Virus record (IMG/VR): IMGVR_UViG_3300042473_001265
Coordinates: 186,001-250,000 of that record
Strand: one strand, 5' to 3'
Length of the DNA stretch: 64,000 nucleotides
The translations under genes were made by a program, and so were the position numbers. Below the pieces are notes generated by a model. It was not told where the DNA came from, searched no databases, and worked only from the letters and a program-made list of their open reading frames with translations. Positions within the stretch are counted from its first letter, which is position 1. Each line of letters begins with the position of its first letter. Positions 1 through 64,000 of this stretch are shown piece after piece.

Positions 1-2
1 GC

Positions 3-617
3 CTGGCCGCAAGATCTGTTGAAGCTGATCCATATGATGAACAAATTGAAGAAATGCAAGCACAGGCCTTGCAAGAAGTCAGCTACGACACTGTGAACGA
101 GTTTACAAGACTGCAGGAACACCAGGAGTTTTTGTTGAAACTGCTGACCAGCAAGGACAGTTTCATTCGTAAAAAGATCATAGAACAAAATCTAAGTTAC
201 CTGAACACAAGACTCACACACTATCTTGATCGCATTGGATTGCCACACACTGTGGTGTTCCAAAATGATTTGAGCGTGAGCATTGAAGAATTGGGTCGCG
301 AACTGGACTTTGACAATCTGAGTCGTGGCGAACGCAACAGACTTATACTCAGCATGAGTTGGGCATTCCGAGATGTGTACGAAAGTTTGTACCAACCAAT
401 TAATGTGTTGTTCATTGACGAGATGATCGATTCTGGAATGGATACGCAAGGTGTCGAAAACAGCCTGGCCCTGCTCAAGCACATGAGTCGAGAACGTCAC
501 AAGAGTATTTGGCTTGTGAGCCATAGAGACGAATTGGCTGGCCGTGTTGAAAACATTCTCAAAGTGGTGAAAGAAAACGGCTTCACCAGCTATAATACGG
601 ATATTGAACTTGTTTAA
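3..617 (+). CDS. gp46: Recombination endonuclease ATPase subunit (gp46/SbcC/Rad50-like), C-terminal part; gene starts before the window
   Basis: Frame is open from position 3. ABC signature LSRGE, Walker B/D-loop LFIDEMIDSGMD, H-loop LVSHR. Confidence 0.9.
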   Translation: MAARSVEADPYDEQIEEMQAQALQEVSYDTVNEFTRLQEHQEFLLKLLTSKDSFIRKKIIEQNLSYLNTRLTHYLDRIGLPHTVVFQNDLSVSIEELGRELDFDNLSRGERNRLILSMSWAFRDVYESLYQPINVLFIDEMIDSGMDTQGVENSLALLKHMSRERHKSIWLVSHRDELAGRVENILKVVKENGFTSYNTDIELV

Positions 618-1572
618 CTATAAAACAGTACATCTTGAAATCAGTAGCAAATGCGTACTCAAATGTCCGCGCTGCCCTAGGACTGAGTTGAAGTTGGACC
701 GATTAAATCAAGAAATAACACTGAGCGACTTCAAGTCTGGATTTCCAGTGGATGTGCTGAGTCATATTGAACATTTTATATTTTGTGGTGACATTGGTGA
801 TCCAATATATGCTACAGAGTTTTTAGAAATTATACAATACATCAAACAACACAGCAAGATTCGTGTACGCATTGTGACCAATGGCAGTTACAAAAAACCC
901 GAATGGTGGCAACAGTTGGGTGCAATATTAACCGGTAACGATCAGATCACATTCAGTGTTGATGGATGGGACAACCAGTCAAACAATCAATATCGTGTCA
1001 ACAGCGATTTTGAAAGTATTGTATCAGGTATCACTGCGCTGAGAGCATCAAGCAGTTGCGTAATACAATGGTCTGCAATTTATTTTGCGTTTAATCAAGA
1101 CAAAATCAATGACATGCGTGATTTTGCAAAATCTTTAGGGTGCAACCAATTTCAAACTGTTAAAAGTTCAAAGTTTGATAATAGATACCTGGCCGACGGT
1201 ATAGACGAATTAAAGCCTGCCACAGAGTTTGTTGCAAGTACTTTGGTATACGAAACTAGTACAGAATTGTTAAATCAAACTGATTATATACCAATTGTAC
1301 CCAGAACCTCTGAACGGCCACATGCCTGGGCCAAATGTTTAAATTATAAAAAAGATTTGTTTGTTGGAATCAACGGACTAGTAATGCCGTGTCCTTGGTT
1401 CAACAACGGTTACAATGATAACGAGTTTATAAAAAAAAATCATACTCTCATGTCTATCAAAACTCGGCCATTTTTAGAAATAATAAATGATGTCGGTCTA
1501 TGGCAAAAATTACTAGATAGTTTTGATACATCGCCTTTGGAAATTTGTCAATTAAAGTGTAAAAATGGATAA
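604..1572 (+). CDS. Radical SAM protein with C-terminal SPASM/twitch-like Cys motif
   Basis: CxxxCxxC (CVLKCPRC), GDIGDP, TNGS, FSVDG; C-terminal C..PCPW..CxxxC. Confidence 0.85.
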   Translation: MNLFNYKTVHLEISSKCVLKCPRCPRTELKLDRLNQEITLSDFKSGFPVDVLSHIEHFIFCGDIGDPIYATEFLEIIQYIKQHSKIRVRIVTNGSYKKPEWWQQLGAILTGNDQITFSVDGWDNQSNNQYRVNSDFESIVSGITALRASSSCVIQWSAIYFAFNQDKINDMRDFAKSLGCNQFQTVKSSKFDNRYLADGIDELKPATEFVASTLVYETSTELLNQTDYIPIVPRTSERPHAWAKCLNYKKDLFVGINGLVMPCPWFNNGYNDNEFIKKNHTLMSIKTRPFLEIINDVGLWQKLLDSFDTSPLEICQLKCKNG

Positions 1573-2836
1573 TAAAAAAATATTTTGTACAGTACCTTGG
1601 TTTGAAGTTCATGTTAATGCTGACGGAACCTACCATACCTGCGGGGCACAGCCGACACCCAGCAGCATGCCGATGCTGTCGGGATTTACAGAAAAAAATA
1701 ATGTACATTCGATGCATATACAGGACTGGGTCAATGGTGAATACCAAAAAAGAGTCAGACTAGATAAACTCAATGGAGTTTACGAAAAAAGATGTTTGAT
1801 GTGTTATTCAGAAGAGGCCACTGGATCGTCTAGTAAAAGAATTAAAGAAAATTTAAAAAGCAAAATCTACGATGTCAAGTTTGATTTAACTTATAAACAC
1901 AGTCCAGATTTAGCAACCTTTGAGTTTTCAAGGCAAAATCAAGGACTGACTGATATTGTTAAGCCAATCAGCTATCACTTGAATCTTGGTAACGAATGCA
2001 ATTACGCTTGCAAAATGTGCGGACCGGCATGCAGCAGTAAACTAGCAGTTGAAGGAATAAAAGATGGCACATATAGCGGGCCAGCCAAATTAAACTGGAC
2101 CGAAGACACCGCTGCATGGAACTCGGTAACCGATTACATCTGTGCCACCGAAGATTTAAAATATGTTCATATCATTGGTGGCGAGCCACTGTTGAATCCA
2201 CGCTTTGAAGAACTGATTGATAAACTAATAGCAGCCGGCCGAACTGACATCTATTTTGGGTTCACTACAAACGGTTCTATAGTTGATATCAACTTGATTA
2301 AAAAACTAAATGTGTTCAGACATGTTGATATTGGTATCAGTATTGAATGCACCGGAACATTGAATGATTATATTAGAAAAGGTACCCGTACCGCAGAAGT
2401 GTTGGATAATATCGATATCTATTTAAAATATCGAAAAGAATCACATGTGTATGTCACAATCAGAACTGTACCTAGTGCGTTGAGTGTCGGCACTCTAGAC
2501 AGTCTTTATGCCTGGTGTGTAAATCGTCAACTTGATGTTATGACAAATTTATTAGTTAGACCAGATTATTTACAAATAAAAAATTTACCACTAGATGTAA
2601 AACAACGATTAATTAATCAATACGAGCAATGGGAACACAGTAAACCCATTGAAGGTTTTAGTAACCCTCGCGATCCTAACCGATTTAAAGAACACATTGA
2701 CAACGAAATTAATGTGGTACTTAGAAATTTGAAACTGGACAACGATCCAGTTATGACAACAAAATTATACGATATGCTGAAAAAATGGAATTGGCTCAGT
2801 AATCCTGAGATAGCAAAATATTTTGAAACCAAATAA
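1565..2836 (+). CDS. Radical SAM protein with N-terminal SPASM/twitch-like domain
   Basis: N-terminal FCTVPW..TC..CLMC; CNYACKMC; GGEPLL; TTNGS. Confidence 0.88.
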   Translation: MDNKKIFCTVPWFEVHVNADGTYHTCGAQPTPSSMPMLSGFTEKNNVHSMHIQDWVNGEYQKRVRLDKLNGVYEKRCLMCYSEEATGSSSKRIKENLKSKIYDVKFDLTYKHSPDLATFEFSRQNQGLTDIVKPISYHLNLGNECNYACKMCGPACSSKLAVEGIKDGTYSGPAKLNWTEDTAAWNSVTDYICATEDLKYVHIIGGEPLLNPRFEELIDKLIAAGRTDIYFGFTTNGSIVDINLIKKLNVFRHVDIGISIECTGTLNDYIRKGTRTAEVLDNIDIYLKYRKESHVYVTIRTVPSALSVGTLDSLYAWCVNRQLDVMTNLLVRPDYLQIKNLPLDVKQRLINQYEQWEHSKPIEGFSNPRDPNRFKEHIDNEINVVLRNLKLDNDPVMTTKLYDMLKKWNWLSNPEIAKYFETK

Positions 2837-2904
2837 CTGCAAAAATTTATACAAACACACTCAAAGGCATAACTATACAGCAAAGGTAATACAACAGATT
2901 CCGC

Positions 2905-3333
2905 ATGACATGGCACTATCAAAACACCCCAGTTGAGACACTGCCCGAAGAATGCATAGGATTTGTTTACCTGATCACCAATAATCTTTCTGGTCGCAAG
3001 TACATAGGCAAAAAACTAGCTAAATTTTCAAAAACCACTTACAAAACTGTAAAACAAAAAAACGGCATCAAGAAAAAAAAGAAAATTAGAACCAAAATTG
3101 ACAGTGATTGGCGCGAGTACTACGGTTCAAGCGAAAATCTAACTGTTGATGTCAACACCTTAGGCACCGAAAACTTCACCAGAGAAATACTTTACTATTG
3201 CACATCAAAAGCACAATGCAGTTACATTGAAGCTAGAGAACAGTTCAATCGCAAGGTATTGGAATCCACAGATTATTACAACGGCCAGATCTCAGTCAGA
3301 GTTCATGGCTCACACATCATAAACAAAATTTAA
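2905..3333 (+). CDS. Short GIY-YIG family nuclease (Seg-like catalytic domain only)
   Basis: GFVYLITN..RKYIGKK, YYGSS, conserved E (YIEAREQ) and YYN motifs; Lys-rich insert KKKKKIR. Confidence 0.8.
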   Translation: MTWHYQNTPVETLPEECIGFVYLITNNLSGRKYIGKKLAKFSKTTYKTVKQKNGIKKKKKIRTKIDSDWREYYGSSENLTVDVNTLGTENFTREILYYCTSKAQCSYIEAREQFNRKVLESTDYYNGQISVRVHGSHIINKI

Positions 3334-3747
3334 GGCAACACAAACGACACTGTGCCGGATGTTTGATTCGGCTCCATTGAGGAACGGTGAGATACCCGGT
3401 CTGGACTTGGACGTCAAAGGCAATTGCTAACTTAAGGCAACAAATGGTCGGGGCTCTGTGAAACAGATACAACCCCTGCTTATAGGACTTGGATCTATAT
3501 CGGGTTACTAGGGTTCCGTTGATATGTGAAGCTTGAGTAGGGGGTACCGGTCAACCGCCTCCGCGTAGGAAACTACAATCTCATTACTATAGATGACTGC
3601 TGTCACTCGGATGATGCTTTCAATTCACCGTGCATACGGTGAATTATGACCACATAATCTGGATGATACTAATACTTACTTTTCTAATTCAAACAAATGT
3701 CTGAGCGATAGCGATAGACATAGATACACGAAGTGTATCTTGAACTG
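3334..3747 (+). ncRNA. Putative large structured non-coding element (ncRNA or origin); family not recognised, strand inferred
   Basis: Longest ORF-free gap in a gene-dense window. Stem-loops at 3354-3372, 3450-3476, 3565-3576 (GAAA tetraloop), 3622-3645 (perfect 10-bp stem), 3697-3721 and 3722-3740. Confidence 0.55.
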
Positions 3748-4086
3748 TTAGAGATTAGTATCAGGCCAATCTCTAAACAAGGCATGTTGTATAGTTGAAC
3801 AATCTACAAACTGATTAAAGCTCTTGTGTTTGACTTCAAGTTCGCCTTCTAAAGGTGCTACTCTTTTAAATGCCTGATCCATTTGGGCCATGCCTGTGAA
3901 CTCCATGATGATCATCCATTCAGGCATGTCTGCAATGCTACGGAATCCCATCTTGCAGCGGGTGATTCTATAGTTCTCCATGTTGCCTTCAGAGATCAAA
4001 TGATCAAAGAAACTTTTCATGCCCGCGACCCATTCAAGGTCTGTGATGTCGCCTTCTTTGTTTGCCCAAATTGTGTATAAATCCAT
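3748..4086 (-). CDS. Conserved hypothetical protein (DUF6614-like)
   Basis: 112-aa ORF; MDLYTIWA..YRITRCKMGF..PEWMIIMEF..FRDWPD resembles DUF6614 from memory. Confidence 0.6.
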   Translation of the reverse strand: MDLYTIWANKEGDITDLEWVAGMKSFFDHLISEGNMENYRITRCKMGFRSIADMPEWMIIMEFTGMAQMDQAFKRVAPLEGELEVKHKSFNQFVDCSTIQHALFRDWPDTNL

Positions 4087-4088
4087 AG

Positions 4089-4532
4089 TTACTCCAGTGG
4101 TCCTAGTATTTCAAATCCGTCCATGTCAGATTTGTACAAGTGTGCCTGTTCAAGATACAAGTATTCAAACCCTCGTTCCTTGTAGATAGCACACTCTGCT
4201 TTCATTGTTTCAATACCCAGTCTCAGCCGGGGCTTGTGATATGTCCATGCAAATTGATCACACAAGGCATTGTGCTGATCAAATCTGCGTATCAAGCTCC
4301 AGGCTACCAGTTGATCTTGATCAAAGTATCCAATGATGTCTGCCATGGGGTCAAAGTATCGACTGTGAAATATTGGCATTACTGATGCAAAGTGTTTGTA
4401 TGTGCAGTAAGTTTTGTAGATACTGTCCAACTGATCCAGTACTGACGGTTCTCTACTGGTGATATACTGCCACTTGATTGTGGGAACATAGTTGGTCTTG
4501 CTCAAGTCTATTCTAGCAAATTGATAGCTCAT
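4089..4532 (-). CDS. Aminoacyl-tRNA-protein transferase C-terminal (ATE/Bpt GNAT)-like protein
   Basis: GYFDQDQLVAWS..RLGIETMKAECAIYKERGFEYLYL resembles the ATE_C pattern (G.LVAV..SLG...L.EI..A...GL.YLYLG). Confidence 0.6.
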   Translation of the reverse strand: MSYQFARIDLSKTNYVPTIKWQYITSREPSVLDQLDSIYKTYCTYKHFASVMPIFHSRYFDPMADIIGYFDQDQLVAWSLIRRFDQHNALCDQFAWTYHKPRLRLGIETMKAECAIYKERGFEYLYLEQAHLYKSDMDGFEILGPLE

Positions 4533-5035
4533 GCTCTGGGATCCTGTCTATGCTGAAACAACTGTTCAAGATACTGGTTGGGCCAAGAATTATAAAATCC
4601 TTTTGTATGCATTTGTGCTGCTGCTGTGTTCAGTTTGCTGAGACTTTGCAACATGGCCAGGGCATAGGTGCCTTGATTCATGCTGATGCCGTTGACAATT
4701 TCAGCATCTGCAGGATGATCTTCCAGCACCAGTAAATCATTCGCTAACAAAAAATCCTGGTTGGCCTGGTCCAGGCTAGAATGAAACAGATCATACGCCC
4801 ATTCTGCAGGATCATAAGCATAGATTATGACTTCTGCTGTGCCCAAGCCGTCTCTGCAGCGATTGCGTAGATCATAATATGGGTCTGACCCAACGATGAT
4901 TTTAACTGTGCCTGACAGTCGTGCTTTTCTAGCAAATGGACAAGGAGCCCAGTTGCCCAGTGCAGGATGCGGAACTTCTACAAAATTCTCTACCCAGTGC
5001 AGGATGTCTCGGGTTACAGCGTCTAAGTCTAACAT
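4529..5035 (-). CDS. Hypothetical protein, DUF1415-like
   Basis: W...FV......LG...PCPFARKA and DHP motifs; 4-nt overlap with the next gene. Confidence 0.55.
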   Translation of the reverse strand: MLDLDAVTRDILHWVENFVEVPHPALGNWAPCPFARKARLSGTVKIIVGSDPYYDLRNRCRDGLGTAEVIIYAYDPAEWAYDLFHSSLDQANQDFLLANDLLVLEDHPADAEIVNGISMNQGTYALAMLQSLSKLNTAAAQMHTKGFYNSWPNQYLEQLFQHRQDPRA

Positions 5036-5036
5036 T

Positions 5037-5213
5037 TTAAAAAAACGGCAGTCCTGTCTTTTTTGTAGTTTCTAAATTTTCTTTGATAAGTGCAGAAATG
5101 GTAGTGCGCTCATCTGGACTGAGATTCAGCGCAGATTCATACGACAACCCACCACGCATGTACCATACCATTTTTAACGCCTCTTGCTTGATTTCTCTGC
5201 TTTCTTTTTCCAT
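5037..5213 (-). CDS. Small baseplate-hub assembly/chaperone ORF (gp51-like); may be expressed as a -1 frameshift extension of the upstream gene
   Basis: MEKESREIKQEALKMVWYMRGGLSY..ER..LIKEN; the frame stays open upstream across the slippery site at 5267-5273. Confidence 0.6.
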   Translation of the reverse strand: MEKESREIKQEALKMVWYMRGGLSYESALNLSPDERTTISALIKENLETTKKTGLPFF

Positions 5214-5251
5214 TTGGTCCACCCAGTTGGAAATTTGTTCAGAGTCCAAGA

Positions 5252-6088
5252 CTAAGAGGCGTCCTCGAAAAAACTTGTCATGTCCAAGGTAACAGCTTGT
5301 TGGTAGTCTTTTTCGCATGCAGCACATTTCAACGTCATTGGTTGAATCTCTGCTTGGGATTTTATATTAACAATGTGATCTCGTATTTTAGCAAACAATC
5401 GTCGATCACAGTGTTTCAACATGTCTTCGATGTGTTCAGGATCACTGACCAATGCGTCGGGTGTTTTTACAGCAGCAATACTCTGTGACAACGCATGCAC
5501 TGTGATTTCTGTAATTTTCATCAAGGCTGCACTCAGTGCGGACATTCTCTGTTCGTTTGGCATTTCTACGCCAGGTAATGTTTCTAAGATTTTTTGTTCT
5601 TCAAACTGACGTTGATTGTTATCGTTGAGATTCTTATAAGTCATTGGTTTGAAAAAAATCTCAAGATCGCCAGCCGTCACTGGCATAGAATAGTCCGGCG
5701 CCTTCATGCGTTCCAACATTGTTCTCAAATCCATTCCGTAATCATCTTCGTTTTTACAATGAGGACAGGTGGTTGAAACTTCCATGATATGACCGTAACT
5801 GGCAATGCGAATAGCTACAAGAATAGTGTCAACATCCATAGCAGGTATTGCCCATGGATCAACAATGTTGGGTATACAACTTTTAATGACATTGGTAACA
5901 GCATTGCCGTTGAACAAGGCATCAGGAGTTCTGTAGGTAATTTCGTCAATGGCAGTCATTGGATAAACTGGCAGCTCACGGTTGGCTGGCATGGTCAACG
6001 CCCCGGGTGTATAATGCTCTCCGTTGCTGGGCAGTTTGACATAGATTGCTGGCTGTCTAAAATACTGTGTTAGCGGGTTAATTGACAT
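5252..6088 (-). CDS. Baseplate hub subunit / tail assembly chaperone (T4 gp26-like)
   Basis: LPSNG, PMTAIDE, D.DTILVAIRIASYG, and two CxxC pairs (CPHC, CAAC). Confidence 0.75.
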   Translation of the reverse strand: MSINPLTQYFRQPAIYVKLPSNGEHYTPGALTMPANRELPVYPMTAIDEITYRTPDALFNGNAVTNVIKSCIPNIVDPWAIPAMDVDTILVAIRIASYGHIMEVSTTCPHCKNEDDYGMDLRTMLERMKAPDYSMPVTAGDLEIFFKPMTYKNLNDNNQRQFEEQKILETLPGVEMPNEQRMSALSAALMKITEITVHALSQSIAAVKTPDALVSDPEHIEDMLKHCDRRLFAKIRDHIVNIKSQAEIQPMTLKCAACEKDYQQAVTLDMTSFFEDAS

Positions 6089-6143
6089 GAGATTTTCCTA
6101 TATAAATATAGTTATGGCAATTATTACCCAAGGCGAATAAAAT

Positions 6144-8435
6144 ATGGCTGGATTTACACCCGAAGAAGCAGCAGCAATCAAACAGCAAGAGATAGAGGAC
6201 ATCCTACGGTTTGGGCGAGCCAGTGACGAAACTCGTAAACAGCTAATGGACTTGTCAGTTGGCGTCAAAGGCACCACTGAAGGGCTAACTAGAAATTTTA
6301 AAGCTCTTGGCACTAGTGGAATAAGTTTAGCCAAAGAACTAAATGCAGGTGTAGTTGGCGCCAGTGTTTTCAACGATTCCATTGGCAGTGTGTCTAATGC
6401 TTTGGGGGATTTGGTTGGACTAATTCCTTATGTGGGAGGTGCTCTTAAAACGCTGGTCAAAGGAGCAAGCGAGTATACTCAAGCAGTAAACAAGCAGGCT
6501 GATCAGCTGTATAGCACCTATAAACAAATGGGTGCAATTGGTGCAGCCGGTGCCGGCGGCATGCAGTCAGTGTATGACAATCTAAAAAAACTCAATCTTG
6601 GCGTCAACGAACTAAGCGACTTTGCCAGTCTCGTTGGTGAAAATGCTCAAACTCTGGCCAGTTTTGGAAAAACAGTTGGCAGTGGTCTTGATGAATTTGC
6701 AAACATATCCAATGCAATTCAACAAAGCGATGTAGGTGCAGAATTCCGTGACATGGGTATCAGCGTCATGGAAATAAACAAAGGCATTGCTGGTTACACC
6801 AAGATGCAAAATTTGGTAGGCGGCCGTCAAAAAATGACCACAGATCAATTGATTGCTGCGTCACAAGACTACATCAGAGAAGTGGATCTGTTGGCCAAGA
6901 TCACAGGCAAAAATAGAGCCGAGCAAGAAGCATCTAAAGAAAGTGCCATGGCAGAAGAACGCTATGCTGCTTACAAATACGAGTTGGATCAACGAGCCAA
7001 AATGGGCGACGAAGCAGCCAAGGCTCAACTGGCTACTGTTGAAGGCACACAAATCATGTTGGACAAGATGGCGCCAGAAACACGCAAAGGTTTCTTGAAC
7101 ATTCTTTCTGGCACATTAGATACTCCAGAAGCTGCTAAACTACTGATGACCATGCCTAATGCAGCAGCAATAGCCGGCAAACAAACATTTACACAAGCTG
7201 AATTTCAAGCAGCAGCACTCAAAGACATTACCAGCAACCTGCAAGGTGGCGGCCTGCAATTGGCCAAAATGGGATCTAATAATGATACATTTTTGTCTAT
7301 TCAAGAACAAATGAAGCTAAAAGCCCATCTTGAAGGCGCAACCTACGATGAAAGACTGGCTGCTGCCAAAACAGGTCAAAAGTTAACCGACCAAGCCACT
7401 AAAAACATGGGCAAGATCGAAGATGCAAATCGTACATCTCGTGACAATCTCAATGATTTGGTCAATGCCGGCATAGAACCTGTTACTGCAGGTATGAAAG
7501 GCTTGGCCAACGCTACTGATGCCACTATCACTGCCATGACAAAAATGGCAGGAATGGCAGGTGTAACAGTCAAGAAGCGCGATGCAGCACCAGCAGCAGC
7601 ATCAGCACCGCCAGCAGCGCCAACACCAAGTGGAGCAGCACCTAGAGCAAATATTAGTGGACAGTTAAAAGACGATTTATTAAGTCGTCTGTCATCTTCT
7701 GGAATCACTGATAAAAAAGCTCAAGCCAATGTATTGGCACAGTTTGATGCCGAGTCTGGTGGCAACACAGGCGCACAAGAAAAATTAGGCTACAGTGCCA
7801 AACGATTGTTAGAAGTATTTCCAAAGAAATTCAAAGATTTGCAGGATGCTGAATCTGTTGCATCAGCTGGACAAGAAGCCATAGGTAATCGAATCTACGG
7901 CGGCCGGATGGGCAATGCCGCAGACGAAGGATTCAAATACCGTGGTCGTGGTCTGGTACAGTTGACTGGCAAAGACAATTATAAAAAGTTTGGCGAGTTA
8001 TTGGGAATTGATTTAGTTAAAGATCCAGATTTGGCTGCAACTCCTGAAATTGCCAAAGCAATTGCTGTAGAATATGTCAAACAAAAACAACAATCTGGTA
8101 CAGATTTGACCAACATTGCAGATCTTGGCAAGGCCATTGGCTATGCTGGTGGCCAAGCAGAAACTGCAAAACGAGCCAACATAGCCACAGCATACATGGC
8201 AGGTGGTGGAGTAATCAAAGCCACGCCTGGTGGTGTAGATCTTGTAGCGGGAGAAGCTGGACAAAACGAAGCAATAGTTCCATTGCCTGATGGCAGATCA
8301 ATACCTGTGCAAATGCAAGGAGCTGATCAACAAACTGGAATTATGGCTGAACAATTGGCCCGTCTGGATGATATTATGCGTGTGTTGCAAAATCAATTGG
8401 GTGTGTCAGAAAAGATTTTAAAGTATGCACAGTAA
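6144..8435 (+). CDS. Tape-measure-like protein with a C-terminal GH19 (chitinase/lysozyme-like) muralytic domain
   Basis: Long Ala/Gln-rich helical region, then AQFDAESG..E.LGYS..GNRIYGGRMGN..YRGRGLVQLTGKDNY, and a GEAG.EAIVPL tail. Confidence 0.75.
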   Translation: MAGFTPEEAAAIKQQEIEDILRFGRASDETRKQLMDLSVGVKGTTEGLTRNFKALGTSGISLAKELNAGVVGASVFNDSIGSVSNALGDLVGLIPYVGGALKTLVKGASEYTQAVNKQADQLYSTYKQMGAIGAAGAGGMQSVYDNLKKLNLGVNELSDFASLVGENAQTLASFGKTVGSGLDEFANISNAIQQSDVGAEFRDMGISVMEINKGIAGYTKMQNLVGGRQKMTTDQLIAASQDYIREVDLLAKITGKNRAEQEASKESAMAEERYAAYKYELDQRAKMGDEAAKAQLATVEGTQIMLDKMAPETRKGFLNILSGTLDTPEAAKLLMTMPNAAAIAGKQTFTQAEFQAAALKDITSNLQGGGLQLAKMGSNNDTFLSIQEQMKLKAHLEGATYDERLAAAKTGQKLTDQATKNMGKIEDANRTSRDNLNDLVNAGIEPVTAGMKGLANATDATITAMTKMAGMAGVTVKKRDAAPAAASAPPAAPTPSGAAPRANISGQLKDDLLSRLSSSGITDKKAQANVLAQFDAESGGNTGAQEKLGYSAKRLLEVFPKKFKDLQDAESVASAGQEAIGNRIYGGRMGNAADEGFKYRGRGLVQLTGKDNYKKFGELLGIDLVKDPDLAATPEIAKAIAVEYVKQKQQSGTDLTNIADLGKAIGYAGGQAETAKRANIATAYMAGGGVIKATPGGVDLVAGEAGQNEAIVPLPDGRSIPVQMQGADQQTGIMAEQLARLDDIMRVLQNQLGVSEKILKYAQ

Positions 8436-8473
8436 TTGCGGTAAATACTACCGTATATTAAAGGACAACTCAA

Positions 8474-10300
8474 ATGGCTGAACAAAAATCAGTAGGTAAT
8501 GGCAGAAACGGCGGCTGGCGCAAGTATTTCAAAGTCGCCGACGGTGGCGCCAACGGACAACTCAGCCCTATTTCTGGAAACAACGCCAATGGTTTGCCTG
8601 GTTACAATCGACAAACTGGGTCGGGCAGCAACACAGCCACTGGCAACGATTTTGCTTTTCGCAACTATGCCAGCCGATTACCCGAAGTATATTCAGGTCA
8701 TCCCAACCGTGTCGAACGCTACAATCAATATGAAAACATGGACATGGATTCAGAGATCAATGCATGTCTGGACATCATTGCTGAGTTCAGCACACAAAAC
8801 AACGAAGACAACAATACTCCGTTTGACATAGTGTTCAAAGATACTCCCACTGACCACGAAGTGGAAATTATTAAAAAACAACTGCAACAATGGTGCAAGT
8901 TGAACAAACTGGACCAGCGCATGTTCAAGCTGTTTCGCAACACCATCAAGTATGGTGATCAAGTGTTTGTGCGCGACCCAGAAACATTTGAAATGTACTG
9001 GGTTGACATGGTCAAAGTCAGCAGAGTCATTGTGAATGAAAGCGAAGGCAAGCGTCCCGAGCAGTATGTTATCCGTGACATCAATCCCAACTTTGAAAAT
9101 CTAAGTATTGCTCCCAAAACCACCAGCGATTACTATGTGAGCCGTGCCACAGGATCTGTGGGGCAGAACAACTACTCGGCACCCAATGGCGGCGGTGGAG
9201 GCGGCTATGGTGGATCAGCCGGCAACAGCAGATTCACACAGGCCATGAACGAAACCACAGTGGATGCCAAGCATGTGGTACACCTGAGCTTGAACGAAGG
9301 TCTTGACTATTTTTGGCCGTTTGGACAGAGTATTTTAGAAAATATTTTCAAAGTTTACAAACAAAAAGAACTGTTGGAAGACTCAGTGCTGATATATCGT
9401 GTGAGTCGTGCTCCAGAACGCAGAGTGTTCAAGATTGACGTTGGCAACATGCCCAGCCACATGGCCATGGCCTTTGTGGAACGAGTAAAAAATGAAATGC
9501 ATCAGCGCAGAATTCCCACTGTGAGTGGTGGCGGTGCCAACATGATGGATGCTGCATACAATCCATTGAGCATCAACGAAGATTACTTTTTTCCGCAAAC
9601 AGCCGATGGTCGTGGCAGCAGCGTAGACACCTTGCCCGGTGGCACAGGATTAGGCGAAATTGACGATTTGAAGTATTTCAACAACAAAATGGCTCGTGGT
9701 CTGCGTGTGCCATCCAGCTATTTGCCCACTGGTCCCGACGACTCAGACCGTACAATGAACGACGGAAAAGTAGGCACAGCCCTGATACAAGAGTACAGAT
9801 TCAACCAATACTGTGAACGACTACAGCGTTTGATCATGCAAAAACTTGATGATGAATTCAAGATGTTTATGAAATGGCGTGGATTCAACATCGACAACAG
9901 CATTTTTGATATTGTGTTGGGTCCACCACAAAACTTTGCAAGTTATCGTCAAGCAGAAATGGACACCAGCCGTGTGAGTACATTTGGCGCATTGGAACAA
10001 TTGCCCTACATGAGCAAGCGTTTCTTGATGGAACGATACCTGGGTCTGAGTCAGGAAGAAATTACTGAAAACGCAAAACTTTGGAAAGAAGAGCGCGACG
10101 AGCCTGATCTGCAAACCACACAAGGGCAGGATCTGCGTAGTATTGGCATTACCCCAGCCGGCATGGAAAGTGATATTCAAGCTGGTGAAGCATTGGCTGC
10201 AATGCCGCCCGAAGGCAGTGCTGATGTAGGTGCAGTACCTGGTGCACCGCCTGGTCCTGGAACAGCACCCTCGGCTGTTCCTCCGCCGCCAACTGCATAA
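8474..10300 (+). CDS. gp20: Portal vertex protein
   Basis: LLEDSVLIYRVSRAPERRVFKIDVGNMP, EDYFFP, LPGG..LGEIDDLKYF, LRVPSS motifs. Confidence 0.95.
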   Translation: MAEQKSVGNGRNGGWRKYFKVADGGANGQLSPISGNNANGLPGYNRQTGSGSNTATGNDFAFRNYASRLPEVYSGHPNRVERYNQYENMDMDSEINACLDIIAEFSTQNNEDNNTPFDIVFKDTPTDHEVEIIKKQLQQWCKLNKLDQRMFKLFRNTIKYGDQVFVRDPETFEMYWVDMVKVSRVIVNESEGKRPEQYVIRDINPNFENLSIAPKTTSDYYVSRATGSVGQNNYSAPNGGGGGGYGGSAGNSRFTQAMNETTVDAKHVVHLSLNEGLDYFWPFGQSILENIFKVYKQKELLEDSVLIYRVSRAPERRVFKIDVGNMPSHMAMAFVERVKNEMHQRRIPTVSGGGANMMDAAYNPLSINEDYFFPQTADGRGSSVDTLPGGTGLGEIDDLKYFNNKMARGLRVPSSYLPTGPDDSDRTMNDGKVGTALIQEYRFNQYCERLQRLIMQKLDDEFKMFMKWRGFNIDNSIFDIVLGPPQNFASYRQAEMDTSRVSTFGALEQLPYMSKRFLMERYLGLSQEEITENAKLWKEERDEPDLQTTQGQDLRSIGITPAGMESDIQAGEALAAMPPEGSADVGAVPGAPPGPGTAPSAVPPPPTA

Positions 10301-10308
10301 ATACCTGT

Positions 10309-10530
10309 ATGATTTTAAACGAACTGTATCAGAAGCAACCTGAAGGATATCAAGATATTTCTCAGGACAACAGTCAGCCTCAACGAGGTCAGCTTCGTAA
10401 AACTCGTTTGACTTTGCGACAGTTGAGCAAATTGCGTCAGATGAATGATGTTAGAACCTTTGAGTACAAAGAAAAACTCAAAGACATTCGCAAACAGTAC
10501 GCACCTCCAGCAGCGCCACCAGGCCTGTAA
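10309..10530 (+). CDS. Small head-module protein
   Basis: 73-aa ORF between portal and scaffold genes, with TAAATA 5 nt upstream. Confidence 0.7.
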   Translation: MILNELYQKQPEGYQDISQDNSQPQRGQLRKTRLTLRQLSKLRQMNDVRTFEYKEKLKDIRKQYAPPAAPPGL

Positions 10531-10540
10531 ATTTCCTTCA

Positions 10541-10566
10541 AAAACGCCACTTTTGGCGTTTAAATA
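10541..10566 (+). promoter_or_regulatory. Hairpin AAACGCCA-CTTT-TGGCGTTT adjoining a TAAATA late-promoter box
   Basis: Inverted repeat at 10542-10561; TAAATA at 10561-10566. Confidence 0.5.
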
Positions 10567-10629
10567 TGCTAAGTTTACTACTTTTGTGTAAGTAATAAAC
10601 ATGAGCCATAACCCTTTGGAGGAAACAAT

Positions 10630-11391
10630 ATGACATCAAAATTTGAACAGTTAATTGAATTCGTAATTAACGATGAAGACGCAAAAGCTAGAGAACTTTT
10701 CCATGATATCGTAGTTGAGAAATCTCGCGAAATCTATGAAAGTCTGATGGATGACGATCAAGACCCAGTCGAAGAAGGCATGGATCCAATGGAAATGAAC
10801 GACGGCGATGCTGCCGACGATTTGATCACTGACGTTGAGACTGAAGAAGAAGGTCTCAGCGAAGAAGACGACATGGATGCTGAGTTTGACGATGGCGCAG
10901 AACAAGCCGGCGATGATCTCACACATGACATCGAAGGTGCCCACGACGAAGGCGACATCGAAGATCGCGTGGTTGACTTAGAAGACAAGCTAGACGAACT
11001 AATGGCGGAATTTGAAGCCATGATGGGCGGCGATACTGGCGATCAAGATTCGGAAGAATTTGAAATAGATGCCGGTGGCGATTCAATGGAAATGGATGAC
11101 ACCGCTGACATTATGCCAGAAATGGGCATGATGGAAAACGTCGATCTCAAAGCTGCTCCAAAGCCAGTTACTTCAGAACCAGCTGGTACAAACAGCCGTT
11201 CCACAGTGGCTGCCAACAGTGGTGCCCGAGGCATGCAAGGTTCCCCAGTTAGAATGACTGGCGACACAGCCCAAGGCCGCCCTGCTCCGTCTGCTAAAGA
11301 CATGGGCATGACAACCAGTCCCAAGCAAGGCGCCGCTCCAAAGCCTGTTACAACACAAGCTGCTGGCGTAAACACCAAGTCTCCAGTCTAA
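10630..11391 (+). CDS. Acidic prohead core/scaffold-associated protein
   Basis: Very Asp/Glu-rich; lies between portal and protease genes, the position of T4 gp67/68; GGAGG SD. Confidence 0.7.
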   Translation: MTSKFEQLIEFVINDEDAKARELFHDIVVEKSREIYESLMDDDQDPVEEGMDPMEMNDGDAADDLITDVETEEEGLSEEDDMDAEFDDGAEQAGDDLTHDIEGAHDEGDIEDRVVDLEDKLDELMAEFEAMMGGDTGDQDSEEFEIDAGGDSMEMDDTADIMPEMGMMENVDLKAAPKPVTSEPAGTNSRSTVAANSGARGMQGSPVRMTGDTAQGRPAPSAKDMGMTTSPKQGAAPKPVTTQAAGVNTKSPV

Positions 11392-11397
11392 GAGAAT

Positions 11398-12045
11398 ATG
11401 GCTCGTTATCTACAAGAACATCTCAGCTTCTCGCAAGCGCAGGTAAAACTGCTGAGCGAGGACGCTGTTGATGGCTCTGGTAAAACCCTTTACATGCAAG
11501 GCATCTGCATTGAAGGTGACAAGCGCAATGCTAACGAAAGAATATACCCGGCTCACGAGATCCGCAAAGCAGTTGGCACTATCAATGAACAACTTGAAAA
11601 TGGCAACTCGGTATTAGGTGAAGTAGATCATCCTGATGATCTTAAAATTAACTTGGATCGTGTCAGCCACATGATAGACAAAATGTGGTGCGACGGCGCA
11701 ATAGGTTATGGAAAATTAAAAATATTACCAACCCCAATGGGTCAACTGGTTAAAACCATGTTGGACAGCGGTGTTAAATTAGGTGTTTCAAGTCGTGGGT
11801 CAGGAAACGTCGACGACAGAACAGGACATGTCAGTGACTTTGAAATCGTCACTGTAGATGTAGTTGCACAACCCAGTGCTCCAAATGCATATCCCACAGC
11901 AATTTACGAAGGACTCATGAATATGAAGTACGGACATAGATTGTTGGAAGTGGCACGCGAAGCCGGTGCGGACAACAAAGTACAAAGATATTTGACCAGC
12001 GAAGTAAAAAAGCTGATCAGAGATCTTAAAATTAGGGAGGAATAA
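11398..12045 (+). CDS. gp21: Prohead core protease
   Basis: NANERIYP, LGEVDHP, LGVSSRGSG, DVVAQPSAPNAY. Confidence 0.95.
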   Translation: MARYLQEHLSFSQAQVKLLSEDAVDGSGKTLYMQGICIEGDKRNANERIYPAHEIRKAVGTINEQLENGNSVLGEVDHPDDLKINLDRVSHMIDKMWCDGAIGYGKLKILPTPMGQLVKTMLDSGVKLGVSSRGSGNVDDRTGHVSDFEIVTVDVVAQPSAPNAYPTAIYEGLMNMKYGHRLLEVAREAGADNKVQRYLTSEVKKLIRDLKIREE

Positions 12046-12047
12046 GC

Positions 12048-13148
12048 ATGTTAGATGCTATTAAACCGTTACTAGATAGCGATTTGATCACCGAGGAAAC
12101 TCGCCAGGAGATCTCTGAAGCTTGGGAAGCCAAGATGACAGAAGCTCGTGAACAAGTTCGTGCGGAACTTCGTGAGGAGTTTGCACAGCGCTACGAACAT
12201 GACAAAACAGTGATGGTGGAAGCCCTAGATCGTATGGTTACAGATGGTCTGACCGCAGAGATCCAAGCAGTTGCAGCTGAAAAGCAAGCACTTGCTGAAG
12301 ACCGCGTTAAATTCACTGGCAAAATGAAAGAATCCGCAACGAAGTTTAACAGCTTTATGGTTTCTAAATTAGCCGAAGAAATTGGCGAACTGCGCAAAGA
12401 TCGCAAGCAGCACAACGAAGGCCTCCAGAAATTGGAAGGATTCATTGTGCATGCATTGGCCCGTGAGATTCAAGAATTTGCGACTGACAAACGAGATGTT
12501 GTAGAAACAAAAGTTCGTCTAGTTCGTGAAGCACGAGGCCAGTTGGAATCATTGAAGCGCAGATTCGTAAAAGAATCTGCACAGAAAATGACTCAGTCTG
12601 TAAGTCGTCATCTAAAGGCCGAACTCAGCCAACTACACGAAGACATTAAAGTTGCTCGCGAGAACAATTTTGGTCGTCGTATTTTTGAAGCATATGCCAG
12701 TGAATTTGGTGCTACCCATCTCAATGAGAAAGCGGAAGTACGCAAGTTACACGACACCATTGCACACAAAGATGCCAAGTTGTCTGAAGCCATCAAACTT
12801 ATTAAGAACGCAAAAGTTCTTAACGAGTCCAAAGAGCGTGAAATACGCATGATCAAGGAATCCAATGAGCGTCAAAGCACATTAGATGACTTGCTGGCTC
12901 CCTTAAACCGGGAAAAAGCAGCGGTCATGAGTAGTTTACTCGAAAGCGTCCAAACTAGCCGTTTGAAAAACGCATTTGAAAAGTATCTTCCAGCTGTTCT
13001 AACAGACCGCTCTGTAAAAGCCCCAAAAGTGATTACAGAATCCGTGTCCACAGTCACTGGCGATAAATCTGCCCGTAGCCAATATGAAGAAGAAACTGCT
13101 GAACACAGCAATGTAATCGACATCAAGCGGTTGGCAGGGTTGAATTAA
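12048..13148 (+). CDS. gp22: Prohead scaffolding protein
   Basis: Coiled-coil, Glu/Lys-rich ORF between protease and major capsid genes. Confidence 0.8.
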   Translation: MLDAIKPLLDSDLITEETRQEISEAWEAKMTEAREQVRAELREEFAQRYEHDKTVMVEALDRMVTDGLTAEIQAVAAEKQALAEDRVKFTGKMKESATKFNSFMVSKLAEEIGELRKDRKQHNEGLQKLEGFIVHALAREIQEFATDKRDVVETKVRLVREARGQLESLKRRFVKESAQKMTQSVSRHLKAELSQLHEDIKVARENNFGRRIFEAYASEFGATHLNEKAEVRKLHDTIAHKDAKLSEAIKLIKNAKVLNESKEREIRMIKESNERQSTLDDLLAPLNREKAAVMSSLLESVQTSRLKNAFEKYLPAVLTDRSVKAPKVITESVSTVTGDKSARSQYEEETAEHSNVIDIKRLAGLN

Positions 13149-13166
13149 TTTTAAAGGAGACATTAA

Positions 13167-14375
13167 ATGTCACAACAATTATTAGAAGGTCGCTGGGACG
13201 AGACCAAGGAAGCACTGCTTGAAGGTCTAAACGGTTCAAAGCGTAGTAGTATGAACGTTATTCTTGAGAATACTCGTAAGTACTTGAAAGAGAATGCAAG
13301 TGCTGGTTCCACAGCATCTGGTAACATTGCCACATTAAACCGTGTGATTCTGCCAGTGATTCGACGTGTTATGCCAACTGTTATTGCTAACGAGTTGGTT
13401 GGCGTTCAGCCAATGACAGGTCCGGTTGGTCAGATCCACACTCTGCGTGTGCGTTACGCCTCTGCGTTGACAGACAATTCAGCTGCACAAACAAGTGTTG
13501 CTGCTGGTCAAGAAGCACTGAGCCCGTTCACAATTGCCACAGCTTATTCATCAAGCCCAGCTGCTGCTGCTAACGCAGGCACAACTACTACCAACTACCA
13601 GGGCGCTAGCACAGCATCCATGGAAGGTAACGGCGGTAAGACTGTGTCTGTTCAAATCTTGAAGCAAGCTGTTGAAGCTAAAACTCGTAAGCTACAGGCT
13701 CGCTGGACATTTGAATCTGCACAAGACGCACAAGCCATGCATGGTATTGACGTTGAAGCAGAAATCATGGCTGCTCTTGCACAAGAGATTACAGCTGAGA
13801 TTGACCAAGAGATTTTACTCAGCTTGAGCAGTCTGGCTGCCACTGAGTACACATACAACCAAGCTACTGTGAGTGGTACTGCTACATTCGTTGGTGATGA
13901 ACACGCTGCTCTAGCTGTTCTGATCAATCGTGTTGCCAACCTGATCGCTCAGCGTACACGTCGTGGCGCTGGTAACTGGGCTGTTGTTTCACCAGCTAGT
14001 TTGACAGTGCTGCAAAGTGCTACTACCAGTGCGTTTGCTCGTACTACAGAAGGCACATTCGAAGCACCTACAAACACCAAGTTTGTTGGTACATTGAACG
14101 GCGCAATGCGTGTGTTTGTTAACAGCTATGCTAACGATTCGTCACCAGTTCTGGTCGGATACAAAGGTTCTAGTGAGGCTGATGCAGCCGCATTCTATTG
14201 CCCTTACATTCCGTTGATGAGCTCTGGTGTTGTGTTGGATCCAAGCACATTCGAACCAGTCGTGTCATTCATGACAAGATATGGCTTCGTCGAATTGACA
14301 AATACTGCAAGCAGTTTTGGTAACGCTGCCGATTATGTTGGCGAAATAGCAGTACAAAACCTTAGTTTCTCCTAA
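13167..14375 (+). CDS. gp23: Major capsid protein
   Basis: GVQPMTGPVGQI, VEAKTRKLQARWT.E..QD..A.HG.D.EAE, FYCPYIPL, FMTRYG. Confidence 0.97.
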   Translation: MSQQLLEGRWDETKEALLEGLNGSKRSSMNVILENTRKYLKENASAGSTASGNIATLNRVILPVIRRVMPTVIANELVGVQPMTGPVGQIHTLRVRYASALTDNSAAQTSVAAGQEALSPFTIATAYSSSPAAAANAGTTTTNYQGASTASMEGNGGKTVSVQILKQAVEAKTRKLQARWTFESAQDAQAMHGIDVEAEIMAALAQEITAEIDQEILLSLSSLAATEYTYNQATVSGTATFVGDEHAALAVLINRVANLIAQRTRRGAGNWAVVSPASLTVLQSATTSAFARTTEGTFEAPTNTKFVGTLNGAMRVFVNSYANDSSPVLVGYKGSSEADAAAFYCPYIPLMSSGVVLDPSTFEPVVSFMTRYGFVELTNTASSFGNAADYVGEIAVQNLSFS

Positions 14376-14418
14376 TCAGAGATTGTTTGTTTTATTCATC
14401 TCAGGGATGGGAAGAATC

Positions 14419-14444
14419 AAAAAAGCGCCGCAAGGCGCTTTTTT
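14419..14444 (+). terminator. Rho-independent terminator after gp23
   Basis: AAAAAAGCGCC-GCAA-GGCGCTTTTTT. Confidence 0.9.
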
Positions 14445-14445
14445 G

Positions 14446-14474
14446 TTGACTTATGTATCTATAAATGTTATTAT
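14446..14474 (+). promoter_or_regulatory. Sigma70-like promoter for the HNH gene
   Basis: TTGACT-17 nt-TATTAT with TG extension. Confidence 0.5.
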
Positions 14475-14499
14475 AGAGCTTACTAACATAAATAAACAT

Positions 14500-15249
14500 A
14501 TGAACAAATATAACCAATGGTACAAAAATATTACAGAACAAGCTAAAAATCGTGTTCTGGAAACATATACTGAAAGTCATCATATAGTGCCTCGTAGTTT
14601 AGGTGGCAGTGATGACCCAGACAATCTAGTCAATCTTACAGCCAGAGAGCATTTTATTTGTCATTGGCTATTAGTTAAAATAACAGTAGGAGACTCTAGA
14701 TCTAAAATGATCTATGCTTTGCGTATGCTAAGAGCAGAAAAACACGGACAACAACGATATCATACCAAAATTACTAGTAGAGTTTATGAAAGTATTAAAC
14801 AAGAATATTCTAAAATAGCGTCAAACAACAGCATGGGAGAAAAAAATTCCATGTGGGGTAAAACACACACCCCAGAAGCAAGAGAAAAAATTAGACAAAA
14901 GAATTTAGGAAATAAACTAACACCAGACCAACATGCTAGATTGGTAGCAAACACAACTGGTAAAAAGAAACCTCCTATCACTGAAGCACATAGAGCAAAG
15001 TTATCTGATAATCATAAAAGCAAGCAACCTGATTTTAATGGGTCGTTGTCAGATGATACTCGTAAAAAAATTGGCGATAAAATTCGTGGTCGCAAACAGA
15101 CCGAAGAAGAAAAACTGGTTCGCAGTTTGGCCAACATGGGCAAGAAGCGTGAGAAACGACTCTGTCCGCACTGTGATCAACTAGTGGCAGTGAATGGGTA
15201 CGCTCGCTGGCACGGTGCCCATTGCCGCCACCGGATAAATATGTCATGA
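14500..15249 (+). mobile_element. Free-standing HNH homing endonuclease with NUMOD3 DNA-binding repeats
   Basis: ESHHIVPRSLGGSDDPDNLVNLTAREHFICHWLL; repeats MWGKTHTPEAREKI and similar. Start reassigned to ATG 14500, which follows TAAATA. Confidence 0.88.
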
Positions 15250-15380
15250 TCAACCAAATAAAATACTCGGGCCTGTTTCCAGAACCGCATATCAGTCCAG
15301 TGGGCACCGTCCTGGGACTTAATCAACCTCAACCGCAGCCAGCAGTGGTGCCAGTGGCGCAGCAGCCCGTTAAATCTTAA
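15246..15380 (+). CDS. 44-aa Pro/Gln/Val-rich small protein (below the ORF-track cutoff)
   Basis: MINQIKYSGLFPEPHISPVGTVLGLNQPQPQPAVVPVAQQPVKS*; TAAATA 4 nt upstream; ATGA overlap with the HNH stop. Confidence 0.55.
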   Translation: MINQIKYSGLFPEPHISPVGTVLGLNQPQPQPAVVPVAQQPVKS

Positions 15381-16530
15381 ACAGTTTCAAGTGTAGGTTG
15401 ATTCGTTTGACCACCGTAGCCCAGTCGCCCATTGCAGGTTGTCGGAATAGTCTGGCTGTGGCATACCACGGAGTATCGTCTCGGTTCAACAGCCAGCGCC
15501 AGCATAGTCCATAACTGTTCAGCATGATCCAAGTGGGCTTGCCCAGAGCAGCAGCCAAGTGTGCAGTAGCAGTGTCCACACTCACAACCACATCAAGATT
15601 GGTCATCAATGCAGCAGTGTCATTGAATGTGGGCAAGCCACCGGGAAAACAATGAACCCCTGCTGCTACCAATTGCGCTTGTTCCGCCGCGGTGCAATCC
15701 GTTTGCAAGTTGTACCAGTCATAGTCAGTGTTGGATTGGATCAACTCCAGCATGGTTTCAAATGGCATTCCCTTGTGTTGGTTGATCCAACTGTCCCTGC
15801 GTCCTGACCAGGCAAATCCCACTCGTAATTTATGCTTGGCGCCTAGGTTCCTTCGCCAATCGTCAATGAGATTACGATCGGGTTTTAAATACTGTATGGT
15901 TGAGGGCAAGTTTTCCACACGCACATTTATTCGACCCGGAATAGTCATCAAGGGAATCCAATAATCAAAATGATCACCAGGCGATTGCGTATAAGTCAAC
16001 ACTGTGACACCTTGTCCCACATCACTGCTTTGAATCAGTGTGACCATGGCATCAGTAACTTGTATGGTCACAACAGCACCAATGTTTTTTAAGTTTTGTA
16101 CAAATCGCACAAACTGTATGATATCACCATGACCTTGTTCGCCACGAACAAAAATAGTCTTGCCTGTCAATTCTTCACCGTTCCAAACGGGCCAAGGATA
16201 ATCAGGCAAGGTGCCTTTCAAATGTTCAAAGTTGTGTCTTGCTTCGTATGCAGGCCATCCACGCTCATAGTCACCACTCATCAAATAAGCAACAGCAAGA
16301 TTAAAGTGATTGGTCACTGTGCCAGGATCCAGCTGTATGGCTCGTTGGTTGAACGGAATGGCGCCCTCAGGATCTCCCAGTTCTCTCAACACATTGCCGT
16401 AGTTGTTGAATGCACTGGCACTAGATCGATCTCCAACCATGGCATGCATGTACTGCTGTAAGGCCAGTTCTGGTTGATGTTGTTCTCTAAAGGTGTTGCC
16501 CTGGGCAATGAGTAATTCTGTGTTTTGCAT
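15370..16530 (-). CDS. TPR-repeat protein with a GT-B (GT9-like) glycosyltransferase domain
   Basis: TPRs (AFNNYGNVLRELG, HFNLAVAYL), EQGHGDIIQFVRF, LDVVVSVDTATAHLAAALGKPTW, WYATARLFRQ. Start set at ATG 16530. Confidence 0.85.
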   Translation of the reverse strand: MQNTELLIAQGNTFREQHQPELALQQYMHAMVGDRSSASAFNNYGNVLRELGDPEGAIPFNQRAIQLDPGTVTNHFNLAVAYLMSGDYERGWPAYEARHNFEHLKGTLPDYPWPVWNGEELTGKTIFVRGEQGHGDIIQFVRFVQNLKNIGAVVTIQVTDAMVTLIQSSDVGQGVTVLTYTQSPGDHFDYWIPLMTIPGRINVRVENLPSTIQYLKPDRNLIDDWRRNLGAKHKLRVGFAWSGRRDSWINQHKGMPFETMLELIQSNTDYDWYNLQTDCTAAEQAQLVAAGVHCFPGGLPTFNDTAALMTNLDVVVSVDTATAHLAAALGKPTWIMLNSYGLCWRWLLNRDDTPWYATARLFRQPAMGDWATVVKRINLHLKLFKI

Positions 16531-16577
16531 GGCAATATTTACACAGTATTGGGGCAGGTTGAAAATATCATTACAGC

Positions 16578-16670
16578 TAAATAACACTAACGCAATACTG
16601 TGTTTTATGCGGCACACCAGCCGCGTAGTAGGCTAGAACCTGCATCGGACTTCTTTAAGGAGAAAACAAA
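16578..16670 (+). promoter_or_regulatory. Late promoter and structured 5' leader
   Basis: TAAATA at 16578-16583; hairpins at 16589-16604, 16606-16627 and 16628-16643; AAGGAG SD. Confidence 0.55.
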
Positions 16671-17486
16671 ATGGGTCGTCCTCTAAAAATTCAAAAATAT
16701 TCTGCCAATTCTGGCATCAACTCACCTGGCGCTGCTGTTGCTATTGACCAGGGTTACAATCCGTTTGCTGCACCCACTGCATTGGACACTGCCACTGTGG
16801 TACTACCAAGCCCGGCAACATCACCATTGCCATTTACCGGCGTGGTTGGCGGTATTGACGGCGCTGGAGTCAGCACTACATATCCCATTGTTTCAGTCAC
16901 TTGCAACATTGAAAACAGCTATTCTGGATCTGCTGCTGGCGCAATTATTCGCCAGAAAGGTTCTCACAAATTCCTAGTGGCCACTACCACTGCTATTGAT
17001 CCTGAAAATGCAGTAGTTGGCGTTGCTCTTCAGATTGCAGTGCTGGGCGATACAGACTGGCAAGCCATGGGTGCTCCAGTTGGCGCCGATGTTGGTACCT
17101 TGTTCACTGCAACAGCAGCCGCAGGCGCAGGCACATCTGGCACAGCATTTGAAGTTGGTCAGTGTGTGTTGGCCAACGATGCAACTCCGGCCGCTGGCGA
17201 AATGAACATTGCAATGGCAGTGTCCAACGACAGTACCAATGTTTACATCAGCAAATTGACCAACAAGTTTGTACAAGACTTCAACGGTGGCGGCACTGGT
17301 GGTGTTGCCAACACTGGCGATGTTTGGGCATACACAGATGTAGTTGACGACATCGAGTATGCAGCTAACTTCTTCACTGACGTGTCTACATTTGCCAAAT
17401 CTGGTGCAGAAGTTGCTACTTGGGCAAGTACTCAACAAAACAGTGATGGCACTTTGGGACTGGCACAAGTTGACAGTACAACCTAA
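16671..17486 (+). CDS. Putative virion structural protein
   Basis: Ala/Gly/Thr-rich; strong SD, late promoter and its own terminator; MGRPLK..IIRQKGSHKFLV. Confidence 0.7.
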   Translation: MGRPLKIQKYSANSGINSPGAAVAIDQGYNPFAAPTALDTATVVLPSPATSPLPFTGVVGGIDGAGVSTTYPIVSVTCNIENSYSGSAAGAIIRQKGSHKFLVATTTAIDPENAVVGVALQIAVLGDTDWQAMGAPVGADVGTLFTATAAAGAGTSGTAFEVGQCVLANDATPAAGEMNIAMAVSNDSTNVYISKLTNKFVQDFNGGGTGGVANTGDVWAYTDVVDDIEYAANFFTDVSTFAKSGAEVATWASTQQNSDGTLGLAQVDSTT

Positions 17487-17515
17487 TAGTTCAGTTAGGT
17501 AATTTTCAACAGCCG

Positions 17516-17547
17516 ATCCCCGCAGTTAAATACTGTGGGGATTTTTT
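17516..17547 (+). terminator. Terminator hairpin carrying TAAATA in its loop
   Basis: ATCCCCGCAGT-TAAAT-ACTGTGGGGAT-TTTTT. Confidence 0.7.
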
Positions 17548-18135
17548 ATGACCGTAGCATTTGTGTTGGGAAACGGCGTCAGCAGGTCTGGCCTTCCGTT
17601 GGAACAGATTCAAAAATTGGGAAAAATTTATGGGTGTAATGCTCTCTACAGAGAGTTTACACCTGACGTTCTTGTGGCCACAGATCGTGCCATCGCTCAG
17701 CGAATACAAGAAACAGGATATTCTGCTAAAAATAAATTTTATACTCGCAAACCCATGGACGGCTTAGGTGCTCTGCGTGTGCCAACAGAATATTACGGAT
17801 TCAGTTCAGGTCCAAATGCAGTGGGCATTGCAGCCTTGGATCAGCACAATAAAATTTATATTCTAGGATTTGACATGGGACCAAGCGTACACAATCAATT
17901 CAACAACATATACGAAGGTACAGAGTTCTACAAGCCATCAGGATCCACACCCACTTATACTGGAAATTGGGTAAAACAATTGGCAAAGATAACAAAAGAT
18001 TTCTCAAACACCCAATTTATTCGCGTTTGCGGCAATACTACAGCACGATTACCAACTTTGGATAATATTACAAATTTGTCTCATGAGGATTTGGCCACCT
18101 TTCAAATGCGGATAAATAATCAAAAGGATCTATAA
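17548..18135 (+). CDS. Maf/DUF115 (MptE-like; glycosyltransferase-related fold) protein
   Basis: AFVLGNGVSR, YGCNALYR..PDVLVATD, SSGPNA, IYILGFDM. Confidence 0.6.
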   Translation: MTVAFVLGNGVSRSGLPLEQIQKLGKIYGCNALYREFTPDVLVATDRAIAQRIQETGYSAKNKFYTRKPMDGLGALRVPTEYYGFSSGPNAVGIAALDQHNKIYILGFDMGPSVHNQFNNIYEGTEFYKPSGSTPTYTGNWVKQLAKITKDFSNTQFIRVCGNTTARLPTLDNITNLSHEDLATFQMRINNQKDL

Positions 18136-18741
18136 ATGGCTACAGTAAAAAACACCAGCGACGACTACACTATCACAGTAGCAAATGGTCTTGGCCTGTT
18201 GACCATCAATGCTGATCTTGACGTTGTTGGTAACATCACATACATTGACTCCAGCGAACTTAGAGTCACAGACCCATTTATCACAGTGGCGTATGACAAC
18301 AATGGTGCAATACAGAGCATGGGTCTGGTGGCCCAAAAATCCACTACCACCTACGCAGGCCTGCGTTTCAACACAGTGGCAGGTGATTGGGAAATTAGCC
18401 CAGCGGTCGCAGCAAACGGTGCTCCGATAACAGCATATTCTACTATTTCAACCGGCGGCGCAGCCCCTGGCCTGCCATTTAATTCGGTGCAGTTCAATGG
18501 AGCAGGCACATTCACCGGCAACTCAGCTTTTACATTTGACGCTGGCAATGCCAAAGTAAACATAACAGGACAATTGGTGTTGGCCAACATAGTGTCAACA
18601 CCGGCTACCACGCCTGATGTGGCAGCACTGTACAACAAACAAGTTGGCTCCGGCGGCACAGGCGTTTATGTCATAAGTTCCGCAGTCAACGATGAACTGG
18701 TTAGCAAAACCAAAGCAATTGTATTTGGCATTATATTTTAA
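18136..18741 (+). CDS. Putative structural/fibre-associated protein
   Basis: LDVVGNIT..VTDPFITV and SVQFNGAGTFTG fibre-type motifs. Confidence 0.65.
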   Translation: MATVKNTSDDYTITVANGLGLLTINADLDVVGNITYIDSSELRVTDPFITVAYDNNGAIQSMGLVAQKSTTTYAGLRFNTVAGDWEISPAVAANGAPITAYSTISTGGAAPGLPFNSVQFNGAGTFTGNSAFTFDAGNAKVNITGQLVLANIVSTPATTPDVAALYNKQVGSGGTGVYVISSAVNDELVSKTKAIVFGIIF

Positions 18742-18750
18742 GGAATCAAC

Positions 18751-19068
18751 ATGGCAATCACCAACACTCGGTTATATGATACTAACCCAACCACTGTATT
18801 TGCAGCAACAGGACAACAAGCTATCACAGTAATGTATTTTTGTAACACAACTTCAACCACTTGCTTGATAGATGTGTTTGTAATTGACAGTTCTGACAGT
18901 ACGGGCGCTGCCTTTAGCAATATGGTATATTCTTCACTTGAACTCACAGCAAACGAAACATATGTTATATCATTGGAAAAACTCATACTTGACAACGGTG
19001 ATCTAGTTGAAGTAGAAGCCAGCGTAGCAGATTGTGTCACAGTAACAGTGAGTTCAATCGCTGTGTAA
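18751..19068 (+). CDS. Small structural protein
   Basis: 105-aa beta-rich ORF with SD; EKLILDNGD. Confidence 0.65.
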   Translation: MAITNTRLYDTNPTTVFAATGQQAITVMYFCNTTSTTCLIDVFVIDSSDSTGAAFSNMVYSSLELTANETYVISLEKLILDNGDLVEVEASVADCVTVTVSSIAV

Positions 19069-19069
19069 C

Positions 19070-19468
19070 ATGGGAAACTGGACAAAAAATCGTGTTTTGG
19101 AATCCGGCAGCACTTCAGTTGTAATGCCGTCGGGTAGTTCTGGAACTCGTCCATTGGCTCCCGTTTTTGGTCAGTTTAGATTCAACACCGATAGTGCCAG
19201 TGTAGAATTTTATAACGGATCAATCTGGGTTACTTTGGCCAACGGTGGCGGTGTGTCATATGATGTTGACAGTTTTGTTGGCGACGGCAGTACTACTGTG
19301 TTCACAATGTCTATTCCTGAAAGTCTGGCGTCACAACTGATTGTGTTTGTGGGCAGTGTCTATCAAATACCCACTACAAACTACACTGTAAACGGTGGTT
19401 TCAGTATTACATTTACCAGTGCTCCGCCAAATGGATTGCCAATCAATGTAATTCACAGCACCAGTTAA
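19070..19468 (+). CDS. Small baseplate/fibre-associated protein
   Basis: GQFRFNT and GDGSTTVFT..VYQIP...Y..ITFTSAP modules also present in neighbouring genes. Confidence 0.7.
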   Translation: MGNWTKNRVLESGSTSVVMPSGSSGTRPLAPVFGQFRFNTDSASVEFYNGSIWVTLANGGGVSYDVDSFVGDGSTTVFTMSIPESLASQLIVFVGSVYQIPTTNYTVNGGFSITFTSAPPNGLPINVIHSTS

Positions 19469-19498
19469 CTAACTAAATACCCTGTTAGGGAAAAACCA

Positions 19499-21589
19499 AT
19501 GGCCATTAGTAAAATTGCAGGACAGATGTTGAAAGACAATCTCGAAAGAGACGGTGCTAATCTGGCAATTTCTGACACTGTGGCTGATACTCCAGTGGTG
19601 TTTGTTGACATACCCAACAGTCGTGTTGGATTTAACACTGCTGCACCTAACGCTACCGTAGATGTAGTGGGAAATATTCTAGCAGGAAATATTGCTGCGG
19701 CAGCAAACATATCGTCTGTGACACAGATATCCAATGTGCTGGTAGTTGTACAAACTGCCAACATTGGTGGTGTTAATATTGTAGGCAATGCTATTTCTGC
19801 AGACTCTGGTATATTGGCACTGGGATCTGCTGCAAACATTTCAATCACCGGCGGCTCACTCAATTACATTCTATCCACAGACGGAACAGGCAATCTATCC
19901 TGGGCGTCAATTAGCAATGTTGGCGCCATCGGCAATAACATTGCAATGGGCACCAACACATTGGGAAATCTTGTTAGTAATGCAGTTACATTGACAACCA
20001 CAACATCTGTCACAGATGGTATAACACAATTGAACTTGGTGCTGGGCAAACTGGTACCACCTAGCCCGCCCAATTTTCCCGGCGGCCAAACACTCAGTAT
20101 ATCCAGTGTTGCGACCTACAGAATGGCCAACATTGTTCAGACTGACAACACTCCTGGTGCCAACAAAGCAGTTGCAGCCGGCACCTCGGTGGCCAGTGTG
20201 CGTAGAGCAGCTACTTACGCCACCAACACTATCAGCACAGTGGGGCCTGGAGATACTGGTGTAATTACCGCAGTGGTCAATGGTGCCAATGTGGGAACAG
20301 TGACACTCAATGCTGCGGCAACCCCAACTGCCAATGGCACATACGGCGGCAATCTTGTTATCACTAACAACTATGATTACAATGTGGCCAATGCCAGTGT
20401 TGCATCAGGTTTTTGGTATGTGTTTTCGTCGGCAATTTCTGGCAGTAATGCACCGGCCGGGTGGAATGAACTTTACATAGCAGATTCTGCTGTGGGCAAT
20501 ACCAATACCCCCAGCTGGTACTATGACAACAGCAGTCCTGCAACTCCCAGTTTCAGCAGCAGCACAATGACACCACCGGGGTCACCAACTGTGGCCTACA
20601 GCAGTACTATTCCGCATTACACCAGTGCTACTCAATTTGCCATTACTGCCAATGTGGCCAATGTCAGTGGCAATACATATCCAACTTCAAATGTGTTAGC
20701 GTCTGGCACTGCTGCCGGAAGTTTTGCAGCGCCTGCGTCAGTCAATTACAATGCCAGCAACATTGGCAGCAATGTGCTTAATTCTTTTGCATCAGCGTCT
20801 TTTTCAACAACCAGCACTGTGACCACTGGATTTGGATCTAGCTCAACAGGGCCCAGTATAAGTGTCAACAACAGTTACAGCACAGGTACATTGACGTTGA
20901 CCGCAGCACTGGGCAATATAGTACTGCGTAAAACTGGTTCTGCTACCGCAGTGGACGAAGGCAACATTGTTGTGACCAGTGTTGGTTCTGGCAGTGGAAA
21001 TGCTGTGCGTATTGTGAACCCCGGCAGTGGAAACACACCTGCGTACACGGGCAGCGAAGCAAATTTTGATAGCCAATCATCTACTTTGGAAACATACGAT
21101 GCTGTTGTGGTAGGCAGTGCGTCTCAGGGTGTGCTCAAACACGATCAAACCAACTATGCCACTGGGTATTTGCCAGCAGGCCCCAATCTAAGCGCAGGCC
21201 GATCTGGAACACAGTACTTTACATTTAAGTTTGTGCGGGCCGATGTGAGTAAATTTGATATCACCTATGCTGGCAATGTGGCCGGCATGTGGGTGGCATT
21301 GCCCGGCAGTGTGATAGACGCCAGTTCTGGAGCAAACGGTTGGATCAACATGACAGTGGCCTACGCAGGAGCCGGATATCCCGGTGTCAACTCGCCCGGC
21401 AACGGGTCTGATGGTTGCAGTCTTGGCGGTGTGGTTGTGCCCAATGTGAACACAGCAAGCGTCAGCAAGACCTGTACATTTGGCACAGTGTCAAGTTCAA
21501 GCACTGGCACAAACGAAATTTATGTGAGACTGAGTCTTACATCTGGTCAATCAGTTACTGGCCTTTCATTAAAAGCAGCGAGTAACTGA
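19499..21589 (+). CDS. Ser/Thr/Gly/Asn-rich structural (fibre/baseplate) protein
   Basis: 696 aa, low-charge beta-type composition; TAAATA upstream. Confidence 0.7.
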   Translation: MAISKIAGQMLKDNLERDGANLAISDTVADTPVVFVDIPNSRVGFNTAAPNATVDVVGNILAGNIAAAANISSVTQISNVLVVVQTANIGGVNIVGNAISADSGILALGSAANISITGGSLNYILSTDGTGNLSWASISNVGAIGNNIAMGTNTLGNLVSNAVTLTTTTSVTDGITQLNLVLGKLVPPSPPNFPGGQTLSISSVATYRMANIVQTDNTPGANKAVAAGTSVASVRRAATYATNTISTVGPGDTGVITAVVNGANVGTVTLNAAATPTANGTYGGNLVITNNYDYNVANASVASGFWYVFSSAISGSNAPAGWNELYIADSAVGNTNTPSWYYDNSSPATPSFSSSTMTPPGSPTVAYSSTIPHYTSATQFAITANVANVSGNTYPTSNVLASGTAAGSFAAPASVNYNASNIGSNVLNSFASASFSTTSTVTTGFGSSSTGPSISVNNSYSTGTLTLTAALGNIVLRKTGSATAVDEGNIVVTSVGSGSGNAVRIVNPGSGNTPAYTGSEANFDSQSSTLETYDAVVVGSASQGVLKHDQTNYATGYLPAGPNLSAGRSGTQYFTFKFVRADVSKFDITYAGNVAGMWVALPGSVIDASSGANGWINMTVAYAGAGYPGVNSPGNGSDGCSLGGVVVPNVNTASVSKTCTFGTVSSSSTGTNEIYVRLSLTSGQSVTGLSLKAASN

Positions 21590-22908
21590 TGGCCATTGCA
21601 ATTGCACAATATGTTGACCTGCTGTTCAAGAAGCTGCAAGGCGTAGCAAAAACAGCCAACAGTGTAACCAAAGGAGCATCCAACGAAAGCATTGCCAGCC
21701 CGGCATTTATCCGTGGCGACATTGTGTGGATGCAGTCCGACCAGATTACTTCTACGGCTGCGGCAATTGCCAACATTGCCAACGCTAGAATAAATGGAAA
21801 TTCTGTAGAATGCATAGCAGATATCACGGTGCCACCTATTGGCGGCATACGCCCCACTTGGTTGTCCAATGTGACCTACTGGATCCCGCAAGAATTTGGG
21901 CCCACTTGGTTGCCAAAAGTGTTTGTGGGCCCGACAGGCGCAGCCAATATACAAGCAACAGGCACACAGATATTCACTGCTGGTATCGGCGGCGTTGGTG
22001 AATACTTTTTTGACACACAGGCCGGGGTACTTAATTTCATTGGTGAAACTATTCCCAGCGTACTCACAGCAGGCAATGTGGTGTACATTTCTGGCTATGA
22101 ATACATAGGCGCTCTTGGGGTAACCAATAATCCAGGTAATGCAATCATTGGCAATTTAACCATAGCCAATACTACTATATCAACATCGTTGGTTGATGGC
22201 AACATAACTCTTGCTGCAACAGGCAACGCCATAGTACAAATTACCGGCACTGCCGGCGTGTCAATTCCATCGGGCAACACAGCTCAACGGCCGGATCCGG
22301 CCGTTGAAGGCACATTGCGATTCAACACAGCCACAGGCATTGTGGAAATCTACACAGGAACTGCGTGGAAAGGTGCTGGCGAAGTAATAGCATCCATTAC
22401 CAATCAAACAATCAATGGCGACGGCAGCACTGCCACTTTTACCCTGGATAACCCGGCCACCGCAGCCAGTATTTTGGTCACTATCAACGGCGTTAATCAA
22501 ACTCCAGCAGTTGATTACACTGTGGCCAATGATGTAGACATAACATTTACCACAGTTCCTATTACATCAGATGTGATACAAATTCGATTTATTTCACAAG
22601 TTACCACTGTTGCTTCGGTCACAAACGCCAGTGGCAACACATCAGTCACGGCCACAGACAGCGGAAACATCAACTTTGAGATAAATAATTCCACAGTAGC
22701 ACAGATAACCAATGCCAGCATTTTGGATATCAGTGCCAGCCACAGCCTTCAATTGCCCACATACACAGTGGCAGAGGCCACTGGTCTAGCCAATGTAGCA
22801 ACAGGACAGGTGATCTATGTTTCCAACGGAGCAGCCGGATCACCGTGTTTAGCGGTCTACAGCGGCGGCTGGAAACAAGTTGCCATCGGCAACGCCATCA
22901 CAACTTGA
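21589..22908 (+). CDS. Structural (fibre/baseplate) protein
   Basis: GNTAQRP..GTLRFNT and NGDGSTATFTL modules; translationally coupled to the previous gene. Confidence 0.7.
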   Translation: MAIAIAQYVDLLFKKLQGVAKTANSVTKGASNESIASPAFIRGDIVWMQSDQITSTAAAIANIANARINGNSVECIADITVPPIGGIRPTWLSNVTYWIPQEFGPTWLPKVFVGPTGAANIQATGTQIFTAGIGGVGEYFFDTQAGVLNFIGETIPSVLTAGNVVYISGYEYIGALGVTNNPGNAIIGNLTIANTTISTSLVDGNITLAATGNAIVQITGTAGVSIPSGNTAQRPDPAVEGTLRFNTATGIVEIYTGTAWKGAGEVIASITNQTINGDGSTATFTLDNPATAASILVTINGVNQTPAVDYTVANDVDITFTTVPITSDVIQIRFISQVTTVASVTNASGNTSVTATDSGNINFEINNSTVAQITNASILDISASHSLQLPTYTVAEATGLANVATGQVIYVSNGAAGSPCLAVYSGGWKQVAIGNAITT

Positions 22909-23054
22909 AATAATTTTTTCCCTGCTTCATTGTCAATTTAACAACTGCTGAGCAGTGTATTCCTACGATTTTGGTAAATAACACTGTAATACTATACATT
23001 TGGCAAAATAAGTTGTTGGGTGAGCGAAACAGAATACCAAAACGGGAGTTTTAA

Positions 23055-26000
23055 ATGGCTGTAACAAGAATTAAGAATAATCAGATCACTGATGCAACCA
23101 TTGTTGCCAGTTCAAAGTTGGTTGATTATTCGATCAGTGCGGCAAAAATCGCCAACAACTTGACATACGGGTCAGACTTGACCATCACCGGGAACTTGAC
23201 AGTTCAAGGTAATACCACTGCAATTGACACCAACATCACTACCATTGAAGATCCAGTTATTTTGCTGGCATCAACACAGACAGGTAATGCAGCAGTTGAC
23301 ATTGGTTTCATTGGACAACGCGGTTTGCAAACAAACATTGCGTTTGTGTGGGATGAAAGCCAGGGTGTTTTTGTAACAGCATTCACAGACACACCTGAAA
23401 CAGCAACAACAATCAACATCACTGCGTATGCCAGCACAAAAGTATTGAATTCAGAAGTGACTGGCAATCTAGCTGTCACCGGTCAGAGCAATTTGGCCAA
23501 CATCCTAGTTGCTGCAAATTCATCTGTGAGTTTTGGCAACAATAAAATTAGCAATGTGGCTGACCCAGTAGGCGCTCAAGACGCAGCAACCAAAAACTAT
23601 GTTGACAGTGAACTCAGTAGTTCTGCGTTTAGTATCAGTGATGGGGTTACTACAGAATCAATTGTTGGCGGCGACACCATTGACTTTGAAGGCAGCACAA
23701 ACATCACCGTTGCAGTTGCCTCGGTCACTGGCAATATAAGCAGTGTCACTGCCACACTGACAAACGACGTCTCTATCAGTGGCAACTTTAGTGCCACTGG
23801 AACAATCACATCAAATACCACAATCACAGGTGGCAATGTGGCCACTGGTGGCACAGTCAGTGCTACTGGCACAATCACAGGTGGCAATGTGGCCACTGGT
23901 GGAACTGTCAGCTCCACCGGAACTGCCACAGTGGGTAATTTGGACACAGGTGGAACTGTCAGCTCAACCGGAACTGCCACAGTGGGTAATTTGGCCACAG
24001 GTGGCACTGTCAGCGCGACCAGTACAATCACTGGTGGCAATGTCAGTGCAGGCAGTGGATATATTTCTACAACTGGCAATGTCAACGCTGGCAATGTCAA
24101 CACAACAAGTATTGTTGGTGCAACAGTAACTGTTACATCTGCAGGTACTATTACATTTGCTGGCACACAGATTGATGCCAACAGCACAAAAATTATTAAT
24201 CTGGGTACTCCAACTGCTGGAACTGATGCTGCCAATAAAGATTATGTTGACAGCGTAGCACAAGGATTGAATATCAAAGCGTCAGTTCGTGTTGCTACTG
24301 CTGCTGCACTGCCAGCATACACCTACAACAATGGTACTGCTGGAGTTGGTGCAACTATTACTGCCGATGCAGTTGGTGCATTGGTTGTGGACGGGCAAAC
24401 ACTCACAGTGGTAGGTACTAGAGTTCTAGTTAAAAACGAAATAGGTGATGTTTCCGGCGCAAACTCAGCATACAACGGTATCTACACATTGACCACAGTT
24501 GGCACTGGCGGCGTGGCATTTGTGTTGACTCGTTCATTGGATATGAATGTGGCAGCAGAATTTGATGGTGCATTTACTTTTGTTTCCATTGGTACTGTAA
24601 ATGCAGACACTGGTTGGGTACAAACAAATGAAATTGCCACAGTTGGTACAACTCCGGTGTATTGGACACAGTTCTCCGGCGCTGGAGAATACACTGCTGG
24701 CAATGGTTTAACTTTAACAGGCACAGTATTCAGCGTCAATGTTGACGAAGTCACAACCACAATCAGCGGTGACAATGTTATTGTCAAAGCAAGCGCTCAA
24801 TTTACCACACCAAACATTGGTGCTGCTACCGGTACAAGTTTAAGTGTCACTGGTACAATTGCTGCTGATGGCACAGCCACAGTAGGTAATGTTGCAACTG
24901 GTGGAACTGTCAGTGCAACCGGCAACATCACCGGTGGTAATATTTTAACAAGTGGTGCAGGCGGCGCCATTTCTGGTTCTGGTAATATCACAGGTGGTAA
25001 TATCTTAACAGGTGGATTAATTAGTGCAGCTGGCACTGTTACAGGTGGCAACATTGCCACTGGTGGAACAGTTAGTTCAACTGGAACTGCTACTTTAGGT
25101 AATGTTGCAACTGGTGGCACAGTCAGTGCTACTGGTACAATCACATCAGCCGACACAATCACCGGTGGCAACTTGGCCACAGGCGGCACAGTCAGTGCAA
25201 CTGGCACAGCCACAGTAGGCAATTTGGCCACAGGTGGCACAGTCAGTGCAACCGGCACTGCTACTGTAGGTAATGTGGCTACAGGTGGCACTGTAAGTGC
25301 TACAGGCAATATCACCGGCGGTAATATCACAACAGCTGGTACCAGCACACTGGGCAACATTGTGATCAGCGGTGACGATATCACTGACACAAATGGCCGA
25401 GTAAACTTCAACACAGCCGGTGGCGATGTGGACTTTGCAGTCAACGGCGACACAGTGGCCAATGTGTTCTATGTGGATGCCGGCACAGGCACAGCCAGTT
25501 TTGGTAGTGCTACACAAACTACCGGTGCTGTGCTAGCATTGAACGCTGTTACATCGTTCTTGGTTCCGGTTGGAAATATTGGTCAACGACCAACTGGTGT
25601 AACTGGTATGTTGCGTTTCAACAGCCAAGAAAACTATATGGAAGTGTTCGACAACACTGAATGGACAGCAGTTGCTGCGCCACCTATCACTGTGATCACT
25701 GACGACCAGTTCAACGGTGACGGCAGCACAACAGTGTTTACATTGAGTGTGGCATCTACCACAGCTGGTACTATTGTGGCAATCAACGGTGTACAACAGT
25801 TGCCCACAGTGGCCTACGCCATATCAGGTACAACACTGACATTCACAGAAGCTCCAGCATCAGGCGACGTGATTGACAGTCGTGTGTTGACCACTACCAG
25901 CTCTGTTACTGCTCTACAAAACGGCAACAGTTCTGTTCAAATTCCATCCAGCGCCGGCAACATTGTTACCGATGTCAACGGTACAACAATAATGACTGTG

Positions 26001-26972
26001 AGTCCCGGCCTAGTAAATATACAAGGCAACTTGACTGTGAGTGGCAACGCCACACTGAGCGGCAACATTCTAGGCGATAGAATCCAAAACGGCACAACCA
26101 GTTTGGATATTCAATCACCTGGTGGCAATGCCAACATCAGTATAGGTGGTACCAGCAATGTGGCAGTGTTTACCACTGCTGGATTAAATGTTACTGGGGT
26201 AATTAGTGCAACCGGCAACATCACTGGTAATTATATTTTTGGTAATGGCTCGCAACTGACTGGTATTGATGCAACTAGTATTCAAAATGGCACATCAAGT
26301 TTATCAGTTATTGCCAGTGGTGGAAACATCCGTGGCAACATAGCTGGCAACACCGTAACAACAACACACGCAGGCGGGTTTGATGTGACTGGCAATATAG
26401 TCTTGAGCGGTGGAATTCAAGACTATGCCCAATTGGATATCCAGACCACCGCCGGCAATGCCAATATCGTGTTGACACCCCATGGCACTGGTAATGTTAA
26501 CTTTGGCAGCAACATCATGCCAACAGCCAATGCCACTGCCAATATTGGCAGTGCTACATCAAGCTTCAACACTATATTTGCCAAAGCAACATCGGCACAA
26601 TACGCTGACTTGGCAGAGAAGTATGCAGCAGATGCTGAATACGCTCCAGGCACAGTGGTATCGTTTGGTGGTGATGCAGAGGTCACTGCCAGTATCGATG
26701 CCGACAGTCGTGTAGCAGGTGTGGTCAGTACAAACCCAAGTTACATCATGAACGGTGGATTACAAGCCGAACATGTTGTCACAGTGGCGTTGACAGGTCG
26801 TGTACCAACTCGTGTCACTGGAACTGTACGCAAAGGTGATTTGATGGTAAGCGCTGGCGATGGCGCAGCTCGTGCTGAAGCTGTTCCAGCACCAGGTACA
26901 ATCATTGGTAAAGCACTGGCCAACCATGACGGTGCAGAAGGTACTATAGAAGTGGTAGTGGGACGCTTCTAA
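23055..26972 (+). CDS. Long tail-fibre-like protein with 17-aa repeats and a C-terminal chaperone/peptidase-like domain
   Basis: DAATKNYVD motifs, GN(V/L)ATGGTVSATG repeats, YADLAEKY..VAGVVST.P..VALTGRVP..KGDL..IGKAL. Confidence 0.8.
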   Translation: MAVTRIKNNQITDATIVASSKLVDYSISAAKIANNLTYGSDLTITGNLTVQGNTTAIDTNITTIEDPVILLASTQTGNAAVDIGFIGQRGLQTNIAFVWDESQGVFVTAFTDTPETATTINITAYASTKVLNSEVTGNLAVTGQSNLANILVAANSSVSFGNNKISNVADPVGAQDAATKNYVDSELSSSAFSISDGVTTESIVGGDTIDFEGSTNITVAVASVTGNISSVTATLTNDVSISGNFSATGTITSNTTITGGNVATGGTVSATGTITGGNVATGGTVSSTGTATVGNLDTGGTVSSTGTATVGNLATGGTVSATSTITGGNVSAGSGYISTTGNVNAGNVNTTSIVGATVTVTSAGTITFAGTQIDANSTKIINLGTPTAGTDAANKDYVDSVAQGLNIKASVRVATAAALPAYTYNNGTAGVGATITADAVGALVVDGQTLTVVGTRVLVKNEIGDVSGANSAYNGIYTLTTVGTGGVAFVLTRSLDMNVAAEFDGAFTFVSIGTVNADTGWVQTNEIATVGTTPVYWTQFSGAGEYTAGNGLTLTGTVFSVNVDEVTTTISGDNVIVKASAQFTTPNIGAATGTSLSVTGTIAADGTATVGNVATGGTVSATGNITGGNILTSGAGGAISGSGNITGGNILTGGLISAAGTVTGGNIATGGTVSSTGTATLGNVATGGTVSATGTITSADTITGGNLATGGTVSATGTATVGNLATGGTVSATGTATVGNVATGGTVSATGNITGGNITTAGTSTLGNIVISGDDITDTNGRVNFNTAGGDVDFAVNGDTVANVFYVDAGTGTASFGSATQTTGAVLALNAVTSFLVPVGNIGQRPTGVTGMLRFNSQENYMEVFDNTEWTAVAAPPITVITDDQFNGDGSTTVFTLSVASTTAGTIVAINGVQQLPTVAYAISGTTLTFTEAPASGDVIDSRVLTTTSSVTALQNGNSSVQIPSSAGNIVTDVNGTTIMTVSPGLVNIQGNLTVSGNATLSGNILGDRIQNGTTSLDIQSPGGNANISIGGTSNVAVFTTAGLNVTGVISATGNITGNYIFGNGSQLTGIDATSIQNGTSSLSVIASGGNIRGNIAGNTVTTTHAGGFDVTGNIVLSGGIQDYAQLDIQTTAGNANIVLTPHGTGNVNFGSNIMPTANATANIGSATSSFNTIFAKATSAQYADLAEKYAADAEYAPGTVVSFGGDAEVTASIDADSRVAGVVSTNPSYIMNGGLQAEHVVTVALTGRVPTRVTGTVRKGDLMVSAGDGAARAEAVPAPGTIIGKALANHDGAEGTIEVVVGRF
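23790..24100 (+). repeat. Tandem ~51-bp (17-aa) fibre repeats, block 1 (boundaries approximate)
   Basis: Recurrent GCCACTGGTGGCACAGTCAGTGC-like units. Confidence 0.8.
24860..25340 (+). repeat. Tandem ~51-bp (17-aa) fibre repeats, block 2 (boundaries approximate)
   Basis: Same TxGNxATGGTVSATGT unit repeated several times. Confidence 0.8.
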
Positions 26973-26990
26973 ACAGGTAACGCTGTACAG

Positions 26991-27017
26991 GATAGGGTCT
27001 TCGGACCCTATCTTTTT
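26991..27017 (+). terminator. Rho-independent terminator (cUUCGg loop)
   Basis: GATAGGGTC-TTCG-GACCCTATC-TTTTT. Confidence 0.9.
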
Positions 27018-27036
27018 ATCGGATAGGTAGAATATT

Positions 27037-27360
27037 ATGACAGTAAGCATTGGACCAGGATGGACGATAGGAGCAGGTTGGCAAATAGGTGTAGAAGTAT
27101 TTCTTACTACTACAGGTGCTCAAAATTATGCAGCCGATGGTGCAACCATGAACACTTTCAGAGTGTTACTCAGAGGCGGCAACTGGGATGAGTTTTATGC
27201 AAATTATACCAACGGCACTTGGTCTTGTGTAGAAATTCCTGGATCAGTAGTCGTCAATATGGCTATCCCTGATCCTAGCGAACCAGAGAGTCCAAGCATT
27301 ACCATCACTGGTGGCACGTTTGTTCTGAATAACTCCTACACTTTCCAAGGATACGCATAA
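27037..27360 (+). CDS. Small protein, paralog 1 (IGPGWTIGAGW N-terminus)
   Basis: Shares N- and C-terminal motifs with 27363-27695. Confidence 0.7.
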   Translation: MTVSIGPGWTIGAGWQIGVEVFLTTTGAQNYAADGATMNTFRVLLRGGNWDEFYANYTNGTWSCVEIPGSVVVNMAIPDPSEPESPSITITGGTFVLNNSYTFQGYA

Positions 27361-27362
27361 TC

Positions 27363-27695
27363 ATGCCAGTAACAATAGGACCAGGATGGACCATAGGCGC
27401 AGGGTGGGCAATAGATGGTGGCCCCACTCTTGTCACGACCAGCAGTGGTCAAAACGTTGGCGGCAGTCCAAACACTCAAGGATTTTTCTTTGCTGTGTTA
27501 AACAGAAGCGAACCGGGTTGGGATTACTTTGCAGCCAATGGCAACAACGGAAATTGGACAGCCACTGGTGATTTTGGCAGCGGTACTGCCACTGTTCCTG
27601 TACTCAGCGTGCCACAAGATGCTGATTCAGTTTACCCAATAGTAAGCGGCGGCCTATTTCAGCCTGGGTTATTTTATACTTTCCAGGGATATTAA
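27363..27695 (+). CDS. Small protein, paralog 2 (IGPGWTIGAGW N-terminus)
   Basis: IGPGWTIGAGW.I ... YTFQGY, as in the preceding gene. Confidence 0.7.
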   Translation: MPVTIGPGWTIGAGWAIDGGPTLVTTSSGQNVGGSPNTQGFFFAVLNRSEPGWDYFAANGNNGNWTATGDFGSGTATVPVLSVPQDADSVYPIVSGGLFQPGLFYTFQGY

Positions 27696-27712
27696 ACTAT
27701 AATTTTTAACTC

Positions 27713-27743
27713 AAAACAGGACTCTTCGGAGTCCTGTTTTTTT
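27713..27743 (+). terminator. Rho-independent terminator (cUUCGg loop) followed by a TAAATA box
   Basis: AAAACAGGACTC-TTCG-GAGTCCTGTTTTTTT. Confidence 0.9.
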
Positions 27744-27776
27744 GGCTAAATACAGCTAACAAACTGGAAAAAATCA

Positions 27777-28850
27777 ATGGGATTAACTAGACCTCGCGCC
27801 GCACAGATTTTTGATATAGACTACAAGCAAGCAACTCGTGTAATTACCGTTGCCAACATAACTTTGGCCGGCGGAGCTCCAGCAGTGGTCGACGGTGTCA
27901 GCTTGGTCTTGAACGATCGTGTATTGGTCACAGGTCAAACCACAGCCAGTCAAAACGGTTTGTATGATGTAACTGTGGTGGGTGTGGGATCTGACGGCAC
28001 CTGGGAAAGAACCAGCGATGGCAATCAAACAGGAGAAATTCTTGCCGGCATGATTGTCATGGTGACCGAAGGTACAATCTATGCTGACACACAGTGGAAA
28101 CTAATAACAGACAATCCCATTGTGATTGGAACAACTGCACTGACATTTGAACTCAACACCAGTGGCAATTCAATTTCCAATGGCACAAGCAACATAACAG
28201 TTCTAAACAATGCCAATGTCAATGTCACAGTGGCCAATGTTCAAATTGCTGCGTTTGCATCAACTGGATCGTATGTAACCGGATTGATTTCCGCAACTGG
28301 TAATGTTACTGTAGGTAATTTATTAACTGGGGGGATCATCAGTACCACTGGCAACATCACCGGTAACAATATTCTGGGCAATGGCGCTGCTCTTTCTGGC
28401 ATCAATGCGTTCAGCAACGTCACTGTCACTGGCGGAAACAGTGCAGTAGCAGACTCAATTTCCGATACTCTAACTTTAACAGCTGGCAGCGGTATTAGTA
28501 TTGTGATTGATTCAACCACAGATACCATAACCATTGGCACTCAACTTGGTAGTGAAATTTTTGTAGACGGCGCAGATTTTGGCACAGTAACTGAAACAGT
28601 GACCGTGAGTGACGATCTAGGGCTGGTCACTGCCGCCGTGGAGAGTGAAGCAGATCTTGGCACACTGGTGTTGTCGGGCCTGATCTATCCAGATCAGTTT
28701 GTTTTGCCCAGTTATACCACCAGTACATTGCCCAGCGCCGCAGTGACAGGCTCCATGATATATGTGACCAATGAATCTGGTGGAGCAGTGCCAGCCTTTG
28801 CTGACGGCACAAATTGGCGCAGGGTAACAGACCGTGCCATAATAACATAA
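27777..28850 (+). CDS. Tail-fibre-associated structural protein
   Basis: DGVSL..NDRVLVTGQT.ASQNGLY.V module, related to one in the 23055 gene. Confidence 0.72.
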   Translation: MGLTRPRAAQIFDIDYKQATRVITVANITLAGGAPAVVDGVSLVLNDRVLVTGQTTASQNGLYDVTVVGVGSDGTWERTSDGNQTGEILAGMIVMVTEGTIYADTQWKLITDNPIVIGTTALTFELNTSGNSISNGTSNITVLNNANVNVTVANVQIAAFASTGSYVTGLISATGNVTVGNLLTGGIISTTGNITGNNILGNGAALSGINAFSNVTVTGGNSAVADSISDTLTLTAGSGISIVIDSTTDTITIGTQLGSEIFVDGADFGTVTETVTVSDDLGLVTAAVESEADLGTLVLSGLIYPDQFVLPSYTTSTLPSAAVTGSMIYVTNESGGAVPAFADGTNWRRVTDRAIIT

Positions 28851-28870
28851 ATAGCATATAGGAATTTAAA

Positions 28871-29950
28871 ATGTCTTCACAAGTACAATACAGACGCGGA
28901 ACTAACGCACAAAATGCAGCATTCACCGGCGCCTTGGCTGAAATCACTGTGGACACCACAAATGGCACTTTGCGAGTGCATGATGCCATCACAGTGGGCG
29001 GTAGCAATATTGCCACAGTGGCTTATGTAACATCACAAATCAGTGCTCTAAGTGCCAATTCAATTACATCTGGTACCAGCAATTTTTCAATCATTGCCAG
29101 TGGCGGCAACATCCGTGGAAATGTAGGCGGAGCAACTGTAACAAATATTTATTCTGGTGGTATAGAACTGACTGGATTGCTCAGTGCCACAGGCAACGTC
29201 TCGGCTGAAAACTTAAATATCACAGGTAATATTGTTGACACAGGTGCATTGAGTATTATCACAGGCAGCAACGGAAACATTGCATTGTCGCCCAACGGCA
29301 CTGGTATGGTCAATATCAGCAGTGCGTTAAGTGTTACAGGCAACATTACCACTGGTAATTTACTCATAGGTGGTGCAATTCAAGACTATGCTCAATTGGA
29401 CATTCAGACCACTGCTGGCAATGCTAATATTGTGTTGACACCCAATGGTACCGGTAATGTTAATTTTGGCAGCAACATTATGCCAACTGCCAATGCCACT
29501 GCTAATATTGGCAGTGCCACTTCAAGTTTCAACACTGTGTTTGCCAAGGCCACATCGGCACAATACGCTGACTTGGCAGAAAATTATCTAGCTGATGCTG
29601 CATATGCCCCGGGCACCGTGATTGAATTTGGCGGCAACAGCGAAGTCACAGTATCTACTGTGGACCACAGCACAGCCGTTGCTGGTATTGTCAGCACAGA
29701 TCCTGCTTATTTGATGAATTCACATTTGCAAGGCGTTTATGCTGTGGCTGTTGCTTTGATCGGTCGTGTGCCGTGTCGAGTGCAGGGGCCTGTGAAAAAA
29801 GGATCTGTATTGGTCACCGGCACAGTTCCTGGAACAGCTATGGCCATTGATAATTTAAAATTTAAACCAGGCTGTGTGGTTGGCAAGGCAATGGAAACAA
29901 TTGATTCCGTTGATGTAAAAACTATTGAAGTGGCCGTTGGACGATTATGA
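28871..29950 (+). CDS. Fibre protein with Mtd-N-like N-terminus and C-terminal chaperone-like domain
   Basis: VQYRRGT..FTGALAEITVDT..LRVHD; YADLAENY..VALIGRVP..KG..VGKAM. Confidence 0.75.
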   Translation: MSSQVQYRRGTNAQNAAFTGALAEITVDTTNGTLRVHDAITVGGSNIATVAYVTSQISALSANSITSGTSNFSIIASGGNIRGNVGGATVTNIYSGGIELTGLLSATGNVSAENLNITGNIVDTGALSIITGSNGNIALSPNGTGMVNISSALSVTGNITTGNLLIGGAIQDYAQLDIQTTAGNANIVLTPNGTGNVNFGSNIMPTANATANIGSATSSFNTVFAKATSAQYADLAENYLADAAYAPGTVIEFGGNSEVTVSTVDHSTAVAGIVSTDPAYLMNSHLQGVYAVAVALIGRVPCRVQGPVKKGSVLVTGTVPGTAMAIDNLKFKPGCVVGKAMETIDSVDVKTIEVAVGRL

Positions 29951-30612
29951 TCACGGCTCATTATCGTAGTGATTACGAAGGCGAATTTGTAATTACCGAA
30001 AGCCGATGGTCCGGCGGCAAAAAAACACAAACCAGAGAATGGATTGCCAATCCAATTGCTAACCAACACATCAGCGGCCGAGCTGCGTGTATTGCCAGCG
30101 GCATTGACAAAGAAAAATTTGATTACAAAAAATTAGAACGACATCGGGGCGGCTTGCTGGGCTCAAAAAAACTACAAACATACGGAACCGGTTCTATCAC
30201 AAAAGAAATGCGATTGGATTTTGCTGTTGAAATTAACAAACTGATTCTCAAAGACATATTAGATCGTGGATATTCCACTGACAACATTGTGTACACCACC
30301 ACACGAAATTGTTTGGTCAATCCCGGTGAGTTCTATTTGATACCATACAACACTCTCATGGCAATGGAAGCATTGATACTATGGCTGGCAGCATTTGACG
30401 GACATAAAGAAATATTCATGTTAGGCTACAACAACTTGACACCGGGCACCACCAGTGAATGGATGTCACATGTGAATTCAGTGATTGCTGCATTTCCGTC
30501 GGTTAAATTTATATTAGCTGGCGAAGAAACTGTTATGCCACGAGAATGGCGAAAAAATGCCAATGTTGAGTGTATAAATTATCGTGAGTTCGTCACTCAC
30601 TGCGACGTTTGA
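29947..30612 (+). CDS. Divergent Maf/DUF115-like protein
   Basis: AACIASG..LQTYG..LAAFDGHKEIFMLGY resembles the 17548 gene. Confidence 0.5.
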   Translation: MITAHYRSDYEGEFVITESRWSGGKKTQTREWIANPIANQHISGRAACIASGIDKEKFDYKKLERHRGGLLGSKKLQTYGTGSITKEMRLDFAVEINKLILKDILDRGYSTDNIVYTTTRNCLVNPGEFYLIPYNTLMAMEALILWLAAFDGHKEIFMLGYNNLTPGTTSEWMSHVNSVIAAFPSVKFILAGEETVMPREWRKNANVECINYREFVTHCDV

Positions 30613-31037
30613 ACGCCATGTTCCACTGTGGCCATTTTGTTACGCACAGCGTCAAAATTCACAGTTGACCACAGTCCTGGGTGCATGGGTCTAGGCCATG
30701 TGCCACTGGCAATCCAAGCCCATCCAATATGTTCGTCGTTGAGAGTTGGCGCAAATTCTTCTGCAACACTGCAAAAGAATGTGTGATAAGAAAATCCACC
30801 GTCGGCACTGGTAAATTTTTCAATGGGAACCAGCTTTATATAATCCGGCATTGAACCCAATTCTTCTTCACACTCGCGAATCATTGCCTGCATAAGTGTT
30901 TCGTGTTCTTCAATTTTGCCACCAGGCAGACCCCATGAATCTGGATGCCGAGCGTCATTGCGCATGAGATATAGATATCGCTGTGTGCTGATGCTGTAAA
31001 ACCAAACTCCCACTGCGTTCAAAGCACTATTCTCCAT
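30597..31037 (-). CDS. NUDIX hydrolase
   Basis: Nudix box GGKIEEHETLMQAMIRECEEELG; start position uncertain. Confidence 0.9.
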   Translation of the reverse strand: MENSALNAVGVWFYSISTQRYLYLMRNDARHPDSWGLPGGKIEEHETLMQAMIRECEEELGSMPDYIKLVPIEKFTSADGGFSYHTFFCSVAEEFAPTLNDEHIGWAWIASGTWPRPMHPGLWSTVNFDAVRNKMATVEHGVQTSQ

Positions 31038-32431
31038 TGACCGCCAGGATACAAGCCTTGGTAACTCTTGACCCAAGTTGCACCAGTCCATTTGTACTGT
31101 ATTGCAGTGGTGATATTGGTGACATATTGCGCATTGTCCGGGCTTGATGTGTTATCAAACACCACTTGCCAACGCCCATCAATGTATTCAATGATGTCAT
31201 TTGTCTTGGCCGTCAATGGCTGTCCTGATGTGCCAGTCCATGCTGCTGCATTACCGTTGTCGCTGCCAGTGTTTTCGGTCAGCAAGTATCTCTGACCTGC
31301 CACCGCAGCCGGCAATCCAACACCAGGTCCACTGCGCAACGGATCAATTACTGAACGCACCGGAGATAGAGTATTTTGTGGTTTGGTGTCTTCATCAATG
31401 GTAAACAGCATAAAGCGATCGTCGCTGGGGTCATAGGCCACTGTGCCAGCAACTTCTGTGCCGTCTGCTTGTTCTAAAAATACTTGACTAATGCCCGGTC
31501 GTAACACGCCGTACGCACCAATCAATGCGGTCCACAACAGGTTGCTGGCCGGTGAGTCCGGCGGTGTCAAACTGGAGTTGGGTTGATCTACCACAGCACT
31601 GGGGCGTAACGCTTGTAATTTATTGCCAATCAGCAAAGTTTGATATTCCCACGGTGTAATCACCAGTCGTGTGCCCAGCAATAAATCATTGTCTACGACC
31701 GCGTTGGCAGCATCACCATTGGCATCATGTATGTTGGAAATGATTCGTTCAACAACACCCAACTTCTTAACTTTGGCAGGACTACTGATCCAGATTGGCA
31801 ATGAAAATGTCATTGTGGCAATGTCAATGGCATCATCAGTGCCAGTGGGAATTGATCGGCTACTCCATTGTGTTGACTCCAGCTGTACTATGCTCAAACT
31901 GGTCCAGTCAATGTAGTTGTCGGTGCTTTGTATTTCCAGCGCTGGATTAAACAGCACAGCAATCTGCTCCAGCAGTTGCATTTTTTGATTGGTGTTGGAT
32001 GTCCATATATCCAACTTGAGAGTGAGTTTGTATGGCACTGGCATCAAGCGTTCAATTGTGAATGCATTGCCCTGTGTTGTTTCGTAGGTTTGAGTGTTGT
32101 CGTCGTAGGTGCGTTGACGCACTGCAATGTTGTTTACAAAATACGGTTCTTGCATTCTGGGACGATCGTAATCAAATCCTGACACATAAAAACTCATCAT
32201 GGGAACAGATGTCATAAAGTTTGCAGAGTTGTTCTGCATCACAGTTTGTACTTGTCGACTGGAGTCGCCGTAGCGAATTGGCACCCGCACTAGGGTGTGT
32301 GCTGTTCCTTCCTCGTTGCGTCCGTATTCGACTTGAAAGTTTGAAAAGATTCGTGTGAATTGCAGCAGGAAACGACGAATTTGTTCATCGTAGAAAAAAT
32401 ATGGATTGGTGTTGGAAGGTGTAGTTGCCAT
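31019..32431 (-). CDS. gp15: Tail sheath stabiliser/terminator (gp15-like) with C-terminal extension
   Basis: QIRRFLLQF..FSN, VPIRYG, MPVPY.L...L.IW, QLLEQI..LFNP. Confidence 0.75.
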   Translation of the reverse strand: MATTPSNTNPYFFYDEQIRRFLLQFTRIFSNFQVEYGRNEEGTAHTLVRVPIRYGDSSRQVQTVMQNNSANFMTSVPMMSFYVSGFDYDRPRMQEPYFVNNIAVRQRTYDDNTQTYETTQGNAFTIERLMPVPYKLTLKLDIWTSNTNQKMQLLEQIAVLFNPALEIQSTDNYIDWTSLSIVQLESTQWSSRSIPTGTDDAIDIATMTFSLPIWISSPAKVKKLGVVERIISNIHDANGDAANAVVDNDLLLGTRLVITPWEYQTLLIGNKLQALRPSAVVDQPNSSLTPPDSPASNLLWTALIGAYGVLRPGISQVFLEQADGTEVAGTVAYDPSDDRFMLFTIDEDTKPQNTLSPVRSVIDPLRSGPGVGLPAAVAGQRYLLTENTGSDNGNAAAWTGTSGQPLTAKTNDIIEYIDGRWQVVFDNTSSPDNAQYVTNITTAIQYKWTGATWVKSYQGLYPGGQWRIVL

Positions 32432-32433
32432 TA

Positions 32434-33759
32434 TTAACCGCCGTTGTCTGCGTTGGGTTTGAGTATGTCACTTAGACTCTGACGACTTGGGATAGCACCA
32501 CGATCATTGGTCTGCACAGTTTCTCTGTTGTTGACAAATCCTGCTCGCAATGAAGAATTTTTGTATGTGGTTTCATTGTAGCCAGTTGTGGGTTCAAACA
32601 CCGGTGCAGTACGAACACTGTCTTCGATCTTGACCCAGGCCACACCATCGTAACGGAACAGTCGATTGGGAAAGTAATCCAAACGCAAGGTGTAATCACC
32701 AGCAGCCGCACCAGATGGAAATCCAACACCAGCAGTGATTGGCAACCCGTTGGGAGCAACACCGTCACCGGTCAGGTACCCAACTGTGTAGCCGTCGCTG
32801 CGTGGTGTAGTACCTTCGCCGCCCTGTGTACCGTCCACAGTGGGCGGTGTTTGATCCGCAGTGAGTCCAGACGCAGCCGGTTGCCCATCTTCTGTGGTAG
32901 GAAGAATATAAAACTTAACAGTATCATAGCCAGTCAGGGGCACTTCCACAGCGGCCTGTGTCAGGATAGCATCGTTGATCTCTAGATCTTTTGTGCGGGT
33001 AGAAGTTTTACCTCCAATGGTATCTGGAGTTTTTTCGGTCCAGTATGTGGTGTTGGTAATGTCAGTGCCTGGAGGAACTTCTCTGATGGCAGTGTAAAAT
33101 TTATCGCCATTGTTGACCACAGTGCCAGCAGGATACAAATTGCCCGGATCCCAGATGTTGTTGGGCTCAAACGCCTGTTTGGTAATGCTGTTGTATTCTT
33201 GAGCATTGACCATGGGTGTGGCCTTGACACGCCACAGGTGCGGCAACCAAGTTTGGCTAAATCCTTCGCTGGCATACGAAGCGTCCTGTATCACATACCA
33301 TTTGGGCAGTGCTTTGACAATGCTGGTATCCAGCGGATGGTAATCTTTCAAGTTCGGCACTTCGATCACATCGCCGCTCATGAGTTTGCGTCCAATGGTG
33401 TCAATCATGTCATTGTAATGAAATGTGATAAACAGTGTGTCGTTGTTCAGAAACAGGCCAAATTGAGTCAGATCAAAATCAATGTCAGCCACACGATAAA
33501 CGCCACGCTGCACATACACATCCGGATCGTAGGTGCGGTCTCTGTTTTCCAACAGCAGTAAATCTTCAATGAACAAGGGATTTTGTGTGTCGTACACTGG
33601 TAATGTAGCATCTGCATCGCCAGGATCACCAGTGGATGGGCCGATGTATTTGTGGATATAGATATCTAATCCGCCAACAGTGTACATTTCTGATATAGTT
33701 CTGTCCAGAAACTTATAGTCGGATGTTTTATTTGGGCGATACAGTGAGAGTCTCGGCAT
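32434..33759 (-). CDS. Neck protein (gp14-like)
   Basis: Immediately upstream of the gp15-like gene; LTQFGLFL..D..FITFH..GRKLMSGDVIE.P motif. Confidence 0.6.
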   Translation of the reverse strand: MPRLSLYRPNKTSDYKFLDRTISEMYTVGGLDIYIHKYIGPSTGDPGDADATLPVYDTQNPLFIEDLLLLENRDRTYDPDVYVQRGVYRVADIDFDLTQFGLFLNNDTLFITFHYNDMIDTIGRKLMSGDVIEVPNLKDYHPLDTSIVKALPKWYVIQDASYASEGFSQTWLPHLWRVKATPMVNAQEYNSITKQAFEPNNIWDPGNLYPAGTVVNNGDKFYTAIREVPPGTDITNTTYWTEKTPDTIGGKTSTRTKDLEINDAILTQAAVEVPLTGYDTVKFYILPTTEDGQPAASGLTADQTPPTVDGTQGGEGTTPRSDGYTVGYLTGDGVAPNGLPITAGVGFPSGAAAGDYTLRLDYFPNRLFRYDGVAWVKIEDSVRTAPVFEPTTGYNETTYKNSSLRAGFVNNRETVQTNDRGAIPSRQSLSDILKPNADNGG

Positions 33760-33779
33760 ATAGTTATTTATCGCACCAC

Positions 33780-33808
33780 TTGACCAATAAATCCAGAAGT
33801 GCTACAAT
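33780..33808 (+). promoter_or_regulatory. Sigma70-type early promoter 1
   Basis: TTGACC-17 nt-TACAAT with TG extension. Confidence 0.7.
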
Positions 33809-33814
33809 GGCTGT

Positions 33815-34087
33815 ATGAAAGTAGTCAAACTGAACCGCAGATTTCGCCAATTCAAAGAACACGGGCACACCATTGCTCTAAGATTTCCCTCATACACTGA
33901 ATCTGTGCCATACGAAAAAACAACTCGCAATAAATTGGGCGTTGGCGGCTGGCAGCGGCATGATTCATGGTACAGTTACTTTGGACACGGTCGGGTTGCC
34001 GGGTACCGTCCGTACTGGATCACATTCCGCAACGAAGCAGATGCTACTTTAGTGTTGCTTTGTACTGACTTGACCAAAAATACATGA
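33815..34087 (+). CDS. Hypothetical early protein
   Basis: 90-aa ORF starting 6 nt after the -10 box. Confidence 0.65.
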   Translation: MKVVKLNRRFRQFKEHGHTIALRFPSYTESVPYEKTTRNKLGVGGWQRHDSWYSYFGHGRVAGYRPYWITFRNEADATLVLLCTDLTKNT

Positions 34088-34098
34088 AGTGCTATAAT
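34070..34098 (+). promoter_or_regulatory. Sigma70-type early promoter 2
   Basis: TTGACC-17 nt-TATAAT with TG extension. Confidence 0.8.
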
Positions 34099-34125
34099 TA
34101 ACACTTAAACAACAAAGGAGCCACT

Positions 34126-34416
34126 ATGTTAGCATTTGCCCCGCAAACACAAAAGCAATTTACCGCATTGTTGCAGTATGTAGATAAAAACAGGCCTGCC
34201 ATTGAGTCACGCAAAACAGCAGAATATAAACAGGCAGTGGCCAATGTGCGCGAGATAATGCGGGCATATTTTGCAGTTAATCCTCCTAAACTAACTGCTT
34301 TTTCCCCATGGAAACATTTGGGCACAAGAGATATGTGTGTGCAAATAGCAGAAAAATACAGTATCCCCATATGGGATATACGGGGAGAGGCAAACCCGTA
34401 TACTTACAGTAACTAA
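34126..34416 (+). CDS. Hypothetical early protein
   Basis: AAGGAG SD; has its own promoter and terminator. Confidence 0.7.
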   Translation: MLAFAPQTQKQFTALLQYVDKNRPAIESRKTAEYKQAVANVREIMRAYFAVNPPKLTAFSPWKHLGTRDMCVQIAEKYSIPIWDIRGEANPYTYSN

Positions 34417-34421
34417 CAGTC

Positions 34422-34450
34422 AAAACCCGTCATTTTGGCGGGTTTTCTTT
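34422..34450 (+). terminator. Rho-independent terminator
   Basis: AAAACCCGTCA-TTT-TGGCGGGTTTT-CTTT. Confidence 0.75.
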
Positions 34451-34453
34451 TGG

Positions 34454-34482
34454 TTGACAATAATTATCAAAACTGCTATAAT
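34454..34482 (+). promoter_or_regulatory. Sigma70-type early promoter 3 (perfect consensus)
   Basis: TTGACA-17 nt-TATAAT with TG extension. Confidence 0.88.
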
Positions 34483-34511
34483 TACACTAATTGAACAAAG
34501 GAGCTGACACA

Positions 34512-35651
34512 ATGATTGCACACACTCGCGTTAAAGCACTGAATCCCCGTAGCCCTGACACCAAATTTATGGGGCAGGAACCCACCTGGGAAGTGCAGCC
34601 ACGCCCAGAATTGCGAACCGGATTGATGTCGGCTGCATTCACATGGTACAATTACTTTTACAATAAAAAAGATGCTAGAGACATGATTGTTTCATATCTG
34701 GAACAGCATGGCCGTCGGGCAGATATCAAACGCCTGCGTGGCGTCAGCGACAGCACTATTGTTTTGACAGCGGCATGGCTGTGCCGTATGAGTGCGGTGG
34801 GACTGGAATTGACCGATTCAGAGTCAGCCAAACTACAATCGCTGTTGGAGCAAACCATGGGCTCGAGACCGCAAGAAGTGGCAGAAGTGGATCCTGGTGC
34901 TGCCAGTGCAGTCAAGCTGACCATTCAAGACCGTCTGCGTGACAAGGTGACTGAATGCGCCGGCGAGTTGGAAGGCATGCTGGACGATTTTATTGCCGCC
35001 GGCGCCAAGATGAGTGCAGACTGGAAACCCATTGCACAAATCCGCGGCATGAATGTGGCACCACAAATGGTCAAAGATATTGCCGAAGTTTGGCAACGAA
35101 AGCTACCGGAATTTGAAGCAGTGGTAGCCGGCAAAGATGCAGACCTAACAGAAGCCTACAGTCATCTCAGCAAAATCCAAATGCGCAATGTAATCAAGTT
35201 TTGTGAAGCAGTGATCAACGACTGCGGTGCTTATGTGCAAATCAAGAAAGTTGAACGCAAGCCCCGTGCAGTCAAAGCAATTGCACCAGAAAAACGAGCT
35301 GCAAAATTCAAACATCAGCTTGAGTTTGCGGAACTCAAGCTCAAAGGCCTGCCGGCTGCAAATCTTGTTGAAAAAACTGAAGCCTGGTTGTACGACACCA
35401 AAAAGCGCAAACTTATCCATGTGGTAGCAGACAGTCATGTGGGCACATTCACTGTGAAGAGCAACAGTATCATTGGGTTTTCCACAGTGGAAAGCCAACA
35501 ACGCACTGTTCGCAAGCCAGCTGACATTCTAAAAGCAATGAGTGCCGCAGGCAAGCCGGCAGCCAGGAAGATATACAAAGATCTTACCACAGCAGAAACA
35601 GTGTTCAACGGGCGTGGCACAGAGAATTTGATCATTCTAAAAGCCTGGTAA
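34512..35651 (+). CDS. Conserved hypothetical early protein
   Basis: Long ORF; ATG 34512 follows an AAGGAG SD; basic C-terminus NGRGTENLIILK. Confidence 0.75.
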   Translation: MIAHTRVKALNPRSPDTKFMGQEPTWEVQPRPELRTGLMSAAFTWYNYFYNKKDARDMIVSYLEQHGRRADIKRLRGVSDSTIVLTAAWLCRMSAVGLELTDSESAKLQSLLEQTMGSRPQEVAEVDPGAASAVKLTIQDRLRDKVTECAGELEGMLDDFIAAGAKMSADWKPIAQIRGMNVAPQMVKDIAEVWQRKLPEFEAVVAGKDADLTEAYSHLSKIQMRNVIKFCEAVINDCGAYVQIKKVERKPRAVKAIAPEKRAAKFKHQLEFAELKLKGLPAANLVEKTEAWLYDTKKRKLIHVVADSHVGTFTVKSNSIIGFSTVESQQRTVRKPADILKAMSAAGKPAARKIYKDLTTAETVFNGRGTENLIILKAW

Positions 35652-35697
35652 GACTGGATTCATTCAGTGCCATAAATATAAGCAACGGAGTTCTTAC

Positions 35698-36468
35698 ATG
35701 GCCATTGAAGTCGAAACCAGTCTTAACACACTAAAACAAAATCTCATTGAATATGTGCGCCTGCAACTGGGCTCACAAATTATTGACCTTGAGCTGGATG
35801 CAGAACACTACGAATCCGCATACCAACGCACCCTTGGAGTTTATCGTCAGCGAGCACAGAATGCCTACGAAGAAAGCTACAGTTACCTGGAACTGGTAGA
35901 CGGTGTGGCCATCTACGATTTGCCACAGGAAGTTATTCAAGTCAAACAGATCTTCCGAAGAACATTTGGAAATTCCCAAGGCCCATTTGCATCAAACTTT
36001 GATCCGTTTGCTCAGGCACAAATGAGCGTGTATCTCATGAACTTCAATGTAGCAGGCGGTCTGGCCACATACGACTTTTACAGCCAATATGTGGAACTGG
36101 CCGCAAGAATGTTTGGTGGTTACATGAACTTCACATGGAATCCAGTTACTAAAAAGCTGCAACTGATCCGCGATCCCAACGGATCCGGCGAAAATGTACT
36201 GTTGTGGACCTACAATCTCAAGCCAGAATTCAATCTGTTGCGTGACTTTCAAATATCACAATGGATTCGTGACTACATGGTGGCCAACTGTAAAATGATC
36301 ATTGGTGAAGCTCGTGAAAAGTTTGGTACCATTGCTGGACCGCAAGGTGGCGGCACACTAAACGGTGCTGCAATGAAAAGCGAAGCACAGACACAAATGG
36401 ATAACTTATTGGTAGATCTCAAGAACTATATAGATGGATCCGAACCACTCAGTTGGGTAATTGGCTAA
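35698..36468 (+). CDS. gp13: Neck protein (gp13-like)
   Basis: YVRLQLG..IIDLELD, WIRDY..A.CK.IIG..R.KF..I.GP.GG.TLNG. Confidence 0.8.
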   Translation: MAIEVETSLNTLKQNLIEYVRLQLGSQIIDLELDAEHYESAYQRTLGVYRQRAQNAYEESYSYLELVDGVAIYDLPQEVIQVKQIFRRTFGNSQGPFASNFDPFAQAQMSVYLMNFNVAGGLATYDFYSQYVELAARMFGGYMNFTWNPVTKKLQLIRDPNGSGENVLLWTYNLKPEFNLLRDFQISQWIRDYMVANCKMIIGEAREKFGTIAGPQGGGTLNGAAMKSEAQTQMDNLLVDLKNYIDGSEPLSWVIG

Positions 36469-36531
36469 TAAAACCAGTTGTTTGAACAAACACTGCTAGG
36501 CAAATTGTCATAAATCTGTTATACTATCAGT

Positions 36532-37056
36532 ATGGCAGACTTAATGATCGATCTTGAAGGACTTGGTACAGGTCCCGACACCACAATACTAACCATAGCC
36601 GCCCAGAGCTTTGATCCCTTGGGCACCGGTTACTACCAACGGCATTACTATGCTCGTATTGATCTTGAAAGTCAATCCGCTCGCAGTATACAGCAAGACA
36701 CTATAGACTGGTGGGCGACCCAACCCGCTGCGGCTCGCGACGAAGCATTCAATGAAGCAGATCGTGTTCCATTGGATCAAGCCCTGGACGAGCTGGGCAA
36801 ACTGATATGGCAAAGCAAGCGCATATGGGCGCAAGGTCCCACATATGATATGAATATTCTTGAACATGCATATAAAAGTTACAGCAAACCCCTGCCGTGG
36901 TTGTTTTATGTAGTTCGTGATAGTCGTACTGTGTTCGGGCTGTGGCCCGAGCTGCCTAAGCCGCCCACAAGCCACCACGCTTTGGAAGATTGTCGTAGGC
37001 AAATTGCCATGTTGCAGACAACCCTGCAACATCTAAATGTAACGGAACTGTCATGA
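36532..37056 (+). CDS. DEDDh 3'-5' exonuclease (DexA/RNase AS-like)
   Basis: MIDLE, WAQGPTYD, RDSRT, HHALEDC. Confidence 0.85.
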   Translation: MADLMIDLEGLGTGPDTTILTIAAQSFDPLGTGYYQRHYYARIDLESQSARSIQQDTIDWWATQPAAARDEAFNEADRVPLDQALDELGKLIWQSKRIWAQGPTYDMNILEHAYKSYSKPLPWLFYVVRDSRTVFGLWPELPKPPTSHHALEDCRRQIAMLQTTLQHLNVTELS

Positions 37057-37769
37057 AAATTGGTATATTTGGTGATAGTTATGCAGCAGAAAAGTATGGC
37101 CCTATAGCCTGGAGTCACTTATTGCGAACACAATATCACTACAACATATACAATTATGCGTGGTCTGGTACTTGTTTGTTCTGGTCGTATCAACAGTTAA
37201 TAAAACATATTGATAATCTCGACACTGTAATATTTGTTGCAACTCAAAGCGGTCGGCTTGCCGGACCGGATCCGACCACGACGCCGGATTCACTGCATAA
37301 TATTTCTTGTATGTTCAACACCCAATATGCAATTAAAAATAATCCATCAATGGATCTAAATCGTTTGGCTGTGTTTAAAGCTGCTGAGCAGTATCATTTA
37401 AACTTGACCAATGACCAGTTTGATACATTTGTGCATAATCAAACTATAAAAGAGATTATCAGGCTATGTGGGAAACGCGGAAAAAAACTCATAATGATTC
37501 CGGCATTTGATGTGAACATTACTCGTCGGTCGGCATTTCGGTGTTCGCTAACCGATGTATCACATAAGGAATTAACTACACAATTTGGTTCACAACATCA
37601 AGGATATGTTCTGGAAAAGGGTACACGAGCCAATCACATGAGTAAAGAAAATAACATAGTCTTTGCTGGAATTGTTGATAGACTGTTGCGTGACGAAGTC
37701 TTTTCAATCGGCCTAGACGATTTTGTATTTAAAAAAGTTGCTGATCCCGAGTTGTATTGGGACATTTAA
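37053..37769 (+). CDS. Hypothetical protein, SGNH-hydrolase-like
   Basis: IFGDSY, NYAWSG and NH motifs. Confidence 0.55.
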   Translation: MKIGIFGDSYAAEKYGPIAWSHLLRTQYHYNIYNYAWSGTCLFWSYQQLIKHIDNLDTVIFVATQSGRLAGPDPTTTPDSLHNISCMFNTQYAIKNNPSMDLNRLAVFKAAEQYHLNLTNDQFDTFVHNQTIKEIIRLCGKRGKKLIMIPAFDVNITRRSAFRCSLTDVSHKELTTQFGSQHQGYVLEKGTRANHMSKENNIVFAGIVDRLLRDEVFSIGLDDFVFKKVADPELYWDI

Positions 37770-37784
37770 AATAAGGTAAAATTT

Positions 37785-38447
37785 ATGATCATTGGTGTAT
37801 GCGGATTCATTGGTAGCGGCAAAGACACTGTTGCGGATTACTTGACTAACTTTCATGGATTTCGTCGAGAATCGTTTGCCAACAGTTTAAAAGATGCTGT
37901 GGCACAGGTGTTTGGATGGGATCGAATCATGCTGGAAGGTCGCACAACACAAGCTCGTGCCTGGCGCGAACAAGTTGATCCATGGTGGGCTCAGCGGCTT
38001 GATATGCCCGATCTTACACCGCGTTGGGTACTGCAACACTGGGGCACTGAAGTGTGCCGAAAAGCGTTTCACGATGATATTTGGATTGCTTCATTAGAAA
38101 ATAAACTGCGAAACAGCACCGACAACATTGTTATCAGTGACTGTCGCTTTCCCAACGAAATTCGATCAATTAAAGATGCAGGTGGCATTGTTATTCGTGT
38201 AAAACGTGGCGCTGAGCCAGACTGGTACAATGATGCTGCGGATATGAATGCCGGCGATCGGTGTTTAAACTACATGACTGCTAAAGTACGGATGCAAAAA
38301 CTAGGAATACATGCCAGTGAAACAGCATGGGTAGGCACCAAGTTTGATGCAGTATTGCTCAATGACTCTACCATCGACGATTTGTTTGAGCAAGTTAAAA
38401 GTCTGGCGTTAAGTCACCTGGCTGCCAAGGCAAATCAGACTTTTTGA
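37785..38447 (+). CDS. gp1: Deoxynucleoside monophosphate kinase
   Basis: GFIGSGKDT P-loop, FANSLKD, TPRWVLQHWGTE, ISDCRFPNE, HASE. Confidence 0.92.
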   Translation: MIIGVCGFIGSGKDTVADYLTNFHGFRRESFANSLKDAVAQVFGWDRIMLEGRTTQARAWREQVDPWWAQRLDMPDLTPRWVLQHWGTEVCRKAFHDDIWIASLENKLRNSTDNIVISDCRFPNEIRSIKDAGGIVIRVKRGAEPDWYNDAADMNAGDRCLNYMTAKVRMQKLGIHASETAWVGTKFDAVLLNDSTIDDLFEQVKSLALSHLAAKANQTF

Positions 38448-38742
38448 TTTCAACTGTACAATTCAAACATACGGTCTTTAAATTGGTTGCATTGGTATTG
38501 TGCAGATTACTGTCTGCATGATATACCAACAACTGAGCTGCATATTTTGATTTGAACCCACACCGGTCACAGGTGGTTTTTTTCTTGTAGCCGGCTGATT
38601 GCCATCGAGCCACCGGAGGTTTGATGCGCCGTTTTTTCTTAATGCATTGATCGCATCGAGATCTATAGTGTGCCATGCCATCACGATAGTAGTTAACAGC
38701 ACACAGTCGTTGGCTGCAAGCAGTACACATTGGTCTTTCCAT
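38395..38742 (-). CDS. Zn-finger protein with a degenerate HNH-like motif
   Basis: CTAC, CDQC, CDRC, YHADSNLHN..NLKTVCLNC. Confidence 0.7.
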   Translation of the reverse strand: MERPMCTACSQRLCAVNYYRDGMAHYRSRCDQCIKKKRRIKPPVARWQSAGYKKKTTCDRCGFKSKYAAQLLVYHADSNLHNTNATNLKTVCLNCTVEIKKSDLPWQPGDLTPDF

Positions 38743-38837
38743 GATGTATTTACCATAAAACCTTTCCTAAAGGACAACATCGTGGCGGTTTTTCTGCGCA
38801 AGCGCTAAATATTAGCAACTAGGAAAAGGACCAGACC

Positions 38838-41800
38838 ATGGCACTAACATCACCAGGCGTAGAAGTAACCATCATTGACGAGAGTCAGTATATCCCGTCG
38901 GCTACCAATTCGGTACCGTACATTTTATTGGCAACTGCCCAGAACAAAGCCAGTGCAGCCGGAGTAGGCGTAGCACCAGGAACATTGGCAGCCAACGCTA
39001 ATAGAGTATACTTAATTACAAGTCAGCGTGATTTGGCCGCCACATACGGTAATCCATTCTTCTACAAAACAACTGCTGGTACACCAATCAATGGTTACGA
39101 GCTGAACGAATACGGATTATTGGCTGCTTACTCTGCATTGGGTGCAAGCAATCGTGTGTATGTTCAGCGTGTTGACATTGACTTGACTGAGCTAACAGCC
39201 ACATTGACTCGCCCAACTGGTTCGCCAAACAACAATACTTACTGGTTAGATACTACCAACTCACGATGGGGTATTTTTCAATGGAATGAAACCACTGCTG
39301 CGTTCACTGTGCAAACTCCATTGGTGATTACAAGCACAACACAATTGGAAGTTTCCAGCACAGTTCCTTTACAAACAGTTGGCAGCATTGGTGATTATGC
39401 TATCACCGCTGCTACCGCTGCCACAACATTTAATCCAGGATATTTCAAGCGTGGAGGTCCAACATCTGCTCAGACCAGCTCTGTAGAATTGGCAGACCTG
39501 TACAACACTTGGGTGTTGATTGGCAGCGATGAATGGAAAACTTCATGGCCCACAGTTTCTGGCACATTGGCTCCAACATCATTGACTGCCGGCAATACAT
39601 TCACAGTGAATGACACTTTGATCACTGTGCCAGTTAGCCCTAACAACACAGTAGATGGTATTGCAGATGCAATCAACAGTGCAAATATCACAGGTGTATA
39701 TGCTGCTACCATTGGTGGTAGACTGTACATGTACGCTGATTCTACCGCGTCCAATGACGGTAGCACAGGCAACGGCGGCATTATTTCAATTGCAACCGGC
39801 ACAGGCACGCCACTAACTACATTGGGCATTACAGCTGGTGATTCGTATGCTCCGGCTTTCTTGGCTGCACCTAGTTATGATGCACCACGCTGGGGTTCCA
39901 CACAAACTCAACCACACCCAACTGGCAGTGTATGGCAAAAGATTTCAAGCGTAAACGAAGGTGCTGCATTATCTGTCAAGCAATGGAGCACTGCCTTGGC
40001 CTTGTTTGTACAGCAGGCCTGCCCATTGTACACAACTACTCGAGAGGCAACATATGACCTTGACCCAAGTGGCGGCGGCGCAAATATTCCAGCTGGATCC
40101 ACAATTGGCCGAATTGATGACCTCAACAACAACACCAGTTCTATAGTCATATTTGAACGATTTGCTACCGGTGCAACAGAGATCACCGGTGATGACGACA
40201 CCCCGGGTCCGTTTGTAAACGGCAACTCGTTTACAATAGCTGCTTCACAACCAGGAACATCAGCATTGACAACTGCCACTGCTACCGTGCTTGGCACTAC
40301 CACTGCTGATTTTATTGCCGCAGTCAGTGCAGCAAACATTCCTTATGTCAGTGCTGCTGTCAACAGCGCTGGCGCAATTGTGTTTACACATGCCACTGGC
40401 GGTCAAATAACTTTGACCAACGTGACAGGAACACCTATTGCTACAGCTGGATTTAATTCATCTGTGCGCGGATGTAGTCTATCTTATACCGCAGGCGTAG
40501 CCACCGGACTGGTTTTGATGAACTGGGTATCAACACCAACATTTACCTACATTGCCAGTGCGGATGCCCCAGATCAAGATCCAGCAGACGGTCGTTTATG
40601 GTACTACAGTGCAGTTGATGAGGTTGATATCATGATTCAAGACAACGGATCATGGCAAGGTTATCAAAATGTAACAAACGATGTTCGTGGTTACGATTTG
40701 AGCAATACCAATGCCACCGGTCCTATCATCAGTGCCACTGCACCAGTTACACAAACTGATGAATCCGAGTCTCCATTGGTGTACGGTGACTTGTGGATTG
40801 ACACAAGTGACTTAGAAAATTATCCAGTGATCAGTCGCTGGGAGTCAGTCAGCGGACAAGACCAATGGGTTCCGATCGACAACACTGACCAGACCACACA
40901 AAGTGGTGTGTTATTTGCAGATGCTCGTTGGGCACCAAATGGTACTACAGATCCTATCACAGGTGCCTTTCCAACAATTACAAGTTTATTAACCAGCGAT
41001 TATTTGGATTTAGATGCTCCTACGCCAACACTATATCCACAAGGCATGTTGTTGTTCAACACACGCCGTTCGGGATTCAATGTCAAGAGTTTCCAGGTAA
41101 ATTACTTCAACTCCGTCACATTCCCAGACGACACATTACCGGCTGAAACCAATGCATGGGTAACAGCAAGTGGACTAAGAGCCGACGGTTCTCCATACAT
41201 GGGCCGTCAAGCTCAACGAGCATTGATTGTTGCTGCCATGAAAGCAGGTATTGATACAAACACTGATATCCGTGAAGAACAGCGTCAATTCAACTTGATG
41301 GCAACACCTGCATATCCAGAACTAATGCCCAACATGATTGCACTGAACAATGAGCGTGGCAACACTGGCTTTATCATCGGTGACACTCCGTTGCGTTTAG
41401 ATCCACAAGATATTTTGACTTGGGCAAGCAACAACAACGGTCTAGGATTGCCCACTGGTGATGGCCTGATTGCCGGTAACCAATACATGGGTGTGTTCTA
41501 TCCAAGTTGCCAAACAACTGATTTAAGTGGCAGCCCAGTGGTAACTGCGCCAAGTCACATGATGATTAGAACAATTATCCGCAGTGACGAAGTATCGTTT
41601 CCTTGGTTTGCACCAGCTGGTACACGCCGTGGTGTAGTTGACAATGCTTTACAAATTGGCTACATCAATTCGGGCACAGGCGAATTTGAGTCATTGGGTG
41701 TTCGCCAAGGCCTGCGCGATGTACTGTATGAAAATGCAATCAACCCAATAACATTTATTCCTGGAGTTGGTATCACCAACTTTGGTAATAAAACAACAAC

Positions 41801-42143
41801 TTCGATCACAAGTGCGTTGGATCGTATCAATGTGGCCCGCTTGGTTGCGTTCATACGTGGTCGCTTAGACGTGATTGGCAAGCAGTATTTGTTTGAACCA
41901 AACGATCAAATCACTCGCAATCAGATCAAGAATGCCATTGACGGTCTGATGATTGACCTGGTTGCCAAGCGTGGTTTGTATGACTACTTGGTTGTGTGTG
42001 ATTTGACAAACAATACGCCAGCTCGTATTGATCGTAACGAGTTGTATGTTGACATTGCAATTGAGCCGGTCAAGGCAGTTGAATTCATCTACATTCCAGT
42101 GCGTATCAAGAACACAGGAGAGATATCTGGCGTAGCTAGCTAA
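38838..42143 (+). CDS. gp18: Tail sheath protein (large, with inserted domains)
   Basis: SPGVEVTIIDES, PWFAPAGTRRG, LDRINVARL, FEPND..TR, VVCDLTNNTPARIDRNEL, PVKAVEFI. Confidence 0.95.
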   Translation: MALTSPGVEVTIIDESQYIPSATNSVPYILLATAQNKASAAGVGVAPGTLAANANRVYLITSQRDLAATYGNPFFYKTTAGTPINGYELNEYGLLAAYSALGASNRVYVQRVDIDLTELTATLTRPTGSPNNNTYWLDTTNSRWGIFQWNETTAAFTVQTPLVITSTTQLEVSSTVPLQTVGSIGDYAITAATAATTFNPGYFKRGGPTSAQTSSVELADLYNTWVLIGSDEWKTSWPTVSGTLAPTSLTAGNTFTVNDTLITVPVSPNNTVDGIADAINSANITGVYAATIGGRLYMYADSTASNDGSTGNGGIISIATGTGTPLTTLGITAGDSYAPAFLAAPSYDAPRWGSTQTQPHPTGSVWQKISSVNEGAALSVKQWSTALALFVQQACPLYTTTREATYDLDPSGGGANIPAGSTIGRIDDLNNNTSSIVIFERFATGATEITGDDDTPGPFVNGNSFTIAASQPGTSALTTATATVLGTTTADFIAAVSAANIPYVSAAVNSAGAIVFTHATGGQITLTNVTGTPIATAGFNSSVRGCSLSYTAGVATGLVLMNWVSTPTFTYIASADAPDQDPADGRLWYYSAVDEVDIMIQDNGSWQGYQNVTNDVRGYDLSNTNATGPIISATAPVTQTDESESPLVYGDLWIDTSDLENYPVISRWESVSGQDQWVPIDNTDQTTQSGVLFADARWAPNGTTDPITGAFPTITSLLTSDYLDLDAPTPTLYPQGMLLFNTRRSGFNVKSFQVNYFNSVTFPDDTLPAETNAWVTASGLRADGSPYMGRQAQRALIVAAMKAGIDTNTDIREEQRQFNLMATPAYPELMPNMIALNNERGNTGFIIGDTPLRLDPQDILTWASNNNGLGLPTGDGLIAGNQYMGVFYPSCQTTDLSGSPVVTAPSHMMIRTIIRSDEVSFPWFAPAGTRRGVVDNALQIGYINSGTGEFESLGVRQGLRDVLYENAINPITFIPGVGITNFGNKTTTSITSALDRINVARLVAFIRGRLDVIGKQYLFEPNDQITRNQIKNAIDGLMIDLVAKRGLYDYLVVCDLTNNTPARIDRNELYVDIAIEPVKAVEFIYIPVRIKNTGEISGVAS

Positions 42144-42145
42144 GG

Positions 42146-42172
42146 AAAAAGGAGTGGCAACACTCCTTTTTT
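42146..42172 (+). terminator. Rho-independent terminator after the sheath gene
   Basis: AAAAAGGAGTG-GCAA-CACTCCTTTTTT. Confidence 0.88.
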
Positions 42173-42218
42173 GACCAGACTCAATCACCATAAATAACAG
42201 TATATAGGAGAACAACAA

Positions 42219-42863
42219 ATGGCCGTATCATCACTAAGCAAAATGACAGTTCCTTTGGCCAGCGACCAAAGTGCTTCGACACAGGGTGTATTAATGCCCA
42301 AACTCAAATATCGCTTCAGAGTGTTATTTGAAAATTTCGGAGCCGCTAACAATGCTGCACCTGTAACAGAATTGACCAAGCAGGTGATTGATTTTACCCG
42401 GCCAACTGTTACTTTTGCACAAATTGATTTGCCAATTTACAATTCCACAATCAAGCTGGCTGGCAAGCATTCATGGAATGATATCACCTGCAATCTGCGT
42501 GATGATGCTGGCGCAAATGTACAAAAACTTGTGGGCGAACAGCTACAGAAACAACTGGACTTTATGGAAATGGCCAGCGCCAGTGCTGGTATTGACTACA
42601 AGTTCATTACCAAATTTGAAGTGCTGGACGGCGGCAACGGTGCTGTACAACCAGTGGTTCTTGAATCATGGGAACTGTACGGTTGCTACCTGAAAGAAGT
42701 AAACTACAACGACGCCAACTATGCTTCCAGTGAAGCAATGACCATTGGATTGTCGATCACATTTGACAATGCCAATCAAGTTGTTGGTGGCGGTGTTGGT
42801 TCAGCAGGCACATTGGTTGGTCGAGCAGGAGACGTTGCTACTGGCGTAACTACTGGACTCTAA
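42219..42863 (+). CDS. gp19: Tail tube protein
   Basis: Follows the sheath gene; YRFRV, RP...F, LAGKHSW, W.LYGCY. Confidence 0.85.
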   Translation: MAVSSLSKMTVPLASDQSASTQGVLMPKLKYRFRVLFENFGAANNAAPVTELTKQVIDFTRPTVTFAQIDLPIYNSTIKLAGKHSWNDITCNLRDDAGANVQKLVGEQLQKQLDFMEMASASAGIDYKFITKFEVLDGGNGAVQPVVLESWELYGCYLKEVNYNDANYASSEAMTIGLSITFDNANQVVGGGVGSAGTLVGRAGDVATGVTTGL

Positions 42864-43987
42864 TGAGTTTTGGACAAGATTTTCTCAAAGGTTTTATTGG
42901 CGACAACGGGTTAAGAGATTATACCCACGCTAGTAAAACCTTTCGCACGAATGGCTACGAACTTGCGCCTCGGCTCAAGTTTCTGTTCCATACATATTTC
43001 AATCTGAATCCACAAATACCCGGCGTACAACAACTGTTGGGCAACGGCAATGTTGCCAGCATAGGATTATCTGTCAAAACAGTCGACCTGCCCAGTTATC
43101 AAATCAGTGTTGACACACTGAATCAATACAATCGTAAGCGCCTGGTACAAAGTAAAATTAAATATCAGCCCATTCAAATAACATTCAACGATGACGGCGG
43201 CGACCTAATTCGTAATTTGTGGTACACTTATTTTAACTATTACTACAAAGATCCAGTGAACAAGTACGAAGGTGTTCCCAACACCAATGGCAACAGTGGC
43301 GATTTACAAACAACACCTGCAGGATTCAGTTACAACGCCAGCGATACCTACAGCAATCGTTTTGTGAACGACTGGGGCTACGCTGGCGAATCATATTCAG
43401 ACGGCACATTCACTGGCGCTGGAAAACCTGCATTTTTTAAAGACATTAAAATTTACGGCCTAAATCAACACAAGTTTGCTGCGTATGTGTTGATAAATCC
43501 CATGATCACCGACTGGCGCCACGACACCTACGACTACAGTCAAGGCAACGGCACAATGACACACACTGTCACAATAGATTATGAAACTGTAAAATATTAT
43601 TCTGGTGCCATTGGTGCAGCACGACCAGATACCAATGTGGTTGGGTTTGCTGATCCAAATTATTATGATCAAATTAGAAGTTCGTTGGCACGGCCCGGCA
43701 GTCAGGCCACTGTGTTGGGTCAAGGCGGACTGCTTGATGCTGGAGTGGGTATAATGGAAGATATTCAAGCCTTGGCCTCTGGCAACGGAAGTCTTGCCAA
43801 TGTGTTGGGCGGAGTACAAAAAGCTCTCAATGTGAATGCCACATTGAAAAAGAACTCCATTGGCGATTTGGTAAGAAACGATGCCAAAACAGTACAACAA
43901 GATGTGTTGCGCAACAGCTTGCCCGGCGCAGTTAGAGCTGCTGCAAATTCAGTCAACAGTCAAATATTTCCCAAGGCACCACGATAA
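42863..43987 (+). CDS. Tail-tube-fold baseplate/tube initiator protein (gp48/gp54-like)
   Basis: VKTVDLPSY..NQYNRKR..YQPIQITF.DD..LINP.IT.W.HD..DY. Confidence 0.65.
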   Translation: MSFGQDFLKGFIGDNGLRDYTHASKTFRTNGYELAPRLKFLFHTYFNLNPQIPGVQQLLGNGNVASIGLSVKTVDLPSYQISVDTLNQYNRKRLVQSKIKYQPIQITFNDDGGDLIRNLWYTYFNYYYKDPVNKYEGVPNTNGNSGDLQTTPAGFSYNASDTYSNRFVNDWGYAGESYSDGTFTGAGKPAFFKDIKIYGLNQHKFAAYVLINPMITDWRHDTYDYSQGNGTMTHTVTIDYETVKYYSGAIGAARPDTNVVGFADPNYYDQIRSSLARPGSQATVLGQGGLLDAGVGIMEDIQALASGNGSLANVLGGVQKALNVNATLKKNSIGDLVRNDAKTVQQDVLRNSLPGAVRAAANSVNSQIFPKAPR

Positions 43988-44349
43988 TGGGCACCATTAA
44001 CGATACCAACTACAACATAGATCTCACAGTTCGTGTGTTTGACGAATTTTACGGATTTGAATCGGTTGTTCCTGTGAATGAATGGGACGCTGTGAGTTCG
44101 TATTTTGAATCAATCTACACCACACGAGAAGCAGCAAGAAATTTTGCAACTGCCATATTCAGAGTTGCTAACCAACAAGGCATATCTGCCATGACCTTGC
44201 TGGCACAGATACAAACAGCCAGCGGTCCAGCAGAATTAGATATAACCATTGCGTACTATCTCAATAACCTGCGCAGCAACAGCACTTTGTTGGGTGTGTC
44301 ACAGCCGGTGCAGCCAAACTACTATGCAGCCCGCAATGTCCGAGCATGA
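43987..44349 (+). CDS. Hypothetical tail-module protein
   Basis: 120-aa ORF translationally coupled on both sides. Confidence 0.65.
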   Translation: MGTINDTNYNIDLTVRVFDEFYGFESVVPVNEWDAVSSYFESIYTTREAARNFATAIFRVANQQGISAMTLLAQIQTASGPAELDITIAYYLNNLRSNSTLLGVSQPVQPNYYAARNVRA

Positions 44350-44777
44350 GCAAGTTTGCACAAGGTCCCTACACCGTTAAAAATGCCGCCAAGTATGTGG
44401 GCAAGGGTGTTCCGCGTTATAGATCGGGCTGGGAGTTGTCATTTATGCAATTTCTCGACAACAACGACCATGTGATGCAATGGGCCAGTGAATCAATTCA
44501 GATACCCTATCGTAATCCCATCACTGGCAAACAAAGCATATATGTTCCGGACTTTTTGATCACCTATAGAACACGGCAAAACACCCTGATTGCTGAAGTG
44601 GTTGAAATCAAACCCAAGAAACAAAGCGTAATTGAAAGCAAAATGAGCAACCGAGATCGTATGGTAGTTGCTATCAACTATGCCAAATGGGACCAGGCCA
44701 CCAAGTGGTGCAACCGTAACGGCTTGAAGTTCCGTGTCATTACTGAAGACGACATGTTCAGGAACGGCGGAAAATAA
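44346..44777 (+). CDS. gp4: Head completion protein (T4 gp4-like, TnsA-type nuclease fold)
   Basis: KYVG..YRSGWE..FM..LD..WASE..IPY..YVPDF..EIKP..N.AKW..FRVITE. Confidence 0.88.
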   Translation: MSKFAQGPYTVKNAAKYVGKGVPRYRSGWELSFMQFLDNNDHVMQWASESIQIPYRNPITGKQSIYVPDFLITYRTRQNTLIAEVVEIKPKKQSVIESKMSNRDRMVVAINYAKWDQATKWCNRNGLKFRVITEDDMFRNGGK

Positions 44778-44810
44778 GCTACCCTAAACCGTAGATGCGG
44801 TAAATACGGC

Positions 44811-45317
44811 ATGACGAGAAAACTTGAAGAGCTTTTTGATTTGCCATCCGGCACCGCTGACACAGATGAAACTGTGACAGACATTGCGGCCACACAATAC
44901 AGCATAACAGAAATTGATTCGGCCATTGACAAAATTGATGCAGCCCTGCCCGGCATCCGCGACCTTGAAACCAGCGATAAAGAAATGGATGATTTGGCTG
45001 TCAAAGCAACAGAAACATTCGACGATCTAATGGATCTTGGCATGCAGGTGGACAGTCGTTATGCCAGCGAAATATTTGCTGTGGCCGGTGCCATGCTGGG
45101 TCATGCACTCACTGCCAAAACAGCCAAGATGAACAAGAAATTAAAGATGATTCAGTTGCAGTTACAAAAAGCCAAACTGGATCTTGACAAGGAAAAAGCT
45201 GCTGGTCACGACGACGATGACGACCCTGCTGCAACTGCCGAAGGACAAGTGCTGAGCCGCAATGATTTACTTGAGCGCTTGATTGGCACACGGGATCAAA
45301 AGAATAAACCTGCATAA
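44811..45317 (+). CDS. Helical protein, possible terminase small subunit
   Basis: DDLMDLGM..SEIFAVA..RNDLL pattern; late promoter. Assignment is tentative. Confidence 0.45.
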   Translation: MTRKLEELFDLPSGTADTDETVTDIAATQYSITEIDSAIDKIDAALPGIRDLETSDKEMDDLAVKATETFDDLMDLGMQVDSRYASEIFAVAGAMLGHALTAKTAKMNKKLKMIQLQLQKAKLDLDKEKAAGHDDDDDPAATAEGQVLSRNDLLERLIGTRDQKNKPA

Positions 45318-45337
45318 ATATCATATAGGGATCAAAC

Positions 45338-45943
45338 ATGAAACACTTCAGAGAATATTTGTTAGAAAACGAAAGAGTATACAACTACCGCATTAAAATC
45401 GCCGGTGATACTCCCAAAGACTTTGTTCGAGCTCTTGAAGAAAAACTTCAACAGTTTGACATTGTTAAAATTTCTGCACCAAAAACAACGCCGGTTATGG
45501 CCAAGTTGGCAGACTTTCCAGCGTTTGACAACGAAAGTTGCACACACATGGATGTGGAGTTTCGCTATCCAGCCATTGAACCACAGATACAACAGATAGC
45601 ACAATTGCTGGGCCTTGATCCAAATCGTGTGCGTATGTTGACTGTGCCATATGAAAACAGCAATGAAAAACTCACTGCTGATGTAGAAGCACAAAACAAA
45701 GATTTACTAAATTCTCCTTACCCTGCTCCGGACGCTGAACAAAAGGCCTTGTACAAGGACTACTCGGCTGCACCGATGGATCATGCAGTGTTGAAGAATA
45801 CCTATCGCAGTGAATTCACAGTGGCTGGTGGCAAGACACCACCTGCTGTGACCACAAACAGTTTACCAATGGGCAACAAGAGCCCAATGACCTCGGTCAA
45901 GCGTCCACCACGGCCAGCAACTGGTTACAACCCAAGAGGATAA
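45338..45943 (+). CDS. Putative internal head protein
   Basis: N-terminus MKHFREYLLE resembles the T4 capsid-targeting sequence. Confidence 0.55.
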   Translation: MKHFREYLLENERVYNYRIKIAGDTPKDFVRALEEKLQQFDIVKISAPKTTPVMAKLADFPAFDNESCTHMDVEFRYPAIEPQIQQIAQLLGLDPNRVRMLTVPYENSNEKLTADVEAQNKDLLNSPYPAPDAEQKALYKDYSAAPMDHAVLKNTYRSEFTVAGGKTPPAVTTNSLPMGNKSPMTSVKRPPRPATGYNPRG

Positions 45944-45947
45944 TACA

Positions 45948-47825
45948 ATGAGCTTTTTTCACAACCTAAACAAAAAACTAGATGGCATTGCTGCCCGCCC
46001 TGAATCTGCACAGCTGAATGAGCGTGACATGGGCAAGCACAACAATGCCACAACCGGCTTTGCAGCCTTGGCCAAGAAAGCCGGTGGCGGCGAAAAGGGT
46101 CAAAAGATTGCCGGCGCACAATTCCAGAAGATGAAGAAAGCTGGCCAATTAGAAGAAGGCAATGATTACGACGAGCTACATGATAAAATACAATGGCTGA
46201 TGGGCGCACCAAATTATCTAAGTCGCGACGAAGCTAAAGAAACAGCAGCTTACAATGAAGATCCTGCTATATGGAAAGACAGCGAGTGGGAGGTTGAACT
46301 CGACGAAGGTGTAGACAAGGTAGCATTTGCTGCATTGGCACCCCCTAAAAACAAAATTACTTTTGCTGACAAGATAGCCGGCGCCAAAAAAGAAGTTGAC
46401 GAAATGCTGGGCGACGTTGCTGCTGAAGCAATGAAGAACGCACTCAGTGGCGGCCAAAAGAAATTGGATAAAAATCAAAACGGCAAACTAGATGCCATGG
46501 ACTTTGAGATATTGCGCAAAGGCGCTGGCAAACAATCCATGGGCGAGACGCAAGGCGCCACCACTTACACAGTTGCTTATAAAGATCCTAGCAAACCTGG
46601 CAAGTCATACAGCACTCAAGTCAAAGCCACCAGCGCAGCACAAGCAAAAGCAGCGTTTCAGGAATGGAATCACACAGGTCGTTTCACTTATCTAGGTTCT
46701 AGACCCGACGTTGATGAAGTTTATGAAACCGATCGTGAAAATGCATTCACTGCACACAAACGCCCTAGAGCCGAAACGCCTAAGGTAGGTACAATTACTC
46801 ATGGTTCCAAACATGATGTGGAAGAAATTCCCGGTGGTCGCAGAGTCACTCGTCGCACTGATGCACAAGGCATCAGTGTTGGCGCTGATGATGGTCAAGG
46901 CAGCAGCGATGCTCCACGCGGTCGCGGTCGTCCAAAAGGACCTGCCAAAGCACCTGAGCGTGTGACCGGTGGAGCCACCCGTCACAAAGGTGGTCGTAAA
47001 ATGACCAAAGAAGGCGACATTGAAATTACAGATCAAGGCGAGTACGATCAAGAAGGCGACATGGCCAAAGACAGCATCAAGACTGTGGTGCGTCATGCTC
47101 AGGCTTTGGAAAAAATACTGGGCGACAACGATAACTTGCCAGAATGGGTACAATCCAAATTGGCCAAGATTGAAAGCATGATGACTGCGGTAGATGACTA
47201 CATGCAGAATCAAGAAACTGATCAAGACGATGAAATGGCCATGGGCGAAGAAAAAACTTCTACTCGTGACAACCGTGCTGAAAAGGCCGGCAAGCGAGTG
47301 GCCAAAGATATTGAGCACGATGAAAAAGAAGACGACGAAAAAGAAGACGAACCCAAGAAGTCCAAGAGCAAATTCAAGTTCGGCGGCAGTGTGTATGAAA
47401 ACCTAGATGCACAATTGGAAACCTTGATCAACGAAAGCATGAATGTCACCGTCAACATGGCCACAAGCGACGACGGTCAAGGCGACAACACTATCACTGT
47501 CACTGCCAGCGGCGAAGATGCCATGACATTGGCTCAGTTGTTAAAGAGTGCTGGACTAGCACAGAGTTCACATTCAGGTTGCTCCACTTGCGGTCAAAGC
47601 AGTTGTGGTTGCGAACAAGTGGATGAGAACAGTCCAGACTATCCAACCAATACTGAAACCAGCAACAATGCATTTCAGTATTCGGGTGGTTTAAACAAGC
47701 CCAAGTCAACCGGACAAACAACTACTCCTGTGCTGGCCAGTCAACTGCGCCGCCAGGTCAGTATGGAAGAAAGTGTAAAGATTGAACGCAATTTGTTTGA
47801 CCTATATAAAAATTTTGCAAAATAA
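45948..47825 (+). CDS. Modular, charged putative internal head protein
   Basis: Repeated [LVIM]xE motifs, EF-hand-like DKNQNGKLD, AT-hook-like RGRGRPK. Confidence 0.55.
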   Translation: MSFFHNLNKKLDGIAARPESAQLNERDMGKHNNATTGFAALAKKAGGGEKGQKIAGAQFQKMKKAGQLEEGNDYDELHDKIQWLMGAPNYLSRDEAKETAAYNEDPAIWKDSEWEVELDEGVDKVAFAALAPPKNKITFADKIAGAKKEVDEMLGDVAAEAMKNALSGGQKKLDKNQNGKLDAMDFEILRKGAGKQSMGETQGATTYTVAYKDPSKPGKSYSTQVKATSAAQAKAAFQEWNHTGRFTYLGSRPDVDEVYETDRENAFTAHKRPRAETPKVGTITHGSKHDVEEIPGGRRVTRRTDAQGISVGADDGQGSSDAPRGRGRPKGPAKAPERVTGGATRHKGGRKMTKEGDIEITDQGEYDQEGDMAKDSIKTVVRHAQALEKILGDNDNLPEWVQSKLAKIESMMTAVDDYMQNQETDQDDEMAMGEEKTSTRDNRAEKAGKRVAKDIEHDEKEDDEKEDEPKKSKSKFKFGGSVYENLDAQLETLINESMNVTVNMATSDDGQGDNTITVTASGEDAMTLAQLLKSAGLAQSSHSGCSTCGQSSCGCEQVDENSPDYPTNTETSNNAFQYSGGLNKPKSTGQTTTPVLASQLRRQVSMEESVKIERNLFDLYKNFAK

Positions 47826-47843
47826 ACGACAAAGGAAAACAAA

Positions 47844-48146
47844 ATGCCAACACAAGTAGTCAATGCAGCAGGCAATGTATTATGGACCTCCGACAAGGTA
47901 GAAATTTCTGCGGTAACTGATGTTACATTTCAAGTGGGCGTAACAGAACTTGGTAACACTGCCAACATCACCGGTAACTTGTATGCCAATGCAGTATCTG
48001 TGCCAGCCGGCACTTCAACACAGGCCTATGTTGGTGTGGGCAATCGACTTTATCTCACTGGTAATACCTTTACTGCGGTAGCACTAGGAACAGAAAGTTC
48101 TGCTCAGGCCAGCATATACACTGGCCCATCTTACGGCGCTGTGTAA
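47844..48146 (+). CDS. Small structural protein
   Basis: 100-aa Ala/Thr/Gly-rich ORF with SD. Confidence 0.65.
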   Translation: MPTQVVNAAGNVLWTSDKVEISAVTDVTFQVGVTELGNTANITGNLYANAVSVPAGTSTQAYVGVGNRLYLTGNTFTAVALGTESSAQASIYTGPSYGAV

Positions 48147-48155
48147 CAGTATCAT

Positions 48156-48530
48156 ATGAGAGCTACAGAATTTGTTTTGGAAGCTAGCCAGGGCAAAATA
48201 TCTAAACGTCAACAACAATCAACCCGTGGGTTAAATATTTTCTCAAAGAAAATAGACACTTATGACAGGATGTATGATTTGAATCGTTTAATGATGGCAG
48301 TTGCAAGCAGTGACGGAGTAAACCCAATTGAGATGGACAGTGAAAGTTGGGTAGGTAAACACAATACCACACATCCCTACACTAAAGAAGAACAGGCCAT
48401 GCTCAAGTTGGCATACAAAGCAGCCGACCTAGAATATATAGATTTAAACAACGGTGATATGGACAGTGAAGAACTGCCGGATACAAATGTCAAAAGCATA
48501 GTTAAACCCTTCAAAGGCTATCCAAGATGA
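48156..48530 (+). CDS. Small protein, MRAxEF...KGYPR paralog 1
   Basis: MRATEFVLE..RLMMAVA..EELPDTN..VKPFKGYPR. Confidence 0.7.
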   Translation: MRATEFVLEASQGKISKRQQQSTRGLNIFSKKIDTYDRMYDLNRLMMAVASSDGVNPIEMDSESWVGKHNTTHPYTKEEQAMLKLAYKAADLEYIDLNNGDMDSEELPDTNVKSIVKPFKGYPR

Positions 48531-48913
48531 GAGCTCGTGAGTTTATTGCGGAGCAAAAAGATCTGCCAGATGAATATGCTGATCCGATGCGTTATACCTT
48601 TGTGATTCCTGGACTCAGTGCCAGCGATCCTTATAACAACTACAGGTTTGGTGTGGCCATGGCTCGAGCAAGAAGTGATGCCGGCACCGACGGGCTAACC
48701 AAAGATATGCCTGAGTGGAGCGCAGAAACAGCATTTGGCGAACACGGAGTAGTAATAGGCATGAACAGCGATATTGAACAAATTATTGATCAAGCACTGG
48801 CAATGACCGACACTGCTGGCGGCAAAAAATTAGTTGGCTCGCCCAACAGTGAAGAACCCGCATTTGTTGATACACAAAGTCCTGTCAAGGCATTCAAAGG
48901 CTATCCAAGATAA
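48527..48913 (+). CDS. Small protein, MRAxEF...KGYPR paralog 2
   Basis: MRAREFIAE..RFGVAMA..EEP..VKAFKGYPR. Confidence 0.7.
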   Translation: MRAREFIAEQKDLPDEYADPMRYTFVIPGLSASDPYNNYRFGVAMARARSDAGTDGLTKDMPEWSAETAFGEHGVVIGMNSDIEQIIDQALAMTDTAGGKKLVGSPNSEEPAFVDTQSPVKAFKGYPR

Positions 48914-49548
48914 TGGCCAATCCACCACCACCATACGACAACATCACAGGCATCAGCCGTGCTGTGATGAAAGACAACGCACAAGAGACATTAGTCAACT
49001 ACGACGGTAATGCTCGTCCTGGCGAAATGACTGTTAATCTCACGAACAATAATGTATACATTGGTAATACTAACGGTGATTTAACGTTAATAGCTCGAGG
49101 TACTGGCTTATCGGCATACATTAATTACTTTGATTTCAGCAATGATTTAACTACAGGGCCGTTTGCTGATCCAATAGGCGGGCCAAATTGGATAAAACTA
49201 AATGCTAATACTACCTCGCCTTATTCTAGTGGCACACTAACTGCTACAAACAATCGAGTAACAAATACAGGCACAGTTTCTATGATAATTAAAATGGAAG
49301 GCATTATTTCTGTAGCACCTACATTAGACTACTCAGAGATTGGTGCTGCCTTTTTTCAAAATGAAACATTGATTCCATGTAGCGCACAAACAGTGTTATG
49401 TGGCCTTATTGGAGAGACATCAGCATTACCATTCCATTGCGTTACGCAACTAGACCCAGATGATTATGTTGAAGTTTGGGTTCAGAATATTTCAAATGAA
49501 ACCAGTATAACGCTAGACAATGTTAACGTAATTATTACTCAACTGTAA
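48913..49548 (+). CDS. Putative structural protein with a C1q/BclA-like beta-sandwich C-terminus
   Basis: RPGE..VN..YIG N-terminal motif; L...DYVEVWVQN. Confidence 0.55.
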   Translation: MANPPPPYDNITGISRAVMKDNAQETLVNYDGNARPGEMTVNLTNNNVYIGNTNGDLTLIARGTGLSAYINYFDFSNDLTTGPFADPIGGPNWIKLNANTTSPYSSGTLTATNNRVTNTGTVSMIIKMEGIISVAPTLDYSEIGAAFFQNETLIPCSAQTVLCGLIGETSALPFHCVTQLDPDDYVEVWVQNISNETSITLDNVNVIITQL

Positions 49549-49556
49549 ATAATAAC

Positions 49557-49994
49557 ATGAAAAAACTATTCTTACTATTATTGATCGTGCCTGTGCTGGC
49601 TGTTGCACAACCCCGACAAAAACCAGGCGTGACCTATGACGCTGTGATCACCAGAGTCATAGACGGCGATACAGTGGCTTTTCAAGCAGACTTTTTGCCT
49701 GCACCACTCAAAAAAGAACTCAGTATTCGTGTATACGGTGTGGACACTCCTGAAAAAGGACATCGTGCGGCTTGCCCAAGTGAAGCACAGCGTGGCGAAG
49801 CAGCAAGTGCATTTACCAAACAAGCTGTTGCAGCCAGCACCAAGCGTCAGGTTGTACTGATGGACTGGGACAAATACGGCGGCCGAGTGCTAGGCGACGT
49901 TTTACTCAACGGCCAAAGCCTGCGAGTCATGCTGATACAGAATGGATTTGCACGAGAATACTACGGCGAAGCCAAAACATCCTGGTGCAATTAA
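49557..49994 (+). CDS. Thermonuclease (SNase family) with signal peptide
   Basis: MKKLFLLLLIVPVLAVA; RVIDGDT, RVYGVDTPE, DKYGGRVLG. Confidence 0.9.
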   Translation: MKKLFLLLLIVPVLAVAQPRQKPGVTYDAVITRVIDGDTVAFQADFLPAPLKKELSIRVYGVDTPEKGHRAACPSEAQRGEAASAFTKQAVAASTKRQVVLMDWDKYGGRVLGDVLLNGQSLRVMLIQNGFAREYYGEAKTSWCN

Positions 49995-50024
49995 TCTCCC
50001 GTCAACACTGGTGAATAATTCAAA

Positions 50025-51059
50025 GTGAAAGTTTTTGACTTTATGAATCCCACTTCTTGTCAAGAAATTGTGGGAACTACCAATGCCTATCGCATGCTTC
50101 CAGACAACTCAATAGTGTTAATGGGTACTCCGTACACCACTATTGATCGAACCTCATGGGCAAACTACTATAAAAATTTGCAAACACTCAAGGATCAGTC
50201 AATTACAGATCGCTATGTGTTTATTGATGCCAGCTGTGATCCTCTGTGGTTCAGCAATCAAGCCATGCTGGATCATCTTGCTGCCACAAAAGAATTTTTT
50301 CCTAACGCCAAAGTTGCAGTTTTAACCAGTCGATGTCAAAACTGGTTTGATGATATTCCAGGATTGATATACTATCCATTTTTCTTTAATATTATATACA
50401 ATTCATATGAGCCACGACCAAGAGCTGGACGAATTGGCTGCCTCAATAGACAAAACAGTCCACATCGTGCCTGGCTCATGCACTCTTTGTTGAGTGAAAA
50501 TTTGATTGATTCTTCTCGGGACGTTTATAGTATAGGATTTGCCAATCCTTACGACCTTACATTTTACTGTAGATTAAGTTCGTTTATCGAGAACAGACAT
50601 GATCTCGATGAAGCTATCCAAAAATATCCACCGCAGATAGCCACACACCCAGATAATTTTCCCAACGACTACACTATCAATCATCCTGCTTGGCATACAG
50701 GCATTGCTGTGGTGACAGAAACTCATCCAGGTGACAAAACTTTGATTACTGAAAAAACAGCCAAAGCCATAATCAGCCAAAGTTGTTTTTCCATCTACAT
50801 GGCAGAAGCAGGCTACAAAGTTTTAGAAGAATTAGGCTTTGAGCCTAGATTTTTCCCTGACCATGCCAGCGAAACCAACATCGAACCCATTATACAACTG
50901 TGCAAAACCATTGACACTGAATCAGCAGCCATGGATTATAGACAACAGCACATGGACAAAATCAATCACAACGCAGAATGGTTCAATCAAGGTCCAGTAT
51001 TTGGGCCATGGTATGATCAATACAACCCAAAATTTCAACGCGACCTAGACCGTCTGTAA
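50025..51059 (+). CDS. Hypothetical protein (possible glycosyltransferase-like)
   Basis: CLNR...HR and VVTET...ITEKT.KAI..L.ELGF motifs. Confidence 0.5.
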   Translation: MKVFDFMNPTSCQEIVGTTNAYRMLPDNSIVLMGTPYTTIDRTSWANYYKNLQTLKDQSITDRYVFIDASCDPLWFSNQAMLDHLAATKEFFPNAKVAVLTSRCQNWFDDIPGLIYYPFFFNIIYNSYEPRPRAGRIGCLNRQNSPHRAWLMHSLLSENLIDSSRDVYSIGFANPYDLTFYCRLSSFIENRHDLDEAIQKYPPQIATHPDNFPNDYTINHPAWHTGIAVVTETHPGDKTLITEKTAKAIISQSCFSIYMAEAGYKVLEELGFEPRFFPDHASETNIEPIIQLCKTIDTESAAMDYRQQHMDKINHNAEWFNQGPVFGPWYDQYNPKFQRDLDRL

Positions 51060-51066
51060 ATACAGC

Positions 51067-52215
51067 ATGAGTAATTTTTATTGTGCTGCACCCTGGCGTG
51101 GCCTTCATATAAATGTCCGCGGTGACATCAAAACCTGTTGTGCCGGCAATCCCAACATGCTGGGCAATCTCAACAGCAAAACAATTGAACAAGTATTGAA
51201 CGGGCCAGAGCTAACAGAAATTAGAAAAACATTGAGTCAAGGCAAACAACATCCTTATTGCGTTAACTGTATCAATGCCGAAACAAACAGCACCAGCAGC
51301 GAGCGTGAATGGCACAACAATATAAATGAGGGCTTTGATACTACACAAGCCGGCGACAATTACGATTTCCCCGCACTGCTTGATATAAGATGGAATACCA
51401 CTTGTAATCTAAGCTGTAATTATTGTGGACCACTGGACAGTTCAACATGGTCTGCACTTAAAAAAATACCAATAAACACCAGCACTAGAAAATACTATGA
51501 AGATGTATGTGATTTTATTGCCAAACATCAGCAGCATGTAAAAGAAGTAGCACTGGTTGGTGGCGAACCCTTGCTGCTGCCAGAAAATGAAAGATTGCTG
51601 GATGTGCTGCCAGAAGATTGTGTGATAACTGTCATTACCAATCTGAGCAATCCATTGGAAAACAACAAAATATTTAAAAAACTAGCTCAACGAAAAAATG
51701 TTGGGTGGAGCATGAGTTTTGATAATATTGGTCCGCAATTTGAATATGTACGCCACGGCGCAGCTTGGTCTATGATTTTACATAATCTTGACATCTTGCA
51801 ATCCATCATGAATGATCCTGCTCGCAAGCACTGGGGAGGGATACATGCAGTTTATAATTTATACAATGCCACAAGACTGTGCGACCTCAAACAATTTGCT
51901 GTGGATAGAGGATTGTCAATACACTGGCAAAATCTTGGCGGCAACATAGCACTTGATACTCGCAAACACGGTGTTGAGATTGCTGCCAAGGCCGCCGCGG
52001 AAATTGAAAAATTTTTTGCCACATTTGATCCAAGTGAAGAAGAAAAAATGTTGTTTGGTGCTGCCCTGCAACACTATCGGTCTATAACCAATTCCAAACC
52101 AGACATGATTGCAGTATTACAAAAATTTGTGTCAGACATTGAAGATGTTTACCATCCTGATGCCAAAGGTCAATTTGCCGCACTGTGGCCGGAGTTAAAT
52201 AAAAATTATGGCTAA
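51067..52215 (+). CDS. Radical SAM protein with N-terminal SPASM/twitch-like domain
   Basis: YCAAPW..TCC..CVNC; CNLSCNYC; GGEPLL; ITNLS. Confidence 0.88.
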   Translation: MSNFYCAAPWRGLHINVRGDIKTCCAGNPNMLGNLNSKTIEQVLNGPELTEIRKTLSQGKQHPYCVNCINAETNSTSSEREWHNNINEGFDTTQAGDNYDFPALLDIRWNTTCNLSCNYCGPLDSSTWSALKKIPINTSTRKYYEDVCDFIAKHQQHVKEVALVGGEPLLLPENERLLDVLPEDCVITVITNLSNPLENNKIFKKLAQRKNVGWSMSFDNIGPQFEYVRHGAAWSMILHNLDILQSIMNDPARKHWGGIHAVYNLYNATRLCDLKQFAVDRGLSIHWQNLGGNIALDTRKHGVEIAAKAAAEIEKFFATFDPSEEEKMLFGAALQHYRSITNSKPDMIAVLQKFVSDIEDVYHPDAKGQFAALWPELNKNYG

Positions 52216-53782
52216 AAGTTTAGAAGGCGTACTGATCAAGGCGCCTCATCGTCGGCAAGCATTCACTGAAGCTGAAATGATAGAATTCATGCACTGCGCT
52301 GACAGTGCAACTGGGCCAGCATATTTTCTTGATCATTATTTCTACATACAGCATCCTACACAGGGAAAAATGTTGTATCATGCTTTTGAATATCAGGAAC
52401 GATTGGTTGATGTGTACCACAACTATCGTTTCAGCATATCAATGATGCCGCGCCAAACTGGTAAAAGTACCAGTGCAGCAGGATATCTGCTGTGGTATGC
52501 AATGTTTGTTCCGGATTCAACTATTCTTATTGCTGCACACAAGTACACTGGTGCTCAAGAGATCATGCAGCGTATTCGTTTTGCATACGAGTTGTGTCCA
52601 GATCATATCCGAGCAGGTGTCACCAGCTACAACAAAGGCAGCATAGACTTTGAAAATGGCAGTCGTATTATATCGGCCACCACAACTGAAACAACTGGTC
52701 GCGGTATGAGTATATCCCTGCTGTACGCTGACGAATTTGCATTTGTACGCCCTACCATTGCCAAAGAATTCTGGACTAGTATCAGTCCTACCTTGGCCAC
52801 AGGCGGTAAAGCAATCATCACAAGTACGCCCAACAGTGACGAAGATCAGTTTGCATTGTTGTGGAAAAGCGCTCTCAAGTGCGAAGACGAATATGGCAAC
52901 CCGACGCCGTTGGGCATAAATGGATTCAAAGCATTCCGTAGTTATTGGCAGGAGCACCCAGATCGCGACGAGGCTTGGGGCAAAAGTATGGAAGCCCAAT
53001 TGGGCGTTGATCGATTCCGCCGAGAGATTGGATGTGAATTTATCATCAACGATGAAACACTCATTGCGCCAGCCATACTGGTCGATCTGCAAGGCCAACA
53101 CGATCCCTTGTTTAGAACCGGTCAAGTGCGATGGTACAAGAAGCCTGAGCCCGGCAAAATCTATGTAGTGGCACTGGATCCCAGTCTGGGTACCGGCAGC
53201 GATCCTGCAGCCATACAAGTTTTTGAAGCCAACACCACTACACAGATAGCCGAATGGCGTCACAACCGAACTGCAATTCCGGCACAGATACGCATACTGG
53301 CAGATATTTGTAAATTCATAAATGAAACTGTAAAAGATTCAAAGAGCATCTACTACAGCATAGAAAACAACACCATCGGTGAAGCAGCACTTATTTCTAT
53401 TGCTGAGTACGGCGAAGAAAAAATTGAAGGATACTTTCTAAGCGACAACTCAGTAGCCGGCGGCGCAAGACGCATACGAAAAGGCTTCAATACTACACAT
53501 AAAAGCAAGCTGTCGGCCTGCAACAAGTTAAAAATTTTGGTAGAATCTAAAAAAATGCAAATCAACAGTGCGCCGTTAATATCAGAACTAAAAACATTTG
53601 TGGCGCACGGCACCAGCTATGCGGCCAAGCCCGGCGAAACAGATGACCTAGTGATGGGCACAGTGCTGGCCATTCGCATGATGATGCTGCTGCAAAATTA
53701 TCACACTGAAATGGACTCGCAGATGCGTGATTTTGGCGACACTATGGTGGAACCAATGCCGTTTTTTGCCACATTCCGCTAA
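52208..53782 (+). CDS. gp17: Terminase large subunit
   Basis: PRQTGKST Walker A, LLYADEFAF, ITSTPN, ALDPSLG, DDLVM. Confidence 0.95.
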   Translation: MAKSLEGVLIKAPHRRQAFTEAEMIEFMHCADSATGPAYFLDHYFYIQHPTQGKMLYHAFEYQERLVDVYHNYRFSISMMPRQTGKSTSAAGYLLWYAMFVPDSTILIAAHKYTGAQEIMQRIRFAYELCPDHIRAGVTSYNKGSIDFENGSRIISATTTETTGRGMSISLLYADEFAFVRPTIAKEFWTSISPTLATGGKAIITSTPNSDEDQFALLWKSALKCEDEYGNPTPLGINGFKAFRSYWQEHPDRDEAWGKSMEAQLGVDRFRREIGCEFIINDETLIAPAILVDLQGQHDPLFRTGQVRWYKKPEPGKIYVVALDPSLGTGSDPAAIQVFEANTTTQIAEWRHNRTAIPAQIRILADICKFINETVKDSKSIYYSIENNTIGEAALISIAEYGEEKIEGYFLSDNSVAGGARRIRKGFNTTHKSKLSACNKLKILVESKKMQINSAPLISELKTFVAHGTSYAAKPGETDDLVMGTVLAIRMMMLLQNYHTEMDSQMRDFGDTMVEPMPFFATFR

Positions 53783-53806
53783 TGCTAAAACTTTAATAAA
53801 TACACT

Positions 53807-56800
53807 ATGGCACAAAATAATCCAGGACAACAACTTTCAGACCTTTTGGTCACCCGCGGCTACGACCCAGAGATGCTGGACAGCGCAGGCAAAGCAGCGC
53901 CCACAGCACAAGATGCTGAAATTTTCAGCTTTGATTTTGTCACAGCAAATGGCACCAATCACGGATCAGTGGTTGTGATGCTGGGCGATGATAAAGAATT
54001 AACTGTGTTCAGCGGCGACAATGTTGGCCGTAACATGGACAGCGAAGACAAAACAGAATGGTACGAGTTTCAGCATCAATTGAAAAACTTTGCCACAAAG
54101 AATTTTATGACATTTGCTAGTCAAAACATCAACAAACTCAAATACAGCATGCAAGGGCAAGCAGCCCTTAAAGAAGGCCTGTGCGAAAGTTGGAACGGCA
54201 CAAAGAATGTCAGTTGGAACGGTGGTCCTGATTCTGTTCGACTGATGATACGTCACAAGCGTCCAATGGGCATTGACGAAGCCAGATTTCGTCAGGTAGA
54301 AAGTCTGTTTGTAGAAACCGCAGATGGTGAACGCTACCGATTGCCATTCCGCAATCTAGCCGGCGGTCGTGCCATGGTCGAACATGTTCGTCAAGGCGGT
54401 AAGCCATATGACATGCGCGGCCACCATATTGCTACCATAATTGAAGAACTCAATGTGCTGAGTCGTTTCCGCAGAGCCAGCAAAGGCCAAGTGTTTGAAG
54501 GCGACACAGCCAATTTGATAGCAGAAGCCAATAACTACTACGAAACAATGTGTCGAACCGTAAAAGGACTGTCATCCAGCAAAGGATACAACAGCTATTT
54601 TGAAAGCTGGAATCCTGGCAATATAACTGAACAAGATTTGATCATTGAAGATATCAAAACATTATTCGTGCAAGAAACAATTGATTCACGAATTGAACAG
54701 GCCCTACCTATCCTGGCCCGCATACAACAACAAGGAACCGCTATGAAAGAAGCAAACATATTTGAAGCCTGGGCTGAACGCCTGTTAGAAGGCACATGGG
54801 CAACACCAAATACCCCAGAACAAAAAGAACAGTTGATTGAGTTACTGTCACAAGAACTGCCAGTCGGACCTGACGCCACCAATGCAACAGAACAGTTGTA
54901 CAGTTTGTTTGGCGATGACGAATTGTTTGATCAGTTGCAAGAACTGGCCGAAACCGATCCCGACGCTGATGCTCGTGAAATAGTCATTGCTCGTATGACA
55001 GAATTGGCAGACAGCGGATCAGATCCTGACCTTATGGAAGTACTTGCTGCGTTAGAACCCACAGTGCCTGAACCACAAGCTGCGGCCAACCCAGAAGCCG
55101 TAGTGGAAAGTTGGGTAGGCAATATTGTAAATACCGCTAAATCTATGTTTGCTAAAAATGCAGACCCGGTACCAGTGAGTGAATCTGCAGAACTCAACAC
55201 CATACTGAAGTATGCTGGCATTCCATTAAGAGAAGGCGTGTTAGATGACGTCAGAGCCAGAATGGATGCAAGACGCAATCCTGCTGCAACTCCTGCTACT
55301 GCACAGCCGGCACAATCTCCTACTACACAGGCACCTAAATTCAAAGTTGGGGACACTGTGAGTTTTGGTATAGGTAGAGGCATACCGAGCACCGGTACAA
55401 TTACTGCTATGGGTCCAGGCCCTACTCAACTGACTGTTAAAACTGCTGAGGGTGAGAATCAATTAGATACCAGAATGAAAAGTCTGTATCTACAGTTAGT
55501 ACCGTCAACAACATCTGCAGAGTCCCAACAATCAACACCTGATCTGCCGCGGGCAGAAGTGGTGTCCACAATGGGCATGCCTAGCCGATCTCTGATTGGT
55601 TATAAAGACAACACATATACACCTTCAGGACCATATACCAAGGCGCCAGAGGGTGCAACCGGAACACAAGTACTTGTGCCTGCCGCAGCATTTGGTATTA
55701 GAAGCATGGGTGATGTTGTTGCTTTGCTAACTGACGATGGTACAGCCTATGCTGAACAACCAATAAAAGTGTCTAATCCTTTTGGTCGAGCAGCAGGCAG
55801 CGCAAGTCGTCAACCAAACCCAACACAAGGGCTAGACGAAGCTGGTGAGTGGAAAGCAGAAGCCGAAGACTTTAAAGAATGGTCAAACCATGTCAAAGAC
55901 TCATTGCTTGGTGTTGCTCCAAGTCAACGATTTGCTATGGCAAAACGACTAAGTCAAATTGAAATGAAACATTTTGGCGACAGTCAGGCAGCTAGCTCAT
56001 TCAATGCACAAACAGGCCGACCAACGGGCAATACCAGTGGCATGACAACCACAGTACAACACATCTTGGATGCAATTAACGATGGTAAACTTACCAATGC
56101 AAGCTCGCCGGATGCTGCTGCTGCTGTAGCCAGTGGCGGAACTACACAACAAACACCGTTTGGATCAGTTACTAGACCAGCAGGCCAACCAGATCCGTAT
56201 CAAGCATCACCCGCTTTGCCTAACGGCGACCGTCCGGCTGCTGTTGCTGCACAGAATCGACCAAGACCACAAAAAGGCGGCGGCAGTATCCAAATATTAA
56301 AAACTGAAGAAGATTGGGAAGAAGCGTTAAGTAACCCTGACCTAGGGCGCGACTTAGACGCTGATAATCGTCCAACAACTGCTGCTGGACTTGATTCGGC
56401 AATGTCAAAATTACCAAGTTGGAAAGTAATGCTGGCAACTATTATAATGGGTTCAAAACTTCCTATCATTGGTGACAAGATAAAAAATACAATAGTATCG
56501 TCAATTGAAAAAGAGTTTGGAGTACGCATGTCTTTTAAAGATGCACTGGAATATATGAAGCATGTTAGAAATACTCCAGCTGCACAAATTGTACCACCAG
56601 CTGTTTGGAAGTTTGAAAGAGATGGCGGCGATTATGAAACTGCCATTGAGCAATTGCCCGATGACGCAGTAGACGTACAACCAGCAGAAGTTATGTCTAC
56701 CATTGCAACTGACTTGATCGACGCTGGAGTAGCCCAAGAGATCAAACCCGGAGACGAAACTCCAAGCAATGCTGGCGCAGATGCATTTGGTAATATGGCA

Positions 56801-57769
56801 TCACAATTGACAAAAAAGGATGAACCAGTGGCAGAATCTACAGAACTCAACACCATACTGAAGTATGCTGGTATCCCGGTGGCCGAAAGCCGTGTGCTGG
56901 ACGAAGCAGGCGAAACAATCGATCACATATTGAATCGTTTCAAACACGAAGTCAAACAGTTCGAACAAGGCCACGACTTGGATTCCGACCTGTATGAAGC
57001 CCTGTTTGACTACTATTCAGACGCAGGAGAACTGCCATACGGCATTGCCAAAGCCCGCACAGGTGATCCATTCAACTGGGTCAGTGACAAATTGGCTGAT
57101 CATCTTGGTGTGAACGAAGGATGGAAAGGTGCAATTGCAGGCGGCCTAGCAGGCGGAGCACTGGGCAGTGTAGTGCCAGCACTGGGTACATTGGCTGGCG
57201 CAGCCGCAGGCGCCTACGCTGGTCACAAACTAGGCGATGAAGGATTTAAAGATCCAGACGCAGAGTATAAAAAGGCGCAAAAACTCAAACAAACACCACC
57301 AGTAGCCGAAGGTCCGGTTGGTAGTTTAGTGGGCGGAATTGCTGGCGCAGCACTTACCAAAACACCCAGCGGCGCAATGGCAGGTTCTAGACTGGGCAGT
57401 GCTGTGGGCGATGCAATGTCGGGTAGCGAAGAAACAGACGAAGGCCAGCATACACAGCATGGCATGGATGCCACTCCGGGTCGCGTTGATTACAAAGATG
57501 AAAAATTTTCAGACATAAAACCAATGGGTTTTCGACAAGACCCAATTCAGGCAACTACAGATCGTGCTCTCAAGTACAGCGCACAAGGCGTAAACAAGTT
57601 GCGTGACCTGTTCCGCGAAGACGAACAGGCCGTGGTTGAGAATCAGGACAAATTTTCGGCCTTGAGCGGACAATACGGACATTCGGGCAAACTGCAAAAG
57701 TTTGATGATGTTGAACAGGATGTGCTGGCCAGACTCAAACAACTGTCCGGAATGATTAGACCAATGTAA
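53807..57769 (+). CDS. Large modular protein (putative internal/ejection polyprotein)
   Basis: 1320 aa; many [LVI]xE[SGA] motifs, an internal duplicated linker, two glycine-zipper segments; the C-terminal LARLKQLSG resembles the scaffold C-terminus IKRLAGL. Confidence 0.6.
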   Translation: MAQNNPGQQLSDLLVTRGYDPEMLDSAGKAAPTAQDAEIFSFDFVTANGTNHGSVVVMLGDDKELTVFSGDNVGRNMDSEDKTEWYEFQHQLKNFATKNFMTFASQNINKLKYSMQGQAALKEGLCESWNGTKNVSWNGGPDSVRLMIRHKRPMGIDEARFRQVESLFVETADGERYRLPFRNLAGGRAMVEHVRQGGKPYDMRGHHIATIIEELNVLSRFRRASKGQVFEGDTANLIAEANNYYETMCRTVKGLSSSKGYNSYFESWNPGNITEQDLIIEDIKTLFVQETIDSRIEQALPILARIQQQGTAMKEANIFEAWAERLLEGTWATPNTPEQKEQLIELLSQELPVGPDATNATEQLYSLFGDDELFDQLQELAETDPDADAREIVIARMTELADSGSDPDLMEVLAALEPTVPEPQAAANPEAVVESWVGNIVNTAKSMFAKNADPVPVSESAELNTILKYAGIPLREGVLDDVRARMDARRNPAATPATAQPAQSPTTQAPKFKVGDTVSFGIGRGIPSTGTITAMGPGPTQLTVKTAEGENQLDTRMKSLYLQLVPSTTSAESQQSTPDLPRAEVVSTMGMPSRSLIGYKDNTYTPSGPYTKAPEGATGTQVLVPAAAFGIRSMGDVVALLTDDGTAYAEQPIKVSNPFGRAAGSASRQPNPTQGLDEAGEWKAEAEDFKEWSNHVKDSLLGVAPSQRFAMAKRLSQIEMKHFGDSQAASSFNAQTGRPTGNTSGMTTTVQHILDAINDGKLTNASSPDAAAAVASGGTTQQTPFGSVTRPAGQPDPYQASPALPNGDRPAAVAAQNRPRPQKGGGSIQILKTEEDWEEALSNPDLGRDLDADNRPTTAAGLDSAMSKLPSWKVMLATIIMGSKLPIIGDKIKNTIVSSIEKEFGVRMSFKDALEYMKHVRNTPAAQIVPPAVWKFERDGGDYETAIEQLPDDAVDVQPAEVMSTIATDLIDAGVAQEIKPGDETPSNAGADAFGNMASQLTKKDEPVAESTELNTILKYAGIPVAESRVLDEAGETIDHILNRFKHEVKQFEQGHDLDSDLYEALFDYYSDAGELPYGIAKARTGDPFNWVSDKLADHLGVNEGWKGAIAGGLAGGALGSVVPALGTLAGAAAGAYAGHKLGDEGFKDPDAEYKKAQKLKQTPPVAEGPVGSLVGGIAGAALTKTPSGAMAGSRLGSAVGDAMSGSEETDEGQHTQHGMDATPGRVDYKDEKFSDIKPMGFRQDPIQATTDRALKYSAQGVNKLRDLFREDEQAVVENQDKFSALSGQYGHSGKLQKFDDVEQDVLARLKQLSGMIRPM
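55188..55218 (+). repeat. 31-bp exact direct repeat, copy 1
   Basis: CAGAACTCAACACCATACTGAAGTATGCTGG, also at 56841-56871. Confidence 0.9.
56841..56871 (+). repeat. 31-bp exact direct repeat, copy 2
   Basis: Identical to 55188-55218. Confidence 0.9.
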
Positions 57770-57794
57770 ATTTGTCATTAGAACAACCGCGTCA

Positions 57795-57911
57795 TAAATA
57801 CTCTTGACGCTAACACTAAAAGCGTGTACACTACATCAGTGCATACGCTTTTTTCTTTAGTATCACAGGCAACTTTAAAAACATTTTACAACACTTTGAA
57901 AGGCAATTAAA
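57795..57911 (+). promoter_or_regulatory. gp32 control region: late box, sigma70 promoter, hairpin and A/T-rich leader
   Basis: TAAATA at 57795; TTGACG-17-TACACT at 57804-57832; hairpin 57818-57852 with a T tract. Confidence 0.65.
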
Positions 57912-58904
57912 ATGGCAACATCACTAGCAGAAATCCGAGCAAGACTCGCAGCATCCGAAGGTAACAACAAAGGTGGTTCATCCACTGGTGGCGATAACGC
58001 AATTTATCCACACTGGAACATGGAAGAAGGATCATCAACTACACTCCGTTTCCTCCCCGACGGCAACACCAAGAACACATTCTTTTGGCAAGAACGAGCA
58101 ATGATTCGTTTGCCATTCAATGGTATCAAAGGTGAAATGGAATCCAAACAGGTATATGTGCAGATTCCCTGTATGGAAATGTGGCAAGAAACTTGTCCAG
58201 TGCTGACCGAAGTTCGCGGTTGGTTCAAAGACAAAAGTCTCGAAGACATGGGCCGTAAGTACTGGAAAAAACGCAGTTACATTTTCCAAGGCTTTGTGCG
58301 TGAAAATCCAATGGCCGATGAGAAAACTCCGGCAAATCCAATCCGTAGATTCATCATTGGTCCACAACTGTTCACCATCATCAAAGGTGCCCTAATGGAT
58401 CCAGAACTGGAAGAAATGCCAACTGACATTCTGCGTGGCTTGGATTTCCGTATCACAAAAACATCCAAAGGTGGATATGCTGACTACAACACATCAAAGT
58501 GGGCTCGTAAAGAATCTGCTCTGACTGAGGAAGAACAAGCAGCCATTGACACCAATGGTCTGTGGGACTTGAGCACATTCTTGCCCAAGAAACCAGATGC
58601 AGCCGCTGTTAAGGTGATCAAGGAAATGTTCGAAGCCAGTGTTGATGGACAGGCCTACGATGCCGAGCGTTGGAGCGCATACTTCCGTCCAGCAGGCGTA
58701 TCCGCGCCAGCAGGCAGTTCTGATTCGGCACCTGCTGCTCATGTAGCACCTGCGGCAAAAGCAGCGCCCGCTGCGGAATCAGACTTTGACGAAGACGTTG
58801 AAGTAGCAGAAAAATCGTTTGCTGCTGAACCTGTTGCTGCTCCAAAATCAACACAGAAGGCCGAAGACATTTTGGCCATGATTCGGGCTCGTCAACAAAA
58901 GTAA
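57912..58904 (+). CDS. gp32: Single-stranded DNA-binding protein
   Basis: LRFLPDG, C..CPV, YWKKRSY, G.DF.I.K..GGYADY..S.W, acidic tail. Confidence 0.88.
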   Translation: MATSLAEIRARLAASEGNNKGGSSTGGDNAIYPHWNMEEGSSTTLRFLPDGNTKNTFFWQERAMIRLPFNGIKGEMESKQVYVQIPCMEMWQETCPVLTEVRGWFKDKSLEDMGRKYWKKRSYIFQGFVRENPMADEKTPANPIRRFIIGPQLFTIIKGALMDPELEEMPTDILRGLDFRITKTSKGGYADYNTSKWARKESALTEEEQAAIDTNGLWDLSTFLPKKPDAAAVKVIKEMFEASVDGQAYDAERWSAYFRPAGVSAPAGSSDSAPAAHVAPAAKAAPAAESDFDEDVEVAEKSFAAEPVAAPKSTQKAEDILAMIRARQQK

Positions 58905-58908
58905 ATTA

Positions 58909-59574
58909 ATGCTATCGCAGTTAGATTGCATTATATTTCCAGACCGCTGTGAGGTAATAGAAATTATACCCTCACAGCGGTATGTTTACCCAATTTTTAA
59001 AAATTGTAGTTCGAGTATATCGGTTGCGGCCAAAAAAAATAAATGGCGCACTTGTCTAAACGAACAAATTAACAAAATTAATAGCATTGATGTAATTTTA
59101 CGAGAACCACAAGATCGTTTGATATCTGGAATCAATACATTTATACAACTCGTCTTACGAGACAATCCTGGTCTTGATCAAAAAACGGTGCAATGGTTTG
59201 CCCAAAACTATTTGTTTTTGAACCGTCACTATTGCTCTCAATTTTTATGGTTAGTTAACCTGGCAAGATTTTTAAATACTGATACAAAATTAAATTTTAT
59301 ATCAATGGATGATGTTCATACAATAACTACGCTTCATAAAAAGCCTAGCGGAATTACACCAGCGTCTGCTGATTTTGTTACCGAGATTAATGAAATAAAA
59401 AACAATGAAATGCATCATCGAATCGATACAATTTTATTCAGATGCATCGGCAAGTCAATGAGCTTTGGTCAACTGCTGCAACATATAAACAACACTGACC
59501 CCACTGCATACAAGTATGTAATTGGACGGAGCCAACAAATATTAAAATCAACTTATGCATTGCCCCAGGCTTGA
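58909..59574 (+). CDS. Sulfotransferase-family-like protein
   Basis: PIFKNCSSSI (5'-PSB-like), LREPQDRLISG (3'-PB-like), HYCSQ. Confidence 0.55.
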   Translation: MLSQLDCIIFPDRCEVIEIIPSQRYVYPIFKNCSSSISVAAKKNKWRTCLNEQINKINSIDVILREPQDRLISGINTFIQLVLRDNPGLDQKTVQWFAQNYLFLNRHYCSQFLWLVNLARFLNTDTKLNFISMDDVHTITTLHKKPSGITPASADFVTEINEIKNNEMHHRIDTILFRCIGKSMSFGQLLQHINNTDPTAYKYVIGRSQQILKSTYALPQA

Positions 59575-60439
59575 TCATTTTGTTCGATTTAATTCAAACG
59601 GAACAATAAGTCGTTGCGGACACATGATTGATCCGGCACAGTTCGACTCATTGGAAGCAATGGATTCTAGTTCCTGGTTGAGTAATATACAAGAACAATT
59701 TAATAAAGATATTTGGCCCAAAGAATGTCATCGTTGCCAGGAGATTGAACAAAAAAATCTTAGCAGTATACGAATGTATGCCATCGAAGTTGATCAAGCA
59801 GAAACACAAAGAGACTACTTACAAGTAGGTGGTGTGCTGGATAATATATGCAATGCTGCATGTCAGACGTGTAATCCAGAGTGCAGTACTCGTATCGGAG
59901 CACTGGCCGGGAAAAATTTTCCCATAGTAAACAACAGCAATCAATTTTGGAATCTTCCACAAGAACGCATTGTACATCTGGACATCAACGGCGGCGAGCC
60001 CAGCTACAGTAAAAATTACAAACGATTACTTGCAAATCTTCCACCAAATTTAAAGACACTGAGACTCAATACAAATTGCAATGTGGTGTTAGACGAGTTG
60101 ACAGATATAGTCTCCAAAGGAATAGAAGTCACAGTCACTGTGAGTTGCGACGGAATTGAGTCAATGCATGAATTTATGCGTTGGCCAATAACATGGGATA
60201 CCTTTTATAAAAACTTAATAACATACAAAAGTATGCCGGTCAAGTTAAATCTATGGACCACTGTTAGTGTATTAAATGTCAATGACTTGCCTAACATACA
60301 GGCATTTGCTCGGGATCATAATATAGATCATAGCTATGCCTATCTTAAACACCCATATGAATTGTCAGTGGACAATACAGACATAGCAGCAAGAAACAAA
60401 TACATACAAAAACAAAAAGAACTCAGGGGCATTGAATGA
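59555..60439 (+). CDS. Radical SAM protein
   Basis: MHCPR..RC..CHRC; CNAACQTC; GGEP; NTN; VSCDG. Confidence 0.85.
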   Translation: MHCPRLDHFVRFNSNGTISRCGHMIDPAQFDSLEAMDSSSWLSNIQEQFNKDIWPKECHRCQEIEQKNLSSIRMYAIEVDQAETQRDYLQVGGVLDNICNAACQTCNPECSTRIGALAGKNFPIVNNSNQFWNLPQERIVHLDINGGEPSYSKNYKRLLANLPPNLKTLRLNTNCNVVLDELTDIVSKGIEVTVTVSCDGIESMHEFMRWPITWDTFYKNLITYKSMPVKLNLWTTVSVLNVNDLPNIQAFARDHNIDHSYAYLKHPYELSVDNTDIAARNKYIQKQKELRGIE

Positions 60440-60909
60440 AATATTATACTCTAGTAGAGTGCGCCGACGCACAGGTCATTGCTGATAAGATTTATAACTT
60501 CTTAGAGACTCAAACGGATCTATTAGAAAAAATAAATTTTGGTTGGAATTTTATTGATTGCAACGCAGTGCTTGTTCATGTGCCAGAATTGTTTGAGTTT
60601 TTTAAAAAGAACAAACTAGTACCAAGAAATGCAGCCATTACCATAATTGAAACCAACAAACATTTATCTCGCCATATTGACGAGTTACCAGTTGTAGCAA
60701 AAATGAATTTTCCTGTAATCAACACTCAAGGCTGGTCCAATCGTTGGTATGTTGATAACAATTTGGTTGAAGAATTACAAGATATGCCTGCTCCAATTGT
60801 GTTCAATTCGCAAGTTGAACACAGTGTAGAACTGACACATGCAACTGAATTTCCTAGAATCGTTGCCAGTTTTACATTCCATAACGAACCATTGCATCTA
60901 CTACAATGA
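60436..60909 (+). CDS. 2OG-Fe(II) oxygenase/cupin-like protein
   Basis: HID..FNSQVEHSV..R facial-triad-like pattern. Confidence 0.55.
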   Translation: MKYYTLVECADAQVIADKIYNFLETQTDLLEKINFGWNFIDCNAVLVHVPELFEFFKKNKLVPRNAAITIIETNKHLSRHIDELPVVAKMNFPVINTQGWSNRWYVDNNLVEELQDMPAPIVFNSQVEHSVELTHATEFPRIVASFTFHNEPLHLLQ

Positions 60910-61445
60910 AAATAGCAGTAACTGGACATACCGCAGGAATTGGCATGGCGCTGAGTGGTCAACTGACCAAGCAAGGCCACGAAATTGTTGGTCTCAGCAA
61001 AAGACATGGCGATAACATACGCAACATACCTAAAATTTGTGATCAAATTGAACCTTGTGACATGTTCATTAACAATGCGCAAGCTGGGTATGCACAAACT
61101 GAACTGTTGTTTGAAATGGCCGATCGCTGGGCAGGAACCGGTAAACATATTTTGGTAATTTCGACCATAATGACACAACAGCCTGTGTCACCATTGACCG
61201 GGTTAGATATGGATCATTATCGTGTGCAGAAAATAGCACTCGAAGAAGCAGTAAAACAAATACGCAATCGTAAATTAAAAATAAAAATTACCATTGTCAG
61301 GCCCGGTAACATAGCTACCAGCGCGGACAAAACTGTGCCGCCAGCCGCTGATGTAGACAATTGGGCAAGAACATTGATAAACTTACTCGATACAGCCAAA
61401 AACAATAATTTAGTGATTCCAGACATATCACTAGGACCCATTTAA
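60906..61445 (+). CDS. Short-chain dehydrogenase/reductase
   Basis: VTGHTAGIG, FINNA, YxxxK (YRVQK), RPG. Confidence 0.85.
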   Translation: MKIAVTGHTAGIGMALSGQLTKQGHEIVGLSKRHGDNIRNIPKICDQIEPCDMFINNAQAGYAQTELLFEMADRWAGTGKHILVISTIMTQQPVSPLTGLDMDHYRVQKIALEEAVKQIRNRKLKIKITIVRPGNIATSADKTVPPAADVDNWARTLINLLDTAKNNNLVIPDISLGPI

Positions 61446-61446
61446 A

Positions 61447-62601
61447 ATGACACCAAAAGATGTATTAACAAATAAACATTTTTGTCCTATGCCGTGGACA
61501 GGGCTAATGTACAATTTTGATGGCAAAGTTAAAAATTGTATTCGCAGTGACACGGCAACCGGACTGCTAGGAAATATTAAAAAAACACCAATTGAAGAAA
61601 TACTATTGGGCCCTATCAATGTAACTAAACAAACAAACATAACAAATAACAAATCGGCAGCTGGTTGTCATACCTGTTATGATTTAGAACATGGTAAAGA
61701 AGGGCTTGACATTATCAGTGATAGAATTTTTTACATAAGAGAATTTAAAAAAACGCCACTGGACACTTACCGGCCCGGCAATTTTGACTTACAAACCATT
61801 GACGTGCGGTGGACCAATTTGTGTAATTTTGCCTGTGTATATTGTAGTGAACAATTCAGTAGCAAATGGGCCAACGAACTCAATATCAAAATAGAAACTC
61901 CGGCTGATAAACAATTGTCAGACTTTCGGGAATACATCTATCGTCATGCTAAACAACTCAAACATGTGTATCTTGCCGGCGGCGAACCGCTGCTGATGAA
62001 GGAAAATTTAGAATTACTTCAAGAATTGAATCCCGATGTCAATCTTAGGATAAACACTAATCTTAGCAAGGTAGATACTGGAGTGTTTGATGCTGTTTGT
62101 AGATTTAAAAATGTCCATTGGACCGTAAGTGTAGAAACTACTGAAGATGAATTTGAATACATACGATTTGGTGGCCGATGGCAGGATTTTTTAGATAATC
62201 TAAACACAATTAGAAAACTAGATCATAAGATAAGTTTTAATATGTTATGGTTTTTGCTAAATCATGACAGTGTTTTTGATTGTGTAGATTATTTAAAAGG
62301 ATTGGGATTTCATAACAATAGCTTTGTGATTGGAGCACTGCTAGGCCCTGATTACCTAAACATTAGACATTTACCGGAAAATGTGTTAAACTCATTGAAG
62401 TTAAAATTAGAATCACGAATCAATGAGAATCCTGGATATCTACTTGAAGACAGTTATCAGAACATGCTACACTATATAACGCAACCAATTGAAAAGAATT
62501 TAACAAATTCGTTTGATCAATTAGCAATAATGGATCAGCGGCGTGAAGTAGACAGCAGTAAAATTTTTACAGAATTATATACACTCAAAGAAGGAAAGTA
62601 A
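61447..62601 (+). CDS. Radical SAM protein with N-terminal SPASM/twitch-like domain
   Basis: FCPMPW..NC..CHTC; CNFACVYC; GGEPLL; NTNLS. Confidence 0.88.
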   Translation: MTPKDVLTNKHFCPMPWTGLMYNFDGKVKNCIRSDTATGLLGNIKKTPIEEILLGPINVTKQTNITNNKSAAGCHTCYDLEHGKEGLDIISDRIFYIREFKKTPLDTYRPGNFDLQTIDVRWTNLCNFACVYCSEQFSSKWANELNIKIETPADKQLSDFREYIYRHAKQLKHVYLAGGEPLLMKENLELLQELNPDVNLRINTNLSKVDTGVFDAVCRFKNVHWTVSVETTEDEFEYIRFGGRWQDFLDNLNTIRKLDHKISFNMLWFLLNHDSVFDCVDYLKGLGFHNNSFVIGALLGPDYLNIRHLPENVLNSLKLKLESRINENPGYLLEDSYQNMLHYITQPIEKNLTNSFDQLAIMDQRREVDSSKIFTELYTLKEGK

Positions 62602-62603
62602 TC

Positions 62604-63662
62604 ATGGCAAAACCATTTGACATCTCAAAGTTCCGCAAGGACATCACAAAAAGCATCCAAGGACTCAGCATTGGATTCAATGATCCCACAGACTGGATTA
62701 GCACAGGCAACTATGCACTCAACTATCTAATCTCAGGAGACTTCAACAAAGGCATTCCACTGGGTAAAGTTACTGTATTTGCTGGTGAATCCGGCGCAGG
62801 CAAGAGTTATATTTGCAGTGGCAACATTGTAAAGAACGCACAGGATCAAGGCATCTTTGTTATTCTTGTTGACACAGAAAACGCACTTGACGAATCTTGG
62901 TTACACGCACTTGGTGTCAACACGGGTCCAGACAAGTTGCTCAAACTCAACATGAGCATGATTGATGATGTTGCCAAAGCAATCTCCACATTCATGACAG
63001 ACTACAAAGCACTACCAGAAGAAGAACGCATGAAAGTTCTGTGGGTCATTGACTCATTGGGCATGTTGCTGACTCCTACTGATGTCAATCAGTTCGAAGC
63101 CGGTGACATGAAAGGTGACATGGGTCGTAAGCCCAAAGCACTGACAAGTCTTGTTCGTAACTCTGTCAACATGTTTGGCAGTTACAATGTGGGCTTGGTG
63201 GCCACAAACCATACCTATGCCAGTCAAGACATGTTTGATCCTGATGACAAGATCTCCGGTGGACAAGGCTTTATCTACGCAAGTTCAATCGTGGTTGCCA
63301 TGAAAAAAATGAAACTCAAAGAAGATGAAGATGGCAACAAGATCACTGATGTCATGGGCATCCGTGCCGGTTGCAAAGTGATGAAAACACGCTATGCCAA
63401 ACCGTTTGAAGGCATGCAGGTCAAGATCCCTTACTCCACTGGTATGAGTCCGCATTCGGGACTGGTTGACCTGGCAGAGAAGAAAGAGATTCTCAAGAAA
63501 GAAGGCAACAGTTTGGTACTTGTTACCAGCGACGGCGAAATTATCAAACAGTTCCGCAAAAAGTGGGAAGCCAATGAAGGCGGATGTTTAGATAAACTGA
63601 TGGCGGACTTTGCCAATCAGAAAGAAGAAAAACCGGTACTCGAAACAACAACGGAGGAATAA
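62604..63662 (+). CDS. uvsX: RecA-like recombinase
   Basis: GESGAGKS, VDTENA, VIDSLG, TNHTY, SGGQG..YASS. Confidence 0.93.
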   Translation: MAKPFDISKFRKDITKSIQGLSIGFNDPTDWISTGNYALNYLISGDFNKGIPLGKVTVFAGESGAGKSYICSGNIVKNAQDQGIFVILVDTENALDESWLHALGVNTGPDKLLKLNMSMIDDVAKAISTFMTDYKALPEEERMKVLWVIDSLGMLLTPTDVNQFEAGDMKGDMGRKPKALTSLVRNSVNMFGSYNVGLVATNHTYASQDMFDPDDKISGGQGFIYASSIVVAMKKMKLKEDEDGNKITDVMGIRAGCKVMKTRYAKPFEGMQVKIPYSTGMSPHSGLVDLAEKKEILKKEGNSLVLVTSDGEIIKQFRKKWEANEGGCLDKLMADFANQKEEKPVLETTTEE

Positions 63663-63664
63663 CC

Positions 63665-63922
63665 ATGTCAGTAGACCTATCAAGTGAAATCTGGAATGAA
63701 CTAAAACGATACATCAACACAGTTGATCGTACAGAAGCAGCAGAAGTGTTGGTTTCTGTACTGGTTGACAATGACGTTGCCCCGGACGAAATTCGTGCCA
63801 CATTCAAAGGCGACACGGATGTCAAAGCAGCATTGGCCGCGTATATCAAGGATCTCGACGACGAGCCCGAAGAAGAAGACTTTGATCAAGACGATGATAT
63901 TGAGTCCGAGTACGAAGATTAA
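63665..63922 (+). CDS. Small acidic hypothetical protein
   Basis: GGAGG SD; 85 aa with an acidic tail. Confidence 0.7.
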   Translation: MSVDLSSEIWNELKRYINTVDRTEAAEVLVSVLVDNDVAPDEIRATFKGDTDVKAALAAYIKDLDDEPEEEDFDQDDDIESEYED

Positions 63923-63924
63923 TC

Positions 63925-64000
63925 ATGTGGCTCAGCCGTGTCACTAGTGATCTGGGAGCAATCCCAGATTTCATTGCTCACTTTGAGCAAGAACTCACTG
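63925..64000 (+). CDS. Probable recombination mediator (UvsY-like), truncated by the window end
   Basis: MWLSRVTSDLGAIPDFIAHFEQELT, open to the window end; located downstream of uvsX. Confidence 0.5.
   Translation, partial: MWLSRVTSDLGAIPDFIAHFEQELT

What the first reader, a model, noticed from the sequence alone, without database searches (positions are those of the whole stretch)
10298..53809. TAAATA-N4/5-ATG: widespread leaderless late transcripts
Seen: TAAATA lies exactly 4-5 nt before the start codon, with no room for an SD, at ten genes: ATG 10309, 14500, 15246, 44811, 49557, 51067, 53807 (+) and 16530, 33759, 38742 (-). Other late genes have TAAATA further upstream plus an SD. Established: T4 gp55 late promoters are TATAAATA, with initiation a few nt downstream. 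Inference: a shortened late consensus and two translation classes, leaderless and SD-led. This corrects several start codons and hints at a host that translates leaderless mRNA well.
Basis: partly seen in the sequence, partly recalled or inferred. Interest (0 to 1): 0.6.

Follow-up and report, generated by a model that had tools for sequence, protein, structure and literature searches.

The report
Leaderless genes in a jumbo phage
In this uncultured 340-kb T4-related jumbo phage and its close metagenomic relatives, about one gene in ten has its promoter pressed directly against the start codon, so the mRNA very probably begins at the AUG with no ribosome-binding site; this holds for late and early-type promoters alike and has not been described for T4-type phages.

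Summary
All ten TAAATA-N4/5-ATG sites are where stated. The window has 12 matches against 1.6 expected; 10 are gene starts and 2 are not.

In the whole 340,172-bp phage genome, ATG follows TAAATA at spacers 4, 5 and 6 in 11, 13 and 11 cases against about 3 per spacer. Nearly all open long ORFs at their first start codon.

The leaderless reading is well supported in silico.
- The phage has a gp55-type late sigma.
- Full sigma70-type promoters (TTGAC-N17-TATAAT) show the same two-class pattern: ATG at N6/7, or at N24-32 with a Shine-Dalgarno (SD) sequence, and almost none between.
- Position -1 is a pyrimidine in 85% of leaderless starts, against 46% of SD-led starts.
- Only ATG is enriched.
- Divergent gene pairs and terminator-promoter-ATG arrangements leave no room for a leader.
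- Orthologues in 80 metagenomic relatives keep TAAATA-N5-ATG while the flanks diverge, or switch to TAAATA-N19 plus an SD.

T4, Vibrio phage 2.275.O and PA5oct lack the pattern, so it is specific to this clade.

No transcription start sites (TSS) could be mapped, and the host is unknown. The three large genomes of the clade also encode an IF1 homologue. I rate it a new variant of known kinds (gp55-type late promoter; leaderless mRNA).

The parts
10298..10311 (+). Late promoter element TAAATA, N5, then the ATG of a 73-aa gene (10309-10530). The TAA of the motif is also the stop codon of the portal gene (8474-10300).
   Evidence: Among 48 distinct orthologous upstream regions, 34 have N5, 3 have N4, about 7 have N6-7, and 4 have switched to an upstream TAAATA (about N17-24) plus an SD. 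The gene at the same position after the portal gene in PA5oct is an MS-detected structural protein.
14489..14502 (+). TAAATA-N5-ATG of a homing endonuclease gene (14500-15249, 249 aa). This corrects the longest-ORF start (TTG at 14383).
   Evidence: phrog_655, 3e-50. About 9 of 12 orthologues begin at the same ATG after ATAAATA-N5.
15236..15248 (+). TAAATA-N4-ATG of a 44-aa ORF (15246-15380). Its ATG overlaps the upstream stop codon (ATGA).
   Evidence: In the four loci with this gene, TAAATA precedes the ATG by 4, 4, 5 and 8 nt. In two of them it lies directly after a hairpin plus T-run terminator.
16528..16541 (-). TAAATA-N5-ATG of a 386-aa gene (15370-16530, minus strand). It is the first gene of a divergent unit. 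This corrects the GTG starts at 16617 and 16587.
   Evidence: Orthologues keep TAAATA 4-5 nt upstream of the ATG.
33757..33770 (-). TAAATA-N5-ATG of a virion structural protein gene (32434-33759, 441 aa). It is divergent from the gene at 33815, with 55 bp between the two ATGs.
   Evidence: (phrog_11591, 5e-79). Orthologues in G001 and G002 have TAAATA at N18 and N20 instead; my strict SD pattern scored no SD there.
33780..33817 (+). Sigma70-type leaderless unit: TTGACC, N17 (with TGn), TACAAT, N6, then the ATG of a 90-aa gene (33815-34087).
38740..38752 (-). TAAATA-N4-ATG of a 115-aa HNH-like gene (38395-38742). It is divergent from the tail sheath gene.
   Evidence: The G001 orthologue has TAAATA-N5-ATG.
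44801..44813 (+). TAAATA-N4-ATG of a 168-aa gene (44811-45317). The ATG lies 33 nt after the upstream stop codon.
   Evidence: The G001 orthologue has TAAATA-N5-ATG.
49546..49559 (+). TAAATA-N5-ATG of a 145-aa nuclease gene (49557-49994). The TAA of the motif is the stop codon of the upstream gene.
   Evidence: phrog_452, 2e-20.
51057..51069 (+). TAAATA-N4-ATG of a radical SAM gene (51067-52215, 382 aa). The TAA of the motif is the stop codon of the upstream gene.
52196..52210 (+). TAAATA-N6-ATG of the large terminase subunit (52208-53782).
   Evidence: The G002 orthologue has TAAATA-N5-ATG and the G001 orthologue has TAAATA at N27.
53797..53809 (+). TAAATA-N4-ATG of a 1320-aa virion-like protein gene (53807-57769).
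   Evidence: The G002 orthologue has TAAATA-N5-ATG.
8442..8476 (+). Leadered late promoter: TAAATA, N26 with AAGGA, then the ATG of the portal gene.
28848..28873 (+). Leadered late promoter: TAAATA, N17 with AGGAA, then ATG (28871). Others of the same kind are at 18113, 19474, 35673, 38806 (tail sheath), 42191, 45315 and probably 6103 (serving 6144). The motif at 27747 (N24) has only a weak SD-like purine run.
   Evidence: These share the flank bias of the leaderless sites: A-enriched at -1, T-depleted at -2, and A-rich 5-7 nt downstream.
34070..34128 (+). Leadered sigma70-type promoter: TTGACC-N17-TATAAT, N27 with AAGGAG, then ATG. A second one lies at 34454-34514 (N29).
17518..17550 (+). A TAAATA that is not a promoter. 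It sits in the loop of a terminator hairpin that is followed by a T-run.

Best explanation
The window is the structural-gene region of an uncultured 340-kb jumbo myovirus of the Rak2/PA5oct branch of T4-related phages.

TAAATA, usually preceded by A, is the -10-like element of late promoters. These are read by host RNA polymerase carrying the phage's gp55-type sigma. At about half of these promoters the element lies 4-6 nt (mode 5) upstream of an ATG. Transcription then starts at, or within 1-2 nt of, the A of the start codon, and the mRNA is translated as a leaderless message with no Shine-Dalgarno (SD) pairing. At the other half the element lies about 16-26 nt upstream and the short leader carries an SD.

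The phage's sigma70-type promoters have the same two architectures. Roughly 40 of about 420 genes are therefore leaderless.

Shown directly:
- the motif, its spacing statistics and their bimodality;
- the absence of an SD at these starts and the restriction to ATG;
- the pyrimidine bias at position -1;
- conservation of the arrangement, and switching between the two forms, in relatives;
- the gp55 homologue.

Inferred:
- that the gp55-type sigma reads TAAATA;
- the exact transcription start sites;
- that the transcripts are translated in leaderless mode.
For: (1) Enrichment and real gene starts. The window has 12 matches against 1.6 expected. The genome-wide peak at N4-6 has p about 8e-11. Of the 24 ATGs at N4-5, 21 open ORFs of 44 codons or more.

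(2) A second promoter class shows the same pattern. For TTGAC-N17-TAnnnT promoters, the distance to the first long-ORF ATG is bimodal: 12 cases at N6-7, about 30 at N24-32 with a stereotyped SD leader, and almost none at N8-21. N6 is the distance at which sigma70 promoters start transcription. The mode for TAAATA (N5) is one nucleotide shorter, as expected if it aligns with T4's TATAAATA at -13 to -6 (established knowledge; PMC2988020 and PMC7892883 place the element at the -10 position).

(3) Position -1 is a pyrimidine in 33 of 39 leaderless starts against 73 of 159 SD-led starts (Fisher p 1e-5). In relative G001 the figures are 28 of 34 against 79 of 206 (p 2e-6). This matches the pyrimidine(-1)/purine(+1) preference at transcription start sites.

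(4) Only ATG is enriched, not GTG or TTG. None of the leaderless starts has an SD-like motif.

(5) Some arrangements leave no room for a leader. Divergent first genes are found in the window at 16530(-), 33759(-)/33815(+) (55 bp apart) and 38742(-). In the genome they are found at 259247(-)/259285(+), with 37 bp holding two back-to-back motifs, at 269749(-)/269827(+), and at 307156(-). Intrinsic terminator, then TAAATA, then N4-5, then ATG occurs once in this genome, five times in G001 and G002, and in two further relatives.

(6) Evolution. In 80 IMG/VR relatives (major capsid protein 78-100% identical) the peak is N4=29 and N5=87 of 657 motifs. For the gene after the portal gene, the motif columns and the ATG are conserved while the flanks are near random. 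Four lineages have instead an upstream TAAATA followed by an AGGAAA- or GGAG-type SD. Orthologues in G001 and G002 keep the leaderless form in about half the cases or switch to the leadered form.

(7) Start codon anchored by homology. The phage IF1 homologue starts MAKEE at the TAAATA-N5 ATG and aligns from residue 1 with bacterial IF1.

(8) A gp55-type sigma is present: phrog_12791 at 3e-73, and T4 gp55 at E 8.7e-7.

(9) Leaderless and leadered TAAATA sites share flank biases that intragenic TAAATA copies lack.
Against: No transcription start site is mapped. The only RNA data found were Logan contigs of one lake metatranscriptome, derived from relatives. Some of these contigs run across the ATGs at 51067, 52208 and 53807, so read-through RNA (or contaminating DNA) also covers these starts.

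About half of the late leaderless candidates lie within 25 nt of a co-directional upstream stop codon. Termination-reinitiation could contribute to their translation there.

The pyrimidine bias at -1 is not significant in relative G002.

No gp45 homologue was found using the T4 protein as query, so late activation may differ from T4.

The host and its capacity to translate leaderless mRNA are unknown.
Confidence: 0.8

Rival explanations
1. TAAATA is a late promoter or an incidental junction motif, but these genes are translated mainly from longer polycistronic transcripts. Ribosomes finishing the upstream gene reinitiate (translational coupling or 70S scanning) at the nearby ATG, so no SD is needed. 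The leaderless transcript, if made at all, is minor.
For: Several sites lie 7-8 nt after the upstream stop, or overlap the upstream gene: 10309, 15246, 49557, 51067 and 52208 in the window, and genome 20676 and 23160. In five cases the TAA of the motif is that stop codon. Metatranscriptome contigs span the ATGs at 51067, 52208 and 53807.
Against: Coupling cannot apply to the divergent first genes, to genes preceded by a terminator, or to the roughly 16 late and nearly all sigma70-type cases that lie more than 20-30 nt from any upstream stop. It does not explain the fixed motif-to-ATG distance, the pyrimidine at -1, the parallel N6 peak for full sigma70 promoters, or the appearance of an SD whenever the motif moves upstream.
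Confidence: 0.12
2. TAAATA acts at the RNA level. It would be an A/U-rich translational enhancer, or a binding site for ribosomal protein S1 or a phage factor, that replaces the SD 4-6 nt upstream of the start codon inside ordinary leadered mRNAs.
For: A/U-rich elements upstream of start codons can enhance translation (general knowledge). The motif sits roughly where an SD would be.
Against: One-mismatch variants are not enriched, which is too strict for an A/U-rich enhancer. The same motif with the same flank bias also occurs 16-26 nt upstream of SD-led genes. A different DNA element with a clear -35 box shows the same arrangement at its own characteristic distance. Terminator-motif-ATG cases and 37-bp divergent regions leave no upstream RNA.
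Confidence: 0.05
3. The pattern is chance or an annotation artefact. The ATGs would not be real starts, and the pattern would reflect base composition or stop-codon context.
For: TAAATA itself is not over-represented. Two of the 12 window matches are not gene starts.
Against: None of 100 shuffles reaches 12 matches. Poisson p is about 8e-11 genome-wide. Long ORFs open at these ATGs. Protein N-termini are conserved from residue 1. The arrangement is conserved in diverged relatives.
Confidence: 0.01

Closest known systems
T4 gp55-dependent late promoters (TATAAATA at the -10 position, no -35 element)
   Same: An A/T-rich -10-like element with no conserved -35. A gp55-family sigma is encoded by the phage. 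The element sits upstream of structural and packaging genes. Single-base variants are not tolerated.
   Different: The core is 6-7 bp, (A)TAAATA; the full TATAAATA occurs only 5 times in the genome. In T4 the element lies 13-32 nt from the ATG and never abuts it. Here half of the elements abut the ATG. The sigma is 338 aa against 185 aa in T4. No gp45 homologue was detected with the T4 protein.
Predicted ATAAATA late motif of the Rak2-like jumbo phages CBB and GAP32 (PMC5259590)
   Same: The same clade, judged by capsid, portal and sheath proteins. The same motif, the same association with structural genes, and a gp55-like sigma.
   Different: That paper does not mention a leaderless class. 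The cultured relatives tested here, Vibrio phage 2.275.O and PA5oct, show no N4-6 peak.
Leaderless mRNAs, such as lambda cI from PRM and the widespread leaderless transcripts of Actinobacteria, Deinococcus-Thermus and Thermus phages (the last from memory, not checked here)
   Same: A -10 element at the distance that puts +1 on the A of AUG, a strict AUG start, and no SD.
   Different: Here two sigma classes (host-type and gp55-type) both produce them in one phage, and the trait marks a clade of T4-related jumbo phages. The transcriptome studies of the jumbo phages phiKZ and AR9 read here reported no leaderless transcripts (PMC8244752, PMC5312081).

Membership tests
T4-type (gp55-dependent) late promoter | A conserved A/T-rich -10-like box related to TATAAATA | tested here: met
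   TAAATA is invariant. Position -1 is A-enriched and position -2 is T-depleted at promoter-positioned copies only. The full 8-mer is rare, with 5 copies, so this is a shortened variant.
T4-type (gp55-dependent) late promoter | No conserved -35 element | tested here: met
   Columns -30 to -13 of 48 orthologous upstream regions carry less than 0.4 bit each.
T4-type (gp55-dependent) late promoter | The phage encodes a gp55-family sigma | tested here: met
   G000:180643-181659, 338 aa. phrog_12791 at 3e-73, phrog_234 at 2e-22, T4 gp55 at E 8.7e-7.
T4-type (gp55-dependent) late promoter | [quoted passage not shown] | tested here: inconclusive
   T4 gp45 used as a query found nothing in the genome. 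A diverged clamp cannot be excluded. gp33 was not searched for. The CBB paper likewise found neither.
T4-type (gp55-dependent) late promoter | Transcription starts about 6 nt downstream of the box, late in infection | not testable with these tools
   No raw-read RNA data exist for this phage. Indirect support: the region 5-7 nt after the motif is A-rich at leadered sites, and the A of the ATG falls there at leaderless sites.
Leaderless mRNA | The transcript's 5' end lies at or within a few nt of the start codon | not testable with these tools
   Inferred from promoter geometry in two promoter classes, the pyrimidine at -1, terminator-promoter-ATG arrangements and 37-77 bp divergent regions.
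Leaderless mRNA | AUG start codon and no Shine-Dalgarno sequence | tested here: met
   ATG is enriched but GTG and TTG are not. None of 39 leaderless starts has an SD-like motif.
Leaderless mRNA | The ATG is the true start of the protein | tested here: met
   Orthologue N-termini align from residue 1. The IF1 homologue aligns from residue 1 with bacterial IF1.
Sigma70-type promoter (leaderless subclass) | -35 TTGACA-like box, 17 +/- 1 bp spacer, -10 TATAAT-like box | tested here: met
   For example TTGACC-N17-TATAAT at genome 3235, 5879 and 295852, and TTGACC-N17-TACAAT at window 33780-33808. Many have TGn.

The most novel reading that the evidence does not exclude
The leaderless architecture is an adaptation specific to this clade and is coupled to a phage-encoded translation initiation factor IF1.

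All three large genomes of the clade (this one, G001 and G002) encode an IF1 homologue. T4, Vibrio phage 2.275.O and PA5oct have neither IF1 nor the leaderless pattern.

IF1 is reported to stimulate leaderless and 70S-scanning initiation in vitro (PMC9031893). The phage may therefore retune host ribosomes so that a tenth of its genes, early and late, can dispense with ribosome-binding sites. In this genome the IF1 gene itself is a TAAATA-N5-ATG late gene.
Probability: 0.2. Interest if true: 0.75.

Novelty: new variant of a known kind. Interest (0 to 1): 0.58.

Why it matters
Gene annotation. Start-codon callers that rely on ribosome-binding sites will miscall or miss about 10% of genes in this widespread clade of uncultured jumbo phages. 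The starts at 14500 and 16530 are examples.

Phage transcription. T4-type late transcription has been a model system for decades, and to my knowledge and in the literature searched here its mRNAs are leadered. A branch where half the gp55-type promoters, and a quarter of the sigma70-type ones, fire directly on the AUG shows that the system tolerates, or exploits, coupling of promoter and start codon. It also gives compact 15-nt promoter-plus-start modules.

Host and translation. The sharp clade boundary makes the trait a marker of either an unidentified host that translates leaderless mRNA efficiently or of a phage factor such as IF1 that enables it. Both ideas can be tested.

Tried and rejected
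RNA evidence. The look-up of sequencing runs found a single lake-water metatranscriptome holding 6% of the sampled words. Read laying showed only short Logan contigs from relatives (85-99% identical). These cannot show 5' ends and may include DNA. They count neither for nor against the leaderless reading.

Host identification through the phage IF1. The best bacterial matches are at most 65% identical and are scattered over many phyla, including Chloroflexota, Desulfobacterota, Gemmatimonadota and Actinomycetota. No host can be inferred.

Other phage-encoded translation factors. There is no ribosomal protein S21 and no IF3 C-terminal domain. The two tRNA-Met(CAT) genes lack initiator features: their 1:72 positions are paired and there is no run of three G-C pairs in the anticodon stem.

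gp45 clamp. The T4 protein found nothing.

DNA-level relatives among cultured phages. There are none. Protein-level relatives exist, but the closest ones with full genomes, Vibrio phage 2.275.O and PA5oct, do not share the pattern.

Literature. No paper in the library links gp55-type or Rak2-like late promoters to leaderless mRNA.

Degenerate motif variants are not enriched at the leaderless position.

Full report
WHAT THE WINDOW IS

The window is bases 186,001-250,000 of a single 340,172-bp IMG/VR virus record. CheckV estimates it at 98% complete, and its GC content is 44.6%.

The window encodes a portal protein, a prohead protease or scaffold, the major capsid protein, a tail sheath, the large terminase subunit and many virion proteins. 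The capsid protein is 62-66% identical to those of the Rak2/PA5oct group of T4-related jumbo phages: Vibrio phage 2.275.O, PA5oct, Serratia BF, GAP32 and Yersinia fHe-Yen9-04. No cultured phage matches at the DNA level.

IMG/VR holds many closer relatives, with capsid proteins 78-100% identical. The one RNA run that holds related sequence is a lake-water metatranscriptome.

THE OBSERVATION

TAAATA-N4/5-ATG occurs 12 times in the window against 1.6 +/- 1.4 in shuffles, with none of 100 shuffles reaching 12. TAAATA alone is not enriched.

Genome-wide there are 186 TAAATA motifs. ATG follows at spacers 4, 5 and 6 in 11, 13 and 11 cases, against about 3.1 per spacer elsewhere (p about 8e-11). Of the 24 ATGs at spacers 4-5, 21 open ORFs of 44 codons or more, usually as the first start codon of the ORF.

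GTG and TTG show no peak. TAAATA is the commonest hexamer at this offset upstream of first ATGs, ahead of any SD hexamer, and its one-mismatch variants are not enriched.

Two of the 12 matches (6103 and 15886) are not gene starts. A third TAAATA, at 17527, is the loop of a terminator hairpin.

It occurs at 8442, 18113, 19474, 28848, 35673, 38806, 42191 and 45315. The motif at 27747 (N24) is followed by only a weak SD-like purine run.

A SECOND, INDEPENDENT PROMOTER CLASS SHOWS THE SAME PATTERN

TATAAT also shows a sharp peak of long-ORF ATGs, at spacers 6-7. These sites are full sigma70-type promoters: TTGACC, a 17-bp spacer that often carries TGn, then TATAAT.

For 117 matches to TTGAC-N17-19-TAnnnT, the distance to the first long-ORF ATG is bimodal. 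Twelve lie at N6-7. About 30 lie at N24-32, with a peak at 30 and a stereotyped leader ending in AGGAG. Only two fall between N8 and N21.

N6 places the A of the ATG at the seventh base after the -10 hexamer. This is the canonical sigma70 start position (established knowledge).

The window holds one such unit, TTGACC-N17-TACAAT-N6-ATG at 33780-33817. It also holds two leadered units, at 34070-34128 and 34454-34514.

The TAAATA mode (N5) is one base shorter. That is what is expected if TAAATA corresponds to the last six bases of T4's TATAAATA at about -13 to -6. The reviews read here place the element at the -10 position. The exact numbering is from memory.

FURTHER LINES OF EVIDENCE THAT TRANSCRIPTION STARTS AT THE ATG

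(a) The base before the ATG is a pyrimidine in 33 of 39 leaderless candidates, against 73 of 159 SD-led genes (p 1e-5). In relative G001 the figures are 28 of 34 against 79 of 206 (p 2e-6). In G002 the difference is not significant. This matches the pyrimidine(-1)/purine(+1) preference at start sites. In the 48 orthologous upstream regions of gene 10309, position -1 is T in 79%.

(b) Several leaderless candidates are the first genes of divergent units with very short intergenic regions. In the window these are 16530(-), 33759(-)/33815(+) (55 bp apart) and 38742(-). In the genome they are 259247(-)/259285(+), where 37 bp hold two back-to-back TAAATA motifs, 269749(-)/269827(+) (77 bp), and 307156(-).

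(c) An intrinsic terminator (GC-rich hairpin plus T-run) is followed within about 10 nt by TAAATA-N4/5-ATG. This occurs once in this genome, five times in G001 and G002, and in two further relatives for the orthologue of the gene at 15246.

(d) Leaderless and leadered TAAATA sites share flank biases: A-enriched at -1 and T-depleted at -2. Intragenic copies lack these biases. Leadered sites are A-rich 5-7 nt after the motif, which is where the A of the ATG sits in the leaderless class.

(e) None of the 39 leaderless starts has an SD-like motif.

THE SIGMA FACTOR

A 338-aa protein is encoded at genome 180,643-181,659, about 5 kb upstream of the window. It matches 'sigma factor for late transcription' (phrog_12791, 3e-73; phrog_234, 2e-22) and T4 gp55 (E 8.7e-7). 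Its own gene has a sigma70-type promoter, an SD leader and a GTG start. No gp45 homologue was found with the T4 protein.

COMPARATIVE EVIDENCE

The 80 IMG/VR loci around the capsid gene total 876 kb. In them, TAAATA is followed by a long-ORF ATG at N4 in 29 cases and at N5 in 87 cases, out of 657 motifs. There is a second broad peak at N17-21.

For the small gene after the portal gene (10309), there are 48 distinct orthologous upstream regions, with protein identity down to 42%.
- 34 have N5.
- 3 have N4.
- About 7 have N6-7.
- 4 have instead a TAAATA roughly 17-24 nt upstream followed by an AGGAAA- or GGAG-type SD.

The six motif columns and the ATG are conserved, and the flanks carry almost no information.

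Two relatives were read whole: G001 (374 kb, 100% complete) and G002 (303 kb, 86% complete). Both show both peaks. For TAAATA at N4/N5/N6 the counts are 12/14/5 and 11/9/2. For TATAAT at N6 they are 16 and 9. T4 and Vibrio phage 2.275.O show neither peak; their TAAATA-to-ATG distances cluster at about 23-32 nt. PA5oct shows no enrichment of the pattern over its control.

Orthologues of this genome's leaderless genes in G001 and G002 keep the leaderless form in about half the cases. Otherwise they carry a leadered or some other start. The Vibrio phage orthologues are SD-led.

The architecture is therefore evolutionarily labile within a defined clade and absent outside it.

START-CODON CHECKS

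The phage encodes an IF1 homologue (PF01176, 63.9 bits) at genome 20,676-20,894. Its ATG follows TAAATA-N5. The protein begins MAKEE and aligns from residue 1 with bacterial IF1. It also aligns from residue 1 with the G001 and G002 copies, which are SD-led.

Orthologues of the genes at 14500 and 16530 begin at the ATG after the motif. The longest-ORF starts (TTG 14383; GTG 16617 and 16587) are therefore wrong.

RIVAL EXPLANATIONS

Termination-reinitiation could help at the co-directional sites that lie 7-8 nt after the upstream stop or overlap the upstream gene (10309, 15246, 49557, 51067, 52208). Contigs of the metatranscriptome do cross some of these ATGs. Reinitiation cannot explain the divergent or terminator-preceded cases, the fixed spacing, the pyrimidine at -1, or the sigma70 parallel.

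An RNA-level A/U-rich enhancer is contradicted by four results.
- The motif is strict.
- It also occurs upstream of SD leaders.
- The sigma70 class shows the same arrangement.
- Some arrangements leave no upstream RNA.

Chance is excluded.

COMPARISON WITH WHAT IS KNOWN

The ATAAATA late motif and a gp55-like sigma were already predicted for the Rak2-like phages CBB and GAP32 (PMC5259590). PA5oct promoters were described as TTGAC/TATAATA (PMC7318152). Neither paper mentions leaderless genes.

The transcriptome studies of the jumbo phages phiKZ and AR9 read here report no leaderless transcripts. Leaderless mRNAs as such are well known. Examples are lambda cI, Actinobacteria and Deinococcus-Thermus, and, from memory, Thermus phages.

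The new elements are these:
- gp55-type late promoters abutting the AUG;
- the same solution for two sigma classes in one phage;
- about 40 of about 420 genes affected;
- a sharp clade boundary.

I rate it a new variant of known kinds.

OPEN POINTS

No transcription start site is mapped. The host is unknown: the IF1 matches are at most 65% identical and scattered across phyla.

IF1 is present in the three large genomes of the clade. It is absent from T4, Vibrio phage 2.275.O and PA5oct. IF1 is reported to stimulate leaderless and 70S-scanning initiation in vitro (PMC9031893). With six genomes this co-occurrence is a lead, not a finding.

Noticed in passing
Genome G000:C1:20676-20894 (outside the window); L147:1480-1698: The phage encodes a translation initiation factor IF1 homologue (72 aa, PF01176 63.9 bits). 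The gene is itself a TAAATA-N5-ATG gene. Homologues are present in relatives G001 and G002, where they are SD-led. They are absent from T4, Vibrio phage 2.275.O and PA5oct.
   Followed up: partly
Genome G000:C1:101006-111767 (outside the window): A cluster of 30 tRNA genes plus an ARAGORN tmRNA call. Neither tRNA-Met(CAT) has initiator features. One 90-nt tRNA called as Ile(TAT) has a long variable arm.
   Followed up: partly
Genome-wide, e.g. G000:C1:14084, 119875, 296141, 336491; window 34070-34128 and 34454-34514: About 25-30 copies of a stereotyped early cassette: TTGACC-N17-(TGn)TATAAT followed by a near-identical leader of about 30 nt ending in AGGAG. It looks like a repeated promoter-plus-leader module in front of small genes.
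   Followed up: partly
Window 14500-15249 and 38395-38742: Homing or HNH endonuclease genes sit among the structural genes, after the capsid gene and before the sheath gene. Each carries its own TAAATA-adjacent start. They are probably mobile insertions that bring a promoter-plus-start module with them.
   Followed up: partly
Window 49989-51049: One metatranscriptome contig from a relative joins 49988 to 51050 with 7 other letters between. That relative therefore lacks the 344-aa gene at 50025-51059, an insertion/deletion polymorphism between relatives.
   Followed up: no
Genome G000:C1:259247-259285 (outside the window): Two divergent genes (254 and 243 aa) have start codons only 37 bp apart. 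The gap holds two TAAATA motifs on opposite strands, 16 bp from each other.
   Followed up: partly
L102:994-2010 (genome 180643-181659): The gp55-type late sigma is 338 aa, nearly twice the length of T4 gp55 (185 aa). The T4-like part lies in residues of about 90-295. The N-terminal extension has no assigned function.
   Followed up: no
Window 36490-36534: A possible weak sigma70-type leaderless unit: TAGGCA-N17-TATACT-N6-ATG in front of a 174-aa gene (36532-37056).
   Followed up: no
Window 17505-17550: The gene at 17548 starts directly after a terminator T-run, with no SD and no promoter-like element other than the TAAATA in the hairpin loop. How it is expressed is unclear.
   Followed up: no

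What the first reader, a model, noticed from the sequence alone, without database searches (positions are those of the whole stretch)
15370..30612. Glycosyltransferase-like genes bracket a Ser/Thr/Asn-rich fibre cluster: candidate virion glycosylation system
Seen: a TPR-GT (15370-16530) and two Maf/DUF115-like genes (17548-18135 and 29947-30612) lie at either end of ~12 kb of fibre genes rich in Thr/Ser and NxT/S. The first two have TAAATA boxes, and the third is coupled to a fibre gene. Established: Maf proteins and TPR-containing GTs glycosylate flagellins and other proteins. Inference: the phage decorates its own virion proteins.
Basis: partly seen in the sequence, partly recalled or inferred. 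Interest (0 to 1): 0.6.

Follow-up and report, generated by a model that had tools for sequence, protein, structure and literature searches.

The report
Phage late-gene protein-glycosylation enzyme module
A 340-kb marine T4-like jumbo phage carries, inside its head/tail gene block, a TPR-linked GT9-like glycosyltransferase and a stripped-down Maf/sialyltransferase-like enzyme (plus a degenerate copy), which probably put sugars on a phage structural protein; the genes that always travel with them are an unknown abundant late protein, not the fibres.

Summary
Gene 15370-16530(-) is three TPRs plus a GT9-like domain. Gene 17548-18135 ("MafA") belongs to a phage-only family of over 3,000 proteins. 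Its profile hits GT42 sialyltransferases (E 1e-8) and its model best matches the catalytic domain of Maf (Z 13.1). Gene 29947-30612 ("MafB") is a true paralog (hhalign 99.6%) with the same fold. It has replaced the motif residues invariant in the MafA family (N9, N31, D109), so its activity is doubtful.

The link to the fibres is weak:
- The fibre cassette varies from 12 bp to about 12 kb among relatives.
- TPR-GT, p271 and MafA persist without the cassette.
- NxS/T sites exceed the count expected from composition by only 1.2-fold.

The constant partner is p271 (16671-17486). It is an unknown late gene with a strong ribosome-binding site, its own TAAATA box and a conserved terminator.

The phage has no CMP-sugar synthetase (PF02348) or NeuB gene, so a CMP-sugar donor would have to come from the host. 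A second glycan-gene cluster (GT25, GT8, methyltransferases) lies just beyond the window.

Virion-protein glycosylation is the best reading (about 0.45) but is unproven. Remodelling of the host envelope is the main rival.

The parts
15370..16530 (-). TPR-GT: three N-terminal tetratricopeptide repeats plus a C-terminal GT9-like (heptosyltransferase-like) domain, 386 aa
   Evidence: Pfam TPR families and PF01075 at 26.7 bits against a cut-off of 22. Homologs are 386 aa and carry PF01075 in precomputed hits. The D-T-A/H-L motif aligns to D261-T262-G263 of WaaC. 26 of 30 ESM-Atlas feature hits are GT9 clusters, score 0.97.
16536..16541 (-). TAAATA box 5 nt upstream of the TPR-GT start codon
   Evidence: Read. 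Kept as TAAATA plus 4-6 nt plus start codon in 26 of 26 relatives.
16577..16583 (+). CTAAATA box 88 nt upstream of p271, in the divergent intergenic region
   Evidence: Its reverse complement (gTATTTAt) is kept in the relatives' intergenic regions.
16671..17486 (+). p271: unknown Ala/Gly/Thr-rich late protein with invariant N-terminus MGRPLKI and a strong ribosome-binding site. It is the most constant neighbour of both enzymes and the candidate acceptor.
   Evidence: It abuts MafA in 65 of 67 loci. Alignment A5. No Pfam, PHROG, NCBIfam or PDB match.
17515..17543 (+). Intrinsic terminator hairpin after p271.
   Evidence: Best terminator-like site in the region, 12 pairs. Kept in 14 of 14 relatives, with compensatory changes in 4 of 12 pairs.
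17548..18135 (+). MafA: a 195-aa minimal Maf/DUF115/GT42-like transferase consisting of the catalytic core only
   Evidence: Invariant residues are N9 G10 R13 N31 G88 G107 D109. The shared motifs GNGxS, CNxxY and SSG...GFD align to CstII.
18112..18118 (+). ATAAATA box (followed by AAGGA) inside the last codons of MafA, 18 nt before the p201 start
   Evidence: Kept at the DNA level in 29 of 30 relatives. The one relative without p201 lacks it.
18136..29950 (+). Variable cassette of fibre-like and structural genes: p201, p105, p132, p696, p439, p1305, p107, p110, p357, p359
   Evidence: Tail-fibre and virion PHROGs and Phage_T7_tail hits. 17-26% Ser+Thr. The cassette length between MafA and the NUDIX gene ranges from 12 bp to about 9 kb in relatives.
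29947..30612 (+). MafB: a 221-aa paralog of MafA with an extra N-terminal beta-hairpin and replaced motif residues (GNG to IGS, CN to TG, GFD to LGY, FNNxY loop deleted). It overlaps fibre gene p359 by 4 nt.
   Evidence: It is present only where the cassette is long: 4 of 4 long cassettes against 0 of 6 short ones.

Best explanation
This is a late-expressed, cytoplasmic protein-glycosylation module of a clade of marine T4-like jumbo phages of about 340 kb.

- **TPR-GT.** It has the FlmG-type layout. By analogy, the TPR part holds a folded protein acceptor and the GT9-like part transfers a nucleotide-activated sugar. ADP-heptose is the family's usual donor.
- **MafA.** It is the bare catalytic core of a Maf/sialyltransferase-type enzyme. 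It most likely transfers a CMP-activated ulosonic acid to Ser or Thr. The donor would be host CMP-Kdo or a host nonulosonic acid, because the phage makes no CMP-sugar of that type itself.
- **Acceptor.** The most likely acceptor is p271, the abundant unknown late protein encoded between the two enzyme genes. It may be a head or tail surface protein. The fibre proteins are possible further acceptors.
- **MafB.** It is a diverged copy that probably no longer catalyses the same reaction. It may serve the fibre cassette it travels with.

Shown: the folds and families, the synteny, and the promoter and terminator signals. Inferred: the donors, the acceptors, and that any glycan ends up on the virion.
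For: Enzyme identities.

Family range. The MafA family is large and essentially viral: 3,108 proteins, 1,306 clusters at 50% identity, and genome hits only on MAG contigs that carry phage genes.

Synteny over about 80 loci, down to 59% identity:
- p271 abuts MafA in 65 of 67 loci.
- TPR-GT lies in 49 of 53 MCP-to-MafA intervals.

Late signals. TAAATA is enriched ninefold at gene starts. The boxes before TPR-GT and p271 are conserved.

Independent contexts for TPR-GT9 homologs:
- Two genes after the major capsid gene of a 44-kb podovirus, beside a methyltransferase and a galT-like gene.
- Among the fibre and baseplate genes of cyanophage S-SRM01.

Precedents:
- In FlmG and Maf-1 the TPR domains bind the acceptor (PMC7591256; 10.1101/2023.12.03.569772).
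- Maf enzymes accept CMP-Kdo made by E. coli (10.1101/2020.06.03.131540).
- Glycoproteins have been seen in virions of jumbo phage XacN1 (PMC5852040) and of mycobacteriophages (as cited in PMC12619734).
Against: - There are no data on any glycan.
- p271 has no recognisable fold or family, so it is not shown to be a virion protein.
- MafA itself does not reach the Pfam thresholds for PF01973 or PF06002.
- MafA has no invariant His at the position of the CstII catalytic base.
- The genome has no CMP-sugar synthetase (PF02348) or NeuB gene.
- The GT9 match covers only 33 of 247 profile positions, and the domain was not folded.
- In pelagiphage HTVC008M the homolog lies between uvsY and uvsW, not among structural genes.
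- In two distant phage contigs the homolog sits inside a cluster of other glycosyltransferase-like genes. That pattern fits glycan building on any acceptor, including host lipid or polysaccharide.
Confidence: 0.45

Rival explanations
1. The enzymes remodel host envelope glycans (LPS core, capsule or flagellin) late in infection rather than phage proteins. Possible purposes are blocking superinfection or keeping progeny from sticking to debris.
For: GT9 is an LPS-core family. About 34 kb downstream the genome holds GT25 'LPS biosynthesis' (56.7 bits), GT8 (31.7 bits), a GT2-like gene, a pyruvyl-transferase-like gene, four methyltransferases and a cytidylyltransferase-like/cupin protein. In distant contigs L009 and L010 the MafA-like gene directly follows homologs of three genes of that cluster. 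Similar clusters in cyanophages are read as cell-surface modification (PMC12801897).
Against: TPR domains point to a protein acceptor. The genes sit in the head/tail block behind conserved late boxes. p271, a phage protein, is the constant partner. TPR-GT homologs in two other phage lineages also lie among structural genes.
Confidence: 0.22
2. MafB is not a transferase. It is a diverged, catalytically dead paralog that acts as an assembly or specificity factor for the fibre gene it is coupled to.
For: The residues invariant in the MafA family (N9, N31, D109) are replaced and the FNNxY loop is deleted. It overlaps p359 by 4 nt, the usual position of a fibre chaperone. It is present only with long fibre cassettes, 4 of 4 against 0 of 6. 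It still has strong conservation of its own, with 64 invariant columns.
Against: It keeps the whole fold. It has a new invariant set (H41, D59, H66, D151, H153, E155) that could form a different active site. In L076 a p359-like gene abuts the NUDIX gene without MafB.
Confidence: 0.35
3. MafA and MafB are MptE- or thiamin-pyrophosphokinase-like small-molecule kinases or nucleotide-binding proteins, not glycosyltransferases.
For: The fold is shared with M. jannaschii HPPK (MptE) at Z 9.3 and 10.8, and with thiamin pyrophosphokinases at Z 7-8. The Pfam family hit by relatives is named MptE-like.
Against: Among solved chains, the family profile matches significantly only sialyltransferases. The match goes through the donor-site motifs GNGxS, CNxxY and SSG...GxD. 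Maf is the top structural match and stands clear of the rest for MafA. Phage neighbours are glycosyltransferases, not folate or thiamin genes.
Confidence: 0.08
4. The enzymes glycosylate hypermodified phage DNA, as T4 glucosyltransferases do.
For: The phage is T4-like. The HTVC008M homolog lies between uvsY and uvsW. Phage glycosyltransferases often act on DNA (as reviewed in PMC12619734).
Against: The timing signals are late and the genes sit in the structural block. A TPR domain fits a protein acceptor. The known T4 DNA glucosyltransferases (own knowledge) are neither GT9-like nor Maf-like.
Confidence: 0.05

Closest known systems
Maf (motility accessory factor) flagellin nonulosonic-acid transferases, e.g. 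Magnetospirillum Maf (PDB 5mu5), Clostridium botulinum and Geobacillus Maf, Shewanella Maf-1 and Maf-2
   Same: The catalytic-domain fold is shared (Z 13.1 and 11.2). Both are soluble cytoplasmic enzymes. MafA keeps conserved acidic residues and a Ser-Gly turn (D46, S87-G88, D109), where Maf needs two acidic residues and a Ser (10.1101/2020.06.03.131540). Maf needs a separate acceptor-binding part, either a TPR domain or GlfM (10.1101/2023.12.03.569772). Here a TPR protein is encoded two genes away.
   Different: MafA is only 195 aa, with no N- or C-terminal acceptor-binding domains. It does not reach the PF01973 threshold. There is no nonulosonic-acid synthesis gene in the genome. There is no flagellin, and the family is phage-only.
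GT42 sialyltransferases CstII and Cst-I (Campylobacter) and the Pasteurella multocida LOS sialyltransferase 9c08
   Same: Profile-to-sequence matches at E 1.4e-8 to 1.6e-6. Residues 8-12 (GNGxS) and 30-34 (CNxxY) align position for position, and the SSG...GxD region also aligns.
   Different: No invariant His aligns with the catalytic base His188 or His202 (PMC4202792). The lid and C-terminal regions are missing. The GT42 acceptors are oligosaccharides of LOS.
FlmG (Caulobacter, Brevundimonas): TPR plus GT-B flagellin O-glycosyltransferase
   Same: Both have an N-terminal TPR and a C-terminal GT-B-type domain, are soluble, and work on folded proteins in the cytoplasm (PMC7591256; 10.1101/2022.03.25.485807).
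   Different: Sequence relatedness was not tested here. The phage enzyme is shorter (386 aa against 596). Its catalytic half scores as GT9, whose known donors are ADP-heptoses, whereas FlmG uses CMP-Pse or CMP-Leg.
Autotransporter heptosyltransferases (TibC/AAH family) and LPS heptosyltransferases WaaC/WaaF (GT9)
   Same: The GT9 donor-site motif is shared: D-T-x-x-x-H-L aligns to WaaC D261-T262-G263. By own knowledge, TibC and AAH decorate beta-helical surface proteins in the cytoplasm using a host LPS precursor.
   Different: Only a 33-residue stretch matches the GT9 model. TibC has no TPR. The donor here is unknown.
Virion glycosylation in mycobacteriophages (Che8 and others) and glycoproteins in jumbo phage XacN1
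   Same: Phage-encoded glycosyltransferases are linked to glycans on capsid and tail proteins (PMC12619734 citing Freeman 2023; PMC5852040).
   Different: The enzyme families are unrelated: tblastn found no homologs of TPR-GT or MafA in those phages. The hosts differ, and here there is no biochemical evidence.

Membership tests
GT9 (Pfam PF01075 Glyco_transf_9) | HMM score over the curated cut-off | tested here: met
   26.7 bits against 22 and 26.3 bits in the genome search. The match covers only profile positions 173-205 of 247.
GT9 (Pfam PF01075 Glyco_transf_9) | Donor-site D-T-G...H-L motif of the C-terminal Rossmann half | tested here: met
   The invariant D319 T320 A321 ... H324 L325 aligns to WaaC 259-SVDTGLSHL.
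GT9 (Pfam PF01075 Glyco_transf_9) | Two-Rossmann GT-B fold over the whole catalytic region | not tested
Indirect support only: 26 of 30 ESM-Atlas feature hits are GT9 clusters at 0.97.
GT9 (Pfam PF01075 Glyco_transf_9) | Transfer from ADP-heptose | not testable with these tools
   Needs an enzyme assay.
Maf / DUF115 (Pfam PF01973 MptE-like, Maf_flag10) | Catalytic-domain fold | tested here: met
   MafA: Z 13.1, rmsd 3.7, 167 residues to 5mu5 272-514. MafB: Z 11.2, 172 residues.
Maf / DUF115 (Pfam PF01973 MptE-like, Maf_flag10) | HMM score over the curated cut-off (34.6 bits) | tested here: not met
   There is no hit for MafA or MafB. 19 of 69 relatives give weak hits, best E 3.6e-4. One relative, P0253, reaches 49.9 bits.
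Maf / DUF115 (Pfam PF01973 MptE-like, Maf_flag10) | Flanking acceptor-binding domains (N-terminal domain, C-terminal TPR or a GlfM partner) | tested here: not met
   MafA is 195 aa and the catalytic core fills all of it.
Maf / DUF115 (Pfam PF01973 MptE-like, Maf_flag10) | Two acidic catalytic residues plus a conserved Ser | tested here: inconclusive
   D46 (at least 90% conserved), S87-G88 and D109 (invariant) exist in MafA. Their equivalence to Maf E324/D415 and the Ser was not shown residue by residue. MafB lacks D109.
Maf / DUF115 (Pfam PF01973 MptE-like, Maf_flag10) | Linked CMP-nonulosonic-acid synthesis genes | tested here: not met
   There is no PF02348 or PF03102 match in the 98%-complete genome.
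GT42 (CstII / Cst-I, Pfam PF06002) | Sequence relatedness including the N-terminal GNGxS and CNxxY motifs | tested here: met
   Profile A2 against PDB gives E 1.4e-8 to 1.6e-6 with both motifs aligned. PHROG 4603 scores E 6e-5.
GT42 (CstII / Cst-I, Pfam PF06002) | Catalytic base His188 (CstII) or His202 (Cst-I) | tested here: not met
   No His is invariant in 69 diverse members. The aligned position in the family is Thr or Gly.
GT42 (CstII / Cst-I, Pfam PF06002) | PF06002 score over the cut-off (25 bits) | tested here: not met
   There is no hit for MafA. 13 of 69 relatives give weak hits, best E 8.6e-5.
FlmG-class protein O-glycosyltransferases | N-terminal TPR plus C-terminal GT-B architecture | tested here: met
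   TPRs at residues about 10-95 and a GT9-like domain at about 100-386 of the 386-aa protein.
FlmG-class protein O-glycosylransferases | Sequence homology to FlmG; TPR binds the acceptor protein | not tested
   No FlmG sequence was available by reference.
T4-type late transcription unit | TATAAATA-like box just upstream of late genes | tested here: met
   22 of 40 TAAATA copies lie within 120 nt before a start, against 6% by chance. The boxes are conserved before TPR-GT, p271 and p201, but not before MafA.

The most novel reading that the evidence does not exclude
A phage-specific family of minimal 195-aa Maf-like transferases has more than 3,000 known members, all unannotated. Together with a TPR-GT9 enzyme, it uses host LPS precursors (CMP-Kdo, ADP-heptose) to coat an abundant capsid- or tail-surface protein (p271) with acidic sugars. 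Glycan-coated virions would then be common among marine T4-like and jumbo phages.
Probability: 0.25. Interest if true: 0.75.

Novelty: new variant of a known kind. Interest (0 to 1): 0.55.

Why it matters
Glycans on phage particles are documented for only a few phages. There they change antibody recognition and probably adsorption and stability.

If this module glycosylates a structural protein, three things follow:
- It would give a function to a very large, uncharacterised phage protein family.
- It would show the smallest known Maf-type catalytic unit, useful for glyco-engineering. It would also be a case where acceptor recognition is supplied in trans.
- It would suggest that marine jumbo phages commonly carry a sugar coat built from host LPS precursors.

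If the target is instead the host envelope, the family is a new tool for phage-driven surface remodelling. Either outcome can be tested by co-expression in E. coli.

Tried and rejected
- **Near-identity DNA search.** The search against GenBank phages found nothing. The record is an uncultured IMG/VR contig.
- **Single-sequence and close-family PDB searches.** For MafA and MafB these gave nothing. Only the diverse profile A2 reached the sialyltransferases.
- **MafB profile against PDB.** It gave only spurious ankyrin-like hits.
- **p271.** Pfam, PHROGs, NCBIfam, a PDB profile and ESM-Atlas gave nothing usable; the best Atlas score was 0.83, with a 'cement protein' cluster at rank 22.
- **Mapping Maf catalytic residues through P0253.** This failed because 5mu5 was not hit.
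- **NxS/T enrichment as evidence of N-glycosylation.** Rejected: the excess is 1.2-fold over composition.
- **The MafA TAAATA box as a conserved promoter.** Rejected: it is kept in 6 of 30 relatives and lies in a terminator loop.
- **'Moraphage' jumbo phages (PMC12619734).** They are a different lineage.

Full report
**Setting.** The window is bases 186001-250000 of a 340,172-bp IMG/VR virus record that is 98% complete. Its major capsid protein (13167-14375) is 62-66% identical to those of the T4-related jumbo phages PA5oct, Vibrio 2.275.O and Xanthomonas XaC1. The region in question lies in the head/tail block. The gene order is:
- scaffold (12048-13148)
- MCP (13167-14375)
- a homing endonuclease (14383-15249)
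- TPR-GT on the minus strand
- p271
- MafA
- about 12 kb of fibre-like genes
- MafB
- on the minus strand, a NUDIX gene, a gp3-like sheath stabiliser and a virion protein

**TPR-GT (15370-16530, minus strand).**
- Pfam finds several TPR families and Glyco_transf_9 above its cut-off, but over only 33 residues.
- More than 3,500 homologs exist. The close ones are 386 aa, which fixes the start at ATG 16530, and most carry PF01075 in precomputed hits.
- A profile of the C-terminal 286 residues aligns its invariant D-T-A...H-L to the S-V-D-T-G-L-S-H-L donor-site motif of E. coli WaaC, though weakly (E 0.48).
- NCBIfam gives weak heptosyltransferase I/III matches at the same place.
- The ESM-Atlas feature search puts 26 of 30 hits in GT9 clusters at score 0.97.
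- I did not fold this protein, because both fold jobs went to the Maf-like genes. The GT-B fold is therefore inferred.

**MafA (17548-18135).**
- It has 3,108 relatives at E ≤ 1e-3 in the 90% clusters. In the 50% library it has 1,306 representative clusters. Nearly all are about 190-200 aa and unnamed.
- Across 69 diverse members the invariant residues are N9, G10, R13, N31, G88, G107 and D109. G8, S12, C30, Y34, D46, N119, N120, Y122 and Y128 are conserved in at least 90%.
- The family profile hits solved GT42 sialyltransferases (P. multocida 9c08, CstII, Cst-I) at E 1.4e-8 to 1.6e-6. GNGxS and CNxxY align at the same residue numbers as in CstII, and SSG...GFD aligns to TSG...GID.
- 19 of 69 members give weak PF01973 hits and 13 give weak PF06002 hits. 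One 435-aa relative passes the PF01973 cut-off.
- The AF2 model is confident, at pLDDT 90.7.
- Foldseek ranks Cst-I, Maf and CstII first.
- The Foldseek-independent search ranks the Maf catalytic domain first at Z 13.1. It stands clear of MptE-type HPPK and Cst-I (both 9.3), SteA and the thiamin pyrophosphokinases.
- No His is conserved where CstII has its catalytic base His188 (PMC4202792).
- Maf relies on two acidic residues and a Ser (10.1101/2020.06.03.131540). MafA has candidates for these in D46, D109 and S87. This equivalence is my inference and was not aligned residue by residue.

**MafB (29947-30612).**
- It is a real paralog: BLASTP E 2e-8 and hhalign 99.6%.
- It has the same fold: Maf Z 11.2, HPPK 10.8, and CstII as the top Foldseek hit.
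- In its own well-conserved family of 1,508 proteins, GNG has become IGS, YGCN has become YGTG, GFD has become LGY, and the FNNxYxGTxFY loop is gone. A 45-residue N-terminal extension has been added.
- It is therefore unlikely to do what MafA does. It may be inactive, or it may have a new site: H41, D59, H66, D151, H153 and E155 are invariant.

**Is the arrangement functional?** I fetched 80 related viral loci and 11 'genome' loci. All 11 are MAG contigs, and every one examined carries phage genes, so the family is effectively phage-only. The order MCP, (HEG), TPR-GT(-), p271, MafA, p201, p105, p132... is kept down to 59% MafA identity. The counts are:
- p271 abuts MafA in 65 of 67 loci.
- TPR-GT lies between MCP and MafA in 49 of 53 loci.
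- p201 follows MafA in 67 of 73 loci.
- The distance from MafA to the NUDIX gene ranges from 12 bp (L072) through 280 bp, 1.4 kb, 4.6 kb and 6.7 kb to about 9 kb.
- MafB is present only in the four loci with a long cassette.

So the fibre genes are a variable cassette. The 'bracket' looks like a by-product of how that cassette sits between two paralogs. The conserved unit is TPR-GT, p271 and MafA.

**Composition.** Fibre-like ORFs are 17-26% Ser+Thr and Asn-rich. NxS/T sites number 86 against 70.5 expected from composition. Such composition is usual for fibres and is no evidence of glycosylation.

**Expression signals.**
- TAAATA is a genuine start-proximal element: 22 of 40 copies lie within 120 nt upstream of a same-strand start, against 6% by chance.
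- The divergent TPR-GT/p271 intergenic region holds two boxes, one for each gene. Both are conserved in all 26 relatives examined.
- p271 also has the strongest ribosome-binding site in the region (AAGGAG) and ends in a 12-bp terminator hairpin. The hairpin is kept in 14 of 14 relatives, with compensatory changes in 4 pairs.
In 24 of 30 relatives it reads TAAGTA, TATATA or TACATA instead.
- MafA is therefore probably made at a low level, either by read-through or from a weak loop promoter. That would suit an enzyme encoded behind an abundant substrate. This step is inference.
- The last eight codons of MafA encode an ATAAATA box plus AAGGA for p201. These are kept at the DNA level in 29 of 30 relatives. 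They are absent in the one relative that has no p201.
- The invariant C-terminal R-I-N-N-x-K-D of MafA thus reflects an embedded promoter and ribosome-binding site, not catalysis.

**Donor supply and wider context.**
- The genome has no CMP-NulO/Kdo synthetase (PF02348) or NeuB gene. A CMP-activated donor would therefore have to be the host's.
- CMP-Kdo is accepted by Maf enzymes (10.1101/2020.06.03.131540).
- Just past the window (G000 250-260 kb, L099) lies a second sugar cluster. It holds four methyltransferases, a GT2-like gene, GT25, a pyruvyl-transferase-like gene, GT8 and a cytidylyltransferase-like/cupin protein.
- In two distant phage contigs the MafA-like gene directly follows homologs of three genes from that cluster. 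This ties MafA to glycan building, but it equally fits a host-envelope target.
- In HTVC008M the homolog sits between uvsY and uvsW.
- TPR-GT9 homologs occur two genes after the MCP of a 44-kb podovirus, next to FkbM-methyltransferase and galT-like genes. They also occur among the fibre and baseplate genes of S-SRM01. This recurrent link to structural genes favours a virion-protein target.

**Comparison with what is known.** The logic matches bacterial flagellin glycosylation. FlmG is a TPR plus a GT-B domain, and its TPR binds the acceptor (PMC7591256; 10.1101/2022.03.25.485807). Maf-1 uses its own TPR, and Maf-2 needs a separate specificity factor (10.1101/2023.12.03.569772). The phage version differs in several ways:
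- Its Maf is reduced to the catalytic core.
- Its TPR enzyme is GT9-like.
- There is no donor pathway in the genome.
- The acceptor must be a phage or host protein other than flagellin.

Virion glycosylation is itself known in mycobacteriophages (cited in PMC12619734) and was suggested for XacN1 (PMC5852040). The enzymes there are unrelated.

**Verdict.**
- The enzyme assignments are well supported for TPR-GT and MafA, and doubtful for MafB as an active enzyme.
- 'The phage decorates its own virion proteins' remains a reasonable but unproven inference (about 0.45). p271 is a better candidate acceptor than the fibres.
- Expression data and a complex prediction could not be obtained.

Noticed in passing
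window 18106-18135 (end of MafA) and 18136 (start of p201): A late-promoter-like ATAAATA box and an AAGGA ribosome-binding site for p201 are encoded inside the last eight codons of MafA (R-I-N-N-x-K-D-L). They are kept at the DNA level in 29 of 30 relatives. The only relative lacking them (L072) has no p201 and a different MafA C-terminus.
   Followed up: yes
window 17515-17543: A conserved intrinsic terminator lies between p271 and MafA. It has compensatory base changes in 4 of 12 pairs across 14 relatives. Its 3' arm and T-run run straight into the MafA start codon, so read-through transcripts would have the MafA ribosome-binding region buried in the stem.
   Followed up: partly
L099 (G000:C1:250001-262000), just beyond the window end: A cluster of sugar-related genes: four methyltransferases, a GT2-like gene, GT25 (56.7 bits), a polysaccharide pyruvyl-transferase-like gene, GT8 (31.7 bits), and a cytidylyltransferase-like plus mannose-6-P-isomerase/cupin protein. 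It also holds two paralogous unknown proteins of 280 and 302 aa. Homologs of these, and of the GT2-like gene, flank MafA-like genes in L009 and L010.
   Followed up: partly
L100:1110-1709 (G000:C1:321609-322208): A third, very weak MafA-like ORF of 199 aa (E 3.5e-5 to the family HMM) with no Pfam hit.
   Followed up: partly
window 14383-15249: A homing-endonuclease gene (PHROG 655, E 5e-50) sits between the MCP gene and TPR-GT. It is present in only some relatives and sits at varying positions, so it is a mobile insertion.
   Followed up: partly
protein P0253 (from the representative library): A 435-aa relative looks like a tandem duplication of the MafA unit, with a second GNGtSR motif near residue 235. 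It is the only member found that passes the PF01973 cut-off.
   Followed up: no
window 30597-31091 and 31019-32431, minus strand: The NUDIX ORF and the gp3-like sheath-stabiliser ORF overlap by 73 nt as called from the first start codon. The true NUDIX or gp3-like start may lie further in.
   Followed up: no
L003/L004, L006, L007, L008, L009, L010 (genome contigs): Contigs filed under bacterial or archaeal MAGs carry T4-like phage genes: MCP 72% identical in L003 and L004, and other homologs of this phage's ORFs elsewhere. The MAGs are labelled Neomarinimicrobiota, Erysipelotrichaceae, Melainabacteria, Pacearchaeota, Verrucomicrobia and Rickettsiales. These contigs are probably phage sequence mis-binned into the MAGs. 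One is 335 kb.
   Followed up: partly

Follow-up and report, generated by a model that had tools for sequence, protein, structure and literature searches.

In phage T4, the prohead-core proteins IPI-III and Alt carry hydrophobic-x-Glu sites for a protease of the Peptidase_S77 family. Their short N-terminal targeting peptide is removed after assembly and the proteins are delivered with the DNA (PMC9958956), and the motif cut by T4 gp21 is L/I-X-E (PMC9026906). A review of T4 calls the placement of proteins in the prohead core "mysterious" (PMC9958956). Polyvalent proteins (PMC5512222) and MuF-anchored polymorphic toxins are large, virion-linked proteins that combine shuffled domains with a constant anchor. 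In phiKZ, 201phi2-1 and SPN3US, ejection and inner-body proteins are cut after Glu at several sites, and the removed parts hold redundant sites (PMC5694885, PMC9026906). These phages represent another lineage with another protease subfamily and the motif S/A/G-X-E, and their ejection proteins are not known to have a tag or cassette architecture.

Scaffold C-terminal tails and the cargo-loading peptides of encapsulins are short peptides, each enough to bring a protein into an HK97-fold shell. The scaffolds of P22 and 80-alpha bind the shell via their C-terminus, and a scaffold tail can be mimicked by another protein, as with SaPI1 CpmB and the 80-alpha scaffold. In T-even tail-fibre genes, short conserved DNA flanks variable segments and acts as crossover points.

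The gene analysed here, P0001, lies in a 64,000-nt window (positions 186,001 to 250,000 of IMG/VR record IMGVR_UViG_3300042473_001265) from the 340-kb genome of a jumbo phage sampled in lake water. A megablast search of 50,697 phage records gave no match. A T4-type head module encoding Portal_T4, Peptidase_S77, a scaffold and a capsid protein is present in the window (Table 1), which places the gp21-type protease invoked by the original prediction on the same stretch as P0001. The sheath and tube genes are at 38838-43987 and P0001 stands behind TerL at 53807, followed by a gene for a gp32-like SSB. PA5oct and Erwinia phage Hallingskeid share with it the gene order TerL, N-domain protein, SSB, UvsX.

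Table 1. Coordinates of P0001, its parts and the related genes in the window
Feature	Position (nt)	Strand	Remarks
Prohead protease, T4 gp21-type (Peptidase_S77)	11398..12045	+	PF03420, 84.9 bits; presumed processing enzyme
gp22-like scaffold	12048..13148	+	between protease and capsid protein genes
Major capsid protein	13167..14375	+	LLE|G invariant at residues 5-7 and 17-19
Second modular protein with tag, same phage	45948..47825	+	625 aa; tag at residues 528-537
P0001, whole gene	53807..57769	+	open ORF, 1320 aa; begins 24 nt past the large terminase gene
N-terminal domain, conserved	53807..55108	+	residues 1-434; family anchor
Tag copy 1	55184..55234	+	residues 460-476; predicted sites VSE| before, LRE| after
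Cassette leader (VLDDVRARMDARRNP, P/A-rich) and sub-module M1, small beta-barrel	55235..55501	+	residues 477-565
Cassette sub-module M2, beta-rich domain	55502..55840	+	residues 566-678; LDE|A at end
Cassette sub-module M3, helical, one hydrophobic helix	55841..56836	+	residues 679-1010; VAE|S at end
Tag copy 2	56837..56887	+	residues 1011-1027; VAE| on either side
Widespread 77-aa module, ..YEALFDYY..GELPYGIAKARTGDP..	56888..57118	+	residues 1028-1104; VNE|G at end
Glycine-zipper module 1	57119..57310	+	residues 1105-1168; VAE|G at end
Glycine-zipper module 2 and acidic His-rich stretch	57311..57640	+	residues 1169-1278; VVE|N at end
C-terminal tail, conserved	57641..57766	+	residues 1279-1320; terminal tag ..VLARLKQLSGM..

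As in T4, a Peptidase_S77 protease and hydrophobic-x-Glu sites occur together here, as judged from sequence. In contrast to the N-terminal targeting peptide of IPI-III and Alt, the tag of P0001 is C-terminal or internal and looks like the tail of the scaffold itself, many modules and several tags share one polypeptide, and there is no sequence similarity. No N-terminal capsid-targeting sequence of the T4 style (about 10 residues and a cut site) was found in P0001, whose first PhixE is at residue 121. P0001 is not homologous to the ejection proteins of phiKZ, 201phi2-1 and SPN3US. It resembles polyvalent proteins in having a conserved anchor, many domains, variable architectures and a virion-gene context, and Pfam found none of their hallmarks (MuF, ArdC, MPTase/peptidase, ART, nucleases, methylases) in P0001 or in 52 variable regions of the family. 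Unlike in polyvalent and MuF proteins, release here would depend on the head protease acting in trans. We rejected a MuF polymorphic toxin because there is no MuF or toxin match and no immunity gene is evident, the downstream gene being that of the SSB.

The peptide E-S-x-ELNTILKYAGIP is present twice in P0001, as ..PVSE-SAELNTILKYAGIP-LRE.. (residues 457-476) and as ..PVAE-STELNTILKYAGIP-VAE.. (residues 1008-1027). In the DNA this is a direct repeat, D1 (55171-55224 and 56824-56877; 54 nt, 89% identity), and its exact 31-nt core (55188-55218 and 56841-56871) has a spacing of 1653 nt or 551 codons, just as the original prediction had described it. An exact 31-nt match inside 4 kb far exceeds chance; that it is in frame follows trivially from the two copies coding for one and the same peptide. 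What had been called a linker appears to be more than that, since it matches the peptide in which the gp22-like scaffold ends (..IKRLAGL); this C-terminal ..NVIDIKRLAGLN (nt 13110-13145) does not vary among 77 relatives. We therefore describe it as a scaffold-tail-like tag of about 10 amphipathic residues, with the pattern hydrophobic-x-x-hydrophobic-basic-x-hydrophobic-[A/S]-G-hydrophobic. The broad tag pattern, which was composed after instances had been seen, matches only four proteins in this genome, and a narrow HMM built from 19 scaffold tails alone did not retrieve the P0001 tags. One other bearer, the 625-aa protein, has a module in common with P0001 orthologues. Compared with scaffold tails and encapsulin peptides elsewhere, the difference here is that copies of the tail are present in several cargo-like proteins, also at internal positions.

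A C-terminal tag of this class is found in nearly all complete P0001 orthologues (45/46), and four stand-alone N-domain proteins with 28-31% identity all end in it. Tag copy 1 is the orthologue of the tail that closes these stand-alone proteins, and the tag is their ancestral C-terminus. The PA5oct and Hallingskeid homologues are without it. In the wider clade the tag peptide is conserved with ordinary synonymous variation, which implies selection on the protein. A complex prediction for the capsid protein with P0001 residues 446-481 scored 0.29 against a mark of 0.32, which counts neither for nor against binding. Reading the tag as a helix-hairpin-helix or UBA motif was rejected, the remainder of those motifs being missing.

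P0001 has 31 [LIVM]xE motifs (18.3 +/- 3.8 in shuffles) and 18 of the longer form [LIVM]xE[GSA] (4.9 +/- 2.2 in shuffles, z=6.1). Just two of 262 ORFs are outliers for this motif: P0001 and the scaffold, which has 12 PhixE[GSA] sites. Both have z=6.5, and the next ORF is at 3.1. Boundaries of homology blocks lie near PhixE[GSA]-type sites in 43/155 cases, where 16.3 +/- 5.9 are expected. Among distinct internal tags (n=89), 56% are flanked by sites on both sides; for randomly chosen positions the figure is 4%. Predicted gp21-type sites thus coincide with module boundaries, and this agrees with the proposal that [LV]xE motifs delimit modules. Some of the PhixE excess falls in N-domain helices and may partly reflect local periodicity of the sequence.

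The N-domain (about 435 aa) is homologous to PA5oct gp278, a "virion structural protein" (23% identical). The PA5oct homologue is flagged ESI-MS/MS in the PA5oct virion list, which may hold contaminants because UvsX is flagged too. Within the N-domain the sites LKE|G and LCE|S (121-127) are conserved and LLE|G (326-328) is universal, all in low-confidence loops. The N-domain model (pLDDT 75) had no match in a Foldseek search of the PDB and just generic rows (Z<7) in a wide VIA-align search, and a structural neighbour in BFVD is named "large polyvalent protein-associated domain". Throughout the family, a conserved N-domain and C-tail enclose a hypervariable string of modules, the slot after the N-domain holding from 0 to >550 aa of unrelated modules among orthologues. 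P0001 itself contains beta domains and disordered linkers, and distant relatives carry its 77-aa module (..YEALFDYY..) as a separate gene.

The cassette between the two internal tags is found in about 5/120 homologues, and orthologues are not colinear. This agrees with the idea of a platform that gains and loses modules and has orthologues without the cassette or with other cargo. The cassette of about 1.6 kb is repeat-bounded, as proposed, but it is not a single unit: it is a composite of three sub-modules that also move separately. Parts of it occur in only 14 proteins, several of which have other N-termini and other combinations of sub-modules. Between the window and the related locus L005 the N-domain is 53% identical and the cassette 86%, while between the window and L007 the N-domain is 93% identical and the middle is unrelated. 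By these comparisons the cassette is rare and mobile, and lineages have exchanged it. The same 29-mer of tag DNA sits between at least 7 unrelated upstream and several distinct downstream contexts. The likeness to T-even tail-fibre swapping has its limits, as the target here is a probably head-associated protein and the conserved stretch codes for a putative functional peptide as well. Logan k=31 unitigs from four lake runs break exactly at the 31-nt repeat and so count neither for nor against an allele with the 1653-nt deletion, and joints with sides of 30 letters or fewer in lake-run Logan contigs were disregarded. Concerted evolution of the tag copies (Ile/Ile in the window, Met/Met in L005) was dropped on account of L220, which has Ile/Met. 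The base composition of the cassette showed no anomaly. With the cassette alone as query, Pfam and PHROGs returned nothing, and an ESM Atlas feature search with residues 679-1010 (M3) gave no usable match. A KOW, Tudor or SH3-like cassette was set aside, as its rows were weak (E >= 0.01, model pLDDT 52) and were not counted as evidence.

In P0001 and the 52 variable regions, Pfam recognised only glycine zippers, TAT_signal and GP88, and it found no enzyme, toxin or anti-defence domain in the 52 variable regions. Two glycine-zipper helices had been predicted, and PF13488 does report two stretches in P0001; the one at residues 1108-1144 is significant (26.5 bits, cut-off 25), but the second, at ~1171-1203, is below the PF13488 cut-off and reaches E 0.064 with a YMGG-type model. 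Orthologues, and with them a further protein of this genome, of 1466 aa, have internal Tat signals that directly follow LDE| or IEE|.

We think it somewhat better than an even chance that P0001 is a late head-associated modular polyprotein, whose tags dock in the prohead core and whose modules are freed by the protease and ejected. Its conserved N-terminal domain, presumably of the virion, is followed by small modules that differ in number and identity between related phages, each bounded by hydrophobic-x-Glu sites of the kind that the gp21-type prohead protease encoded by the phage presumably cuts. Anatomy, statistics and the comparison of relatives are what the sequences show; docking, cleavage and ejection are inferred: the tags would dock P0001 in the prohead core in the same way as the scaffold, the protease would then cut on either side of the tags, and the freed modules, including glycine-zipper pieces and in relatives pieces starting with a Tat signal, would exit together with the DNA and have their effect at the envelope of the next host. 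Identical tag DNA would serve as the crossover point for cassette swaps. The modular cargo polyprotein of the original prediction is in this form partly supported by the sequences.

It is unlikely that P0001 is instead an auxiliary scaffold or core "filler", docked and cut, with its fragments expelled or inert and its variability neutral or tuning head filling. Such a role would account for the two scaffold hallmarks of P0001, the tail tag and the extreme PhixE[GSA] enrichment, for the lack of a recognised functional domain in any cargo, and for the conserved predicted cut sites in loops of the N-domain itself. Tat signals unmasked by predicted cuts, LysM domains and glycine zippers, however, ill suit discarded material, and mature virions are the reported source of the PA5oct homologue. 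P0001 was rejected as the gp22-like scaffold itself, as it lies 40 kb away behind TerL, has beta domains and disordered linkers where such a scaffold is long and helical, and has only the tail tag and the cut-site density in common with it. That the tag does no docking to capsid or scaffold, and is a protease-recruiting exosite or a mere recombination linker left from gene fusions, seems distinctly improbable to us. Predicted cut sites on both sides of tags, a DNA core identical across unrelated flanks, and fusion or fission of tag-terminated proteins between lineages all suit that reading; protein-level selection on the peptide in the wider clade speaks against it, as does the tag's position as the very last C-terminal residues of the scaffold (77 relatives), the end by which other phage scaffolds bind the shell.

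We regard as very unlikely a structural role of P0001 in the tail or baseplate, or as something like a tape measure, in which it would never encounter the head protease and both the PhixE excess and the resemblance of the tag would be coincidence. The glycine-zipper stretch does match PHROGs that include "tail associated lysin", and the PA5oct homologue could sit anywhere in the virion. Yet the P0001 gene follows the terminase and not tube or baseplate genes, the protein carries the scaffold tail, and it is with the scaffold the sole outlier genome-wide for the cut-site motif. A tape measure protein was rejected by gene position, as P0001 does not lie between tube/chaperone and baseplate genes.

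Returning to the cargo polyprotein, we offer tentatively, as a possibility on the doubtful side, a broader joint reading with a large clade of freshwater jumbo phages as its scope. The scaffold tail would be a portable head-loading signal copied to the ends and the interior of several modular polyproteins, removal of the tags by the prohead protease would unmask Tat or zipper pieces, the host Tat system would carry Tat pieces to the periplasm once they are ejected, and crossovers in tag DNA would diversify the cargo. The tag of about 10 residues, common to the scaffold and cargo-like proteins and flanked by protease sites, is a candidate signal for placement in the prohead core. If true, this would explain how exchange of cassettes lets jumbo phages vary the material that their heads deliver, would offer a means of packing foreign proteins into capsids of this kind, and would make protease-unmasked Tat signals a periplasm route for injected phage proteins. 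The architecture of P0001 suggests how giant phages may load variable cargo into their heads.

P0001, the protein under study, is encoded by an open reading frame of 1320 residues. Residues 1 to ~435, corresponding to the N-domain, and the last ~35 residues are common to nearly all of the 120 listed homologues (727-1260 aa), and residues 480-880 are covered by only 5-6 of the 120. The 46 distinct complete orthologues on viral contigs are 534-1137 aa long. Behind the N-domain, the slot is empty in the homologue P0007, where the N-domain runs directly into a single tag, a peptide of ~10 residues, and the C-module; it holds ~45 aa in P0005, ~85 aa in P0109, ~165 aa in P0075, ~280 aa in P0008, ~480 aa on the related contig L007, and a cassette of 534 aa in P0001. 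The slot contents of P0005, P0109, P0075, P0008 and L007 are mutually unrelated. The orthologues are clearly neither colinear nor invariant, as the original prediction of cargo modules gained and lost between relatives had expected, and both the anatomy of P0001 and this gain and loss of modules can be considered established. We also observed a Cys-rich mini-module, C-N-x-T-x-E-G-x-x-C-P-[ED]-H-G-L-x-E-C, which may be a metal-binding knuckle, in the C-terminal regions of L005, L009, L016, L022, L220 and P0109; many orthologues have it and P0001 does not.

The repeat finder returned one outstanding direct repeat in the gene, which is 54 nt long and 89% identical, has an exact core of 31 nt and measures 1653 nt from copy to copy. 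In one shared frame, each copy encodes the same peptide (residues 457-476 and 1008-1027), which confirms the twice-occurring linker that had been noticed. The claimed abundance of [LV]xE-type motifs also holds, with 31 [LIVM]xE motifs in P0001 compared to 18.3 +/- 3.8 in shuffled versions of it, or 18 compared to 4.9 +/- 2.2 when G, S or A is required to follow. Two glycine-zipper modules had been proposed as well; the one at residues 1108-1144 is above the Pfam cut-off, and the second stretch is weaker.

A search with the cassette only found just 14 proteins within the searchable length range, and these show the cassette to be a composite of a leader with a small beta-barrel, a second beta domain and a helical part. 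The parts recur in other combinations, also in proteins that have no N-domain. Mosaicism is seen directly: with L005 the window shares 86% identity in the cassette and only 53% in the N-domain, and with L007 it shares 93% in the N-domain, the middle being unrelated. A further two-tag allele, on L220, carries the same tag DNA twice, 1884 nt apart, and retains the leader and third sub-module, with the small beta domains between them exchanged for others. Two more proteins of the same genome, of 625 and 1466 aa, share modules with the P0001 family. The 625-aa protein has a Cys-rich stretch, and its module at ~residues 201-258 is nearly identical to cargo of the P0001 orthologues L007 and P0004.

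The window spans bases 186001-250000 of its parent IMG/VR record, which is 340,172 bp with a completeness estimate of 98%, and its sequence was found again in no fewer than 24 metagenome runs from lake water. A T4-type head module lies in the window and comprises the portal, the acidic 253-aa protein, the Peptidase_S77 protease, the helical protein in the gp22 position and the capsid protein. The P0001 gene lies downstream of the large terminase gene and upstream of the genes for a gp32-like SSB and UvsX, and the order terminase, N-domain protein, SSB, UvsX also occurs in Pseudomonas phage PA5oct and Erwinia phage Hallingskeid, whose homologues (430-496 aa) are annotated as virion structural proteins. 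The PA5oct homologue bears the note ESI-MS/MS, which is weak evidence because UvsX bears the same note. Elsewhere in the window, the 763-aa GH19 protein has a long, helical N-terminal part and may be a virion-borne lysin, the HNH-type ORF is probably a homing endonuclease, and two of the three radical-SAM proteins around the P0001 gene have SPASM N-terminal, before the radical-SAM core, so that the usual domain order is reversed.

Coordinates of the features discussed (window positions unless a contig or residues are named)
Feature	Position	Remarks
GH19 protein, 763 aa	6144-8435	just upstream of portal gene; GH19 (lysozyme/chitinase-like) at residues 593-645
Portal	8474-10300	Portal_T4, E 2.5e-103
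Acidic protein, 253 aa		T4-type head module, listed between portal and protease
Peptidase_S77 protease	11398-12045	
Helical protein in gp22 position (gp22-like scaffold), 366 aa	12048-13148	
Capsid protein	13167-14375	relatives on >600 viral contigs
HNH-type endonuclease-like ORF, 288 aa	14383-15249	directly 3' of capsid gene
Sheath and tube genes	38838-43987	
625-aa protein	45948-47825	between tail genes and terminase gene; one tag, residues 528-537
Radical-SAM proteins	51067-52215, 59555-60439, 61447-62601	
P0001	53807-57769	plus strand
Direct repeat	55171-55224, 56824-56877	
Cassette: leader and small beta-barrel	residues 477-565	
Cassette: second beta domain	residues 566-678	
Cassette: helical part	residues 679-1010	
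Predicted [LIVM]xE[GSA] site ends, modular half of P0001	E434, 459, 476, 678, 1010, 1027, 1033, 1064, 1104, 1168, 1278	
1466-aa protein	L136:2379-6779 = G000:C1:66378-70778	outside window; LysM domain, two tags
Two-tag allele	L220:7422-9334	IMGVR_UViG_3300042445_001509
Polyprotein-like genes of distant relatives	L041:4235-5425, L047:5242-6981	neighbouring genes

The T4 prohead protease gp21 cleaves after the Glu of L/I-X-E, and gp22 is cleaved at a Glu-Ala bond (PMC9026906). When 262 non-overlapping ORFs of this genome were scanned without bias for [LIVM]xE[GSA], the only outliers against their own shuffles were P0001 and the gp22-like scaffold (z=6.5 each), the third-ranked ORF having a z of 3.1. 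Of 155 homology-block boundaries, 43 are no more than 4 residues from such a site, compared to 16.3 +/- 5.9 expected, and in the cassette alignment each sub-module starts right after a predicted site, irrespective of the upstream sequence, in line with the proposal that the motifs delimit modules. The capsid protein has an invariant LLE/G near its N-terminus (the slash marks the presumed cut), and the N-domain has LLE/G in 54 of 54 sequences, four of these at 28-31% identity, as well as conserved LKE/G and LCE/S, all three in low-confidence loops of the model. We consider P0001 a likely prohead-protease substrate, for which the sequence evidence is strong, if short of proof.

The scaffold ends in ..NVIDIKRLAGL(N/K), and this tail, of the form N[VI]I[DE][IL]KRLAGL, shows no variation among 77 related contigs, with hypervariable residues just upstream; we regard it as a candidate peptide for docking to the shell or core. 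In distant relatives the N-domain protein stands alone (28-31% identity, 477-497 aa), and each of these proteins stops a few residues past a tag-type peptide that is preceded by ES-A-D/E and aligns with window copy 1, and a peptide of the same class is at the C-terminus of 45 of the 46 complete orthologues and of P0001 too. When the tag versions are aligned on the Gly, positions -8, -5, -2 and +1 are hydrophobic, -4 or -3 is basic and -1 is A/S. A pattern derived post hoc from these same instances matches 7 places in the 340-kb genome compared to 0.9 expected by chance; three of the matches are in P0001, and the others fall in just three more proteins, namely the scaffold, the 625-aa protein and the 1466-aa protein. 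A narrow profile built from scaffold tails alone did not reach P0001. Family-wide, a cut site is predicted on both flanks of 56% of the 89 distinct internal tags, compared to 4% of random positions. Based on the scaffold tail, the stand-alone C-termini, the shared pattern and the flanking sites, we interpret the repeat as a scaffold-tail-like tag present twice, copy 1 being the old C-terminus of the N-domain protein and copy 2 having arrived with, or been joined to, the cassette. Judging by scaffold tails and the T4 targeting peptide as analogues, the tag would most likely dock in the prohead core and then be removed; that it is a scaffold-like docking signal is plausible, with the balance slightly in favor. 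In L041 and L047, a repeated ..PDF/YLD-[ML]-DKDGDKKEPMKKA.. motif occurs together with tags.

In the subclade with ELNT[I/M]LKYAG, 15 viral contigs carry an identical 29-nt tag core; they were ascertained as matches by an exact-word search. Upstream of the core there are at least 7 contexts unrelated to one another, and downstream there are several distinct ones; its carriers include lineages whose N-domain is only ~50% identical to the window's, and the codons directly outside it are variable. In the wider clade the tag peptide shows ordinary synonymous variation, indicating that selection acts on the peptide; identical tag DNA in the subclade is a mark of recent exchange at this point. Same-lake contigs match the window from the tag on only, with other sequence upstream (loose ends 55181 and 56828/9). 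In run X17, Logan unitigs (k=31) end or start exactly at 55188-55218 and 56841-56871, and the repeat is its own 31-nt unitig, so short-read assemblies of the P0001 gene are ambiguous there.

Among known systems, P0001 comes closest to the T4 internal proteins, the phiKZ-type ejection proteins and the polyvalent proteins, and it misses defining features of each: it lacks the N-terminal targeting peptide of the first, shows no homology to the second and is without the hallmark domains of the third. Domain searches of P0001 and of 52 non-redundant variable regions gave no enzyme, toxin or anti-defence domains, the sole matches being to glycine zippers, TAT_signal and, once, GP88. Among solved structures the N-domain model has no convincing relative; in BFVD its neighbours are phage proteins without characterisation, of which one is named for a polyvalent-protein-associated domain. 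The cassette model is poor except for two small beta domains.

Ejection of P0001 and action on membranes are possible, and we hold them tentatively. In eight orthologues (P0050, P0054, P0074, P0081, P0082, P0086, P0096, P0104) and the 1466-aa protein, a canonical twin-arginine signal lies within the chain, where it immediately follows LDE/ or IEE/ and comes just past a tag, and in P0054 the Pfam TAT_signal match is over the cut-off. A Tat signal works only when exposed at an N-terminus, so the internal signals are an independent argument for cleavage at these places and for delivery into a cytoplasm. These signals, which belong to orthologues and paralogues rather than to P0001 itself, are the best indirect support for the proposed release and injection of modules.
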